DNA of 64,000 bases from Centroscyllium fabricii (Eukaryota), in contig JBNRSN020000007.1 of the NCBI GenBank assembly GCA_051313645.2, positions 49,600,001-49,664,000 on the forward strand, read 5' to 3'. The notes beneath the pieces were generated by a model. That model worked only from the letters and a program-made list of their open reading frames with translations. It did not search any database and had not been told where the DNA came from. This document shows, piece by piece, positions 1-64,000 of this stretch (position 1 is its first letter; every line of letters starts with the position of its first letter). Position numbers and translations under genes: made by a program.

Positions 1-270
1 AAATTGATTTGCAACAGAACAAAAATACCATTTTGGTGGGATTGAAATAGTCACTCAATGTTTGCTCTCCATCTTCAGAGTTGAGTGGGGCTGACGGGAT
101 TGGTGGCACCAATGGTCAAGTTGCATACAGATAGGGAGGGAAGTGATTGGTGTGGAACTGGAGTACCTGGAGCAGGCCTGGATTGTTGTGGAGCGGAGGC
201 CAAGCCCGGTAGGAAGGAGAGGCTGGGTAGAGCGAGTAAAGCGGTGGATGATTAATGGGGGGGAGAAATG

Positions 271-274
<4 letters not shown>

Positions 275-332
<58 letters not shown>
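275..332. repeat. (GA)n microsatellite
   Basis: Uninterrupted GA dinucleotide run of about 58 bp. Confidence 0.97.
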
Positions 333-336
<4 letters not shown>

Positions 337-777
337 AGTTGCAAAAAGAGAAAGAGAAGAGGGAGCTAACAAAACAGCCAAAAAATGGTTGAGAATTTGA
401 TCTCCCCAACAATCTGACAAATCCACACCAGTAAGTGAACTTCAAGGCTCCTTACAATTGGAAAGTTAAAATATATATTGAGACTTGTACTTATTGGAAG
501 CAATCAGCGTTTACTTACTTCATGTTGGCTTACAATTCTCTCATTTTGAACCAGCCAATTTCAAACATTTCATCCTGGTTTTCAAATTACTGTAACCTCA
601 CCCCTTCCCAATTTAGTAATCTCCTGCTGCCTCAAGTCCCCGCGTCCTCAGTTTTTCGAACACTGGACTTCTTACCCGTCCCCCCATTTCATCAGCAGCT
701 GCTAGCCATTAGGTCTCTTCCCAGTTCTCAAATTTGCCACTTTTTTTTATTTTCAAAAACCTCCTCATAGCTCTCTG

Positions 778-897
778 ATGTGGAGGTGCTGGTGTTGGAC
801 TGGGGTGGACAAATGTAAGAATTCACACAACACCAGGTTATAGTCCAACAGTTTTATTTGAAATCACAAGCTTTCGGAGCAGCTGCTCCTTCATCAG
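778..897 (-). mobile_element. Penelope-like element terminal (pLTR) fragment with hammerhead core
   Basis: Same sequence recurs at ~35981, ~52576, ~23886 and ~59720. Minus strand reads CTGATGA-A-GGAGC-AGCT-GCTCC-GAAA-GCTT-GTGA. Confidence 0.65.
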
Positions 898-1216
898 CTC
901 TCTTTAGCTGTGCCTTCGATTCTCAATTCTAGTCTCTCCACTTTCCCTTTACCTACCCTCCACCCATCATGTTTGAACAGGCTCAAGGGACCGAATGGCC
1001 TACTGCCTGCTGTTTGGTGACAAAAATCAGGAAAAGATCTGGAATGGACAGTGTGGCATGGCTGTCAGTTAATAGAACACAGGGGAATCAAGTTAAACCA
1101 GATTCTAGCAGGACTTAATACACATTTTAAAACAATGTTAATATCCAGTCTATAAATCGCTACACAAGGAAATTCAAAAGCTCAATAAAAAAATTATCCG
1201 AACAGGTAGACAATAC

Positions 1217-1363
1217 CTCTAGACTTTCATCATTAGCCAGTCCAACCTGCCATTTTGAAAATTCGTTGATCCAATTAAGAACGGTGTTAAGTGGGCAAAC
1301 GATTAAAGCAGTACTGAAGTCCAGCTTCTCAGACAACAGCATGGTGTGCAAGAAGGTCACCAC
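1217..1363 (-). CDS. ATRX: ATRX exon (human exon 18 equivalent), SNF2 motif Ia region
   Basis: 147 bp, ag|...|gt, phase 0-0; VVTFLHTMLLSEKLDFSTALIVCPLNTVLNWINEFSKWQVGLANDESLE. Confidence 0.96.
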
Positions 1364-3091
1364 CTGCAACCAAAACATTAACAACTGCATCTTAGGAGTT
1401 CACTTTCATTCATTATAGTTTTGTCCATTTTCCTTTACAAGCACTTGGTCTAAATGCCCAAAAAGGCAAAGCAGAACATAAAATAAATTAGACTCATGTT
1501 CACTATCCAAGCAAATAATGCTTTAAAATTATTTTTACATAACGAGAACAGTTAGTTTTGAAGCTATTGGTAATAACTTGTAAGTAAAATGACAGACAGT
1601 AAAAGAAAAAACAGCAAAAAGGATGAATTAAAAAATCTAAAATATTAAATACAACTATATATAAAAAAAATCACAAATAATCTAAAAATGGGGCACATTA
1701 TATTCTCTTATTCTTGTGGTACCGCAGTGAAATTGAAGATTTACAAAATGCCAAAATAAAATTAAAAGTTCAAATTCAATTTGACTGGTAGCATTTCTGG
1801 AAGCCCACTTAAGTACACATTAGTTCAATGAACAATTCAACTAAATGCATTCTTCTGCAGAATCCAAAGTCCATTGCCATTAACTCCATGTTATATATTA
1901 AAGTTAAATGTACATTCCCCACTTAAGTTCACAAATTCTCAGTTTTGGTTGGAATGGACAGATCCGAGCTTCATCAGCCCCAGACCCTGTTCAGACAAAC
2001 AACACCGTATTTCACAATTTCAATGCACAGTGATCGCAGTTAATTGCCTACCCGTGGTGTTGAAAAGCCTGGGTGACAGCACATGGCAAGGTGAATTGCA
2101 AAGCTTCTGGACAATTGCTTGAGAAGTGGGTGCGGACACTGACATGCTAATTTAAATGTAGCCCAGGTTACATTTCAGATTGTACAAATCAGCAAAAAGG
2201 TTCTTTCCTGCAAGCTGATCAACTTTAACTTCCTATCAGAAGTTAATTTTATGTGTATTTTACATCATCAACTACACCCCACCCCTACTTTTCACGTCAT
2301 AAACCTAACCTTATACACAACAGATGGTTGGTTCTACATAACTGATGCTGTTCTCTCCTCTTTCTCAGTACAGCACTTCTCTCAGGTGGCAGAGAGGAAT
2401 CACCTTTTCAATAGTGAACCGAGGGTTGTTCCAAATAAACTTGGCTGATTTGCCACAATCCAACAATGTCTTGCCAGTATTTTCTGGGGGGAAAGGTTAA
2501 TGGGGTCTTTCTGCCTTGTCTCTGCTGCTCTATTAAGGAGTCTTTCTTTCCTGCCCCTTCACTGACTCCTCTGACTGATTCTGCTCCTAGTGTACTTGCC
2601 AAATAACAGCTCTCTGGTATCTTGTTTGCCAATTAAAAAGAAATAAGGAATTTTGACTCAGATTTCTTCATCTGAAACTTACGTGCACTGTTCTGCATTT
2701 ATCTACCCTGTATGCAAAAATGAAGCACTTTGTTTCATACCCGTCATGTTTATAAACATCTACCCACTTAAGCAATGCACAATTTGGTTTAGTCCACATT
2801 TCCAGCATGCAAAAATGATGTGTAATAAGTAGGGTTCACTTGAGACTTATTTTGCTTAGCTGCAAGGTGATGTTCACCTGTAGAAATGGTACAACAGAAA
2901 AGCTCCATGCAAAAGCCAGATTGTAAAGCCTTTAAGATACCTTGGACGCACAGCCTAATTAGAAACCTAGATTGTATTAGGAATGTCATTCTTGCGAATT
3001 GGAAAGAAAGAATTTTTTAAAAGTTGAAAGCCATCATACAAATATACCAGCCTCCTTCTAAGTTTAAGCTTTTTGCAGGCTAGACACTCAC

Positions 3092-3201
3092 CTGTAGTGT
3101 CTTCCCAAGTCCCATGCAGTGTGCCAAAATGCACCCAGAGCCTGTCTCTTTTAAGGACTTGCTCACTGACTCACAGCAACAGTCCCACATGAATTGCACA
3201 C
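3092..3201 (-). CDS. ATRX: ATRX exon (exon 17 equivalent), SNF2 motif I / Walker A
   Basis: 110 bp, phase 1-0, donor gtgagt; GVQFMWDCCCESVSKSLKETGSGCILAHCMGLGKTLQ. Confidence 0.97.
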
Positions 3202-4289
3202 CTGCACAAAATGAATATTTATTTTCAATTCAGAAAAAATCTATATCAAATGAAAACAGCAGTTATGTTTTGACTTTGCCTCAGTAACCTATTAAAGTGC
3301 ACTTTTTCCAGTTAGATCTGTAATTCTTATTTTTGATGGGTCACACACACACACACGAGCTCATAAAAAAACTTACCTGTGTTATATATAAAATATTTTT
3401 TTATTTTTTTTAATTCGGCATCTAAAAGTTATAAAAATGCAGCCAAAGACGGAAAGGTGAGTGGAGTCTCCTTTGCACATATGCTGCCTTTTTCTTGATG
3501 GAAGGTGCTGCATGCAGCATGTGTTGATCTCCTGCCCTCTTGGATATTCTATTCAATTCAATTTTATTGTCATTGCAGAGTACTAGTACAATACAACGAA
3601 ATGAAGACTCGCCGCTCCCGAGAGTAGTGCAAATAAGTTACATACAATTGCATACAGTAAAGTACATATAGAATGGGACCAGGTTTCCCTTTTCACAGCT
3701 CTCTTGTACACAGCACAAGGTGTTAGGCAACATTGCAGTGAGGCATTGCAACACCTTTGACTTAAGTACTCCCACCATTAAGATCACACTATCCCCTTTG
3801 CAAAGGCAGCCCAAGAGGAAGTGTGCTCATAAGGGCACTGTCCAAGAGTTCCTCTGTTTTTCCAATCTGTTCTGTTGTGCATGATCATCAGTGTACTTGG
3901 ACAGACAGGAGCTCAGAAACCCTCAAAACTCAGCTCAAGGACTCTTCCTGGTTTTGTCGCCTCACAAAACAATTGCATTCACGGGAGAGGTCAAGCGTGG
4001 AAGTGTGGTGTCCTCACCCAGCAAGCATTCCCCGCACATCTGCCCCACCCTCCCTATCTATAGAACACAGAATGTATGTAATGTTCTTGTCCCTCAGAGC
4101 ATCGTCTTGGTAATGCATTGCAACAGGCGGCCATTTTCCTTTGGTTGTCCCATGATGAGGTCCCAGGACACAGTGGCATCACTCGCATGCGCAGCACAGC
4201 ATACATGCCAACCTCCAACATCAATTTAGCAAATGAAGCACTATTTATCAAATGAGGACCTTTTGCCAAGTGAGGACCAAAAGTGGAGG

Positions 4290-7200
4290 GGGATTAGGAG
4301 AAGGAGAAATAAGCAAGTCCAATGGGCAAGTTCATGGATTAGGAAAAAAAGGGAGGCTTTTGGCAGAAACAAAAGGGCTAAAAACAGTGGAAGCCAGAGA
4401 GGAGTATAGAAAGAGCAGGGGGGCTACTTAAAAAAAATTATGAGAGCGAAGAGGGGGCATGAAAAAACAGCAGTGGGTAAAATAAAGGAAAATCCCCAGG
4501 TGTTTTATAAGTATATCAAGAGCAAGAGGATAACTAGGGAAAGAGTAGGGCCCATTATCACCACCATCACTGGGTCTGTCCTGTCCCACCGGCAGGACAG
4601 ACCCACCAGAGGTGGTGGCACCGTGGTATACAGTCAGGAGGGAGTAGCCCTGGGAGTCCTCAACATTGACTCAGGACCCCCCATGAGGTCTCATGGCATC
4701 AAGTCAAACATGGGCAAGGAAACCTCCTGCTGATTACCACCTACCGCCCTCCCTCAGCTGATGAATCAGTACTCCTCCATGTTGAACATCAATTGAAAGA
4801 AGCACTGAGAGTAGCAAGGGCACAAAATGTCCTCTGGGTGGGAGACTTCAATGCCCATCACCAAGAGTGGCTCGATAGCACCACAACTGACCGAGTCCTA
4901 AAGGACACAGCTGCCAGACTGGGTCTGCGACAGGTGGTGAGGGAACCAACAAGAGGGAATAACCTACTTGATCTCGTCCTCACCAATCTACCTGTTGCAG
5001 ATGCATCGGTCCATGACAGCATTGGTGGAAGTGACCACCGCACAGTCCTTGTGGAGACGAAGTCCCGTCTTCATGTTCAGGATCCCCTCCGCCGTGTTGT
5101 GTGGCACTACCACCATGCTAAATGGGACAGATTTCGAACAGATCTGGCAACTCAAAACTGGGCATCCATGAGGCGCTGTGGGCCATCAGCAGCAGCAGAA
5201 CTGTATTCAACCACAATCTGTAACCTCATGGCCCGGCATATCCCTCACTCTACCATTACCATCAAGCCGGGAGATCAACCCTGGTTTAATGAGGAGTGCA
5301 GGAGAGCATGCCGGGAACAGCACCAGGCATACCGAAAAGAGGTGTCAACCTGGTGAGGCTACAACACACGACTACTTGCATGCCAAACAACAGAAGCAAC
5401 ATGCGATAGACAGAGCTAAGTGATCTCACAACCATCGGATCAAATCAAAGCTCTGCAGTCCTGCCACATCCAGTTGTGAGTGGTGGTGGACAATTAAATA
5501 GTTAACAGGAGGAGGAGGCTCCAAAAATATCCTCATCCTCAATGATGGTGGAGTCCAGCACGTGAGTGCAAAAGACCAGGCTGAAGCATTTGCAACTATC
5601 TTCAGCCAGAAATGCCGAGTGGATGATCCATCTCGGCCTCCTCCCGAGGTCCCCAGCATCACAGATGCCAGTCTTCAGCCCATTCAATTCACTTTGCGTG
5701 ATGTCAAGAAACAGCTGAAGACACTGGACACTGCAAAGGCTATGGGCCCTGACAACATTCCGGCAATAGTACTGAAGACTTGCGCTCCAGAACTAGCTGC
5801 GCCCCTGGCCAAGCTGTTCCAGTACAGCTACAACACTGGCATCTACTCGGCAATGTGGAAAATTGCTCAAGTATGTCCTGTCTACAAAAAGCAGGACAAA
5901 TCCGACCCGGCCAATCACCGTCCCTCAGCAATGTGGAAAATTGCCCAAGTATGTCCTGTCTACAAAAAGCAGGACAAATCCGACCTGGCCAATTACCGTC
6001 CCATCAGTCTACTCTCAATCATCAGCAAAGTGATGGAAGGTGTCGTCGACAGTGCTATCAAGCGGCACTTACTCAGCAATAACCTGCTGACGCCCAGTTT
6101 GGGTTCCGTCAGGGCCACTCAGCTCCTGACCTCATTACAGCCTTGGTTCAAACATGGACAAAAGAGCTGAACTCAAGAGGTGAGGTGAGAGTGACTGCCC
6201 TGGACATCAAGGCAGCATTTGATCGAGTGTGGCATCAAGGAGCCCTAGCAAAGCTGAAGTCAATGGGAATCAAGGGGAAAACTCTCCATTGGTTGGAATC
6301 ATACCGAGCACAAAGGAAGTTGGCTGTGGTTGTTGGAGGTCATTCATCCCAACCACAGGACCTCACTGCAGGAGTTCCTCAGGGCAGTGTCCTAGGCCCA
6401 ACCATCTTCAGCTGTTTTCATTAATGACCTTCCCTCCATCACAAGGTCAGAAGTGGGGATGTTTGCTGATGATTGCACACTGTTCAGCACCATTCGAGAC
6501 TCGTCAGATATGCAGCAAGACCTGGACAACATTCAGACTTGGGCTGACAAGTGGCAAGTAACATTCGCACCACACAAGTGCCAGGCAATGACCATCTCCA
6601 ACAAGCGAGACTCTAACCATCTCCCCTTGACATTCAATGGCATTATCATCGCTGAATCCCCCACTATCAACATACTGGGGGGGGTTACCATTGATCAGAA
6701 ACTGAACTGTACCAGCCATATAAATACTGTGGCTACAAGAGCAGGCCAGAGGCTGGGAATTCTGCGGCGAGTGTCTCACCTCCTGACTCCCCAAAGCCTT
6801 TCCACCATCTACAAGGCACAAGTCAGGAGTGTGATGGAATACTCTCCACTTGCCTGGATGAGTGCAGCTCCAACAACACTCAAGAAGCTCGACACCATTC
6901 AGGATAAAGCAGGCCGCTTGATTGGCACTCCATCCACCACCTTCAACATTCACTCCCTCCACCACCGGCGCACCGTGGCTGCAGTGTGTACCATCTACTA
7001 GATGCACTGCAGCAACTCGCCAAAGCTCCTTCAACAGCACCTTCCAAACCCGCGACCTCTACCACTTAGAAGGACAAGGGCAGCAGATGCATGGGAACAG
7101 CACCACCTACAAGTTCCCCTCCAAGCCACACACCATCCTGACTTGGACCTGTATCGCCGCTCCTTCACGGTCGCTGGGCCAAAATCCTGGAACTCCCTTC

Positions 7201-8950
7201 CTAACAACATTGTGGGTGTACCTACACCATATGGACTGCAGCGGTTCAAGACGACGGCTCACCACCATCTTCTCAAGGGCAATTAGGGATGGGCACTAAA
7301 TGCAGGCCTAGCCAGCCAGTGACGCCCACATCCCATCAATGGATAAAATAAATTTGAAAAAAGTGGCAATGTGTGTGTAGAGCTGGAAGATGTATGTGAG
7401 GTTTCAAATGAATATTTTGCATTTGTGTTCACTATGGAGAAGGACGATGTAGGCATAGAAATCAGGCAGGGGGATTGTGATATACTTGATCATATTAGTA
7501 TTGAGGGGGAGGGGGTACTACTGATTTTAGCAGGCTTAAAAGTGGCAAGAACCCCAGGCCCAGACGAGATGTATCCCAGGCTGCTGCGTGAGGCAAGGGA
7601 GGAGATTGCAGGGGCTCCGACACAAATTTTCACAACCGCTCTGGCCACGGGGGAGGTACTAGAGGACAGCTAACGTAGTACCATTATTCAAGAAGGGTTA
7701 GCAGGGATAAACCAGGGAATTAGAGGCCAGTGATCAGTGGTTGGGAAATTATGGGAAAAAATTCTGAGGGACAGAATTAGTCTCCACTTGGAGAGGCAAG
7801 GTTTAATCAAGGATAGTCAGCATGGCTTTGTTAGGGGGAGATCATGTCTAACCAATTTATTTGAATTTTTCGAGGGGTTGACTAGGTGTGTGGATGAGGG
7901 TAGTGTAGTTGATGTACTCTACATGGACTTCAATAAGGCTTTTGATAAAGTCCCACATGGGAGACTGGTCAAGAAGGTAAGAGCCCATGGGATCCAGGGC
8001 AATTTGGCACATTGGATCCAAAATTGGCTTTAGTGGCAGGATGCAGAGGGTGATGGTCGAAGGTTGTTTGTGTGACTGGAAGCCTGTGTCCAGTCGTGTA
8101 CCGCAGGGATCGGTGCTGGGTCCCTTGCTGTTTGTAGTGTACATTAATGATTTAGATATGAACGCAGGAGTATGATCAGTAAGTTCGCAGATGACACAAA
8201 AATTGGTGGAGTGGTAAATAGCAAGGAGGGAAGCCTCAGGCTACGGGACGATATAGATGGGTTGGTCAGATGGGCAGAACAGTGGCAAATGGAATTTAAT
8301 CCTGAAAAGTGTGAGGTGATGCATTTTGAGAACTAACAGGTAATACACAATGAATGATAAGACCTTAAGAAGCACAGAGGATCAGAGGTACCTTGCTGTG
8401 CATGCACATAGATCCCTGAAGGCAGGACAGGTAGAGAAGATGGTTAAGAAGGCATATGGGATATTTATATTCCATGCCTCAGCTAATGAAGGCAAGAGCA
8501 GGGAGGTTATGATGGAGCTGTACAAAACGCTAGTTAGGCCACAGCTGGAGTACTGTGTGCAGTTCTGTTCGCCACACTATAGGAAGGATGTGATTGCATT
8601 GGAGAGGGTAGAGGAAATTTACCAGGATGTTACCTGGGCTGGAGCGTTTCAGCTATGAAGAAAGACTGGACAGGCTGGGGTTGTCTTCCTTAGACCAGAG
8701 AAGGCTGAGGGGGGACCTGATTGAGATGTACAAAATTATGAGGGGCATAGATAGGGTAGATAGAAATGAACATTTTCCCTTGGTAGAGGGGTCAATAACA
8801 TGGGAGCATAGTTTCAAGGTGAGGGGCGGGAGGTTTAGAGGAGATTTGAGTAAGAACTTTTTCACCCAGAGGATGGTTGGAATCTGGAACTCACTGCCTG
8901 AAAGGGTGGTGGAGGCAGGAACCCTCAACATTCAAGAAGCATTTAGATGA
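4290..8950 (+). mobile_element. Degenerate CR1 LINE ORF2, split by a nested LINE
   Basis: KENPQVFYKYIKSKRITRERVGPI breaks at ~4555 and resumes at ~7361 (SGNVCVELED). It continues with QHGFVRGRSCLTNL, DFNKAFDKVPH and VPQGSVLGP, with frameshifts and stops. Confidence 0.88.
4556..7352 (+). mobile_element. Nested CR1/L2-group LINE (APE endonuclease plus RT), frameshifted
   Basis: Endonuclease motifs VGDFNAHH, LDLVLTN, SDH; RT motifs NYRPISLLS, DIKAAFDRVWH, GVPQGSVLGP, FADD; A-rich 3' end. Confidence 0.9.
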
Positions 8951-9131
8951 GCCGCACCAAGGCCCTGTACAACTGTAGCAACACCTCCTTACTCCTGTAC
9001 TCAGGCTTCCTCTAAAGATGGCCACACATCCGCCCACAATCCTCAGAAGACTGAGCAAGTGCCTTGAGACCAAGCAGGCACCAACAGCGGTAGTGTCATC
9101 ACACATGGCGCTCTAGCTGCTGCAGCAACAT

Positions 9132-9545
9132 TCATAGAAACATAGAAAATAGGTGCAGTAGACCGACCATTCGGTCCTTCGAGCCTGCACCGCCATTTAA
9201 TGCGTTCATGGCTGAACATTCCTGCTTTCACGCCATACCCCTTGATCCCCCTAGTTGTGAGTATTATATCTAACTCCCTTTTGAATATATTTAGCGAACT
9301 GGCCTCAACAACCTTCTGTGGCAGAGAATTCCACAGATTCACCACTCTCTGGGTGAAGAAGTTCCTCCTCATCTCAGTCTTAAATGGCCTCCCCTTTATC
9401 CTTAGACTGTGACCCCTGGTTCTAGTCTTCCCTAACATTGGAAACATTCTGCCCGCATCTAACTTGTCTAAACCAGTCAGGATTTTAAACGTCTCTATTA
9501 GATCCCCCCTCATTCTTCTGAACTCCAGAGGATACAAGTTCAGTT
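9132..9545 (-). mobile_element. CR1 LINE 3' fragment
   Basis: RRMRGDLIETFKIL...FFTQRVVNLWNSLP followed by a (TTTCTATG)n-type tail. Confidence 0.9.
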
Positions 9546-9917
9546 GACCCCTGCACTCAGAGGTTCATGGTCACAATTATCCCAGAAAGCTTATAGCACC
9601 CAATCTTTCCCTTCCACCACAGTTCTCCCTCCCACTCAGAGATACTTTGACACAGCTTCAGGTCAAGAAGATTATTGGCATACGTACACAGTCACCAGGA
9701 GGAAGTGTAGGTGTAGGAATAGATCGCTTGACTTTTCTTTATGCACATAAAATTATGAAAATTGATTTCCCTCTTCGAAGAGATTGGTCCAATCTTTAAG
9801 GTCATTTGAAACTTCAGCTTGACAAAATTAGTTCTTAGTTTGTGTATTATATGTAGATCCATCAACTGAGGCCAAACTAAGTATGTTGGACAACTTTTAA
9901 ATAAAAACTTTACTCAC

Positions 9918-10071
9918 CGTCTACTTGATGGGGTTTCAGTTTTCGCACCAAATTTCTATGGACCTGGACTATGCATTCATTAGTCTCCTTATCTTCATCA
10001 AGGACCAGTTTGGTGGTTATTGGACATTGTATTGGACATTGTATTGGCAATGCATCTTCCAATACTGGGAC
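9918..10071 (-). CDS. ATRX: ATRX exon (exon 16 equivalent)
   Basis: 154 bp, phase 0-1, donor gtgagt, tandem CAGCAG acceptor; VPVLEDALPIQCPIQCPITTKLVLDEDKETNECIVQVHRNLVRKLKPHQVD. Confidence 0.95.
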
Positions 10072-10726
10072 CTGCTGTGAATTTTAAATGAGCAATTGGG
10101 CAATTCTTGAAATTGAGAGAATATATACTGCTGAATTTTGTTCATTTTATACTTCATCATGTGAAAGTTTCAAACAATCTCACGGTAAAATCTATTAAAC
10201 GGAGCAATTTGTAGTAGCAGCAGAATTTGCTTCCTTGGCAATTCTGCTTCTTCCCAGTCACAGAAAAGTTTAATAGCAGACATTCAGCTAGTATTCACTT
10301 TCCGATTTCTTGTTTAAGGGATGAAGGCAGTTGGGTTCCACAAGTCAAGAAATCTTACTCAAAGACAATTTACTCAGTAATGAAACTTACTGGTTGTCAA
10401 GACCACACCACTAAACCTACTATTGTGTGATCAGTAGTGAAATGAAAGAACTTAAGATTTGTGGGTGCAGTAACCTAAAAATAAAAGCCCTAAATATTCA
10501 ATACAACTGCTTTATGGCTTTTATGAAAAACAAAGATGGAATCCAATTGCAAAAATGGTTAATAAAAATTATGCAACCCCTGGCAATAAAAATAAAATTT
10601 GAATTATTCAGTCACCATTAACGTTGCTTGTGAAAATTTATCAATTTAATTTCTAGCATATCTGCTCCTTTAATATATTTTGACATGAACTACAGAATAA
10701 CCAGAAACAAATGAAAATCATATCAC

Positions 10727-10774
10727 CTCTTCAACTGGAACTGTTGCTGCAGGCAGAATTTGACAGGGGATTTC
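10727..10774 (-). CDS. Candidate additional 48-nt in-frame ATRX exon
   Basis: tttaatccag|GAA ATC CCC TGT CAA ATT CTG CCT GCA GCA ACA GTT CCA GTT GAA GAG|gtgata. Phase 0-0, lying between two phase-0 junctions, with no stop. Confidence 0.4.
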
Positions 10775-11310
10775 CTGGATTAAACACACATGAATTATAA
10801 TCTAACCTATATTTCCTCAATTTCACTAAAATAATTATATAGGCATTTGTATAGCATAACTAAATATCTAAAGAAATTCTTTAAAAAATGATCATCTTGC
10901 ACTATAAGGATTTTCCGGCAGTTACAACCAGTCAGAAGTTTCCATACTTCATACCTGGGCATTCAAAGTGGACAATGTCTTTAAATTAAAAACCTCTCAA
11001 ATTGAACCAAATCCTCTGGCACTTGAGAAGAAAGCCAGTGACCTAAGAAGTCCTGTTCTTTTATCATTGATGATTCAGACTTTACTTCTATACCAAATCA
11101 TGAACAGATTTCCTAGCAATATGTTTGGAAGATCAATTCAACCTGAAGGCTCTTCATCTTCACTTTACAAAAAAAACCAATTTTGGCTTGATTTGCAATC
11201 AGCATTTATTTTTAGAGCAACCACACAATTATCTAACATCTTACGATTTTGCTTCTGGTTGTGTTATTTTAACTGCACAAAGAGACAGGCTTGTTGGCCC
11301 ATGTCTTATA

Positions 11311-12124
11311 CAGGTTGAAATTCATTCGTTCAACACCCGAAAAACCGGCAGCTTCAGTCGCTCGGCACAGATTTTCCCGACTGCCCGGCGCATGCGCAGA
11401 CAATTCAAAATGGCCACCGTCGGGGCTGGGCTTCTCTTTCACCTAACATATACTCACTGGATCGCGGCTTAGTGACCACCCCGATGCCGATGGTGAATCC
11501 CAGGCCCAGAAGATGAGCTGTTGTGTCAGCCGCCTTTCGCAGGATGCGATACAGGCAATGCTCGGTGCCCAGCACTGCCGGAGGCTCCTGCCTGGCTGCG
11601 TGCTGACGTCACCGCGTTCCGCAGCTGGCGTGCGGTGGCATCACGTGAGCCGGGCTTGAGCCGTGCATTGGGCCTCAGGCCCGCTGAAGCCGTGCAGGCC
11701 ATTGCGTGCTGACGTCACCGCGTTCCGAAGCTGGCGTGCGGTGGCGTCACGTGAGCTGGGCTTGAGCCGCGCATCGGGCCTCAGGCCTGCTGAAGCCGTG
11801 CAGGCCGCTGCGTGCTGACGTCACCGCGTTCCGAAGTTGGCGTCACGTGAGCCGGGCTTGAGCCGCGCATTGGGCCTCAGGCCCGCTGGAGCCGTGCAAC
11901 CCGCTCCCTGACCCGCAGCAGAATCGAGTGCGAGTTCCACTCGACCCTTGGGCCAAAAATCAACTGCCAGGTACCGGCGAGTGCATGCGCAGAGCATTGA
12001 AAATTTTGCGTCAGCCATTTTGAATGTTCTGCGCATGCGCCGCCGTGACTTCAATAATTCGCCGTTTTCAACAATTCGGCAGGGTGCTGGTCCCGACCCT
12101 GCCGGATTGATGAACTTCAACCTG
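11311..12124 (-). mobile_element. pogo/Tigger-like MITE (family A, copy 1) with internal 106-bp tandem array
   Basis: TA-CAGGTTGAAATTCAT ... ATGAACTTCAACCTG-TA terminal inverted repeats with TA target duplication; arms shared with other copies. Confidence 0.88.
11598..11898. repeat. 106-bp GC-rich tandem repeat, about 3 units
   Basis: Units start at 11598, 11704 and 11810 (GCGTGCTGACGTCACCGCGTTCCG...); the third has an internal deletion. Confidence 0.93.
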
Positions 12125-13383
12125 TAGTACACTATCAAAAAAAACACATGTATGATCTAAACAGAATACTGCAAACTACACAATCGTTAGAGACTAACTG
12201 AATAAGATTACAAGTTGCCACAGCACAGAATTCCACTTTCCCTCAGTTTCAGTTAGAAAATGTAACTTTTTTTCCACCCAAGTACAAAATCAAATCAAAA
12301 ATAATTCTAGATATATAGTACTAAATAATAACTAATGGAAGGACTCAACGGTGCAACAGGCATTTCATCTCATCAATCTAGGTTCAAATTCAGGCTAGAC
12401 TGATGAGCTGAAAAGCTTCCTTATCTTCTGGCTACAATAATACTATATGAAGTGAGTTTTGCCCCAGTTCTTAATGGACATGGACTTGCATCACAAAAAT
12501 TGTTTCTAATTTGAAGTAAAAAGCCAATTTTGGACAGAAACCAGAGGACAGCTGGCATGTAAAATGGACAAAACAGCAATCGTGGCGAGGGGTACTTGAT
12601 TCTATATTTACTATGGTATACCTGACACACACTGGATGTGTTAAATGGGAAAGTGCTCATTTTCCAGTACTAACATTGTTCACCTTCAGCAGAGACTTCA
12701 ACAAGAACAAAGGAAAATACAAAACTCTGTTCAAGCTGTAGAAGCAGTGAAGAATTGTTGAATGTTCTTCTAAAATTGGAAAATTGAGCAGCAGCTTTTA
12801 AAACACTTTTTTAATTACTGTCCTCAAATTGAAAGAGGATAGTACTGAGAAAGGGAATACTGACCTTGTTGCAGGTACCCAGTTCCAGGATCGAGCACTC
12901 CCAGATAAGATATAATAGTTAGTGATGTAGATGAGGCTCTCTCTACTCTCCCCAACAACCTGCTTCACTGCCAAACATTTTTCAATGTGAAGCACAAACA
13001 CAGCAGTTGCATAAATGATTTACTTTACTGCACTCAAGTCTCAGCTAGGGTAGATACCTTCCCCATGGTGCTCCAAAGGGTAAATCATCTGGCATTCTCC
13101 AAGAAGTCCTTGCTTATCTCAACACAGAAAACATACATAAATTGCAAATTAAAGCATCCACTGCAAACTTTCAGTGGAAGCGAGAGTTAACATGCAACAC
13201 TCCATTGATAAACAGGAAATGTTACCATTTGGTTCAAACTCTCACCCCCACTCTTTTTTCACCCAGTGTCTATAACCTGGAATTAATTATGGTTCAATAA
13301 ATGTTTAGATTCTTGCCCAAATGTCATGACAAAAGGTTTGACCTTGGATAAAAAAATATATATATTTAATAGTTTTACACTGT

Positions 13384-15773
13384 TACTGCAAAGTCTACAT
13401 TTTGAAGCAATATGTAGGGTCACCTACAAGGGGGGGGGCGGTACTAGACCTAATACTTGGGAACGAAGACGGGCAGATAGAGGAGGTAACAGTGGGGGAG
13501 CACTTCGGGGATAGCGACCACAATTCAGTTAGTTTCAAGATTGTAATGGAGAAGGATAAAAATGGACATGGGGTAAAAGTACTAAACTGGGGGAAGGCGG
13601 ATTTCAATAAAATTAGGCGCGATGTAGCCGCAGTGGATTGGGGCCATCATCTCAGAGGAAGATCTGCATCAGAGCAGTGGGAGGCCTTCAGAGGGAAGGT
13701 CGGGAAGATACAGGAGGAACATGTTCCTGCAAAAATTAAGGGCGGGGGAGGTAAACAAAGGGAACCTTGGATGTCTAGAGATATATGTAAATTAATGAAG
13801 AAAAAAAGGGGGGCTTTCAATGAATATAAACGGCTAAAAACTGAGGAGGCGCTAGGGGAGTATAAGAAGTATAGGGGGGAATTAAAGAAGGAGATAAGAA
13901 AAGCCAGGAGGGGTCATGAGATTGCAATGGCCGGCAAAATCAAGGATAACCCTAAAGCATTTTACAGTTATATAAAAAACAAAAGGATCACGAGGGAAAG
14001 GGTGGGGCCCATTAAGGACGATAGCGGAAAGTTGTGCGTCGAGCCCGAGGCGGTGGGGGAGGTACTAAATGAATTTTTCTCTTCAGTATTCACAAGAGAG
14101 AGGGACGTAACCGACATCGTAATCGGACAGAGTGTAAGGGGGGTAATTGAGGATATTACCATTACAGGGGAAGAAGTACTAGAAATCTTGGGAAGCTTAA
14201 AGGTAGACAAATCACCAGGGCCGGACGCGATGTTCCTCAGGCTGCTGTTCGAGGCCAGGGAAGAGCTTGCGGGCCCCCTGTCTCAAATTTTCAGGTCCTC
14301 TCTCGCGTCAGGGGATGTACCTGAGGACTGGAGAACGGCTAATGTAGTACCCCTGTTTAAAAAGGGTAGTAGGGACAAACCGGGTAACTATAGGCCAATC
14401 AGTCTTACATCTGTAGTGGGGAAAGTAATGGAAAAAATTCTGAGGGACAAAATCAGTTTGCATTTGGAAAAGCAGGGTTTGATAAGGGATAGTCAGCATG
14501 GCTTCGTCAAAGGTAAGTCGTGCCTAACTAATCTGTTGGAATTCTTTGAAGAGGTAACAAAGAGGGTGGATGAAGGGAGTACTGTTGACGTGGTGTATAT
14601 GGACTTTAGCAAGGCTTTTGATAAAGTCCCACATAGGAGACTAATAACAAAGGTTAAAGCACATGGGATACAGGGCAACTTGGCACAGTGGATTCAAAAT
14701 TGGCTGGGGGATAGGAGACAAAGGGTAATGGTAGAGGGCTGCTTCTGTGACTGGAAACCAGTAACCAGTGGTGTCCCCCAAGGATCGGTTTTGGGACCCT
14801 TACTGTTTCTAGTATACATCAATGATTTGGACATGGGAGTAGGGGGTACGATCAGCAAATTTGCTGATGATACGAAAATTGGAAGGGTGGTAAATAACGA
14901 TGAAGATAGTAAAAGGCTTCAGGAAGATATAAATGTAATGGTTAGTTGGGCAGAAAAATGGCAAATGGAGTTCAACCCAGAGAAATGCGAGGTCATACAA
15001 TTCGGCAGACCAAATGGGGTAAGGGAATATACCATGAACAAAAAAACGTTAGGTAGGACCGAGGAACAGAGGGACCTTGGGGTACAGGTGCACAGCTCCC
15101 TGAAGGTTGCTGGACACGTAAACAAGGTGGTTAAGAAGGCATACGGAATTCTGGCCTTTATTAACCAGGGCATAGTATACAAAAGTAGGGAGGTAATGTT
15201 AAACTTGTATAACACGCTGGTGAGACCTCAGCTAGAGTAGTGTGTGCAATTCTGGTCACCGCACTTCAGGAAGGATGTGGTTGCCCTGGAGAGGGTGCAG
15301 AGAAGGTTTACCAGGATGATACCTGGTCTGGGGGACTTATGCTACGAGGAAAGGCTGGACAGGCTGGGGTTGTTTGCCTTGGAGAAGAGAAGATTGAGGG
15401 GTGACATGATTGAGGTGTACAGGATCATGAGAGGACACGATAGGGTGGATAAAGGGGCATTGTTTCCCTTGGTGGGAGAGTCAAATACTAGGGGACATAG
15501 ATTCAAGATTAGGGGGGGGGGAGGTAAGGAAAAATTTCTTTACTCAGAGGGTGGTGGAAGTGTGGAACTCCCTGCCTGTAAGGGTGGTGGAGGCAGAAAC
15601 CATCGCAACATTTAAAAAATATTTGGACCAGCACATGAAGGACCGTAACATACAGGGTTATGGGCCAGGTGCGGGCAAATGGGGTTAGTATAGTGAGGAG
15701 TTTCCTGGGCCGGTGCGGACTGGATGGGCCGAATGGCCTTTATCCGCACTGTAAAGTTTCTATGATTCTATGA
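13384..15773 (+). mobile_element. Relatively young 5'-truncated CR1 LINE (end of endonuclease, full RT, 3' tail)
   Basis: 612-codon open frame 13402-15240 with LDLILGN, SDH, NYRPISLTS, DFSKAFDKVPH, GVPQGSVLGP, KFADDT; ends in (TTCTATGA)2. Confidence 0.96.
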
Positions 15774-16429
15774 TGTTGGGAAAGAATCTAAAAAAAAAAA
15801 ATCATAAAATTTTGTTTACTCAGCAAGCACTGAAAATTGAGGAAAAAGGTTTTTTAACCAGATTGCAATATTTTCTGTATTCTTCCTAGATCAATAGTCA
15901 CTTATCACTCGAGCTGAAAGCTTGATGTTCTCTGATCAATAGTTCTGACCAGACAACCCAAAATTTCTATCCTCCTCAGATATGGAAGCTGTATCAGAGC
16001 AAAAACTCCCCATATCAAAGATTGCATTTATAAAACAGCATCTCAAACTTCTATAATTAACTGTATGATGCTCAAGATGGGGAGAAGTTCCTCGTGAACT
16101 GCTGAGTGCATCAACATTTGCAGGATGTCCTTCACACAGATAAATGTAAAACGACGCGTTCCTATATCACCAACAGCAATCTAATCTTGATTGTAGACCT
16201 CTGCAACTATGAAAGCTGGTTTACAAGTACAGTGATTATTTCAAGCTAGACAAGTCCAACAGTGCCATTCTCTTCATTAATCGAAAGCCACTTTGCACTA
16301 GCAATTGGATAATGTGATTGAAACTCATTTCATTATAATCTACTCTAACATGTTTGAAAACAAATGATACTCTTATTTCCATATAGTTGCTCTCCTTAAT
16401 TTAATCAAAAATCCAGAACACAACACCTA

Positions 16430-16760
16430 GGGGGAGAAATTCGGTAGCTTGCGCCAGCCGTTGGCGCCCTAAGAGGGCTGCTAATGGTGCGCAAGCATTG
16501 CCTGGCGTCTCCCACGATATTCAGTGGGACGCTGCCGGGTGAATTTGAGTCACGCCCGCTGACGTTCCGCCGGACGCTGCCCACGACAGCTTCAGGCTGT
16601 CGTACTTGCAGCAGGGTGGGGGGGGGGGGGGGGGGGGGGGGGGGAGCACTGCTTAAAGGGGAGGGTGCCGGGCAGTCATTTTTATTGCTGGCCGACTGCC
16701 AGCACCTTCCCCCTCTGCCGTCCCCGGCCTCCCCCGCTGCCTCTGCTCACTGAGCCCGCC
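16430..16760. mobile_element. Probable partial Harbinger-type MITE with a long G tract
   Basis: Starts GGGGGAGAAATTCGG, resembling the terminus at 44540; GC-rich island in an AT-rich intron; no second terminus found. Confidence 0.4.
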
Positions 16761-17645
16761 ACTTCCCTCCAGCCAGTTTGCTACTTTTGCTGCAGTATTT
16801 AGGATTAGTGCTGTTTTATTTAAAAAAAAGTAAAACCTTGCCACTAGACTAACAAATTACAACTCATTTATGTCAGGCAAGAGCTGGTTGAAGCTCACTT
16901 CATTTTCTTCCTTCATTCTCTTCCCCCATCTTCCACCAAGAAAAAACTGCCCGTGTTAACTGAAATTTGGTTTTTTTTTTAAGTCTGAAAATACAATGCA
17001 GCATTATCCAAGTTAGTGTCAAATATTTCCAACTGGTTGTGAAGTTACTCTGCACATCCTACATTCAGTGAACAACTGCATCTGGTATCTTCCCACGATT
17101 AGGTACTACACAGAGACTGATGCTAATTATCCTTGGTGCGAAATGAATAAACACTTCCACATGTGACAAAGTAACCTTGCTCGGTCATAAGTTTTCAAAC
17201 TATCGTTCCTTGACCCCCACGGTCAAATTTGTTGACCGACTAGCATGTTATATGTATTGCTGTACTCGGACATAAATGATTTCTGCAATGATGGTGCTGT
17301 TTTCCTTTAGATCGAGGACACTATCTTTTGCGTGCATCAATAGTTAGTGGGTCTTCCACAGAAAAAATTGAAAATCCATCAATAAAGGATTTAAGCATTT
17401 GTGACAACATATCGGTACAGTGCAAGAGGACCTTTTTATGCTCAAATCAAGATTATTTATCCCCATTACATGAAAAAAATTGAGTCTTTTGAAATTCATA
17501 ACCAAAGTGGTATAAATCATGAGTCACAAACATCTTAATTGACAGGCTATGTTTGGGACTTCCTTCAATTTAACAAGGATCTAAGCTACATCCAAACAAA
17601 TGATTGCATACATATACTGTACATCAAAAAACAATAATCCAATAC

Positions 17646-17846
17646 CTCTCTCAACTTTTCTCTCTCCTTTCCTCTATCTGCAATGCGTTTTCTTCTATCT
17701 TCCTCCTCTTTTAGGGCATTTTGAGTTTCTGTTCGTAAATTGCCATCTTTCAAAATCCTCCTAATCTTCTTCCGACCTTTTCCAGGGGATTTGGAGTCAT
17801 CATCATCGTCATCACTATCACCATTACCCTCATCTTCAGAATTGCT
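17646..17846 (-). CDS. ATRX: ATRX exon (exon 15 equivalent)
   Basis: 201 bp, phase 0-0; SNSEDEGNGDSDDDDDDSKSPGKGRKKIRRILKDGNLRTETQNALKEEEDRRKRIADRGKEREKLRE. Confidence 0.96.
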
Positions 17847-18066
17847 CTGCATAAACAAATTGAATGCGATCTAGTTTGATACACATTGAATTTTTTACAT
17901 ACATTTCAAACGAGAAAAGTATTAATTACACTATACAAAACATCATTGGGTATCGGAACTTACATTTTTGGTGTTCTCTTGCATTTTTTTAACTCTACAT
18001 TTTTTGGCTCTAATCGTGTATCACTCTCGTAGGTGAGTCACAGCTCACAAGCCTCATTACCTAGAT

Positions 18067-18488
18067 CAGTCATTCTCAAACTGGGGTCCGCAGGGACACT
18101 CCGGGGATCCGCAAAAAAAGCGCAGTCATTAGCAGCACGTTCGGAAACCAGTGAATGCCCACAGCTCTGTGCTGGCAAACGGGACCGTGCACACACAGCC
18201 GTACTGAAGTCCGCACTTATAACCGTCACCGCACTAGTTTCTAATCCTCACCGATATGCTGCTAATGATTGACATGTTCAACATCCAATCGCCGCACGAC
18301 ATCTTGTTAATGAACCATTCTGAGTACTTTCTGATTACGTGTGGCCAGTGTGTGCATGATCGGTGGGAAAAGAAAACATTTGGATATATATATTTTTTTT
18401 ATTTTTTTTAATTTTAGATGGGGGAAATCCTCGATTACTAATCGATTTGAAAAGTGGCCCTTCAATCAAAAATGTTTGAGGACCAGTT
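18067..18488. mobile_element. Degraded hAT/Charlie-like MITE
   Basis: CAGTCATTCTCAAACTGGGGTCCGC ... AAAATGTTTGAGGACCAGTT imperfect inverted termini; left flank ACCTAGAT resembles a Charlie target site. Confidence 0.55.
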
Positions 18489-18741
18489 CCAGTAATAGTG
18501 AACAGCAAACCCTATTACTTTAAGCTACCGGAATTATCTGGTTTTCTCTCCAGTCCTTGATAAATGACTAGAACATCACATCAGATTTGGTTTAAAGGTT
18601 TAAACTAATAAGTGATTACATTATTATTCACACAACTTTATATATTTACATGAGGAAAAGCCTCAACAAGAAAACCACAAAAGGTTTAAACTTTTATTTA
18701 ATCAGTTCTTTTTTGTATTTAACTGCAGGAGCTAATTATGG

Positions 18742-20490
18742 TTACAATCTGAAATTGTTGAACTCAAAGTTGAGTCTGGAAGGCTGTAAAGTGCCCAATT
18801 GAAAGACGAGGTGCTGTTCCTCGAGCTTCATTAGAACGGTGTATGATGCCAAGGACAGAGAGGTCAGAGTGGAAGTGGGAAGGAGAACTGGAAGCTCAGG
18901 GTCACACTTCCCAACTGAACGGAGGTGTTCAGCAAAGCGATCAGCCAAACTCCGTTTTGTTTCCCCAGCGTAGAAGAGACTGCATAGTGAGCAACAAATA
19001 CAGTGTACTAAATTGCAAGTTGTACAATTAAATCACTTTCCCCTGTAAGGAATGCTTGGGGCCCTGGGCAGTAGGTAAAAGGGCAGGAGTGGCATCTCCT
19101 GCGCTTGCACAGGAAGGTGCTGTGGGAGGGTGGGGGGGGGGGAAAGAGTGTTGTTGGCGGTGATTGGAGAGTAGGCCAGGATGTCACTGAGGGAACAGTT
19201 CCTTCAGAATGCTGAAAGGGAAGGGGAAGTAGTGTTTGGTGGTGGGATCACACTACAGGAAATAGAAATGGCAGGGGATGATTCGTTAAATCTGGAGGGT
19301 GGTGGGGTGGCAGGTGAGCATCTTCTTGGGGGGGGGGGAAGGGAGGGATGAGAGCAGAAGTGCGGGAAATGGGTCGGACATGGTTGAGGGCCCCATCAAC
19401 CATGGTGAAGGGGAATCCTCAGTGGGGGAAAAAGGAAGACATATTGGAAGCACTGGCATGCAAGGTAACATCGTCAGAACAGATGAGACAGTCAGAGAAA
19501 TTGGGAAAATGGAATAGAGTCCTCACAGGAAGCGGAGTGGGAGGAAGTGTGGTCAAGGTTAACTGTGGGAATCGGTGGGCTTATAGTAGATATTGGTCAA
19601 CAGCCTATCCCCAGAAATGGAGATAGAGAAGTTGAGGATGGAAAGGGAAGAGTCGAAAATGGACCATGTGAAGACAAGGGAAGGGTGGAAATTGGAAGCA
19701 AAGTTGATGAAATTTTCCAGTTCATGGAAAGAGCTGGAAATGGCACTGAAACAGTCATCAATGTACTGGAAAATGAGGCGAGGGTGGGGTCCAGAGTAGG
19801 ACTGCAACAAAGAATGTTCCACATAACCCACAAAAAGGTAGACACAGCTACAAACCATATGGGTCCCCCTAGCAACAGCTTTTATTTGGAGGAAGTGAGT
19901 AGAGTCAAAGGAGAAGTAGTTCAATGTAAGAACAAGTTCAGCCAGGCAGAGGAGGGTTGTGGAGGATGGGGACTGGTTGGGCCTCCATTCAAGGAAGCAG
20001 AGAGCCCTCAGGCCATCCTGGTGTGGGAATGAAGGTGTACATGGAGGTGGACGTCCATAATGACAAGGAGACGGTTAGGGCCAGGAAACTGTTAAGTGGC
20101 AGAAGGCATCGGAAGAGTCACGGGTGTAGTTGGGAAGAGACTGAACAAGGAGAAGAAGAAGATGGAAAGAAATCGGGTCTGCGGGGCAAGATGGGTGTAT
20201 CAGGACAGTCCTGCTTGTGGATCTTGGGAAGGAGGTAGAAGTGGGCTGTGCGGGGTTGGGGGACACTGAGCTTGGAGGCCTTAGAGGGAAGATCTCCAGA
20301 GGAGAGGTCAGTGACAGTCTGGGAAATGATGGCTTGATGTTAGTTGGTGGTGGGGGTCATGGTTCAGGGAAAGGTAGGAGGTGTCAGAGAGTTGGCATTC
20401 AGCCTCTGCAAATAGAGGTCGGTTCGCCAAACAACAACAGCGCCACCCTTGTCAGCAGGTTCACTGACAATGTTAGGGTTGCGGAGAGAA
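18742..20490 (-). mobile_element. Penelope-like retroelement fragment (RT plus GIY-YIG C-terminus)
   Basis: LFVGYVE...FQYIDDCF...FINFASNFHPSLVFT...IYYKPTDSHS and RFAEHLRSV...LEEQHLVFQLGTLQPSRLN, in broken frames. Confidence 0.9.
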
Positions 20491-20839
20491 CGGAGTGCTA
20501 CATTGTCCTTGAAAAGATTTTGGTCTGTTCAATTCAGGCCTACTCAAATATCTCTACGCTGTTCACATTTTATATCCCTTGAATGGGTGCCAAGGCTGGC
20601 AAGAGTTTTGTAACGGCCAAATATAGGTGGTTGTCATATCTACAAGTGAAGCAATCACTAATTTTACTAAAGTGTGCACTGGTTCCCCTCCAAAGGCAAG
20701 GAAACAATGATAAAACTTGCAATATATGCATCGCATTACTGTGGGAAAACACAAATCTGAAAGTGCCTAAAATAAACCGACAGTCACCAGCCCAAAATAT
20801 GGAATGGTTTTGTGTCACAATTAGCATCTATGAAAATAC

Positions 20840-20936
20840 CTTTTCACTTGTCGAGTTTTCTTTAACTTTAATTCGTCGCCTTTTCTTTTTCTGTTGGTAG
20901 CTGCGTTGATTTTCCTCTGCCTCTTTCTTAGACGCT
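20840..20936 (-). CDS. ATRX: ATRX exon (exon 14 equivalent)
   Basis: 97 bp, phase 2-0; (R)ASKKEAEENQRSYQQKKKRRRIKVKENSTSEK. Confidence 0.94.
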
Positions 20937-21166
20937 CTGCACACAAATGTAAATTTACACACTTATCTTTGTTCAAACCTCCTAACCTTAGCTGCCCTGG
21001 AGTTACAACGGTAAATTTTGCGGCTAAGTGACAGTCATACTGTAGCTTTCTCTAGTGGGGAACCAGTGTCAGAATTAGTCAGATCCACAGGAGAACGTGA
21101 AGAAAGCAAGAGTTGGGGGGCATGGAACAGGCTCCTACCAGTACTATGCACGAATCATCTAGAGTA

Positions 21167-21685
21167 CAGGTTGCGCACCATTAATCCGCCACGGGCGGGA
21201 CCAGGCCCGTGCTGGGAAACAGAAAAAACCGGGAGAACGAGGTTGGACACTGCACATGCGCGCCATTCAAAATGGCCGCGCGCATGCGCACAACATTGGG
21301 ATTGGCTGGCGCGCGCATGCGCAGATCGGGCCCAGGTCCGCCTTCCCTCTCCATCGCCTTTCGGGTTGCTGCTGCCACCGAGCCGGACTCAGGCTGACAG
21401 CTGTTGCCTAGTGACTGTCCGCCTCAGTCACGGGGCTCAGCTGTGGAGAAAATAACCGGCGGCCGTATTGAATTATCTGCGCATGCGCTAACCGTCCGGC
21501 GACGCATGCGCAGATCATTCAAAACACCCGGCAGCCGTTTTGAATGATCTGCGCATGCGCAGATCATTCGCCGAAGCCACGATGGCGGCGGCCATCTTGC
21601 GCATGCGCAGTGCAGTCGGGGCAATTTGTGCCAGCAGACTGAAGCTGCCGGCTATTCGGGACACGGATTTTCGGTGCACAACCTG
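21167..21685 (+). mobile_element. pogo/Tigger-like MITE (family A, copy 2)
   Basis: TA-CAGGTTGCGCACCATTAATCCG ... CGGATTTTCGGTGCACAACCTG-TA; multiple GCGCATGCGC palindromes. Confidence 0.92.
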
Positions 21686-21699
21686 TACTGCGTTCATTT

Positions 21700-22240
21700 T
21701 GGGCAACGCACCTCAGGAAGAATATATTGGCCTTGGACAGGGTGCAACGCAAATTCACCAAAGATACCAGGGCTCGACGGGTTAAATTAGAAGGACATGT
21801 TAAATAAACTTGGCTTGTATTGCCCTGTGTATAGAAGATTGATCGGTGATCTGAACAAGGTGTTTAAAATGCTAAAAAGATTTGATAGGGTGGATTCAGA
21901 AAAACAGTTTCCTCTGGGAGGGGAAATCAAAAAATATGGGAAGATAATCTTAAAATTAGAGCTGGGCCATTTAGGAAGGAAGCCAGAAAGCACTTTCTCC
22001 AAACAAAGTGTAGTAGAAATCTGGAACTCTCTTCTTTTCTCTCACTTCTCCCTCCCTTCTTCTCCCTGCCCCAACCACAGAAGGCTGTGGATTCTGGGAC
22101 AATTGGAGTTTTAAGAATGAGGTCGATATATTTTTGTTCGGTAAGGGTATGGAGTTGAGGGACAGATCAGCCATGATCTAATCAAATGGCGGAGCAGGCT
22201 CAAGGAGCTGAATGGCCTACTCCTGTTCGTATGTGCCTAG
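21700..22240 (+). mobile_element. Degraded CR1 3' fragment
   Basis: RRLIGDLNKVFKMLKRFDRVD...VEIWNSL plus the CR1 3' UTR hairpin region. Confidence 0.75.
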
Positions 22241-23034
22241 GAATGAACTTTGGTGCTTAAAGAGCAACTGCGGTAGTACAAAAAATGTCTGTACCAAAAG
22301 ATGAAACCACCTGCGGGACAAAATAAACGACATTACAATAAAACCAGTGTAAAGTAAGCCAACTGCTCACTTTCCTGTGGATTATGGAGAAGAGCTTTTA
22401 TCATGCTGCTGCCTTACCCTTACATCTGAGCACTGGAACAAGAACACTAAAACATAGCTTCAGAACCATTGGGCACTATTAGCCCTCCAGTATCTTTCTT
22501 CATTGGTGAACCGAGACCGTAAATGTTGACAGACTATTTGTATAGGGAATCACAGCCAAGCCAGATCCTATCCTCCTCTGCTGCCCACTTTCCGGCAAGG
22601 ATTACAGGATAGAGATGTGAAAATTTTCCCTCTCCTAGCTCAGAAGCGATGGCACCTCACTGCTGTTTTCATTGAAATCAACAAACTCAGCAAAGATTAA
22701 CGCCGCGATTTTGCGTTCGCAGTCAGCATGGGTCCTGGTCAGCTGGTTTCCAGGTTCCAGATCGCCCCCAGCTACCTCCGCTCCAGACGTGATTTTCCCT
22801 TGATTGACCTTGAGCCCGCCCTGCGGGTTTAACGACCAATTAACAGGAAGCGGGCCTGATGACGTCATTTGATGATGATCCATCTGCCGGTTTCTTTAAA
22901 AGGACCATGCACAATTTTATTTTGACAGTTGATTTCTCAGTGTTTGACATCAATGAGGTGCTGAAAACACTGAATCACTGTACAAAGGTGAACTCTTGCA
23001 CCCAGGTTATCCAATGACTCCCTCCATTTTTTAA

Positions 23035-23520
23035 AATTTGTTGTTGGTGTGTGGGCGTCGCTGGCTGGCTAGGCCTGCATTTAGTGCCCATCCCTAACTC
23101 CCTTGAGAAGATGGTGGTGAGCTGCCTTCTTGAACCGCTGCAGTCCATATCGTGTAGGTACACCTACAATGTTGCGTAGCGGTTGTTTACAACTGAGTGG
23201 CTTGCTGGGCCATTTCAGAGGGCATTAAGAGTCAACCACATTGCTGTGGGTCTGGAGTCACATGTAGGCCAGACCAGGTAAGGACGGCAGATTTCCTTCC
23301 CTGAAGGACATTAGTGAACCAGATGGTTTTTGCAACAATCGACAATGGCATCATGGGCGCCATTACTAAGACTAACATTTTTTTAATTCCAGAATTAAAT
23401 TGAATTAAATTTAAATTCCACCAGCTGCCATAGTGGGATTTGAACCCATATCCTCAGAGCATTTGACTGAGCCTCTGGCTTACTAGTCTAGTGACATAAC
23501 CACGACGCCACCGCCTCCCC
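23035..23520 (-). mobile_element. tRNA-derived SINE with LINE-derived 3' tail
   Basis: Minus strand begins GGGGAGGCGGTGGCGTCGTGG (A box) and has GGTTCAAATCCC (B box). Its 3' part matches the 3' end of the LINE at 4556-7352. Confidence 0.75.
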
Positions 23521-24509
23521 CATATGCTGGAATAGATGGCAGTTACAGGTGAGATGACAGAAGTGATCGGTCACTGGTGAGAGAGGTTCTCCCAATGAGG
23601 TGGTACTGGACATAGTTGGATTTAAAAACTTGTAAGCTAAAGAAATCTATATATGTTTTAAAAATGCAGTAACCAACATTTTCTTTGCTTTGAAACTCAC
23701 CATGTGAAACATTGCATCCTTCACACCACTTCTGCAGCTGTCATCATTCCACAAACATTACACCAGACTCTCAACACGCCACACTTAACCTGGCGTGGTG
23801 TCCAGATGTCGTGAAACCCGACCCAGAAGCGGGAAAATCAAAAAACAGGCTGAACACTACTGACAAATACCTGCAAATGCAAGAACCCCAGTCCAACACT
23901 GGCACCTCCACATCATGACAAATACTTGTTAATAGGCAGATAATTGCCTTTAATCCATTTCCCGCCACTGGGTGTCGGGTCCATTCGCAAATCGGGGACC
24001 CGACACTTGGGAAGGCTGTTTGGAGGCGAGTTCGGGACGCTGTCAATCAATAGGACTTTAACCTCTGAGCGTCAGCACAATCACAGCCTAAGAATCAAAC
24101 CTGGGATCTTCAGGTTTGTATTGTCAGTACCACACCACATGATGCAATCACCCACAATGCATCCACAGGAAGAACATTTGCTTTGTTTTGAAACAGCAGA
24201 CCAACACTGCTCTCATGTTCTCCATGAACTGTACAGAACCAAAGAAATAGGAGGAGTAGGCCAATCGGCCCCTCGAGCCCGCTCCGCCATTCAATAAGGT
24301 CATGGCTGATCTGATTCTAACCTCAAATCTATTTTGTCATTATTCCACCAGAAACCATGTGATCTCCCGGGAGAGGCGAAAAACCAGGTAAAAAGCCCAA
24401 TGGAGAAAAAAATCTGGGAAATTACTCTCCGACCCATCTAGCCGATCGAAACTCGTCCAGATCACTCTGGCCCTGAATTTCCTGCAGAACCTACCTTCTG
24501 TAAGAGGTG

Positions 24510-25355
24510 ACCAGGCCACACAGCCCCCGGGCCCGCTCCGCCACCCACAGGACCATGGTCGATCTGACTCTAGACCCACGTCCACTTACCTGCCCGCTCA
24601 CCGTAACCCCTAATTCCCTTTACTTCTAGGAAACTGTCTATCTCGGTTTTAAATGTATTCAAAGTAGTAGCTTCCACAGCTCTCCGGGGCAGCAAATTCC
24701 ACAGACCTACCACCCTCTGAGTGAAGAAGTTTCTTCTCATCTCAGTTTTGAAAGGGCAGCCCCTTATTCTAAGATTATGCCCCCTAGTTTTAGTTTCACC
24801 CACCATTGGGAACATCCTCACCGCATCCACCCGATCAAGCCCCCTCACAATCTTATATGTTTACATAGATAGAAACATAGAAGATAGGAGCAGGAGTACG
24901 CCATTCGGCCCTTCGAGTCTGCTCCGCCATTCAATGAGATCATGGCCGATCATCCAAACCCAGCACCCCGTCCCTGCCCTCTCCCCATATCCCTCAAACC
25001 CTCGAGCCTGCACCGACACATATCCCACCCTATCCCCGTAACCCCACACATTCAATCGCCCCAACACTAAGGGTCAATTTATCCTGGCCAATCAACCTAA
25101 CCCGCACATCTTTGGACTGTGGGAGGAAACCGGAGCACCCGGAGGAAACCCACGCAGACACGGGGAGAATGTGCAAACTCCACACAGATAGTACCCGAGG
25201 CTGGATTTGAACCCGGGTCTCCAGTGCTGTGAGACAACAGTGCTAACCACTGTGCCGCCCTAAATTTCAGTAAGATCGCCTCTCATTCTTCTGAACTCCA
25301 ATGAGTAGAGGCCCAATCTACTCAATCTCTCCTCATATGTCAACCCACCCATCTC
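24510..25355 (-). mobile_element. CR1 3' fragment interrupted by a SINE
   Basis: RGLDRVDAVRMFP...FFTQRVVGLWN; the CR1 sequence resumes after 25260. Confidence 0.85.
24864..25260 (-). mobile_element. HE1-like V-SINE (tRNA head, V-domain, CR1 tail)
   Basis: Reverse complement of the copies at 38004 and 57274; V-domain GTGTGGAGTTTGCACATTCTCCCCGTGTCTGCGTGGGTTTCCTCCGGG. Confidence 0.9.
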
Positions 25356-25452
25356 ACCACTAGGTGAGATCATTGACAAGAAATATTTGCAGATGCTGCA
25401 CAAAATTTTTTTAAAGGTGTATTTTGACAGTTTTAAAGAAAAGATCGTTTAC

Positions 25453-25567
25453 CTTGTTCTTGGGCGCTTCCGTCTACCATCAGAATCACTTTCCTCTTCC
25501 TCAATTGACTCGGATTCCTGAAAATCAGAGTCACTCTCCTGCTCAGTCGTCTCTTCATTACTACTTG
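25453..25567 (-). CDS. ATRX: ATRX exon (exon 13 equivalent)
   Basis: 115 bp, phase 1-2; (A)SSNEETTEQESDSDFQESESIEEEESDSDGRRKRPRT(R). Confidence 0.92.
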
Positions 25568-25786
25568 CTGAAAATAAAATTAGAATAGGAGTTTAGTAGA
25601 CGGTTAATATTTACCCAGGAAATATGGAGGCAATACTGCAAACAGCGATAGACTTGATGCTAAAATCATTGAGGCAGTAAATCACACATTAAAGTCCAAT
25701 TGTTTTCCAGGGCCCCAGCTAAAGCAGCACCACAACTTGGCCAACATTTTTAGTCTGAACAAAATGTAATGAGACATCCAGTGTAC

Positions 25787-25975
25787 CTTTTCTTCTGCTC
25801 TTTCGTGTGCCTTCTTTTGCTCCATCTTTGACTTTGGATCCCTTCTTTTCATCTCCAGATTCACCGTCACTCATTGTGAGTTTACGCCTCAAAAGTCGAT
25901 GTCTATAACGCGGTTTCTTGGTCATTTCGAAGTCAGAGTCCGAATCTGAATCAGCCTCAGCTTCCTCCTCCTCAT
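25787..25975 (-). CDS. ATRX: ATRX exon (exon 12 equivalent)
   Basis: 189 bp, phase 1-1; (D)EEEEAEADSDSDSDFEMTKKPRYRHRLLRRKLTMSDGESGDEKK...KSRRK. Confidence 0.93.
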
Positions 25976-26812
25976 CTAGTTAAATAATTAAAGACCACTT
26001 TATTAAACATTTAGTCTTTACTAGAAAGCAGAATTTTAGGTCTAAGGATATTAATTTCAGTTTTAGTCCCATTTATACACCTAAAATTTCATGTTCATTC
26101 TTATTTTATGTAGTCTTCAGTTCAGTTTAATTCTATTTTCAGTCAGACTTTGGTTGCAGTCCAGGGAACCAAAGATAAAAAAAAACTATTGCACGTTCAG
26201 GTTTTCATTTTAGTCTATTCAGCAAATTATGTTTCAAAGTCAATTCTTGTTTCATTTCTCAACTAAAGACAAGAAATGTTGAGATAATAAACATTTTACC
26301 AGAAAGAAGGAAAACAAGAGGAAAAGAATGAGGGAAAGAGGCAGAGGGTTAAATTAAAAGTCAACCACATTGGTCTGAAACTGGAGTCACATAGGTCAGA
26401 CTGGGTAAGGACGTCAGTTTTCCTTCCTTAAAGGAAGGACACAAAGTGGCTCGTGTTGACCATGAACACCAGCACGAACCTGTTGGGCTGAATTGCCTGT
26501 TTCTGTGCTGCAAATACTAAGTGAGCCAGTTGGGTTTGTGACACAATTTAACTGAGTTTTAACTAAGATCATCCTTTTCAATTTCCAGTTTTCGTTTGAA
26601 AAGTCATCGACCAATACCCAGTGGTATGTTAGTCCTACAAATCCTAGTCCTAGTTTTAATCTGATCTCTCGTACTTGTCATCTTTATTTCTAATTTTAAT
26701 TTAGTTGGTGAGAATACAAATTTCGTCAAATGTCATTTTCCATCTCATTTTAATCCACTTGTAAAATACCCTTGGAATCTGAACAATTCTTTCCAGCCAA
26801 AATATTCAATTG

Positions 26813-26998
26813 CAGGTTGAAGACCGTTAATCCGGTAACTTCAGTCGTCGGGCATAAATCGCGCCGACTGCCATGCGCATGCACAAAATGGCCGCTGCGA
26901 TCGACGCTTCGGCAAATGCTCTGCGCACGCGCCGCCGAACGCATGCGCAGATCATTCAAAATGACCACTGGAAGTTTTGAATGATCTGCGCATGCGCC
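26813..26998 (-). mobile_element. pogo/Tigger-like MITE (family A, copy 3; one arm only)
   Basis: CAGGTTGAAGACCGTTAATCCG followed by arm motifs (AAAATGGCCG, CGCATGCGCAGATCATTCAAAA); the other terminus is absent. Confidence 0.8.
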
Positions 26999-27277
26999 AG
27001 CTTTGAGTTTCCAACTACAGGAAGGGCAATGAGAAGGGATTTTCAAAATCTGAGGGTGGACAAAAAGTCTAAACTGCAAAATCCTATTTAATTAGAAATA
27101 AGGACTTAACAGAAATCATTATAAAATTTAGCAAACATTTGCAACTCTTTCCAGTTAAAGAATTAAAAGTTTTTGGTACATTTACTATTAGCAATATTGG
27201 AGGCAAGAATTTTGTCCTGGAAAATGGGACAAATATGTCTGTCACCTGCACTGAACACATGTCTGGGTTTTCCTTAC

Positions 27278-27408
27278 CATTGTTGTCTTCTTCTTCATTT
27301 TTTTGGTCAGATTTCTTCTTTTCTTCTTCAGATTCCTCGTCTGAAGATTTATCATCGTTAGATGATAAATTTGCATTTATTTCTGCCAACAGCATCTTCT
27401 TGGCAATT
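27278..27408 (-). CDS. ATRX: ATRX exon (exon 11 equivalent), DAXX-binding helix
   Basis: 131 bp, phase 2-1, donor gtaagg; (R)IAKKMLLAEINANLSSNDDKSSDEESEEEKKKSDQKNEEEDNN. Confidence 0.95.
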
Positions 27409-28159
27409 CTGTCAAAATAAAGTTGAGAAAAATTATCAAATTTAATAATTGAATATGTTGAAATTTAAGTGAACAGTACCACTCAAACAATTCCTTGTAA
27501 CCAGTCATTGTTTTCTATGCATCAAATTAAGTTTATTTTTTTTACAAATTTTGCAGAAAATTAGTCTCATCCAAAAAATCATTTGGGAAAAAGAATCAGT
27601 AATAATTTGTGCAAGAGAATATGGATTCGCTTAACATTTATATTATACAGAAATCCCATCAAAATAAATGTCTTAATGTTCTTTGTACTTATCAGTAATA
27701 ATTCATGGGTATTAATCTTTCTTGAACTACCCCTATGAACAGTACTTTGCAGAAACAAGACCCCAAATCGAAAGATGAAACATTCTGCAGGGTCCCGTTT
27801 AGGTTTCCTGGCCTAGGAGTTTCCAAAATTTGTCCAAAACTACACTTACCCATCATTTTGTTACTATGAAATGGATAGCTTGAGAAATATACAGATAAAA
27901 GCAAAATCTACATTCACAAGAACCTTTAACAAGTTATTTTAGATAAACCTTAATTTGAGTATGAAGACTAAAGCTATATTACAAGTTTGTTCCAATTATT
28001 TTGGCTGCCAATACAGGTAAAGTACAATAAATGTAAAACTATTCTTCGCAAAACAGTGCAACCCCGTTACAGTGCCCGTTTGTGTATTTATCCAGTTTAC
28101 TAAAACTGTTGCATTCAAGGCCTATGCTATAGTTTATCTATTAAAATTTTTTTTTTTTT

Positions 28160-29140
28160 TTAATTTGTTCATGGAATGTGGGCGTCACTGGCAAGGCCAG
28201 CATTTATTGCCCATCTCTAGTTGCCCTCGAGAAGGTGGTGATGAGCCGCCTTCTTGAACCGCTGCAGTCCTTGTGGTGAAGGTACTCCCACAGTGCTGTT
28301 CGGGAGCGAGTTCCAGGATTTTCACCCAGTGACGACGAAGGAACAGTGATATACTTCCAAGTCAGGATGGCGTGTGACTTGGAGGGGAATTTGGAGGTGG
28401 TGGTGTTCCCATGTGCCTGCTGCCCTTGTCCTTCTAGGGGGAAGAGGTCGTGGATTTGGGAGGTGCTGTCGAAGAGGCCTTGGCGAGTTGCTGCAGTGCA
28501 TCATATAGATGATACACACTGCAGCCACGGTACGGCAGTGGTGGAGGAAGTGAATGTTTAAGGTGGCGGATGGGGTTCCAATCAAGCAGGCTGCTTTGGC
28601 CTGATGGTGTTGAGCTTCTGGAGTGTTGTTGGAGCTGCACTCATCCAGACAAGTGGAAAGTATTCCATCACACTCCTTACTTGTGCCTTGTAGATGGTGG
28701 AAAGGCTTTGGGGAGTCGGGAGGCGAGACACTCGCCACAGAATACCCAGCCTCTGACCTGCTCTTGTTGCCACAGTATTTGTGTGGCTGCTCCAGTTAAG
28801 TTTCTGGTCAATGGTGACCCCAGGATGTTGATGGTGGGGATTCGACGACGGTAATACTGTTGAATGTCAAGGGACGGAGGTTAGACTCTCACTTGTTGGA
28901 GATAGTCATTGCTTGGCACTTGTGTGGCGCGAATGTTACCTGCCACTATCAGCCCAAGCCTGAATGCCGTCCAAGTCTTGTTGCATGCGGCCATGGACTG
29001 CTTCATTATCTGAGGAGTTGTGAATGGCAGTGAACACTGTGCAGTCATCAGCAAAAATCTCCATTTCTGACCTTATGTTGGAGGGAAGGTCATTGATGAA
29101 GCAGCTGAAGATGGTTGGACCTAGGACACTGCCCTGTTGC
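28160..29140 (-). mobile_element. LINE 3' fragment, same family as 4556-7352
   Basis: QGSVLGPTIFSCFINDLP...FADD and RAGQRLGILWR...YKAQVRSVMEY; A-rich tail. Confidence 0.9.
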
Positions 29141-29384
29141 ATGTATTACTTTACGAGTGGCTACAAGTGTACATTATACCCATGAGAATTACAGTACAAT
29201 GTCAGTAACCTTTTTATTGTTCTTCCACAAAAAAAGTTAGTGAATCGTTTAAGTTGCAACAAATCTAATTTAGAACGCCAACGACAATTGGGGAAGGTGG
29301 GATGGTACAGGGAAGGAAATGCCTGGAGCAAGAAAGAGAAGGGAGGCAAGCAAGGATGAGTTCACTTACATTTATGGAGCAATT

Positions 29385-29680
29385 TGTCAGATCCTCATGA
29401 CATCCCAAAACACTACATAACCAATTATTTACACATCGTCACATGTAGGAAAATCAGACAGCCAAATTGCGCATAGCAAGATCCCACAAACAGCAAATCA
29501 GATGACTGGCCAGTTAATTATTTTTGGTGGCACCGGTTGAGGGAGAAATGTTGGCCAAGAAAACACCCTGCTCTTTAAATAGTACGGTGGGATTTTTACA
29601 TCCACCCGAATAGGCAGTGAGTCAATAAAACATTGAACCCATAATTGTGACTTAAAGGCAAGATTGATCTCAACTGAGCT
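29385..29680 (-). mobile_element. Degraded DeuSINE (SacSINE1/AmnSINE1-like)
   Basis: Deu-domain-like GCAAGATCCCACAAACAGCAA...GTTGGCCA...GGGATTTTTACATCCACC; paralogous to 61785-62190. Confidence 0.7.
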
Positions 29681-31439
29681 TACATAGTTAACGGCAAGAA
29701 TAGGACCGAAAAGGACTCAAATTCTTAAGCATCAGAAATATTTCATTGTATATCATTTTTAAAAATGCTACTTGCATTTAGATTTGCAAGCCAATGAACA
29801 AAATATCAAATAAAAGGAGTGTTCAAAAAAGTTAAATGCAAAAACAAACGACTAAGTAACTGGACTGATTAGCTACAGCAGTTAGGAAATATAATGTCGG
29901 TCAAAATTGGTTAAAAAGAAAAATTGTGTTCCGATAAACTCATCTTATGTAGGATCTTTAAAGAGCCTCAGGAGGGAGTCAAACCTCTAGTAAAGATGGC
30001 AACACTCCCAAGCCCCTCAATATTTGTGCTATTAAACCAGATGATCGTTTGAATCTCTTCCTCGGTCTACTCATCCTTCTGTGTAAATCTGCTCATTTTC
30101 AACCTAAATACGGGGACCTCTCGTACCCTTCTAACTACGATTCTATCGCCCACGTATCTATTTCTAAAGTTACAGAAACTGGTGTTAACTTTCAAATCAC
30201 ATTGAAGAATCTAACCTTATTCACTGGTTGTTACAATGGTGACCTGGTCTGTTACACATCTCCAACTAGACATCTCTAACTCAGTTCAGCATTTGTGAAT
30301 CATACATTATTGACTTAGACAGGATCGAAGACCATTCATTTCCAAACCAGTTAATGAATGTTCAAGTTTCCTCCAAGAAGATGGGTTTTCGCTTTTGTGC
30401 CAAATATTTCCCTTCTCCCCTCTGCCCCATCACCAAATTAAAGACAAAATTACTGTTTTTCACCATGCAGATAATCAGATGTGGCCACACATCACTGCAG
30501 CTTCAGGCACCACATTAACACATTCTTACAACTAAATGTCTTCAATGATGTGTCACACTCCACATACAATGGAGGTGTGCTAAATCATCGCCTTAAACAT
30601 ACAATTGTCTTTTGTTCCATCTTCTCACCCAGAGGCAAATCTACTTCGAGCCTCCCACAAGCTCAACATTTCTCACTCAACCCTATCCAGGGATGAACAT
30701 CTACTTTTCTTCTGCTTGACTGTCATCTTTTCCCCCTTTGTCGACTCTTCGAACGTTTCAAACTAGGTTACTTCTGCTGCAATAAATTGATAATGCCCAT
30801 AAATTCTCACAGTACTAGTAATTATGTACGTTCAGCCAATATATCCTCGGGTCACCCCTTAAGTGACATTTCCACAGTCACCGCAAACAATGGCGAGATG
30901 GAATGTCCAATCATATGAAGTTTAGGTTTTTGCTGTGATCATTTATTTTGATGAGAATTTCCCCTCAAATGATTTAATTTGCTCAATGCCTGCATTGCAG
31001 CTTCTATTATTCGGAACTACCTCAATCTCAGTGAGTTTGTATTCAATCATATTAGCAGTAATACATTACAGGGGGGGGAACACAACCCAATATGCTATTT
31101 GCACGATACTGTGAATTAATCCTTCAAATTGATCCCACCATGATTAGAGACAGACCAGCAACCATATAGTCAAATTTTCTCTCCAGCCACTGGGTAGTTT
31201 TGAAAGTTCAAGTAGACAGAATTTCACGATCACTATTTTGCTTTACTGAAATACTAGTGACAATATGAATTATGCGTAATCAGTTCCATTTTTAGTTCTG
31301 TATTATAATTCCAATATCTCAAGCAATTTGCCATTAAAGCAATCTACGTTTTTCTTCAAGAATAAGAAAGTAAATCAGTTCAAAATCTTAATACCACTTA
31401 GATGTTTTTAAAGTGAAGAAATCAACTTCAGTAATGGAA

Positions 31440-31620
31440 AAAACTGCAATGCTGGCAAACAGCAAAAACTGGTGAAAACACCCAGGCAGTATCTGTGGAG
31501 AGAATAGAGAGTTAACATTTCAGGCGTGGCCTTTAATCAGAACTTCTAACTAAGGGTAGACACTCGAAAAGTTAACTTGTCTGTCCTCTCTAGTGATCTG
31601 CGGAGTGTTTCCAGTATTGT
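31440..31620. mobile_element. Degraded Penelope-type inverted terminal remnant
   Basis: Imperfect palindrome around GAGTTAACATTTCAGG ... GAAAAGTTAACTT, similar to 36215-36383. Confidence 0.5.
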
Positions 31621-34600
31621 CGATGTTAGATACCAGTAATGCACTAATGTGACACATTATACACTTTAGCAGAATTAGATATATGTATTAAGGATTTCAT
31701 ATCTAAACAGTTAGAGATGTGTGAAGAAGATTCACTGCATAAAAATACAGAACTTAATTCTGATTACTGCACCAACAATAGTTAAACCAAGAAACATAAT
31801 TGCATGCAACATCATATATCAAAAGATAGGTCTGATTGTTTAACACAAGTTTTCACCTGAAGATAAATAGTTGAGTTTCCTTTGTCTTACACTTTCTATA
31901 CTTACACTGTATTAAAGTGTGGTGATGTGCAGGGTCTTCTGGTCTTTTGGAGCATACCGAATCTTGAGCTGGCCACCAGACTGAAGCTGGAACTTTCACT
32001 TCAGCAAGTCAACTAATCAGCTGCTTAGAACCCAATCCAAGGCGCACACTGGGCAACAAACGCTAGCTGTCACTGTTCAGTCAGTTGATTCAATCATCTT
32101 CCGCCATTTGGTTGCAGGTTCATTTAGTACTTCAGGTAGCGTACTGAGTGTTCAAAACCTGATGGTTTCTGTACAAATTCTTTTTCGTAGCTTGCCATAA
32201 AGGGTTTCCTTTAGTCAGGTTCATTGCATAAAGGCCGAATGTGCAAGATGATGGAATTGTTGCTCCCTCCCCCTTTCAACTACATTACTTCAAAAATACA
32301 CACAACTATAGGTGAAGCAGAGAACATTTCTTCCTACAAATTCTATGGGGACATCGGAGCAGCCGAGTCTGGTGCCAAAGTCCTGCATTCTCATTTACAT
32401 ACAGGCTGAACTGAAACCATTTTCCGTAGGTACAACCTCAGGTTTGTAGAAGAAATTGGTTCAAGTCCGGCTCAATCATGTTCAACCACCCACCCTTCCT
32501 CAATACAATAATTTGGAAACAAAAAATTGATGCAATTTAAGCCTTATAGTGCAACATACAAAAATATTAAGTATCACGCAAGCAAAAGAAATTCACTGGC
32601 ATTACTTGATAATCATTTTATATATACACACACACTTCAAATTTTCAACTGCCTCTTGTGGAAAACTTGCATTCCATAAAATATTTGCAATGAAAATTTA
32701 AGACTAACTTTTAATTTCATGCAGAGTTGGCGAGAAATTAAAGAACTTCAAGGTACTCAACCACTTTTCTGTATTTTAAAATGTGCCGTAGCTCCCGGTG
32801 GTTACCATGGAACCACCATTTCATAAGACAATTGTTTCATCATCTTAAACTTATACAAATACACAAAAGATTTGATATATTTGGTCTAACAAATACAAGC
32901 ATTCAATTCAATTCACAAGTTAACACATCTAATCTGCAAGCAAGTCAGGAACACTCGAGCACAATAAAACAGTCTGCACATGGCAAGGCAAAAGGTTATG
33001 AAGAAAACCATATTTCCCCATAAATGAAAATGGGGAACCAAATCATAAGCTCACGATAAACTCTGGCAACAGCTGTAACAGAAAAAAATTCCTCCACTGT
33101 GTAATAAGTCAAGGTACCAGATTTTTGAGTACTCTCAACACTAAAGGTATTACGATGAACTGAAATCACAAGTATTTTCATTTTTAAACTAGTTTGTTTC
33201 AAATAACTATTAAAAGAATATTCATCTCATTAAAAACCACGATAAATGGCATGTTGTCAGCAATGTATCCAACCTCAAAATAGAGCTTCAAACTTTGACA
33301 TTGATTAGATTTTCTAATACTTCATGATACTCTATTGATGAATATTGGTGATTTTCTTTTAAATCAAATTGTCAGAACAATTATAACAAAAACAGCTCTG
33401 CCCTATTTCAATAGTTTACTTGCAAATATAATTTTTGGTAAATTGGCACTGCTTTATTGCAAATCCAAGTGTGTGACATTTTGATTAGTTAACCTTTTAA
33501 ATTCTACAGCTCTATTTAGAAACTTACATTGAATTGCACTAAAACAAAATTCTTGGATTAAGTTTTAGGCATATCACAAAAATACACCTCTAAAACAATG
33601 AAAATAACAGTAAAAAAGGTAAATTGTGTTGAAAGGACAAAATCCAAAGTGAACATGCAAATCATATTCTAGATGAGGAAACGTTATTCATCCAAGGATG
33701 AATTATTCTATTCTAAAGATTTTTGACAAAACATTAGTCTGAAATGCTTGCCTTTGTTGTATTTTCTTCAATTTTAAAAACACACAGAACAAATTAAGCA
33801 CACAGGAATAGCAAACCAAAATGGAGTTTGCCGACCTTTCACCTGCCACATAAAATAGGATATAGTCCCTAAGGGAATCATCATGTGGAAGCATTTCCCT
33901 TGTAGAAGTTCCCCAAGTTCTTGTGACAGCTCGGTAGATAAATGCATCGACTGATGTAATACTGAGCCATATAAGCTAATACGGTCGCATTTTCCAATCA
34001 CCAGTCTTTGCTGATTTCAGCTATGGTGCCAATGAGCCACAGAATGTCACAGCACAGAAACAAGCCAGTCAGCTCAAGTCCATGCTGGATTTTTTCTCTC
34101 CACATAGGCCCCATGTCTAAATCTTTTGTTAACTTCTAAACCCTTTTAATATTACAGCAACTAATTCCCTTTTAAAATAATTGAGAGATTCTATTTCACC
34201 ACTGGTCTGTGGCAGGGAATTCTGCATCCAACCACTGCTAAATATTTGTTCTAATGTTCTTTTTAATTGTTTTTGTGATTATCTTGAATTTGCTTTCTCT
34301 CTTACGGACCAATGAAAACAATGTCAGTATTTGTCTCATCATAATCTTGAAGCCTGGTAAACCGATCAGCCCTCAAACATCTCAATTCTTCAGCAAATAA
34401 AAGCCTCAATTTTATAAGTCTTTCTTTATAACTGTAATCCCTCATCCATGGCACGACCAACATTTTAAATCCGTTGAATGGTCCTGATTAACTCAACGTT
34501 CTCCAAGTGCTTAGTGATTTAATCCTATACTATAGACACCATTAGTCTCTCAAACTGAAGAATAATTAGTCTATGACTTCCTGGCTTATCCCATCTCCAT

Positions 34601-35980
34601 TTTTTAAGGAGGATAATCACATTTGACATCCTTTAGTCCTCTGGCAAATTTATCCTTATATAATTTTGGAAAATTAGTCAGAACCTCACTATTTCTTTCC
34701 TAGCTATCCTCCGAATCCTTGGACTAAAAAAACCAATCAGGTCCCAATGATCGTTAAGTCTGACTAACTTTGAACATCATTTCAACAACTTTTTTTTAAT
34801 GTTGCACATTTAACAAAGTAAAACATCCCACGGTGCTTCACAGGAGCATTATCAAACAAAATAGTGACCTCCATTAACTGCTGTATGCTTCTGGAGATTC
34901 CAATATCCATCTCCTCTGTAGAAATGGAGAAGTACAGTATTTATTTCCACCATTCCCTCACTCCACTACAAACTTACTTTCATCTCTTAGCAGCCCTGCT
35001 TTTACTTTTCACTATCCCTCTATTACAGTTGGGTCACTACAATTGATCTCCGTACCCTTGAGTTTTGGAAAGGGTTGGAAGATGCCAAAAATCAACCAGC
35101 ATTCCAGCTTCCATTTGCTAACACATGACCCTTGCTGGAAAGTGAGTGTGTTGACGCCCAAGGATAGGATTGTACTTGGTTGTAACGCCCAAGATCCACT
35201 GTATACTCACCAATAACAGCCAATGGACTGCCAGCTCATCCCATTAAATGGTGTGAGGGGAAGTGGTAAATGCGCAGAAAAGCTTTGCTTTCCAAGGACT
35301 AGACAATCTGTCCAGAGACACAACTCTACTTTGGAATTACTGAACAAAACTGCTGGTCTGAAAAGTTGCCTTGACGGTTTTCTTTGGCTGGTTTGAATAA
35401 TTACCTGAAACACATCCACATGGATAGTCAACTAATGCAGATGGACTTTGCTTTTACTTATGGAGTCAGTTACTTCATCCTGCTCATCCATAAGGTCCAG
35501 TGTTCAGTATTTGAACTGTACCAATACCAGACCAACACTCTGTCGAAGCAAAGGGTAAGAAAATGAACGCTGCCCTACCTGCGGAGATAGCAGACCAAAG
35601 TCAGGCAATTAATCCTCATTTTGCTCGGAACTTAATATTTAATCTGTTTAAAGTCAACTATACTGATCATAATTCTAGCCTATTTAAGTTTCAGGTTTCA
35701 TATACACTTCTTGCACTAGGATCCCCAGCAAGTGGATTGTCCTCCCAATCCTGTAAGGGAGGTATTATTCACAAACAGAAGGGGTGAAGATGGCGGCTTC
35801 GGCCGAAGACCATTCAATGTATGTGTGCGTTTCGACCATCACAATGCAAATGGCCTTGAGCACCGTGGATAAGAAGTTCCAGTTGCAGGAGCCCTATAAA
35901 CAATCTTTCACAAGGAGCTAGAAAAATGTCCACTGTCATTAAGTCCAAATACGTATGCAATGCTGAGCCTATTTTTGTTA

Positions 35981-36180
35981 AGATGGGGAGATGCCGGTGT
36001 TGGACTGGGGAGGACAAATATAAGAAGTCACACAACACCAGGTTATAGTCCAACAGCTTTATTAGAAATCACAAGCTTTCGGAGTGCTGCTCCTTCCTCA
36101 GGTGAAGGACTTGTGAAAACTTGTGATTTCTAATAAAGCTGTTGGACTATAACCTGATGTTGTGTGACTTCTTATATTTT
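35981..36180. mobile_element. Penelope-like inverted pLTR pair
   Basis: 36016-36074 is repeated in inverted form at 36120-36179; the spacer holds a hammerhead core. Confidence 0.75.
36069..36105 (-). ncRNA. Minimal type I hammerhead ribozyme motif (Penelope-type)
   Basis: UCAC-CUGAGGA-A-GGAG-cagca-CUCC-GAAA-GC-UU-GUGA: stem I UCAC/GUGA, conserved cores, stem II, palindromic AGCU stem III, CUU cleavage triplet. Confidence 0.65.
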
Positions 36181-36214
36181 TGTTAAAAGTCTAGAACCAG
36201 CAATGATTGAAGAT

Positions 36215-36383
36215 AAAACAAAAGCAAAATATTGCAAATGTTGGGAATCTGAAAAAATAGAACATGCTGGAAATATTCAGGTCAGACAGCACCTGTGGAG
36301 AGAAACAGAGTTAACATTTCAGGCTGATGAGATCGACCTGAAACTTTAACTCTTGTTTCTCTCTCCACAGATGCTGCCTGACC
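36215..36383. mobile_element. Second Penelope-type inverted terminal remnant with damaged hammerhead
   Basis: Inverted arms 36280-36323 and 36337-36383; CTGATGA (36324) ... GAAAC (36340) with the 5' strand of stem II missing. Confidence 0.6.
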
Positions 36384-38003
36384 ATTTCTAATGATTGAAG
36401 ACAACTGCATTGGCCCAAGTCGAAGACTGCATTCATGGAAGCCAAGAGACTTTTCAGTGCCAATGACAGATTCTCATCACATGCTCGGGGAGAAGAAAAA
36501 AACCAAGGATTTCTGCTGTCAGGACAAACGAACCTGAAGGAGACATTTTTAATTATCTCTCTCTGTATCTATACACATACCCTATTAAAAGCAGAACATC
36601 TCTTAAAAGAAAGCCAGTCGATTCTCTTTCCCCCCCTCCCCTAAAATGAATTGAAACACTACTGTACAGAGGTTGACTGAATGAGGAACAATTGGCATCT
36701 ACAATAAGACACAGTTGGCCAAATAAGTGTACCCCGAACATCTCAGGGGCTGCATTGGTGTCAATCTAATTTTCCACTTTAAATGGCAAAAGGACAGTAA
36801 CATTTTACGAATTAAAAAAAAACTAATCATCTTGGTCTTGCTTCTTTACAACTTGAGAAAAAAGGCCGTTCACTGCCTATATACAAGTTAGAACAATAGA
36901 CAAAGTAAATTTGTCATACATTCAAGCAGTCCCAAAATCTGAACAATTAGTGTGAGCTGCAGACTAAAAATGTAGGATGCTCATAACAGATGTAGAGAGA
37001 CTTTAATGCATGTTTTGAAAAAATCCATGAGCTTGTCTAACTCCCCAAATTGTGCCCTGTTGGTACACTGCAAAAGTTATTTTGAATTTCCAATTGATCG
37101 ATTTGGTTAAAAACTTTTGAACATTATCCCAAAGAAAAATAACTAAAAAATGGAACACAGACCATTGATCTTTGGGCCTAGTCTGTGGCACAGCAAAAAG
37201 ATGCAGCAAAATAAAGCAATTAGATTGGAGGAAGAAATGACTTGAACCTCATTTTCCAGCTTGAAGTTAGAAAGCAGCCTGCTCCAAATTATTGGTCAAG
37301 TCTAAGTATTTGACCAATAACTATTCATGATAGTTCAGTTATTTATGTTTTGGAAGATTTTTAATTCATTAGATATGCTGTAGACGGTTGAGAATTATCA
37401 GAAGCGTGAATTAAAAAAATGTTATATTCCATACTGTTTCATGTGAGTGACACAGGTGTGATTCAGCTGAATACTGGAAAATCTCCATCACAAGATGACC
37501 AAAAAATAGGTTTGTTCATTCAACCTTACAGAGCAGGGCTGATGCTTCAATCGTTGAACCTGCAGGTGCTGTGTACAGCCAGTGCTATGTTAAAATGACT
37601 GCTTTACTGGATTTGACAATTCACTTCTGTAAACAAGAAAAAAGTTCCAGCGGCATCTTTGCACCCTACACACAATGATAGAGCTTTAATAAAGTCTGCA
37701 GTACTGGGCAATACAAAATAAAACTGCCTTTTTAAAAAGGCAACCATCTCTATGTTTTCCCACTGCAAATATTTTATGTGTCGTTACAAATAAATCCAAG
37801 GTACCAAAATGTCTGGCAATACATAGTTAACAGAAAAATGACATCAACACTACATATTACATTGTGGAAAATATGATCCAGCAACAATGCCATGTTAACA
37901 TGTTCTGAAATAGTTCCAACAACAACCACTTGTATTTATATAGCGCCTTTAATGTAGTAAAATGTCCCAAAGCGCTTCACAGGAGTGTTCCAACTGCAAC
38001 TCC

Positions 38004-38395
38004 AGGGCGGCACGGTGGCACAGGGGTTAGCACTGCTGTCTCACAGCACTAGAGACCCGGGTTCAAATCCAGCCTCGGGTACTATCTGTGTGGAGTTTGC
38101 ACATTCTCCCCGTATCTGCGTGGGTTTCCTCCGGGTGCTCCGGTTTCCTCCCACAGTCCAAAGATGTGCGGGTTAGGTTGATTGGCCAGGATAAATTGAC
38201 CCTTAGTGTTAGGGGGATTGAATATGTGGGGTTACGGGGATAGGGTGGGATATGTGTCGGTGCAGGCTCGATAGGGATCGAGGGATACGGGGACAAGGCA
38301 GGGACAGGGTACTGGGTTTGGATGATCAGCCATGATCTCATTGAATGGCGGAGCAGGCTCGAGGGGCCGAATGGCCTACTCCTGCTCCATCTTCT
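38004..38395 (+). mobile_element. HE1-like V-SINE
   Basis: GGGCGGCACGGTGGC head, GGTTCAAATCC B box, V-domain, CR1-type 3' end. Confidence 0.92.
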
Positions 38396-40514
38396 AAAAA
38401 AAAGATTCAAACACTGACATCTTCAGTGTCTAAAGTCACAAAATAGATGTTTTTTAAAAAAGTGTTATTTGGTCAACAATTGTTTTTATTAAAGTTAGGT
38501 TTGGCACAGCTGCTCATGTCTGCATGAAATATTTAGTATCTATTTAGTTGATTGAACATTAATTTTTAATTATAAAAATTAGTCTGTCCCATTTGACTGT
38601 AGAACTATACTCATGTGCTTTAACTCACAGCTCTAGAAAATCCTCCTTTGAATTTCTTTTAGGTGCTCCAAATGTGGCCAATCTCATCCCTCTGCCTAAA
38701 AATAGCTTTAATTTTCACACATCCACTGAAAGACTGCATCATTTTGCGACTGTGATTTCCAAATCACAAAAATGTAGCACTTAATACATTACACACATAT
38801 ACGGTAGCATACAATGAAACACCAATAACCACTGAATTCAAATCTGCGTATTATTTCAGGATTAAAAATAGTAAAGATTGTAAAGCATTACACATTTTAT
38901 TCTAATGTGAATGTCTGCATCATCTGCAATATAATTGCACATCTCAAATTTACATGTGAATCTGCAGGCCTACATTTGCTCACAGCAACATTAAAGTGGT
39001 GTCTGAATAAACCACAAATGAGGTTAATAGGGTGGGAAGACTGGATTTCTTCAACCGTTTCCAACAACATTTAACATTTTCCAGAAATCTCAGAATCGCT
39101 CTGATTTTAATTTTCCTATTGGTTTCATTGAATTTTCTAAGTTCTGGTTAAAAATATTAGTACTTAAAAGTCTTCTGGCTGCATGCAGCTGAGTTTACAA
39201 GTTGCAATAATGCTGGGTATGCATGCAGTTGGTACAAGTATTCATTCAGCGCTTTCTACTATACTGGTTACTTTTGCTCTCAACTAAATCATGTTAGTTA
39301 TAGAAGTTACCAGATTTATTGAACTCCGTTGCACAACTTGTCCTGATGGGATTTGAAAGACCTCCAAGTTGTTAGTCTATTACCATAACCACTCGGCTAC
39401 TATACCCGACACAATCAATTCCACCACCTCCAGGGCTCTGGAATGCTCACAAAACTCCAATGTGAGCCAACGCACCCTGCACCCTCCCACATACACTCCA
39501 ACAAATTCCCGCATACATATCTCCATGCTCTGCATCATGCTAGTTTCCACATCAAAGACAACACAGGAAGTTATAGAGCCTGCAAACAAGACCTAGGCAG
39601 GCCGATAGTAGAGCAGAAGTGGCAAGCACTACAGAAGTAGACCCTCACAGCTACTACCTGCAGTAGAATATACAAATCCCTTATGCTTATACTTCCATAA
39701 ACTAAAAATAATTGTTATTAATACAGCATTTTACCTGTAGCCTAGAAGCCCAACTCCTCCATTATCTATTAACATACGTATAGTTTGGAGATAAAGTGCA
39801 ACTCAAATGTAAACTCAATTATTCAAGATTTAAATTGATCAGTGGTTTATTGAAATATAAAAGAGAGAGCAGAGTGTAGAACCCACCCACCTCACAAATT
39901 TACTCCCATCTGGGGGGCAGGGGAGGGAGGCGAACGACAACGAATGATGGTTGTTGAGCATTCTGCTGCTCACGTTCCGATCTTGCCCCTTCATTTAGCG
40001 CTTCTGTGTAGCAATCCAGAAAGCCAGGGAGAACAGGACAATCCTCAAAATCCAAGCCCATGCCTATCCTATATGGAGCAATTTTCCCCTCGCCTGGCCA
40101 CCATACAAGCTAGCGCAAATGACACCGACTGCAAGACGATATACCTCCTACCCCCAGCCCAATTGTAGTAAAGCACAATCTTATCCATAAAATGGGGGCG
40201 AAACATATGTGAGGCATATAACCATACGATACAGGGACTTCAAATGGATTTTTAGAAAATACCAGGCTGTCCTGAATCCATTTTTGGAAGTCATAGTATG
40301 TAGACCCCCTCCCGCGAGTGAAGTCATAAATTAACAGCCCCCCACCCCCGCAAACCACCAGCCCACAAACGCATGCAACTACCATGCAACAAACTGTTTA
40401 CTGATTTCATAAATATACGTACTCTTAATACATATATATTTTCCTTGAGAAGAGTGCATATGCAGTATTCCTGGAGTTGACAGCAACCAAAAAGGGGCGA
40501 GTTTGTTGGCTCAA

Positions 40515-41325
40515 AGGAGTATAATGTGGGAAAATGTGAAATTGTCCATTTTGGCAGGAAGAATAAAAAGAGCATATTATCTAAATGGAGAGAGATTGCA
40601 GAGCTCAGATGCAGAGGGATCTGGGTGTGCTAATGCATGAATCACAAAAGGTGGTTAAGTATGCAGGTACAGGTACAGCAAGTAAGTAGGAAAGCTAATA
40701 GAATGTTATAGTTTATTGCGAGGGGAATTGAATACAAAAGTAGGGAGGTTATGCCGGGCATTGGCGAGACCACATCTGGAGTACTGTGTACAGTATTGGT
40801 CTCCTTATTTAAGGAAGGATGTAAATGCGTTGGAAGCAGTTCAGAGAAGGTTTACTAGACTAATACCTGGAATGGGCGGGTTGTCTTATGAGGAAAGGTT
40901 GGACAGGCTCGGCTTGTATCCACTGGAGTTTAGAAAAGTGAGAGGTGACTTGATTGAAACAGAAGATCCTGAGGGGTCTGGACAGGGTGGATGTGGAGAG
41001 GATGTTTCCTCTTATGGGGGAATCTAGAACGAGGGGTCACTGTTTAAAAATAAGAGGTCGCCCATTTAAGGCAGAGATGAGGAGAAATATTTTCTCAGAG
41101 GGTTGCGAGTCTTTGGAACTCTTCCTCAGAGGGCGGTGGAAGCAGAGTCTTTGAATATTTTTAAGGCAGAGGTAGATAGATTCTTGATAAGCAAGGCGGT
41201 GAAAGGTTATCGGGGGTAGGCGGGAATGTGGAGTAATCGGATCAGCCATGATCTTATTGAATGGCAGAGCAGGCTCGAGGGGCCGAGTGGCCTACTCCTA
41301 CTCCTAATCCGTATGTTTGCATGCA
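40515..41325 (+). mobile_element. CR1 LINE 3' fragment
   Basis: RPHLEYCVQYWSPYLRKDVNALEAVQRRFTRLIPG plus the CR1 3' UTR. Confidence 0.9.
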
Positions 41326-42163
41326 ATTACTTTTTCCTAAAATTATGTTCCTAGGATAAAATACACCAGTTATTAGAAATATAGGTTTAATAGATTGCGT
41401 TAACACCCGCGCATCTCGCTAAAAACTTCATCTCAATTAGCAACTAATACCTTGATTTTCAATCTACCCTTCCTTATAGAAAGCTCATTTAATATTCCAA
41501 CATTTGTAAATGTATACGAGATTGTTTAAGCTTAAACACATCAGCCAAGTCCCATCCCTTCCACATCGAAATTACTACACAACCCATAATTGAAACACTG
41601 ATCGCGAGTCCCTCTTCTAAATAATTAACTGAAGTTGGCCAATTCTACAGGCATAGTTACCTTTGGATTTGCAAACAGATCTAATCACAAGCTGGAACAA
41701 ACTGAATGCATGAACAAACTGAATGCAGAAATATTCTACTGTGGTCTGCTTAAATTTTGAACCACAAAACTTCGCCAGGTACTTAGAGAGAGGTGACATT
41801 ATGGATAAAATTCCATTTAACATGACCAAGTAACACTAGGCATTGGACAACCTCGGACGTCTTTAGTTTGGAATATTAAAATTCCACTTAATATTTTGAA
41901 CCAGGTATAGTTGCAAACAAAGATTTGGGACCCAGTATTTTCGCAAAATTCTGTTTATTGCATAAATTGCGAAAATGAAAATGCTTGAAACCATTTAAAA
42001 TGTTTTACAAACAGAATCCAAAGCTTATAGTACAAAAAAAATCTGAATAAAGCAGCAAACGTTAGCAACAATGGGTTTAACTGTTTGAAGAAATGTTTGT
42101 GACTACACAAATGCATTTCTCGTATGCAAGTCTTTGTAAAGTTCACACTGTAGAAATTATTAC

Positions 42164-42239
42164 CTATTCTCAGGATCATCATCATAGTCATCACTGGCAC
42201 ACTGGGGGACAGTTTTTGATTTACCCTCTGCCTCATCAC
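42164..42239 (-). CDS. ATRX: ATRX exon (exon 10 equivalent)
   Basis: 76 bp, phase 1-2; (G)DEAEGKSKTVPQCASDDYDDDPEN(R). Confidence 0.94.
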
Positions 42240-42347
42240 CTGTAAAGACACAAAACGAAATTTGAGTTATGAGTCCCTACAAAATGATTGTTCATTTATT
42301 AGTGCTTTCATTAACTTTTATAATACTTCTAAGCAGTCATAATTGTA

Positions 42348-42995
42348 CAGGTTGAGCACCATTAATCCGGCACGGGCGGGACCAGGCCCGTGCCAGGAAA
42401 GTGAAAATCCCGAATGATTGAAACTTCGGCAAGCACATGCGCAGACCATTTAAAATGGCAGCCGCGAAAGGCCAGCGGCCATTTGGAGTGGTCTGCGCAT
42501 GCGCTTATCGTTCGGTAAGGCCCAGCTCAGGGAGGCTCGGTAAGGCCCGGCCCGGCTCGGGGAGCCCCAGCCCGGGAAGGCCTGATAAGGCTTGGACCGG
42601 CTCAGTAAGTCGAGGCGAGGCCCGGCTCGGGAAGCCACAGCCCAGCTTGGTAAGGCTCGGGAAGGCTTGGTACGGCGAGGCAGGGCCTGGCTCAGGAAGC
42701 CCCGGCCCGGCTCGGTAAGGAGAGGCTTGGCTCGGGAAGCCACGGCCCGGCTCGGTAAAGCGAGGCTCGGCCCGGGATCGTTCGGCAGCGAATGCGCAGA
42801 TCATTAAAAACTTTGCGCCGGCCAGTGTGAACTATCTGCGCATGCGCTCACCATTCGGCGGCGCATGCGCAGATCATTCACTGAAACATCAATCGTGGTG
42901 GCCATTTTGCGCATGCGCAGGGTAGTTGGGGCAATTTGTTCCGGAAGACTGAAGCTGCCGGCTTATCGGCTAACGGATTAATGGTGCACAACCTG
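42348..42995 (+). mobile_element. pogo/Tigger-like MITE (family A, copy 4) with degenerate GGCCCGGCTCGG(T/G)AA array
   Basis: TA-CAGGTTGAGCACCATTAATCCG ... CGGATTAATGGTGCACAACCTG-TA. Confidence 0.92.
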
Positions 42996-43217
42996 TATAG
43001 CCAAGTAAACAAAATCATAAAACATGGCTGAAAACTACTATTCCAACAATCTTAAAATAGAGCTAAATGCCTCAACTTTTCACATTTTATATGCTCTAAT
43101 AGAGCTGTCAGAATTAGGGAATCCATTCCCTAATCCAAGCAATTTTGTCCCCCTTCACCTTGTGAAGTCAAAAAGAGTGTCATCTAGCACTTGAGCAATG
43201 GGATACGGCAGCATATA

Positions 43218-43882
43218 CAGGTTGTGCACCGAAAATCCGTGTCCCGAAAAGCCGGCAGCTTCAGTCTGCCGGCACAAATTGCCCCAACTGCACTGCGCAT
43301 GCGCAAGATGGCAGCCGCCATCGTGGCTTCGGCGAATGATCTGCGCATGCGCCGATCATTCAAAACGGCTGCCGGGTGTTTTGAATGATCTGCGCATGCG
43401 TCGCCTGACGGCCAGCGCATGCGCAGATAATTCAATACGGCCGCCGGTTATTTTCTCGACAGCTGAGCCCCGTGACTGAGGCGGACAGTCACTAGGCAAC
43501 AGCTGTCAGCCTGAGTCCGGCTCGGCGGCAGCAGCAGCAGCAACCCGAAAGGCGATGGAGGGGGAAGGCGGACCTACTGGGCCCGACCCGCGCCCGCACA
43601 ACCCTCCTTCCCCCCCCCTGCAAGATCGGCCTTTCACTGCTGCCCGACAGCCCTAAAAGGCAAAAGGAACGCCACACAAGCCTGAGCCCCTCAAAAAACT
43701 TTGCGGCGGCCATTATTGGTTGATCTGCGCATGCGCGCGCCAGCCAACCCCAATGTTGTGCGCATGCGCGCGGCCATTTTGAATGGTGCGCATGCGCAGT
43801 GTCCAACTTCGTTCTCCCGGTTTTTTCAGTTTCCCGGCACGGGCCTGGTCCCGCCCGTGGCGGATTAATTGTGCACAACCTG
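43218..43882 (-). mobile_element. pogo/Tigger-like MITE (family A, copy 5)
   Basis: Near reverse complement of copy 2 with about 145 extra internal bases; TA on both flanks. Confidence 0.92.
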
Positions 43883-44207
43883 TACAATGGAAAATACAAC
43901 TGGAATGTGCTCAGCCCATACACATTCAAAATATCAAAACTAGTCGGGTGCCAGTAAAGCCATTCTGCATCAAATCATTTTATTTAAGTTTACATTCATG
44001 TGTGAGATTAGTGGAAGGATTGTAATCAGGATTTTATTGCAAAAAAGGAAAATAAAACACATTTAACATATTTCTGGCAACCTTTAATTTGAAAGCAGAG
44101 TTAGATTGACAAATGCTGAAGCTATGGCAAGTTTGAAGAACCACCCTGAAGTTGCCACATTTTTATATGTAATATAAAGTTGAACAGGAAACTTACTTGT
44201 GGAATAG

Positions 44208-44304
44208 TTAATTAATAGTGATGAGTCAGTTGTACACATTAATTAATAGTGATGAGTCAGTTGTACACATTAATTAATAGTGATGAGTCAGTTGTACACA
44301 TTAA
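44208..44304. repeat. 31-bp perfect tandem repeat x3
   Basis: (TTAATTAATAGTGATGAGTCAGTTGTACACA)3 followed by TTAA. Confidence 0.97.
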
Positions 44305-44539
44305 CTATACAAAATGTCACTGGACCAACACTTCCAGTCATACGAGGGTAGAGTTCTAGACAAAGAGGTTATACCCAGACAGGATCAAATCCAACAACTA
44401 ACAAAAATGACCAACGGATTAATTGGTTAACTCTACTGGGTGGTAATGAGACTGACGTAGATTAAAAATTGAATTATTTTTTTTAGGACACCCAACATGG
44501 CTTCACAAAAAGTTAATGTCTTAGAAGTTTGATTATGTT

Positions 44540-45291
44540 GGCCCAGAAATTCGGTTCGGGGGTTTCCCGCAGGTGCAAGCCTCCGACCTACACTTACCTA
44601 GCGCGCCGACCGTTGAGCTGTGGGCCCGGGTGGGATTCCGATCCCGGGCCTCCTCCAGCTGCCGGCGCGCTGTGCTTGCGTATCCCAGGGGCGCAATTAG
44701 TTCGAAGCGTCCCCATGGATCACGTGGGCCGTGGAGAGCCAATGGTAGCAGGGAATGCCCATTCATAAAATTGACAGGAAGAGCTGTCAAAACTATAAAT
44801 GCTATAAGCCCCAAAACAAAATTCAAATAAATATTTTTTTTTTAAATCACCTTTTTAAAATAACTATAAATTACATAAAATAACTTAAATAATTGACATT
44901 TTTGAAAAAATTAATTAATTTTCTAATGGGGCTAAAAATAAACATACAGTACCTTTCTTTAAAGTATTTAAAAATAAACATGTGGAAAAAATGTTTTAAT
45001 TTTAATTAATTCACCACTTACCTTGTTAAAAGCAGGCCTTGTGACTGCTTTTTAAAAGTGTAACTGCTGGAGACTTACCCTCCCAGAGAAACCTACAAAA
45101 AAAATGTAAGTTCCAGGCGCACTCGCTGCCTCTCCGGCACACGCGTTCGACCTCTGAACCCCTTCCTTTAAGGGAACGGAAGTTCCGGTTTCCCGCGCAT
45201 GCTCAGTGCATGTTCAAAACCGGCACATTCATTGGGCCTACGGGCGAGTACCCCGTGCGTACTCACCCGTGGAGACCCGAATTTCTGGGCC
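44540..45291. mobile_element. MITE with 15-bp TIR, PIF/Harbinger-like
   Basis: GGCCCAGAAATTCGG ... CCGAATTTCTGGGCC perfect inverted termini; GC-rich arms around an AT-rich core; flanks GTT and ATT. Confidence 0.8.
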
Positions 45292-45882
45292 ATTATTTGA
45301 AGCGGTCACCAAGATGGTGGAGGAGGGAAGCCCAGTAGACAATGGCTACACAAGACTTTCAAAAAGCATTTGACAAGGTACCACACAAGAGGCTTCTTTA
45401 CAAGATCGAAGCCTCTGGTATTCGTGGTAATATATTGAGCTAGATTGAGAACTGGCTGGAAAGCTGTAGACAGGAAGTAGTTATAGATGGATTTGGATCT
45501 GTTTGGAGACCAGTCACTAGTTAGTGGTGTTCCGCAGGGATCGGTGATATTTACTATTCTGATAAATGATCTAGATGTAGGTATTGGGTGCATGATCTGC
45601 AAATGATACTAAGATTTCTGAGAGTGTTAGGACTATAGACGATGTTCAATGGTTTCAGGCAGATCTTGATGTGTTGAGGGACTGGGCTTGGGACTAGAAA
45701 GTTATGTTTAATTTGTAAAAGTGCTGTGTTATGCAGGTGGGTAGGGTGAATGCAGAACACACATACAGCCTTCAGGGAACAGCATTAAAGCAGGTGAAGT
45801 AAAAACAAATCTGCCAGTCTCGTGGTTCATGAGCAATGCAGTGAAGTGATGGCGAGAACAAATAGGGTGTTGGGCACATTTA

Positions 45883-47151
45883 AGAATATTACATAAATAG
45901 GAGCAGGAATTTGGCCCTTTGCGTCTGCTTTGCCATTTAATAAGATCATGGCTGATCTTCTACCTCATTTCACTTTCCTGCACTATCCCCATATCCCTCG
46001 ATTCCCTTAATATTCAAAATTCGATCGATCTCTGTCTTGAACGACAGAGCCTCCACAGCCCTCTGGGGTAGAGAATTACAAAGATTCACCACCCTCTGAG
46101 TAAAGACATTTCTCCTCATCTCAGTCCTAAATGGCCGACCCCTCATTCTGAGACTGTGACCCCTGCTTCTAGACTCCCCAGCCAGGGGAAACATTCTCTC
46201 TGCAACTATCCGGTCAAGCCCTGTAAGAAACTTGTATGTTTCAATGAGATCACCTCACCTTGTTCTAAACTCCAGAGAATATAGGCCTAGTCTAATCAAT
46301 AATTGCAGTAAGATGTCTTTACTCCTGTACTCAAATCCTCTTGTATTAAAGGCCAACATATCATTTACTTTCCTAATTGCTTGCTGTACCTGCAGGTTAA
46401 CTTTCAGTGATTCGTGTACAAGGACACCCAGGTCCCTCTGAACACCAACATTTCACAATCTTTCACCATTTAAAAAATACTCTGCTTTTCTATTTTTCCT
46501 ACCAAAGTGGATAACCTCCCATTTCTCCACATTATATTCCATTTGCCATGTTCTTGCCCACTCGCTTAGCCTGTCTATATCCCCTTGAAGCCTCCTCAGA
46601 ACTTACATTCCCACCCAGTTTTATACCATCAGCAAACTTGGATATACAGGTTGAGCCCCGTTATACCGGCACAGGCGGGACTAGGCCCACACCGGTAGAG
46701 CGAAAAAACCGGTAGAATGAAGTCGGCCAGTGCGCATCATTCAAAATGGCCGCGCACATGCGCACAACATTGGAAATGGCCGCTGAACGTCCTTGCTGTC
46801 TCAGCTGCGGTTTCTGCCTCCCGTTGATGACGGTCTGCAGGCTGCTCCGGGGAACCGCACGCTTCACCACGGCGGGCGCTCGGGACCCACACATTCAAAA
46901 CGCGGCGCGTCCTGACGTCATGGAAGGCCCGGCTCGTCCGGCGGCCATTTTGAATGATCTGCGCATGTGCAGATCATTCGCCGAAGCATCGATCGCGGCG
47001 GCCATTTTGCTCATGCGCGGGGCAGTCGGGCGATTTATACCGGACGACTGAAGTTGCCGGCGTTTTGGGTAATGGATTAACGGTGCTCAACCTGTATTAC
47101 ATTCGGTCTCCTCATCCAAATCATTGACATAGATTGTGAATAGCTGAGGCC
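45883..47151 (-). mobile_element. Nested CR1 fragment, itself interrupted by a MITE
   Basis: Minus-strand KFADD-like region, MRRNVFTQRVVNL and CR1 3' UTR; CATTTA present at both junctions. Confidence 0.8.
46647..47094 (+). mobile_element. pogo/Tigger-like MITE (family A, copy 6)
   Basis: TA-CAGGTTGAGCCCCGTTATACCG ... GGATTAACGGTGCTCAACCTG-TA, inserted into CR1 RT sequence. Confidence 0.9.
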
Positions 47152-47984
47152 CATTTATAGGACAATTGACTAAAGAGCCAAGCATACTATTTTGTCCTTA
47201 TACAAGACCATAGTCAGGCACCAGTTTAAAAAAAAACTGCTCAATTTTTGTCTCCAAACATGGTGGGTGAGAGGCGCTTTGGAAAGGGTGCAGAGGAGGG
47301 CCACTAAACTAATTGCCAGTTTAAAGCATCATAGTTATCAAGATAGGCTAAAAGAGCTGGAACTTTACTTTACAGAAGCGTAGGCTTAGGGGTGAACTGT
47401 TTGAAGTTATAAAGATTCAAGCTGACAGTTTGTTCCAATTAAATAGATCAGGGAGGACCAGGGCTCACAATGTTAAGTTGTAACAGACATCAGTTAGCGA
47501 TCAGGGGGTACTTCTTTTCCCCCCAGATAAAAGTGGACCTCTAACAGGCTGCTGCCTCGTGCGGTGGATGTCAATGTGTTGAATTCCTTCAAGCAAGAGC
47601 TAGACCGGTTTCTGGCTAGGGCAAAAATGACCTCTTGCAAACGATAGGTACTGCATAGAATTCTCAGGGCCAGATTGATCTCCTGGATTAACTTTGATCA
47701 CCATTCATTGGGGGCTGGAGAGGAATTTCCCCATATTTCAACCACCCCCAAAATTAGCTTGGAATTTTAGCTGCTTTTCTGGCTCTCAGATCACATGAGG
47801 TTTGGGTGGGGTGAGGTGGAGTGTGTATATATTGTGATACAATCGTGAGAGACAGGCTGGCTGGACCACAGGGTCTTTTCCTGTTCAGCAAATTTCTTGT
47901 TTGCAAAAAGATGACCGAACCAGCAGTAGCATGCAATTATTTTCCTTTAGATGTAGAACAGGATAGGATAATACTCTCCTGGTA

Positions 47985-48322
47985 CAGGAAACTCTTTTAT
48001 CCGGCACCGATGGGACCGGCATGGTGCCGGTTTATCAAAAAATCCAGATTACAGAGAGGTATAGTTAAAAGGTCCGAGAGCCCACGTACACGGCAACAAA
48101 TCCAGGCTTCCCTGTTGCTTAGCAACAGGTGCAAGAACCATGGCCACAAATTCAGGCTTCCCTGTTGCTTAGCAACAGGTGCAGGAACCCCAGTTACACA
48201 GCCACACATGCAGGAACAACCACTAATATGAAGTGAAACGTAACGTACCTGAACCTACTCCTGAATTTTTCCGGTTAACAGATTTCCGGTTATTTAGGTG
48301 CCGGTAATTCGAGAGTTTCCTG
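47985..48322. mobile_element. pogo/Tigger-like MITE (family B)
   Basis: TA-CAGGAAACTCT ... AGAGTTTCCTG-TA; internal duplicated palindrome CCTGTTGCTTAGCAACAGG. Confidence 0.82.
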
Positions 48323-48984
48323 TACTACAACAATGCCCACCACACTATTTAAATGCCTTGAAATGAAAAAAATACCTACCCCTAAACTGCTGAAATATAT
48401 CGACATTTAGCAGAGCAAATGAAGCTCTACTGTAAACAGTGTTTTAGGATTGGTGCGACTGTCAAGCCAATGCAGAAATGATATTCAATGTAATCAAAAT
48501 TTGGAGATGATACCATCTTCAAAGAAACCACTTAAAACTTCCAAGGGGAGAAGATCCTTAAAATTCCAGGTTACGCCAGCATTGAGCAGTTTTGTTAATC
48601 CATTGGTTTCAGGAGAAATAGTATTCCACAAGCGGAGATTACATATTTAGCAAAGACCATTTTTGAAAAAGTTTGCAAAGAGGAGTTGAAGAAAGATGCA
48701 TTCATCTCAGCTATACGTACTGCAAATTATCAAATGAGACATGTTTCTGCTAAGGTGAATCATTAGATTTGTAAATAAATCTTTGGTTCAGCATTGTGAA
48801 TATTTTCCACTTTCCAACAGACAGGAAATGTAATAGTACCCCACATGTTCTTCAGTCAACAATTTAGCACAATAGAGGTCAATAGTTAGGCCTGGGCTGT
48901 GCTAAAAGACACCAATTTCAGTTTGTAAGAGGTTATGATCTACTTAAGGAGAAAGGTGTTTGAAAAGGCCCAAACAGCAAAACA

Positions 48985-49405
48985 TACTCGCTGGAGTTTA
49001 GAAGAATGAGAGGGGATCTCATCGAAACTTATAAAATTCTGACAGGTCTGGACAAACTAGATGCAGGAAGAATGTTCCCGATGGTCTGAGAGTCCAGAAC
49101 CAGGGGGCACAGTCCAAGGATAAAGGGCAGGTCATTCAGGACAGAGATGAGGAAGAATTTCTTCACCCAGAGAGTGGTGAACCTGTGGAATTCTCAGCCA
49201 CAGAATGTAGTTGAGGCCAAGTCATTAAATATATTCAAGAAGGAGTTAGATATAGTTCTTAGAGCTAAAGGGATCAAGGGATATGGGGAGAAGGCAGGTA
49301 CGGGGTACGGAGTTTGGATGATCAGCCATGATCTCATCGAATGGCGGAGCAGGCTCGAGGGGCCAATGGCCTACTCCTGCTCCTATCTTCTATGTCTATG
49401 TTTCT
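48985..49405 (+). mobile_element. CR1 LINE 3' fragment
   Basis: MRKNFFTQRVVNLWNS plus a (CTATGT/TTCTATG) tail ending about 70 bp from the exon 9 donor. Confidence 0.9.
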
Positions 49406-49473
49406 ATACCATTCTTTGAAAACATAAAACTACACAAATGCAAGAACAATAATCACAATAAAAGTACACCAAC

Positions 49474-52436
49474 CTGATGACTGGCAAAAACCTGATCGTG
49501 CAGCAATCTCAATATTTTCCGTGATAGGCTTTATCTTTTGTTCATCACTGCTTCCTTCTCCGGGCAAATCCTGCTTGTCCTCTTCTTCAGCTTCACCTCC
49601 ATCTGATGAAGATGAAGAGCTTCGCTTTTTTTCCACAGCTCGTTTTTTCCGTTTTAATTTTGCCGCTTTTTCCTTAGCAGATTTTGTGGCAACTTTCTCG
49701 TCATCTTTGGATGAACCATCCCCATCCTCCTCGGTTCCGTGTTTTTTTGCTTTCTTTGATGATGATTTTTTAGCTGTATTGATTTTACTCAAGTTCTTGA
49801 TTTCCTTTTCTAGGTCAGAGTCGTAGTTGGAAGAGTCTGAACGATGTTGTCTTTTTTTGTTAGCAACACTAATCCTTTTACTGGTTCTTTTTCTCTCCTT
49901 TCCACCAAAATCTGAACTCGAGGATGAGCACTTCCTTTTCCGTTTAAGACCATCAGTTTTACTTGCCTGTGGCATTCGCTTACGCAGACCAAACAGACTT
50001 GTCCTTTTAATAATTTTTTGGGATGAATCACTATCTTTGTTATCAGCATCAGATGAACTTTCATGCTTCACTGCTGCCTTTTTCAATACCTCAGGGATCT
50101 CATCAGAGTCAGAGGTAGTTTGCACACCAGCGTTGTGTAGTGTATCTGACTTATCAGGATCAGATTCTTGCACCTCAGATTTGATATTTTTGTTGGAGGT
50201 TTTTGATCGGCCAGTCTTGACCTTTCCTGAAGAGTCTACTTTCTCTTTGTCTTTAGTTTTCTTTTTCGATTTCCTACGTCTTTTACCACCATCACCAGCA
50301 CTATCAGTGTCGTCTTCAGATCTGGAGTTCACAATTCCTGCCCCACCAGGGCGCCTCAGAGGTGTCGTTTTTATGCGAGGTGAACGCCTAGTATCAATGT
50401 CCTCTGACAGAACTGATGCATCATTTGCAGGATCATTTTCACGGTCATCTTCAATTACTTGATCAGATTTTTTCTTCCTCTTTTTCGAAATTTTTACATT
50501 GCCCTTTTGAGGTCTTTCCACACTTTTTTTGCCTTTAATTGAATCCTCTGCAGCACTGATGCCTTCTCCATCCCCTGCATCATCATGGCTACCATCCCCA
50601 GATCCCACATCATCGCCGTCACCTCCAAACCCCGCATCGTCGTCGGCACTCTCTGCATCACGCGCCGCTGCATGACCTTTGTTTTCATCACTCCCATTGT
50701 CCACTGCGGCATCACCATCGCTCCCATTATCCACTGCGGCATCACCATCGCTCCCATTATCCACTGCGGCGTCACCATCGCTCCCATTATCCACTGCGGC
50801 GCCACCATCGCTCCCATTATCCACTGCGGCATCACCATCCCTCCCATTATCCACTGCGGCATCACCATCACTCCCATTATCTACTGCGGCATCACCATCA
50901 CTCCCATTATCCACTGATGCTTCAGCATCATCTTCTCCAGCCACCGCTTCAGCAGCACCATCCCCAGCCACCGCTTCAGCATCATCTTCTCCAGCCACCG
51001 CTTCAGCAGCACCATCCCCAGCCACCGCTTCAGCATCATCTTCTCCAGCCACCGCTTCAGCAGCATCATCTCCAGCCACTGCTTCCGCATCACCTCGTTT
51101 ACCCTTCTTGAACAGTTTTTTCTTGCATGCACCACGTGCAGTTTTCTTACACCTCTTGAGTGAACCTGGGGTCAATTTTATTGAAAGTTCACACTTCACT
51201 GAAGATTTTACACTGGAATCAGAGTCCAGCTCTGAGGATTTTCCAGAATTCTGACTTTCAGCAGGTGCCTTAGCTGACGCATTATCTAGCACAGTGCTGT
51301 TACTTGTAGAATTCTCCACTGCATCCAGATCTGGTAGCAACGAGTCAGTTGCCTCAAACAGACCTTCAGTCAGTGAAGAAACAGATCCAATATCCAGAGC
51401 TTCATCTAAACTGTAAAGCATTGTTGTGTCTACCATCTCAGATTCTAGTTCAATGCCTGCACTTTCACAAACGGCATCGGCTTCTTCATTTTTGACCAAC
51501 ACATCATTTGAGGCAGAGTCAGTTTCAGCGCTGACCATTTTTGAATCCAGCATTAATTTATCAGTTTGCTCTACTGACATGATTTGTTGCTCTTCAGCAG
51601 CCTTGTCTGGTTCACTTGAAACTCCTGACACTTCCACCTGATCAGATTGATCTTCAGCTGAAACAGAGTTTTCTGCAACTGTCTGATCAGGTAATAAATA
51701 ATTCTCATTGTTGGCGGAATCCTGTACCTCAACTTTGTTAACACACTCTTGTAATGATTCAGTAGGTTTATTTTGTTCCATTTCCAAGTCTCGAGTCTCT
51801 TTATCTAAAATTTCTTCTACTGCAAGATGGACTTTCTTTAGATCTCCGAGCACAGACTTAAAAGCTTTCAACTGTCTCATGTTTACATTAGGTTCAGACT
51901 CATTTAAGTCTTTTTGTTTTAAAAAATTAATGAAACTAATATTAAAGTTGGCTGTTGTATCAATAAGTTTGCGAGCCTTCTTCAGAAGTTCTTTTGGTAC
52001 TTTTAATGCTTTATAAGAATATGTAAAATTTCCAGAGCTTGGAGAAAGAGCTTTCAATGAACCTGCATCTTTTTCCTGTCCGTTACAATCTTTATTGGAA
52101 ATTTTTTTGGAAGCACTTTTATACTCATGATCTACAGACTTGTCACTGTCATGAGGACCTGGAGATTTGCATTTATCAGTGTCCAATTTAAATTTATCGA
52201 AGTCTTTCCTCTTTCGGTTTTGTTGCCACAGCTGATCAAGACATTCAAACACACTGTCACAAGCAATGACCAAGTCCAGCAAAGGCTCTGGATTACACAC
52301 ATAGCAGTACCACTTTTTGTTTTCATCCATAATATTGGATAGCTCCTTCCTTCCCAGGTTTCGCAAGATGCAGCTTTTGCAAAATGCATTGTGACAAAAA
52401 TCACAACAAATCAAATTTCCACCTTCAGCACACCAT
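49474..52436 (-). CDS. ATRX: ATRX large exon (exon 9 equivalent): ADD PHD finger, HP1-binding-like motif, long charged region
   Basis: 2963 bp, phase 2-1; WCAEGGNLICCDFCHNAFCKSCILRNLGRKEL...WYCYVC; ELSIKLTP; RRSPRIKTTPLRR; ends GFCQSS(G). Confidence 0.98.
50687..50914 (-). repeat. Coding 30-bp minisatellite (VDNGSDGDAA) x7.6
   Basis: Plus-strand unit CCACTGCGGCATCACCATCGCTCCCATTAT with few substitutions. Confidence 0.97.
50927..51088 (-). repeat. Coding 27-bp minisatellite (AEAVAGxxx) x6 with 54-bp higher-order period
   Basis: Alternating AEAVAGD(D/G)A and AEAVAGEDD units. Confidence 0.96.
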
Positions 52437-52575
52437 CTGCAATATAGAAGAAAAAAAGTCGAATAAAAAAAAACAGGCTGCACATCTGGAAAGTAATAAC
52501 CTTGACGCTTGAAATAAAGATCGTTTCAGCAGAGGACCAAAGCTAACAATTGCAACAGCCATGATCTTATTGATA

Positions 52576-52748
52576 ATGTGGAGGTGCCGGTGTTGGACTG
52601 GGGTGGACAAATGCAAGAAGTCACACAACACCAGGTTATAGTCCCATCAGTTTTATTTAAAATCACAAGCTTTCGGAGCATCTCCGAAAGCTTGTGATTT
52701 AAAATAAAACTGATGGGACTATAACCTGGTGTTGTGTGACTTCTTGCA
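52576..52748. mobile_element. Penelope-like inverted pLTR forming a near-perfect palindrome
   Basis: Arms 52612-52678 and 52682-52748 (67 bp each, one mismatch) with a 3-nt loop. Confidence 0.85.
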
Positions 52749-55595
52749 ATTGCAACAGGGACAGCAGTGTGGCTGGGGATCATACCCATGTCGTCAACAA
52801 GCAGCTTCAGCACACAGCACCCGTTAACCTTGTTTTTCTTGAAGCTATTTAACAATAAGCATTTAGATACGGAAGCCCTATTAAAAACTTCTCAATCTCT
52901 CTTCTTACTTTAATTGTTGGTGACAAGGGTGGGGTACCAAGATACAGTTGTGCCAGCATCCAGCTCGCTGTCGATCAGTGCCATCATGTCACTGATATAA
53001 CTCAGCCATGCACAGCCTGAAAACATATTGATATACAGGTTCCGCTTGTGGAGCAATTGACAAATCCGGCGCAAATTGCGTCCATTTCGAAAAATGTCCC
53101 TGGTGATTCCGCTCAAATTCATTAGCATATCAAACGCTAAAATCTGCCATGAACCAGCGTAATCGTGCATGCACTTTAAAACGCAATTTTCCTTCATATA
53201 TTTAAAAGTGGTAACTTGGTGACATTTGATTAAAACAGCTGAAAACAGGTTCATCACAAAAAAATACGCATTTTCAGTCAGTGTCAATCCACCAGCTGAG
53301 TAACCCGATTTTAAATTACTGAAATATAAAACTATTTCCTAGTTATATTGGGGTACATTAGTCAGTTTCTTAGTAAATTAAAACAAAAATCACATTTCAA
53401 AGCTTTTAAAACCTACCTTCCAGCGTCCTTGCGCCCAAAAGATCCAGCTTCATTTTTTAAAGCCTCCCTGAAGGCCTGCAAACGAGCGTAATTAGTGGAA
53501 ATTCCCCAGGGTGATTAATTCACCCTGGGAGCATGGCCTATTTTGTGGCTTGGACCTGCTTCCAAATCTTTTTTTTTTTTTAAACTAGTGCAAAAGATCG
53601 CAGAAACTCAGGTTGCACTGAACGGAAATGGTGTTAAAATCCTGCAATCTTTTGCCCCTGGTTACTGTGATTTCAACCAATATACCAGTCAAGCTCAAAA
53701 CAGGGATTAAAACTGGCTTCATAAATTGTCTTTCAACATTTTACTGGTTCAGAACTTAAGGTTGATTTTAATCTAGCTGGAATGACTAGCAGGATTCATG
53801 CTCTCTCCCTTTCTCACACACCCCTCCCCTCAACAATTTTATTCTCCCCTCTCCTGAAAATACTGACCTCTTTTGGGAATTGGTTTCTAAGGTCCCAGCA
53901 ACCCTGGGCACACACAAGTGGCCATCCCTCAGGTTTGAACTTAGAGAGTTCAGCAACAGCAGATTTGACCATGAGGGCATCACAGCCAAACCCCAATCCA
54001 GTCACAAGTACAGTTTCCAGCAGAGGGGCAATGGATAGCAATTAGTGGTAAAAAAAAAAAGATTAATTTTCCCCCCATCTTGGCTACATCCCCAAAAGAT
54101 GGGGGATCAAACTGGAGATTTTCTGATCTGTATGGCTTAGAACGGCACTACACCCACAAGGCATCAGGTTGAGCTCTTTAATAAAAAGGGAACAAATTAA
54201 AATTCCACTCTGGAACTTGTTAGCTTCAGACATACAGCCCTGTTGAAATTTGTTTAGGTCTCAAGTTTTAGTACACTTGATTGGTACAGCATTATGAAAG
54301 GTCAAATAGTGTATCATCAATTTTCAAAAACACAAATTCAGCTAATACTATGGATCTGGAACTGTGCACCTCTGAACACATCAGATCATCTCCTGCCAAA
54401 CCCATGTTTCGTTTCAGATTCTACATCTGTGCTGTAGTTAATAACTCACCATTTGACCCCCCCCCCCCCCCCCCCAACCGCAATTGAGGGGTCCTCAGGG
54501 CTTTTCCCTCACCCTATTTTGGTTCATATTAATGACCTGCTCTACTAATCACTGAATCCCAACCAGTCTCTTGTTGATTTCACACCATATTCAACATTTA
54601 AGCCCACATAGCCTCAGCGCACACATCAATTCCTCTTGCTGCACAACTGCTGAGCCAATATCTCAACCGCTAATGATCTTTGAATGGACAATGAAAACCT
54701 TGTTTCTTTCCATTTTTAAAGACAGACATTTCTTCACTTTGCAGCTAATATCTTGCTTTTGATGACTCGAACAGCAGCCCGACATTTTCCACAATCCTGG
54801 TCTATCGCCTCTGACCCCAAAATGAACTCCCATGAGCTTGCCATTTCTAAAGCTTCTTCCAAGTTCAACTTTCTTTTTCAATGACAAGCCCTCGTTAACC
54901 TAACAAAGTTAAAACCCACCCAAGATTTGAAAACTGCTCCCATATCTAGAGGGGATACCAAAAAATGTTTGCTGTCTGATGAGCAATCCATCGGCTAATT
55001 GCAGACTCCAACTTTTAACTTTTGCAATCATTCTGCCTCCCCTCATTTTACAAATATGACTGCACCGGGGGGAGTGCTTGTCTGAACTTTCCTCCCTTCT
55101 TGCATACACGCAATTCTACACGACATTCTCCTCCTCGCACCCTCACAAAGCTGAAATTAAGATGCATCACTCCATTTCCTGCTCTAACTCTTTCACCAGG
55201 ATCTACAACTGCCTCACTCTTTCCTCCCTTTAAAGTCCAAGGATTGCATCACCCAAGTGTTCAACGTATTACACGTGAACCATGTGCAGCCTGAGCCCTA
55301 GCTATCTGACCCGTAAAATGTTCAGGCAACTCAGTCCGACTTGAGCTTGTATTTATTTGTGCTGTTTAAATTTTGTCAGGTCTAGAGATGCAAAAAGGGT
55401 CATTTTTGGCACTGTTAGTGAACCAGTTGAGTTTGACAACACTTTTACTGATACCAGCTTTTTATTTCCAATTTTTTTTTAACTGAATTAATATAATAGA
55501 AGACCAAGAAGCCACCCAATCCTGTCAGTTGAAATATTAGGCATGTATATAGGAGTGAAATGCGAATTCAAGGGACAAGAAAGTAGACTACCCAC

Positions 55596-55663
55596 CTGCA
55601 TTGCTCATCCATATCATCTGCATCTCGGCTAATGTCATCACTCATATAGTACTTATGGCAATT
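55596..55663 (-). CDS. ATRX: ATRX exon (exon 8 equivalent), ADD domain
   Basis: 68 bp, phase 0-2; NCHKYYMSDDISRDADDMDEQC(R). Confidence 0.97.
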
Positions 55664-57161
55664 CTGTAAAATAGAAGAAATACATTGGGAATTAATAAGG
55701 GTGCATTCAATTTGTTTCTGTAATGTACACAAATATAAACCATATCTGTAATATATTAAAATCCTTAAGTTGGTAATGCAGCAATATCTCAAGTATATTA
55801 AAATCAACGTGCAACATTCTGTGATTCTGTAACCATAACACCAGTTGTTCTTACTTGCTCCAAAGAGGCATGTTACAACAAGCACCTCTAAAAGGCATAC
55901 CATTTTCACAGATTTAACAGTGAACAAGGCATGGGGAGATTCATTAAAATATATCTACACAATATATTCAAAAAAAACAGTACATTCATTGCATGCTCCA
56001 TTTTACAGACCAACAACCATCTCCGATGTGGAAATGTCATCATTTCCCGTCATACTTCCAGGTGTCCTCTCAATAGGATTTTCCATTATTAATTGTGCAG
56101 CCATTAGCAGTCATATTCCAGGTCATGCCAGCAGGTCTACCTCCAGAGTTTCCGAAGCTCTGGATCCCCATGGCACAATCAACATTATACAGCTTCAGAG
56201 CCTCCTTAGCCCCTAGATGCAGCCAACACTGCAACCTCCCTCAGAAATACAGCTAGCTCCTACCCACAAGCCTCTCCTTGCAATTAAATAGTTGACCTGC
56301 AACTACAGGTTTTAACCTGTCTTTTAAGTCATAAATAATAATGATTCAGCCTCCTGTCCCAGTCAGATACAATTACCCTGACTGGGCCTTTGGATCCCTT
56401 GCTGCTGAATAATTGTTTTCCTGCATCTTTTAATTATCAACGTTGCTTTTCAGTTTTTTAAATTTAACCCCACCACCCCTTCATTCACCCTCCCCCCCCC
56501 CACCATACTGTAGTGGTGTCACTGTTTACAGCATAGTGGCTGCTGCTACTTAGCTCCAGCCCTGCTCTTGTACTCTGGGTACCTTCAAATCATCCTCCTT
56601 TCCACCCAAACCCCCTCATGCTCAGTTTGGCAGTTAACAATTCAATTCAATTTGCTTTATTGGCATGACAAGATGCATCTTATGTTACCAAAGCACAGAA
56701 AAAGGACATATACAATTGAACATACAAACACATATCTAGACATAGTGTATGGACAAATATACCCATACACACATATACATACTACTCAATCTTTAATTGG
56801 ATTCAATGGTCACTGGTTGTCCCTCTGCATATGGCAAGCTGTGACGTAGTTTGCCGCTAATTTTATACAGTTCCTCTGTTCCCCCCAATAGATATGGGAG
56901 TTTTTGGTGGTCGTTCAAATTTTTGAATTCAGGGCATGTTTTTATGAATTTTGGGTAGAAATTCCCCCTTATGTCCTGATAGTTTTCACAAGTTGAGAGG
57001 AAATGCAGCTCTGTCTCCACCACTCCCAGACTGCAGTGACAGCACAGCCTTTCCTCTCTGGGCAGCCAGGTCTGTGTCTGCCTTTTTCGATGGCTAGGTT
57101 ATGCTCACTAAGTCTGTTCATTGTCAGGGTTTTTCCTCAGTTTGCTATCTTTCACCATGGT

Positions 57162-58844
57162 CAGGTAACCATTTCATCTGCTCTTCACTCCGCTTTGACC
57201 CACTTGGAAGGCAAAGACACCTACGTCAGAATGCTGTTCATCGATTACAGCTCAGCATTCAATACCATTGAATGGGGCGGCACGGTGGCATAGTGGTTAG
57301 CACTGTTGCCTTACAGCACTAGAGACCCGGGTTCAAATCCAGCCTCGGGTACTATCTGTGTGGAGTTTGCACATTCTCCCCGTGTCTGCGTGGGTTTCCT
57401 CCGGGTGCTCCGGTTTCCTCCCACAGTCCAAAGATGTGCGGGTTAGGTTGATTGGCCATGATAAATTGACCCTTCGTTAGGGGGATTAAATATGTGGGGT
57501 TACGGGGATAGGGTGGGATGTGTGTCAGTACAGGTTCAATAGGGATCGAGGGATATGGGGACAACGCAGGGACAGGGTTTGGATGATCAGCCATGATCTC
57601 ATTGAATGGCGGAGCAGGCTCGAAGGGCCGAATGGCCTACTCCTGCTCCTATCTTCTATGTTTCTATGTTTCTACCATGATCCCGACCAAGCTTGCAACC
57701 AAACTCCATGCCCTAGGCCTCAACACCACCCTCTGTAATTGGACCCTGGACTCCCTGACGAACAGACCCCAATCTGTTACGTTAGGTAACCTCACCTCCA
57801 CCACCTTAATCCTGAGCACCGGGGCTCCACAAGGGTGCGTGTTGAGCCCTGTCCTCTTCACCCATGATTGTGTGCCTATCCACGACTCCAATATCATCAA
57901 GGTCGCGGATGACAGCACAGTGATAGGACTGATCACTAACAATGACGATTCAGCCTATAGAGAAAAGGTCCAACACCTTGTGGCGTGGAGCGCTGACAAC
58001 AACCTGTCCCTCAACACCAAGACGACCAAGGAGCTCTTTGTAGACTTCAGGAAGTCCAAAGACATCAGACACACCCCGATCTACATCAATGGGGCTGAGT
58101 TGGAAAGGGTCTGCAGCTTCAAGTTCCTGGGCGTCCACATTACGGAGGACTTCTCATTGTCCCTCAACTTATCCTCCTTGGTGAAGAAAGCTCAGCAGCG
58201 CCTATACCTCCTGCAGAGGCTGAAGAAAGTAAACTTATCATCCCAGCTTCTCTCCAACTGCTACTGCTGCACAATAGAAGGCATCCTAACAAACTGCATC
58301 ACGGTGTGGTATGGCAGCTGCTCCACCTCCGACAGGAAGGCCTTTCAGAGAGTAGTCAAAACTGCCCAATACATCGGCACCCAGCTACCTGCTATTCAAG
58401 ACATCTACGAGAAACGTTGCCTGCGGAAATCTCTTCAGCGTCATCAGGGACCCCACCCACCCCAGCCACAGACTGTTTGCCCCCCTGCCATCTAGGAGGC
58501 GCTACAGATGTATTTGTGCCCGGACGACCAGGCTCAGGAACAGCTTCTTCCCTAGGGCTGTTATCCAGCTGAACTCACTCAACACCAAATCTGTCTACCA
58601 TCGGCACCTCCACCCGCACTTCCTGCATTAAAAGCCCATTTGCCCCCCCCCAGCACTTGCTCATCTACTCTTTGAAATGCTATTTGCACTCGATTCATTT
58701 ATCTATTTATTTATGATTTATCCATAACTCTCTATAATTTATAACTTAATGTCTGCTATGTCATGTCCTGGGAGCTTGTAAGCTCATTTTTCGTTGCACT
58801 GTGATTATAGACTGTGCAATGACAATAAAATTGAATTGAATTGA
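57162..58844 (+). mobile_element. Rex1/Babar LINE 3' portion
   Basis: [50 protein letters not shown]; (TTGAA)n tail; ATGGT duplicated at the flanks. Confidence 0.9.
57274..57672 (+). mobile_element. HE1-like V-SINE nested in Rex1
   Basis: A/B boxes, V-domain, CR1 tail; TACCAT on both sides. Confidence 0.92.
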
Positions 58845-59001
58845 ATGGTGTATGGTCCGTTTAGGGCCAAATAGCAACCTAGTTTGTTTTGGGTTTTTGT
58901 CGTTTCTGTCCAATATGACAAATATTTTTCTCTTTGTTTAGTAATAATTGTGTTGGGTCAAATTCTCTGTTAGGATGTCACTGGCCTGGGGCTGGTTGTT
59001 A

Positions 59002-60065
59002 CAGGTTGAGCACCGTTAATCCGGCACGGGCGGGACCAGGCCCGTGCCGGGAAATGGAAAAAACCGGGAGAACGAGTTTGGACACTGCGCATGCGCACCA
59101 GTCACAATGTCAGCGCGCATGCGCGCAACATTGGCATTGGCTAGCGCGCGCATGCGCAGATTGTCCAATATTGGCCGCCGCGAAGTTTTTTGATGGGATC
59201 AGGCTTTTGTGGCGTTCCGTTTAGGTTTTAGGGCTGTCGGGCAGCAGTGAAAGGCCGGTCTTGCGGGGGGAGGGAGGAGGGTGGCGTGGCGCGGCGCGGG
59301 GGGAGGAAAGGCGGGGGGGCGGAGAGAAGGCACGGGTCCCGCGGGGGGGGGGGGGGGGGGGGGGGGAGGAGAAGGCACGGGTCCGGGGGGGGGGGGGGGG
59401 GGGGGGGGAGAAGGCACGGGTCCGGTGGGGGGAGAGGGCACGGGTCCGGGGGGGGGGGGGGGGGGGGAAGAGAGGGCACGGGTCCGGGGGGGGGGGGGGG
59501 GGGGGGGAGAGAGAGAAGGCACGGGTCCGGGGTTAAGGAGGAGGAAGGCGCGGGTCCGGGGGGGCAATTTATCCAATCCCGTTTTGCTCTGTAAGAGGTC
59601 ACACGGCGCCAGGCTGTGGTCCAACGGTTTTAGTTGGGGTCACGGGCTTTCGGAGCGCCGCTTCCCCGTCAGGTGATCGGGGAGCGGCGCTCCGAAGGCC
59701 CGTGTTTTCGAGTGGGACTTTTGGACTACAGCCTGGTGCTGTGTGGCTTCTTACAATTGTCCATCCCAGTCCAACACCAGCACCTCCACATCATGGCTTC
59801 AATTACAGTTATCGATAAAATAACCGGCGGCCGTATTGAATTATCTGCGCATGCGCTAACCTTCCGGCGACGCATGCGCAGATCATTCAAAACACCCGCA
59901 GCTGTTTTGAATGATCTGCGCATGCGCTCGGCGCATGCGCAGATCGTTCGTTGAAGCCACGATGTCGGCTGCCATTTTGCGCATGCGCAGTGCAGTCGGG
60001 GCAATTTGTGCCGGCAGACTGAAGCTGCCGGCTATTCGGTTACCGGATTAACGGTGCTCAACCTG
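59002..60065 (+). mobile_element. pogo/Tigger-like MITE (family A, copy 7) with G-tract VNTR and a Penelope fragment inside
   Basis: Perfect 23-bp TIR CAGGTTGAGCACCGTTAATCCGG with TA duplication. Confidence 0.94.
59264..59565 (+). repeat. G-rich VNTR (GGCACGGGTCC-Gn), G-quadruplex-prone
   Basis: About seven GGC(A/G)CGGGTCC anchors separated by G runs, several longer than 20 nt. Confidence 0.93.
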
Positions 60066-61164
60066 TACCAGCAGTGTTAGTAGTTACTTCACCGAGTCCC
60101 AGGACCAGTTGACTGAAGGGACTTTTCTTTATGTTCGCCTCTTGGCATTTCAGGGCTTTGTAGTGATAGCAGTGGGGGTTGCTCATTTTTAGATGTTTCC
60201 AAAATTTGATGGCTCTTTTTTGGATATTAATTAATAGTGGATATTGGCCTAACTCTGCCCTGCATGCATTACTTGTGGTTTTCCGGACAGTCCGGAGGAT
60301 ACTTTTACAGAATTCTGCATGTAGGGTCACAATTGGATGTTTGTCCCGTTTTGCAAATTCGTGTTGTGTTAGCGGACCCCACACCTCACTGCCATAAAGT
60401 GCGATTGGTTCAATTACTGATTTAAAAATTTTGAGCCAAATGCCAATTGGAATTTCTATTTGGATTGACTTTTAATGGCATAGAAAGCCCTTCTTGCTTT
60501 CTCTTTCAGTTCATTCACAGCCAAGTGAAAATTTCCGCGGAGCTGATTTTTAAGCCTAAGTATATGTAATTTGTAGTTTGTTCAATTTTAGTTGCTCCTA
60601 GTGTGAAGTTTGTTTTGGCTCCCTGATGTCTGGATCTTTGCTGGAACACAAGAACTTTAGTTTTTGGGGGGTTTATTGTCACGGCCCAATTCTGGCAGAA
60701 CGACTCTAGCCAATCAAGGTTCTGCTGCAGACCCTCTTCTGTTGGCGAGAGCAGAACCAGGTCATCTGCATAAAGGAGGAATTTAATCTTGGGAGTCATA
60801 TAGGGCGAGGCCAGGTGCTGTAGATTGTTCCAGTAGTTTTGCCAATTCATTTATATAAATATTAAAGAGTCGGTGAGATGCGCCACGCCCATGAGAAATA
60901 TTTTGTTTGTTTGTCTCCAATGTTAACTGCACATTTATTGCCTGTATACATTGATTTAATTACATATGTTTTCCCCCCTACCCCACTTTCAATAAGTTTT
61001 AAGAATAGACCGTCGTGCCAAATAGAATCGAAAGCCTTTTGGAAATCTATAAAGCAGGCATTATCTCATCACTTCAAATGTTTGATCGTGTCACAAACAG
61101 CAACATAAAGTGGTACATATTTCAGTGGAGCAGAGTCTAATTTCAACAGAATATGAACTCATAC

Positions 61165-61274
61165 CTTACAAATAAGAACTTTCAATGCTGGATGCCGCTG
61201 CACTGAATCCTTGTGAAAATGGTTTACCTGCTGCCCACAAGCAGTGCAGCTGACTATTCCATGTAGATTCTCAT
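61165..61274 (-). CDS. ATRX: ATRX exon (exon 7 equivalent), ADD GATA-like finger
   Basis: 110 bp, phase 1-0; (D)ENLHGIVSCTACGQQVNHFHKDSVQRHPALKVLICK. Confidence 0.97.
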
Positions 61275-61784
61275 CTGGCAAAAGAAAAATGTATTTTTAA
61301 ACCGTATGCTTGCTCATTGTTGCATATGGTTGCTAAAATAAGATTTCAAGTATACTACTGGCATTCTAATGTAATCTAGCTGCATACAGAGCAAAGTAGA
61401 TTAAGAGTGCTAGAAGCCAATTCACTTGCTATCCGAAATCAGCAAAAACATTAAACCCCTTTGCCTGGATCAATCACTGACCTAAAATAAAAATATCCAT
61501 CATAAGCTCCTTTGGAGTCACACAATGCCAATAAACAGCTCAAGTTGTGTTGTTTATCATTGGGATCCCTTCAGAGTAGATAGTGACGCACGATGTCACT
61601 GGAAGGTTCAGGTTAAAAACTCATGTTGTATATAGAAATACATGCAAGTGACACCAAATCAAACATTAGGCTTTATGTTTTAATACAAGAGTGTGACTTA
61701 AGAGTAAAACCATTTTTCACGATGGTCACAAGATGGACCAGATGGCCATGGATCACACTATTTGCCGCTGTCACTTCTCTATTC

Positions 61785-62190
61785 AAAATTGCCTTTCACA
61801 ACCTCAGGAGATCCCAAAGTGCTTCACAGCCAATTAAATACTTTTATAGTGCAGTGTAATGGAGGCAAACACGGCAGCTGATTTGCTACAGCAAGGTCCC
61901 ACAAATAGCATAGAGATAAATGACCAGATAATCAAGAGGGTTTGTTTAGGTAGTGCTGGGTGAAGGATACACGTTGGCCAGGATACTTGGAGAACTCCCC
62001 TGCTGTTCTTCAAATAATACCATGGGATATTTTACAGCCACTTGGGAGAGCAGACATTAGTTAAATACTTGCAAAAGACCACACCTCCAACCGAGTGACA
62101 GCTTAGATTATGTGCTCAAATCTTTGAGTGGGGCTTGAACCAATGATTTTATGACCTGATGCAAGAGCGCCATCGCTGAGCCAAGGTGCA
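61785..62190 (-). mobile_element. DeuSINE (SacSINE1/AmnSINE1-like)
   Basis: Deu-domain-like CAGCAAGGTCCCACAAATAGCA...TGACCAGATAATC...GAGAACTCCCCTGCT...CCATGGGAT; tRNA-like head near 62130-62185. Confidence 0.75.
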
Positions 62191-62494
62191 AACAAAATGA
62201 AAACCAACACTGAAATACTGAACATGCAAAAATACAAAACCTTAAGAGAATGAAAACCACAAGCCACATTTGAACCCTAATTCAATAAACCTACATACAA
62301 GGCTCCCAGGTGACTTCAAACTATGACTGGCGTATCAACCACAATAATAAAAAAACAGATGGAAGCGATAGGCCCATCTTCTTCCATGTCCTCATACCAT
62401 TAGTGTCATACTGAGCTGCTAGAACAACAACCCAACAATGCACAACTACTGTATGAGGCACATCGATGGGGTAGGTCTAAATTTCTTTAGTAAC

Positions 62495-63255
62495 TGTGGC
62501 AGATGGATTTCAACGCAGGCAAGTGTGAGGTCATCCATTTTGGACCAAATATAGGGTAGGTTGGAGTATTACTTAAATGGCACAAAGCTAGGAACAGTGG
62601 CAGTCCAAAGAGATTTAGGGTTCTACATACACAGATCACTAAAATGTAGCAGTCAGGTACAAAAAATAGAGGGCTAGAATATAACTGGTTTTGCTATACA
62701 AAGCACTGGTTAGACCACATCTGGCATACCGTGTACAGTTCTGGGCACCACACATTAGAAAAAGGATATAGTAGCCTCAGAAAGAATGTAGTGCAGATTC
62801 ACCAGTATGTTACCAGGGCTCTAAGGGTTAGATTACGAAAGATTACATAAACTAGATTTCCTGGAATATAGGTTAAGGGTTGATTTGATTATGGTTTTTA
62901 GGATTTTGAAAGGATAGGGTACATAGGGCAGATAGAGAGAAACCTTTTTCTGCTGGTGGGTAGTCAAGGACAAGGGGACACAACCTTAAAATCAGAGCCG
63001 GGTCATTCAGGAGAGAAGTTAGGAAACACTTCTTCCCGCAAAGAATGGTAAAAGTGTGGAACTTTCTCCCACAAAAAGCAGTAAATACTAGCTTAATTAA
63101 TATTAAAATCGATGGTCGATAGATTGCTAGCCATGGGTATAAAAGGATATGGAGCCATGACAGGTGGATGGAGTTAAGATAAAGATCAGCCATGATTTCA
63201 TTGAATGGTGGAACAAGCTTGAGGGGCTGAAAGGCCAACTCCTGGTGCTATGTTC
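62495..63255 (+). mobile_element. Degraded CR1 3' fragment
   Basis: WQMDFNAGKCEVIHFG and LVRPHL..VQFWAP remnants plus the CR1 3' UTR. Confidence 0.8.
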
Positions 63256-63494
63256 TTGCCCACACCCAAGTGTATAGGTTCTAATATTTTTACCCTAGTT
63301 TTTATAGCTCATTTTTTCTACTTTACACAATTAGAGAAAACACGATTTTCTTCTCAATTAAAACCAAACCAGCTTCACCACAATCCTGATAAGACAAAAT
63401 AATTTCAATAAATTTAACTCGTCAACTGCTCGGAGAAATCTTGCTCTGCCATTAGCAGTTTGGTCCGTTAACAAATGCAGAGCAATTTGCCTAC

Positions 63495-63611
63495 CTCCAC
63501 GTTTCTTGGACGTTTCCATTTTGTTCTTAGAATTTTTGCTTCTAAATTCAGGTCCTCGAAAATTATCTTTGTCTTCATTCCATACTGGTTCAGGTTGTAC
63601 AACTACTGTGC
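63495..63611 (-). CDS. ATRX: ATRX exon (exon 6 equivalent)
   Basis: 117 bp, phase 1-1; (G)TVVVQPEPVWNEDKDNFRGPEFRSKNSKNKMETSKKRG. Confidence 0.95.
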
Positions 63612-64000
63612 CTAAAAAAGGCGAGGGTGTTTTTTTTAAAATTATGTAATAATATGCATAACAAATCTTAATTGTTTACAAACTAATCTTGCGTTTCTTA
63701 AAAAAAAAAGAAGAAAAAATGTAAGTTTTCAGGAGACTGAAGGAGCTGGTGACTTACTCCTAGCCAGGTGTCAGTGCTGCACTGAACCAGCTACATACAG
63801 CAGGACAAGAATGCACATTGGACTATTCTTTTGATGCTCCGTGCCGAGAATAGTCTGCCCGTCAATTGTGTCACCATTAAAACCAGGACATTGGCACAAA
63901 GGGAAATTGCATGGCATTACTCCACAGCACAGATTAGTGCTTTTAATTCTACTCACTTTAAATAAATAAGCATACATCAAAAGAATATTTGGGTAAAAAT

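Follow-up and report, generated by a model that had tools for sequence, protein, structure and literature searches.

An abundant pogo/Tigger-type MITE lineage of Centroscyllium fabricii whose subfamilies carry different cores, including captured host DNA

The window analyzed here, a stretch of 64,000 nucleotides of Centroscyllium fabricii (contig JBNRSN020000007.1, positions 49,600,001 to 49,664,000), contains seven members of a very abundant lineage of small, non-coding, cut-and-paste elements of the pogo/Tigger type. We consider it probable that this MITE lineage consists of subfamilies that each carry a different core, obtained by capture or by amplification in place, and that were then amplified. 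All seven elements proposed in a first-pass annotation of the window are present at the coordinates given below, and its six complete copies begin with CAGGTTG, end with CAACCTG and have TA on each side. In the shared TIR that it described, of the type CAGGTTG...AATCCG, copies 1 and 6 have a degenerate AATCCG part at their left ends. The 106-bp, 20/40-bp and G-tract arrays that it placed in copies 1, 4 and 7 were recovered by TRF. Copies 1, 3 and 5 run opposite to copies 2, 4, 6 and 7.

11311..12124, minus strand: copy 1, complete MITE, TIR type GAAGTTC, flanked TA/TA
11419..11978, minus strand: captured CYB561D2 segment with promoter/5'UTR, first coding exon and about 36 nt of intron 1
11458..11572, minus strand: remnant of the first coding exon of CYB561D2, ended by a GT donor at 11457
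11596..11898, no strand: 106-bp array, 3.0 copies (TRF), the triplicated captured CYB561D2 promoter
21167..21685, plus strand: copy 2, derivative of the copy-5 type with an internal deletion of about 130 nt
26813..26998, minus strand: copy 3, partial (one arm), TIR type GAAGACC
42348..42995, plus strand: copy 4, complete MITE with a degenerate 20/40-bp array at about 42510-42785
43218..43882, minus strand: copy 5, complete MITE with a GC-rich core, from a subfamily of about 660-675 bp (94-97%)
46647..47094, plus strand: copy 6, complete MITE
46786..46870, minus strand: putative captured CENPW start, about 28 codons, with upstream sequence to about 46935
59002..60065, plus strand: copy 7, complete MITE; its subfamily is the youngest, with cargo at about 98.8% in pairwise comparison
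59264..59564, plus strand: G-tract VNTR of copy 7, 7 units (1-32 units in sister copies)
59590..59795, plus strand: two Penelope-type terminal repeats in inverted orientation to each other, both arms with A>G hypermutation on the plus strand

Exact TA+TIR ends number 102,627 genome-wide, and the copy number of the family is estimated at about 150,000-190,000. The two TA+TIR patterns gave 90,789 and 11,838 genome matches versus 0 in reversed controls, which excludes chance. The MITEs are 279-1877 bp long, and 71 of 89 have TA on both flanks. Both TIRs were present at 140 of 150 loci selected by their core (about 8 of these are paired with a neighboring TIR), so the cores sit within TIR-bounded elements. 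Unpaired TIR matches proved to be interrupted MITEs or a 1.6-kb array, with no long element among them. The copies are independent insertions with their own target duplications, as in a multicopy Pack-TIR. Every core in the window marks a multi-copy subfamily, and repeat units of about 20, 25, 31-32, 36, 44, 50, 60, 106 and 133 bp occur across the MITEs. Rfam matched no families, and a literature search found no published description of a family with this structure.

The middles of the copies had been described as different from one another. Unrelated cores do exist, but copies 2, 5 and 7 form a single lineage. Among 89 MITEs chosen without reference to the core, we found 16 unrelated cores and 18 coreless elements, a diversity that argues against descent of all copies by deletion from one master or from an autonomous Tigger. 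Such descent would fit the origin of copy 2 from copy 5 and of L186 from the copy-7 type, both by deletion, and the resemblance of the MITE ends to Tigger ends. However, transposase sequence is absent, even as a remnant, from the 183 MITEs examined, two cores are read as host gene starts, and the CYB561D2 parent described below refutes it. We regard a single master as extremely improbable.

Membership in pogo/Tigger, as the first-pass annotation had it, is borne out by the TA duplication, the short CAG-start TIRs and an end layout like that of two autonomous Tigger families. These relatives are 2.2-2.4 kb long in this genome and have DDE_1, HTH_Tnp_Tc5 and CENP-B_N domains, whereas the MITEs are non-coding. 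Both MITE arms align with the Tigger ends in a CCGG and GGGACC layout, with moderate similarity. It is likely that a pogo/Tigger transposase, which would bind the CCGG-containing ends, moves the MITEs in trans. No autonomous pogo transposase with the same TIR, which had been envisaged, was found in 57 transposase loci (scoring covered the best 150 candidates in a set of 1,714 and in one of 1,017). The two Tigger families were rejected as the autonomous partner because the first 12 TIR bases of the MITEs differ from both. The dominant Tigger family has diverged to about 90%, versus about 99% for the copy 7 subfamily.

The core of copy 1 has its parent in the host gene CYB561D2, and the subfamily has the defining structure of a Pack-TIR, a TE around host DNA. 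The parent segment (G000:C1156:5726003-5726377, minus strand) is single copy, and no MITE arms occur in the fetched stretch, in which 22 nt were read upstream of the breakpoint. Parent exon 1, which precedes exon 2 by about 9.6 kb, aligned to 10 of 10 MITE copies at 88.5-91.4% identity with common breakpoints; exons 2 and 3 each occur once in the genome. A peptide from copy 1 matched proteins named CYB561D2 in a full phmmer search, which alone succeeded, with no support from a word-index search, Pfam, PDB or Atlas. The C712 locus, a paralogue, was rejected as the parent (42% vs 60%). A core 22-mer of this subfamily has 4,314 exact genome matches. In the exon remnant of copy 1, the start codon is mutated and three codons are deleted.

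Copy 6 probably carries the captured start of host CENPW, as suggested by a protein match over 28 aa (PDB E 3.5e-4, Pfam E 0.0018), in which GTG replaces ATG and a frameshift is present. Its core had been called distinct and unique, but 40 of 40 scored matches, from 2,428 first-look candidates, are full length. That two cores in the window appear to be captured 5' ends of host genes had escaped the first-pass annotation. Foreign DNA may have come to lie between the arms in both cases by template switching during break repair.

Another source of cores is tandem amplification in place. Copies 5 and 7 match at 86-87% over about 300 nt on the left side and 260 nt on the right, and copy 2 equals copy 5 minus about 130 nt, as had been anticipated when these two were said to have related short cores; the three therefore belong to one lineage. 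The copy-2 deletion is common to 7 other fetched copies and thus defines a multi-copy subfamily. The copy-5 core had no protein match, with a chance-level match in Pfam. The VNTR unit of copy 7 is present in copy 5 as a single segment, the seed. The older variant has a median VNTR length of 130 nt (30 of 30 loci), compared to 281 nt for the younger one (9 of 10; p 0.003). Likewise, the CYB561D2 promoter occurs as 1 unit in the parent and in 6 of 6 old-TIR copies, and as 1-4 units in new-TIR copies (n=53). The earlier proposal that repeats are bred inside the element and then dispersed agrees with these graded series from a single-unit parent or seed in copies 1 and 7, and its suggestion that finished arrays are swapped between copies does not, since every array can be followed back to a seed within the lineage that carries it. 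Slippage or unequal repair may drive the amplification of such GC-rich seeds. A founder with a new core would then multiply to thousands of copies, while array length keeps changing at each site. Copy 3 has TG rather than TA at its outer flank, and its TIR type recurs in a complete coreless element (L296:1784-2247).

In copy 7, the cargo includes a Penelope hairpin insertion, presumably captured, of which there are at least 1,736 copies; the target duplication of the hairpin itself is intact in the older variant. The terminal repeat also flanks an RVT_1 frame in L233; with motifs that we take to be those of Penelope, this frame ties the repeat to a reverse transcriptase of the Penelope type. 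Among the GIY-YIG loci, none proved to be linked to the repeat, and Rfam found no hammerhead ribozyme in it, although it has what we take to be a likeness to the hammerhead core motif. The A>G hypermutation of this piece had not been remarked on in the first-pass annotation. On the plus strand, 20 of 48 A are changed to G compared to 5 of 47 T to C, and all 14 transitions private to one arm are A>G. In 69 other genomic Penelope arms the level is at most 8%, two rows from the copy-7 relative L373 having been set aside. The MITE parts of copy 7 are without A>G bias, and the clustered one-strand changes are confined to the hairpin duplex. The likely explanation is that ADAR edited the hairpin RNA before it was reverse-transcribed. 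Five transitions (four T>C and one A>G, in repeat sense) are common to both arms, so a single round of editing would be insufficient.

Alternatively, GC-biased conversion or a divergent donor subfamily may have produced the G-rich piece. The five common transitions would fit this reading, as would a neighbor bias that is not significant (G 5' of the edited A in 1 of 18 vs 5 of 27, p 0.38) and the failure to find a donor: unedited-junction patterns gave 1 and 9 matches, all rejected as unrelated insertions, and non-G-upstream patterns gave 0 genome matches, as did the pattern for the empty site. However, conversion would make A>G equal to T>C and alter the MITE arms, and the private changes are of one type, on one strand, in both arms. 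Ten natural insertions have the layout of the copy-7 hairpin and an unedited sequence; they were chosen by an unedited pattern and inform on layout only. We consider conversion or a divergent donor very unlikely, and RNA editing the better account.

Arms appear to be inherited mainly with their cores. Label changes between arms and cores number 28-29, close to the minimum of 27 and compared to about 52 after shuffling. A test of whether arm and core trees are incongruent had been proposed. For the most part the arms go with their cores, but the trees of left and right arms disagree, which suggests that one subfamily occasionally exchanges an arm against an arm plus core of another; template switching at shared GCGCATGCGC modules is the probable route. 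Rows number 64 in these trees, with at most 5 per group; 8 truncated single elements and two nested outer ones were left out. AU tests gave p values of 0.004, 0.0005, 1.6e-6 and 0.056, the last not significant, for groups picked after the trees were seen and with 77-90 columns per arm. The observed likelihood was reached in 0 of 199 column permutations, a result inflated by hairpin covariation. A purely vertical succession, in which conflicts reflect convergence to the ends preferred by the active transposase and self-correction of hairpins, would account for the close tracking of cores by arms, the graded TIR change with an intermediate copy in the CYB561D2 lineage and the partly compensatory change in arm stems. 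Yet the TIR had been excluded from the subterminal sequence in which the conflicts were measured. The single CYB561D2 capture occurs with two left-arm types, each common to unrelated cores, and the most parent-like CYB561D2 cores carry the derived left arm while less parent-like ones carry a copy-4-like arm. In coreless elements, a left arm of the copy-1 type is joined by a long right arm that is absent from copy-1 elements. For these reasons we think it unlikely that exchange played no part.

The cargo is most likely a neutral passenger, and it appears to decay neutrally. One could instead propose that promoter-like cargo and GC-rich arrays are favored, providing open, unmethylated chromatin and higher transposition. 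Both identified gene cargoes are 5' ends, the promoter part is duplicated in the derived CYB561D2 subfamily, CpG observed/expected is 0.93-1.52 within elements vs 0.39 outside, and all 25 GCGCATGCGC motifs of the window fall within elements. However, young age also explains high CpG, coreless and deletion subfamilies are likewise abundant, and captured CYB561D2 exon copies decay near neutrally (dN/dS 0.8; stops in 6 of 54). Such an active role is conceivable but rather doubtful. A broader version, in which the lineage evolves as a population of modules that recombine and selection favors captured housekeeping promoters and G-rich arrays for raising transposition, is a speculation to which we give little credence; if true, promoter decoys and hypervariable minisatellites would have been seeded by the tens of thousands, and RNA edits would even have been amplified as inherited DNA.

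Several features of this family have been described in other systems. Animal Pack-TIRs likewise have TIR ends around captured, GC-rich host DNA spread by transposition, and a 5'UTR example (CAPSL in hAT-N8_XT) and the template-switch model are also shared (Tan et al. 2021, PMC8277862). In the available part of that report, four (1.4%) are multicopy, with an example of three derived copies, whereas here one capture has at least 4,314 copies, captures recur and cargo is tandemly amplified. The Xenopus T2-MITE Xmix with Xstir, and miDNA4, are similarly long-lived lineages with many subfamilies in which an internal segment gave rise to dispersed tandem repeats (PMC6004289, PMC9659126). As far as its description goes, Xmix belongs to the TTAA/Kolobok elements and has one repeat family, compared to TA/pogo and many unrelated units here, some from captured host DNA (PMC6004289). 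MER6/MER6A is also a Tc1/mariner-type MITE that amplifies a retroelement piece, but it is one composite family with a V-SINE domain, and the available text mentions no hyperediting or gene capture (PMC6887750). DTC84 of Donax, likewise a MITE with a central tandem array, is described as a single family (PMC3879986). Tigger elements of the pogo group share the TA duplication and short TIRs, which are 18-23 bp in Chondrichthyes (PMC9219625).

Judged against these accounts as available, cargo copying here far exceeds what is reported for such elements in animals. One lineage has amplified captured gene starts to thousands of copies, while animal Pack-TIRs are described as rare and nearly always single-copy. 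It also provides a dated series of minisatellite birth, from 1 to 32 units among copies about 99% identical, and, with the parent gene serving as outgroup, a promoter that rose from 1 unit to 4, so that models of how repeats originate and of template-switch capture can be tested directly. RNA that was likely edited by ADAR has been multiplied as DNA. For CYB561D2 and CENPW, such copies can confuse read mapping as well as the annotation of genes and promoters.

We analysed the window (C1266:49600001-49664000) against the 7.2-Gb genome of Centroscyllium fabricii. All seven elements that a first-pass annotation had described as a modular MITE family are present (copies 1 to 7, at 11311-12124, 21167-21685, 26813-26998, 42348-42995, 43218-43882, 46647-47094 and 59002-60065), six of them complete and with TA on both sides. 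In every element the two conserved subterminal arms (A and B) are dissimilar. Copies 1, 3 and 5 lie in inverted orientation. Copy 2 is the copy-5 type with ~130 nt deleted, a deletion common to 7 other fetched copies, and the outer parts of copy 7 (first 300 and last 260 nt) are shared with copy 5. The elements probably lie within ATRX introns, given the domain match of the following exon:

window 49430-52525, minus strand, large ATRX-like exon, its start matching the ATRX ADD domain (E 3e-43)

Within this exon, at 50686-51092, tandem repeats of 27/54 bp and 30 bp stay in frame and encode acidic Ala/Gly/Asp-rich units. Decayed LINE reverse-transcriptase and endonuclease frames occur at 13342-15240, 57587-58495 and 4670-5356. 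The arms are dense in GCGCATGCGC, with 25/25 window matches inside elements (e.g., 21167-21330), and 10 of the 16 window matches to the AAATGGCC motif are inside elements; we take these to resemble NRF1 and YY1 sites, respectively. An 8-bp stem in arm A has partly compensatory changes between subfamilies.

The family is abundant. Exact TA+TIR patterns gave 90,789 and 11,838 genome matches, compared to 0 for controls, and were fitted by 15 of the 55 element ends in 800 kb sampled regardless of element, 29 of these ends being in the 700 kb distant from the window. By arithmetic, both counting routes give a genome total of roughly 150,000-190,000 elements. Around the window, 100 kb contains 11 paired elements, compared to 12 in 700 kb elsewhere, a roughly sixfold difference in density. 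When the cores of copies 1, 4, 6 and 7 and the whole of copy 5 were used as queries (40 scored loci each), both TIRs were present in 140 of the 150 loci fetched (30, 28, 27, 28 and 27), ~8 of which were paired with a neighbouring TIR, and each core marks its own subfamily. The possibility that all cores are deletion derivatives of one master is excluded: 89 elements chosen independently of core (those of the window, bystanders, TIR-selected loci and elements in random stretches) fell, with arm modules masked, into 9 cores with several members and 7 seen once, the other 18 elements being nearly coreless, and none of 183 elements contained transposase sequence. A TRF array was found in 50 of the 89, some arrays being arm-module duplications. 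Other cores that are rich in GC and have motifs resembling splice donors or promoters are additional candidate gene-start captures (L184:2454-3044, L224:8932-9524, L211:5627-6146, L167:2377-3076, L367:728-1522 and L304:722-1525).

TA duplication and CAG-start TIRs fit Tigger, as described in PMC9219625, and the proposed pogo/Tigger class is borne out by alignment of the arms with the ends of autonomous Tigger families. One such family in the genome is 2.38 kb long, with TIR CAGGAAACTC... and copies ~90% alike, and a second is 2.2-2.3 kb, with TIR CAGGTTCACAATCC...; both encode DDE_1, HTH_Tnp_Tc5 and CENP-B_N domains. Arm A aligns with the 3' ends of both families and arm B with the 5' end of the 2.38-kb family, with CCGG motifs and a GGGACC block similarly spaced. 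The first 12 TIR bases differ between the MITE and these families. An autonomous element with the same TIR was sought, as the first-pass annotation had proposed, and the MITE's own TIR was at none of 57 transposase loci, so the MITEs are probably mobilised in trans by a Tigger transposase. Long open Tigger frames of 679 and 619 aa are present at L261:1586-3622 and L264:1910-3766, respectively; the second of these loci agrees with L279 at 97.9%, flanks included, and the two are probably segmental duplicates. At loci L160, L167 and L424, family MITEs are inserted into or beside the coding part of Tigger elements.

Two cores match the starts of host genes. The copy 1 core encodes ~39 residues, stopping at a GT donor, and a full phmmer search with this peptide gave 15 matches (E up to 0.001). 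Among six looked up, three were named CYB561D2 or its synonym, and one other cluster had a generic ferrireductase name; a bamboo shark entry was among the CYB561D2 matches. CYB561D2 exons 3 (C1156:5703056) and 2 (C1156:5716434) are single copy in the genome, and exon 1 has 7,803 first-look candidates. The parent copy of exon 1 was located ~9.6 kb upstream from exon 2, and the 10 kb fetched contained no MITE arm. All 10 aligned copies match a 375-nt parent piece (212 nt upstream, the coding exon and ~36 nt of intron) at 88.5-91.4% and share both breakpoints; the left junction has a 4-nt overlap, GCCG. The exon copies are decaying (dN/dS ~0.8; stops in 6/54). Copy 6 encodes on its minus strand approximately the first 28 residues of CENP-W (PDB E 3.5e-4; Pfam E 0.0018, under the curated cut-off), suggesting a captured CENP-W start. 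CYB561D2-core matches ~48-51 kb apart on one strand at G000:C1:226693001-227081767 suggest a large tandem segmental array.

The parent polarises the history of this capture: copies with GAGCACC/GAACACC TIRs are nearest to it, one copy is intermediate, and GAAGTTC-TIR copies have lost three codons of the exon. The promoter unit contains CACGTG and TGACGTCA, presumably an E-box and a CRE. It is single in the parent and in 6/6 GAGCACC/GAACACC copies, and is present one, two, three or four times in 12, 30, 10 and 1 of 53 GAAGTTC copies, half of the loci behind these counts having been selected with a three-unit core. This distribution indicates that the 106-bp array of copy 1 is the host CYB561D2 promoter, duplicated inside the transposon.

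Together with the copy 7 VNTR, this series upholds the suggestion that the element breeds tandem repeats. The G-tract segment is single in copy 5. Duplicated units span 64-213 nt (median 130; 30 loci) in an older copy-7 variant and 109-520 nt (median 281; 9/10 loci) in a younger one (p 0.003). Of 30 younger loci selected by similarity, 27 gave arrays of 1-32 units that span 146-1114 nt. Unit variants differ between copies despite near-identical flanks, and homopolymer lengths may include sequencing error. By eye, the copy 4 array and arrays of 25, 36 and 50 bp all begin at a similar short seed beside arm A; one 25-29-bp array is ~1.6 kb long.

The copy 7 lineage lacks ~115 nt of the copy-5 core and has in their place two Penelope-type terminal repeats in inverted orientation, with a 24-nt flank before them and a short one after. 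At locus L233 this terminal repeat borders a reverse-transcriptase frame, and free insertions of the same hairpin layout, with their own target duplications, are present elsewhere in the genome. The target duplication is intact in the older variant (805 exact matches) and 5 nt shorter in the younger (931 matches), and their cargoes are 98.7% and 98.8% identical, respectively (60 pairs each). Comparison of the window cargo with 71 genomic arms over 116 well-supported columns shows, on the plus strand, A>G at 20 of 48 A and T>C at 5 of 47 T. The transitions found in just one hairpin arm, 14 in total, are without exception A>G on the plus strand, and five others are common to both arms. Other genomic Penelope arms reach at most 8%, two misfiled copy-7 rows being set aside, and the MITE parts of copy 7 show no A>G bias. 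This one-strand pattern is what ADAR editing of a hairpin RNA, followed by reverse transcription, would predict; an ADAR neighbour preference in the cargo did not reach significance, and searches of the genome found no donor. Remnants of Penelope-type terminal repeats also lie free in the window; they are unedited, and two are palindromic:

window 776-899, remnant
window 35982-36179, remnant
window 52573-52752, remnant directly upstream of the ATRX exon

Independent hairpin insertions (L414-L422 and L383) have a common AT-rich flank motif, for which the search pattern selected; several carry target duplications of 10-13 bp and are 5'-truncated near one point.

The first-pass suggestion that the family swaps repeats was not supported; what appears to be exchanged, occasionally, is an arm. 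On two subterminal arm trees of 64 rows, core labels required 28 and 29 changes, compared to a minimum of 27 and ~52 when shuffled, which argues for mainly vertical inheritance, with arms following cores. Left- and right-arm clades nevertheless conflict: starred clades, picked after seeing the trees, gave AU p values of 0.004, 0.0005, 1.6e-6 and 0.056, and the two-tree likelihood was reached by 0/199 column permutations in a test inflated by hairpin covariation. The clearest case of arm exchange needs no tree: the single CYB561D2 capture is found with two types of left arm, and each type also occurs with unrelated cores. The CYB561D2 and 25-bp cores each occur with both TIR types. At L330:790-2163, a CYB561D2-type MITE is nested at a TA within another family MITE, a possible route for such exchange.

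These elements show that DNA was captured and then amplified, that arrays grew in place, that one strand was hypermutated and that the arm trees conflict. We regard the family as a genuine Pack-type variant of pogo/Tigger MITEs, present in high copy number and breeding tandem repeats. The mechanism would further involve a particular transposase, template switching and ADAR. Searches of the openly accessible literature yielded no account of the family or of a MITE with an edited Penelope within it. Related papers report 370 Pack-TIRs in 100 genomes, four of them multicopy (PMC8277862), MITE-borne repeats in Xmix/Xstir (PMC6004289) and miDNA4 (PMC9659126), retroelement cargo in the MITE MER6 (PMC6887750) and, in coral CMITEs, the reverse pattern of a conserved interior (PMC2872659). 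Each process has precedent, and what is unusual is their scale and combination in a vertebrate.
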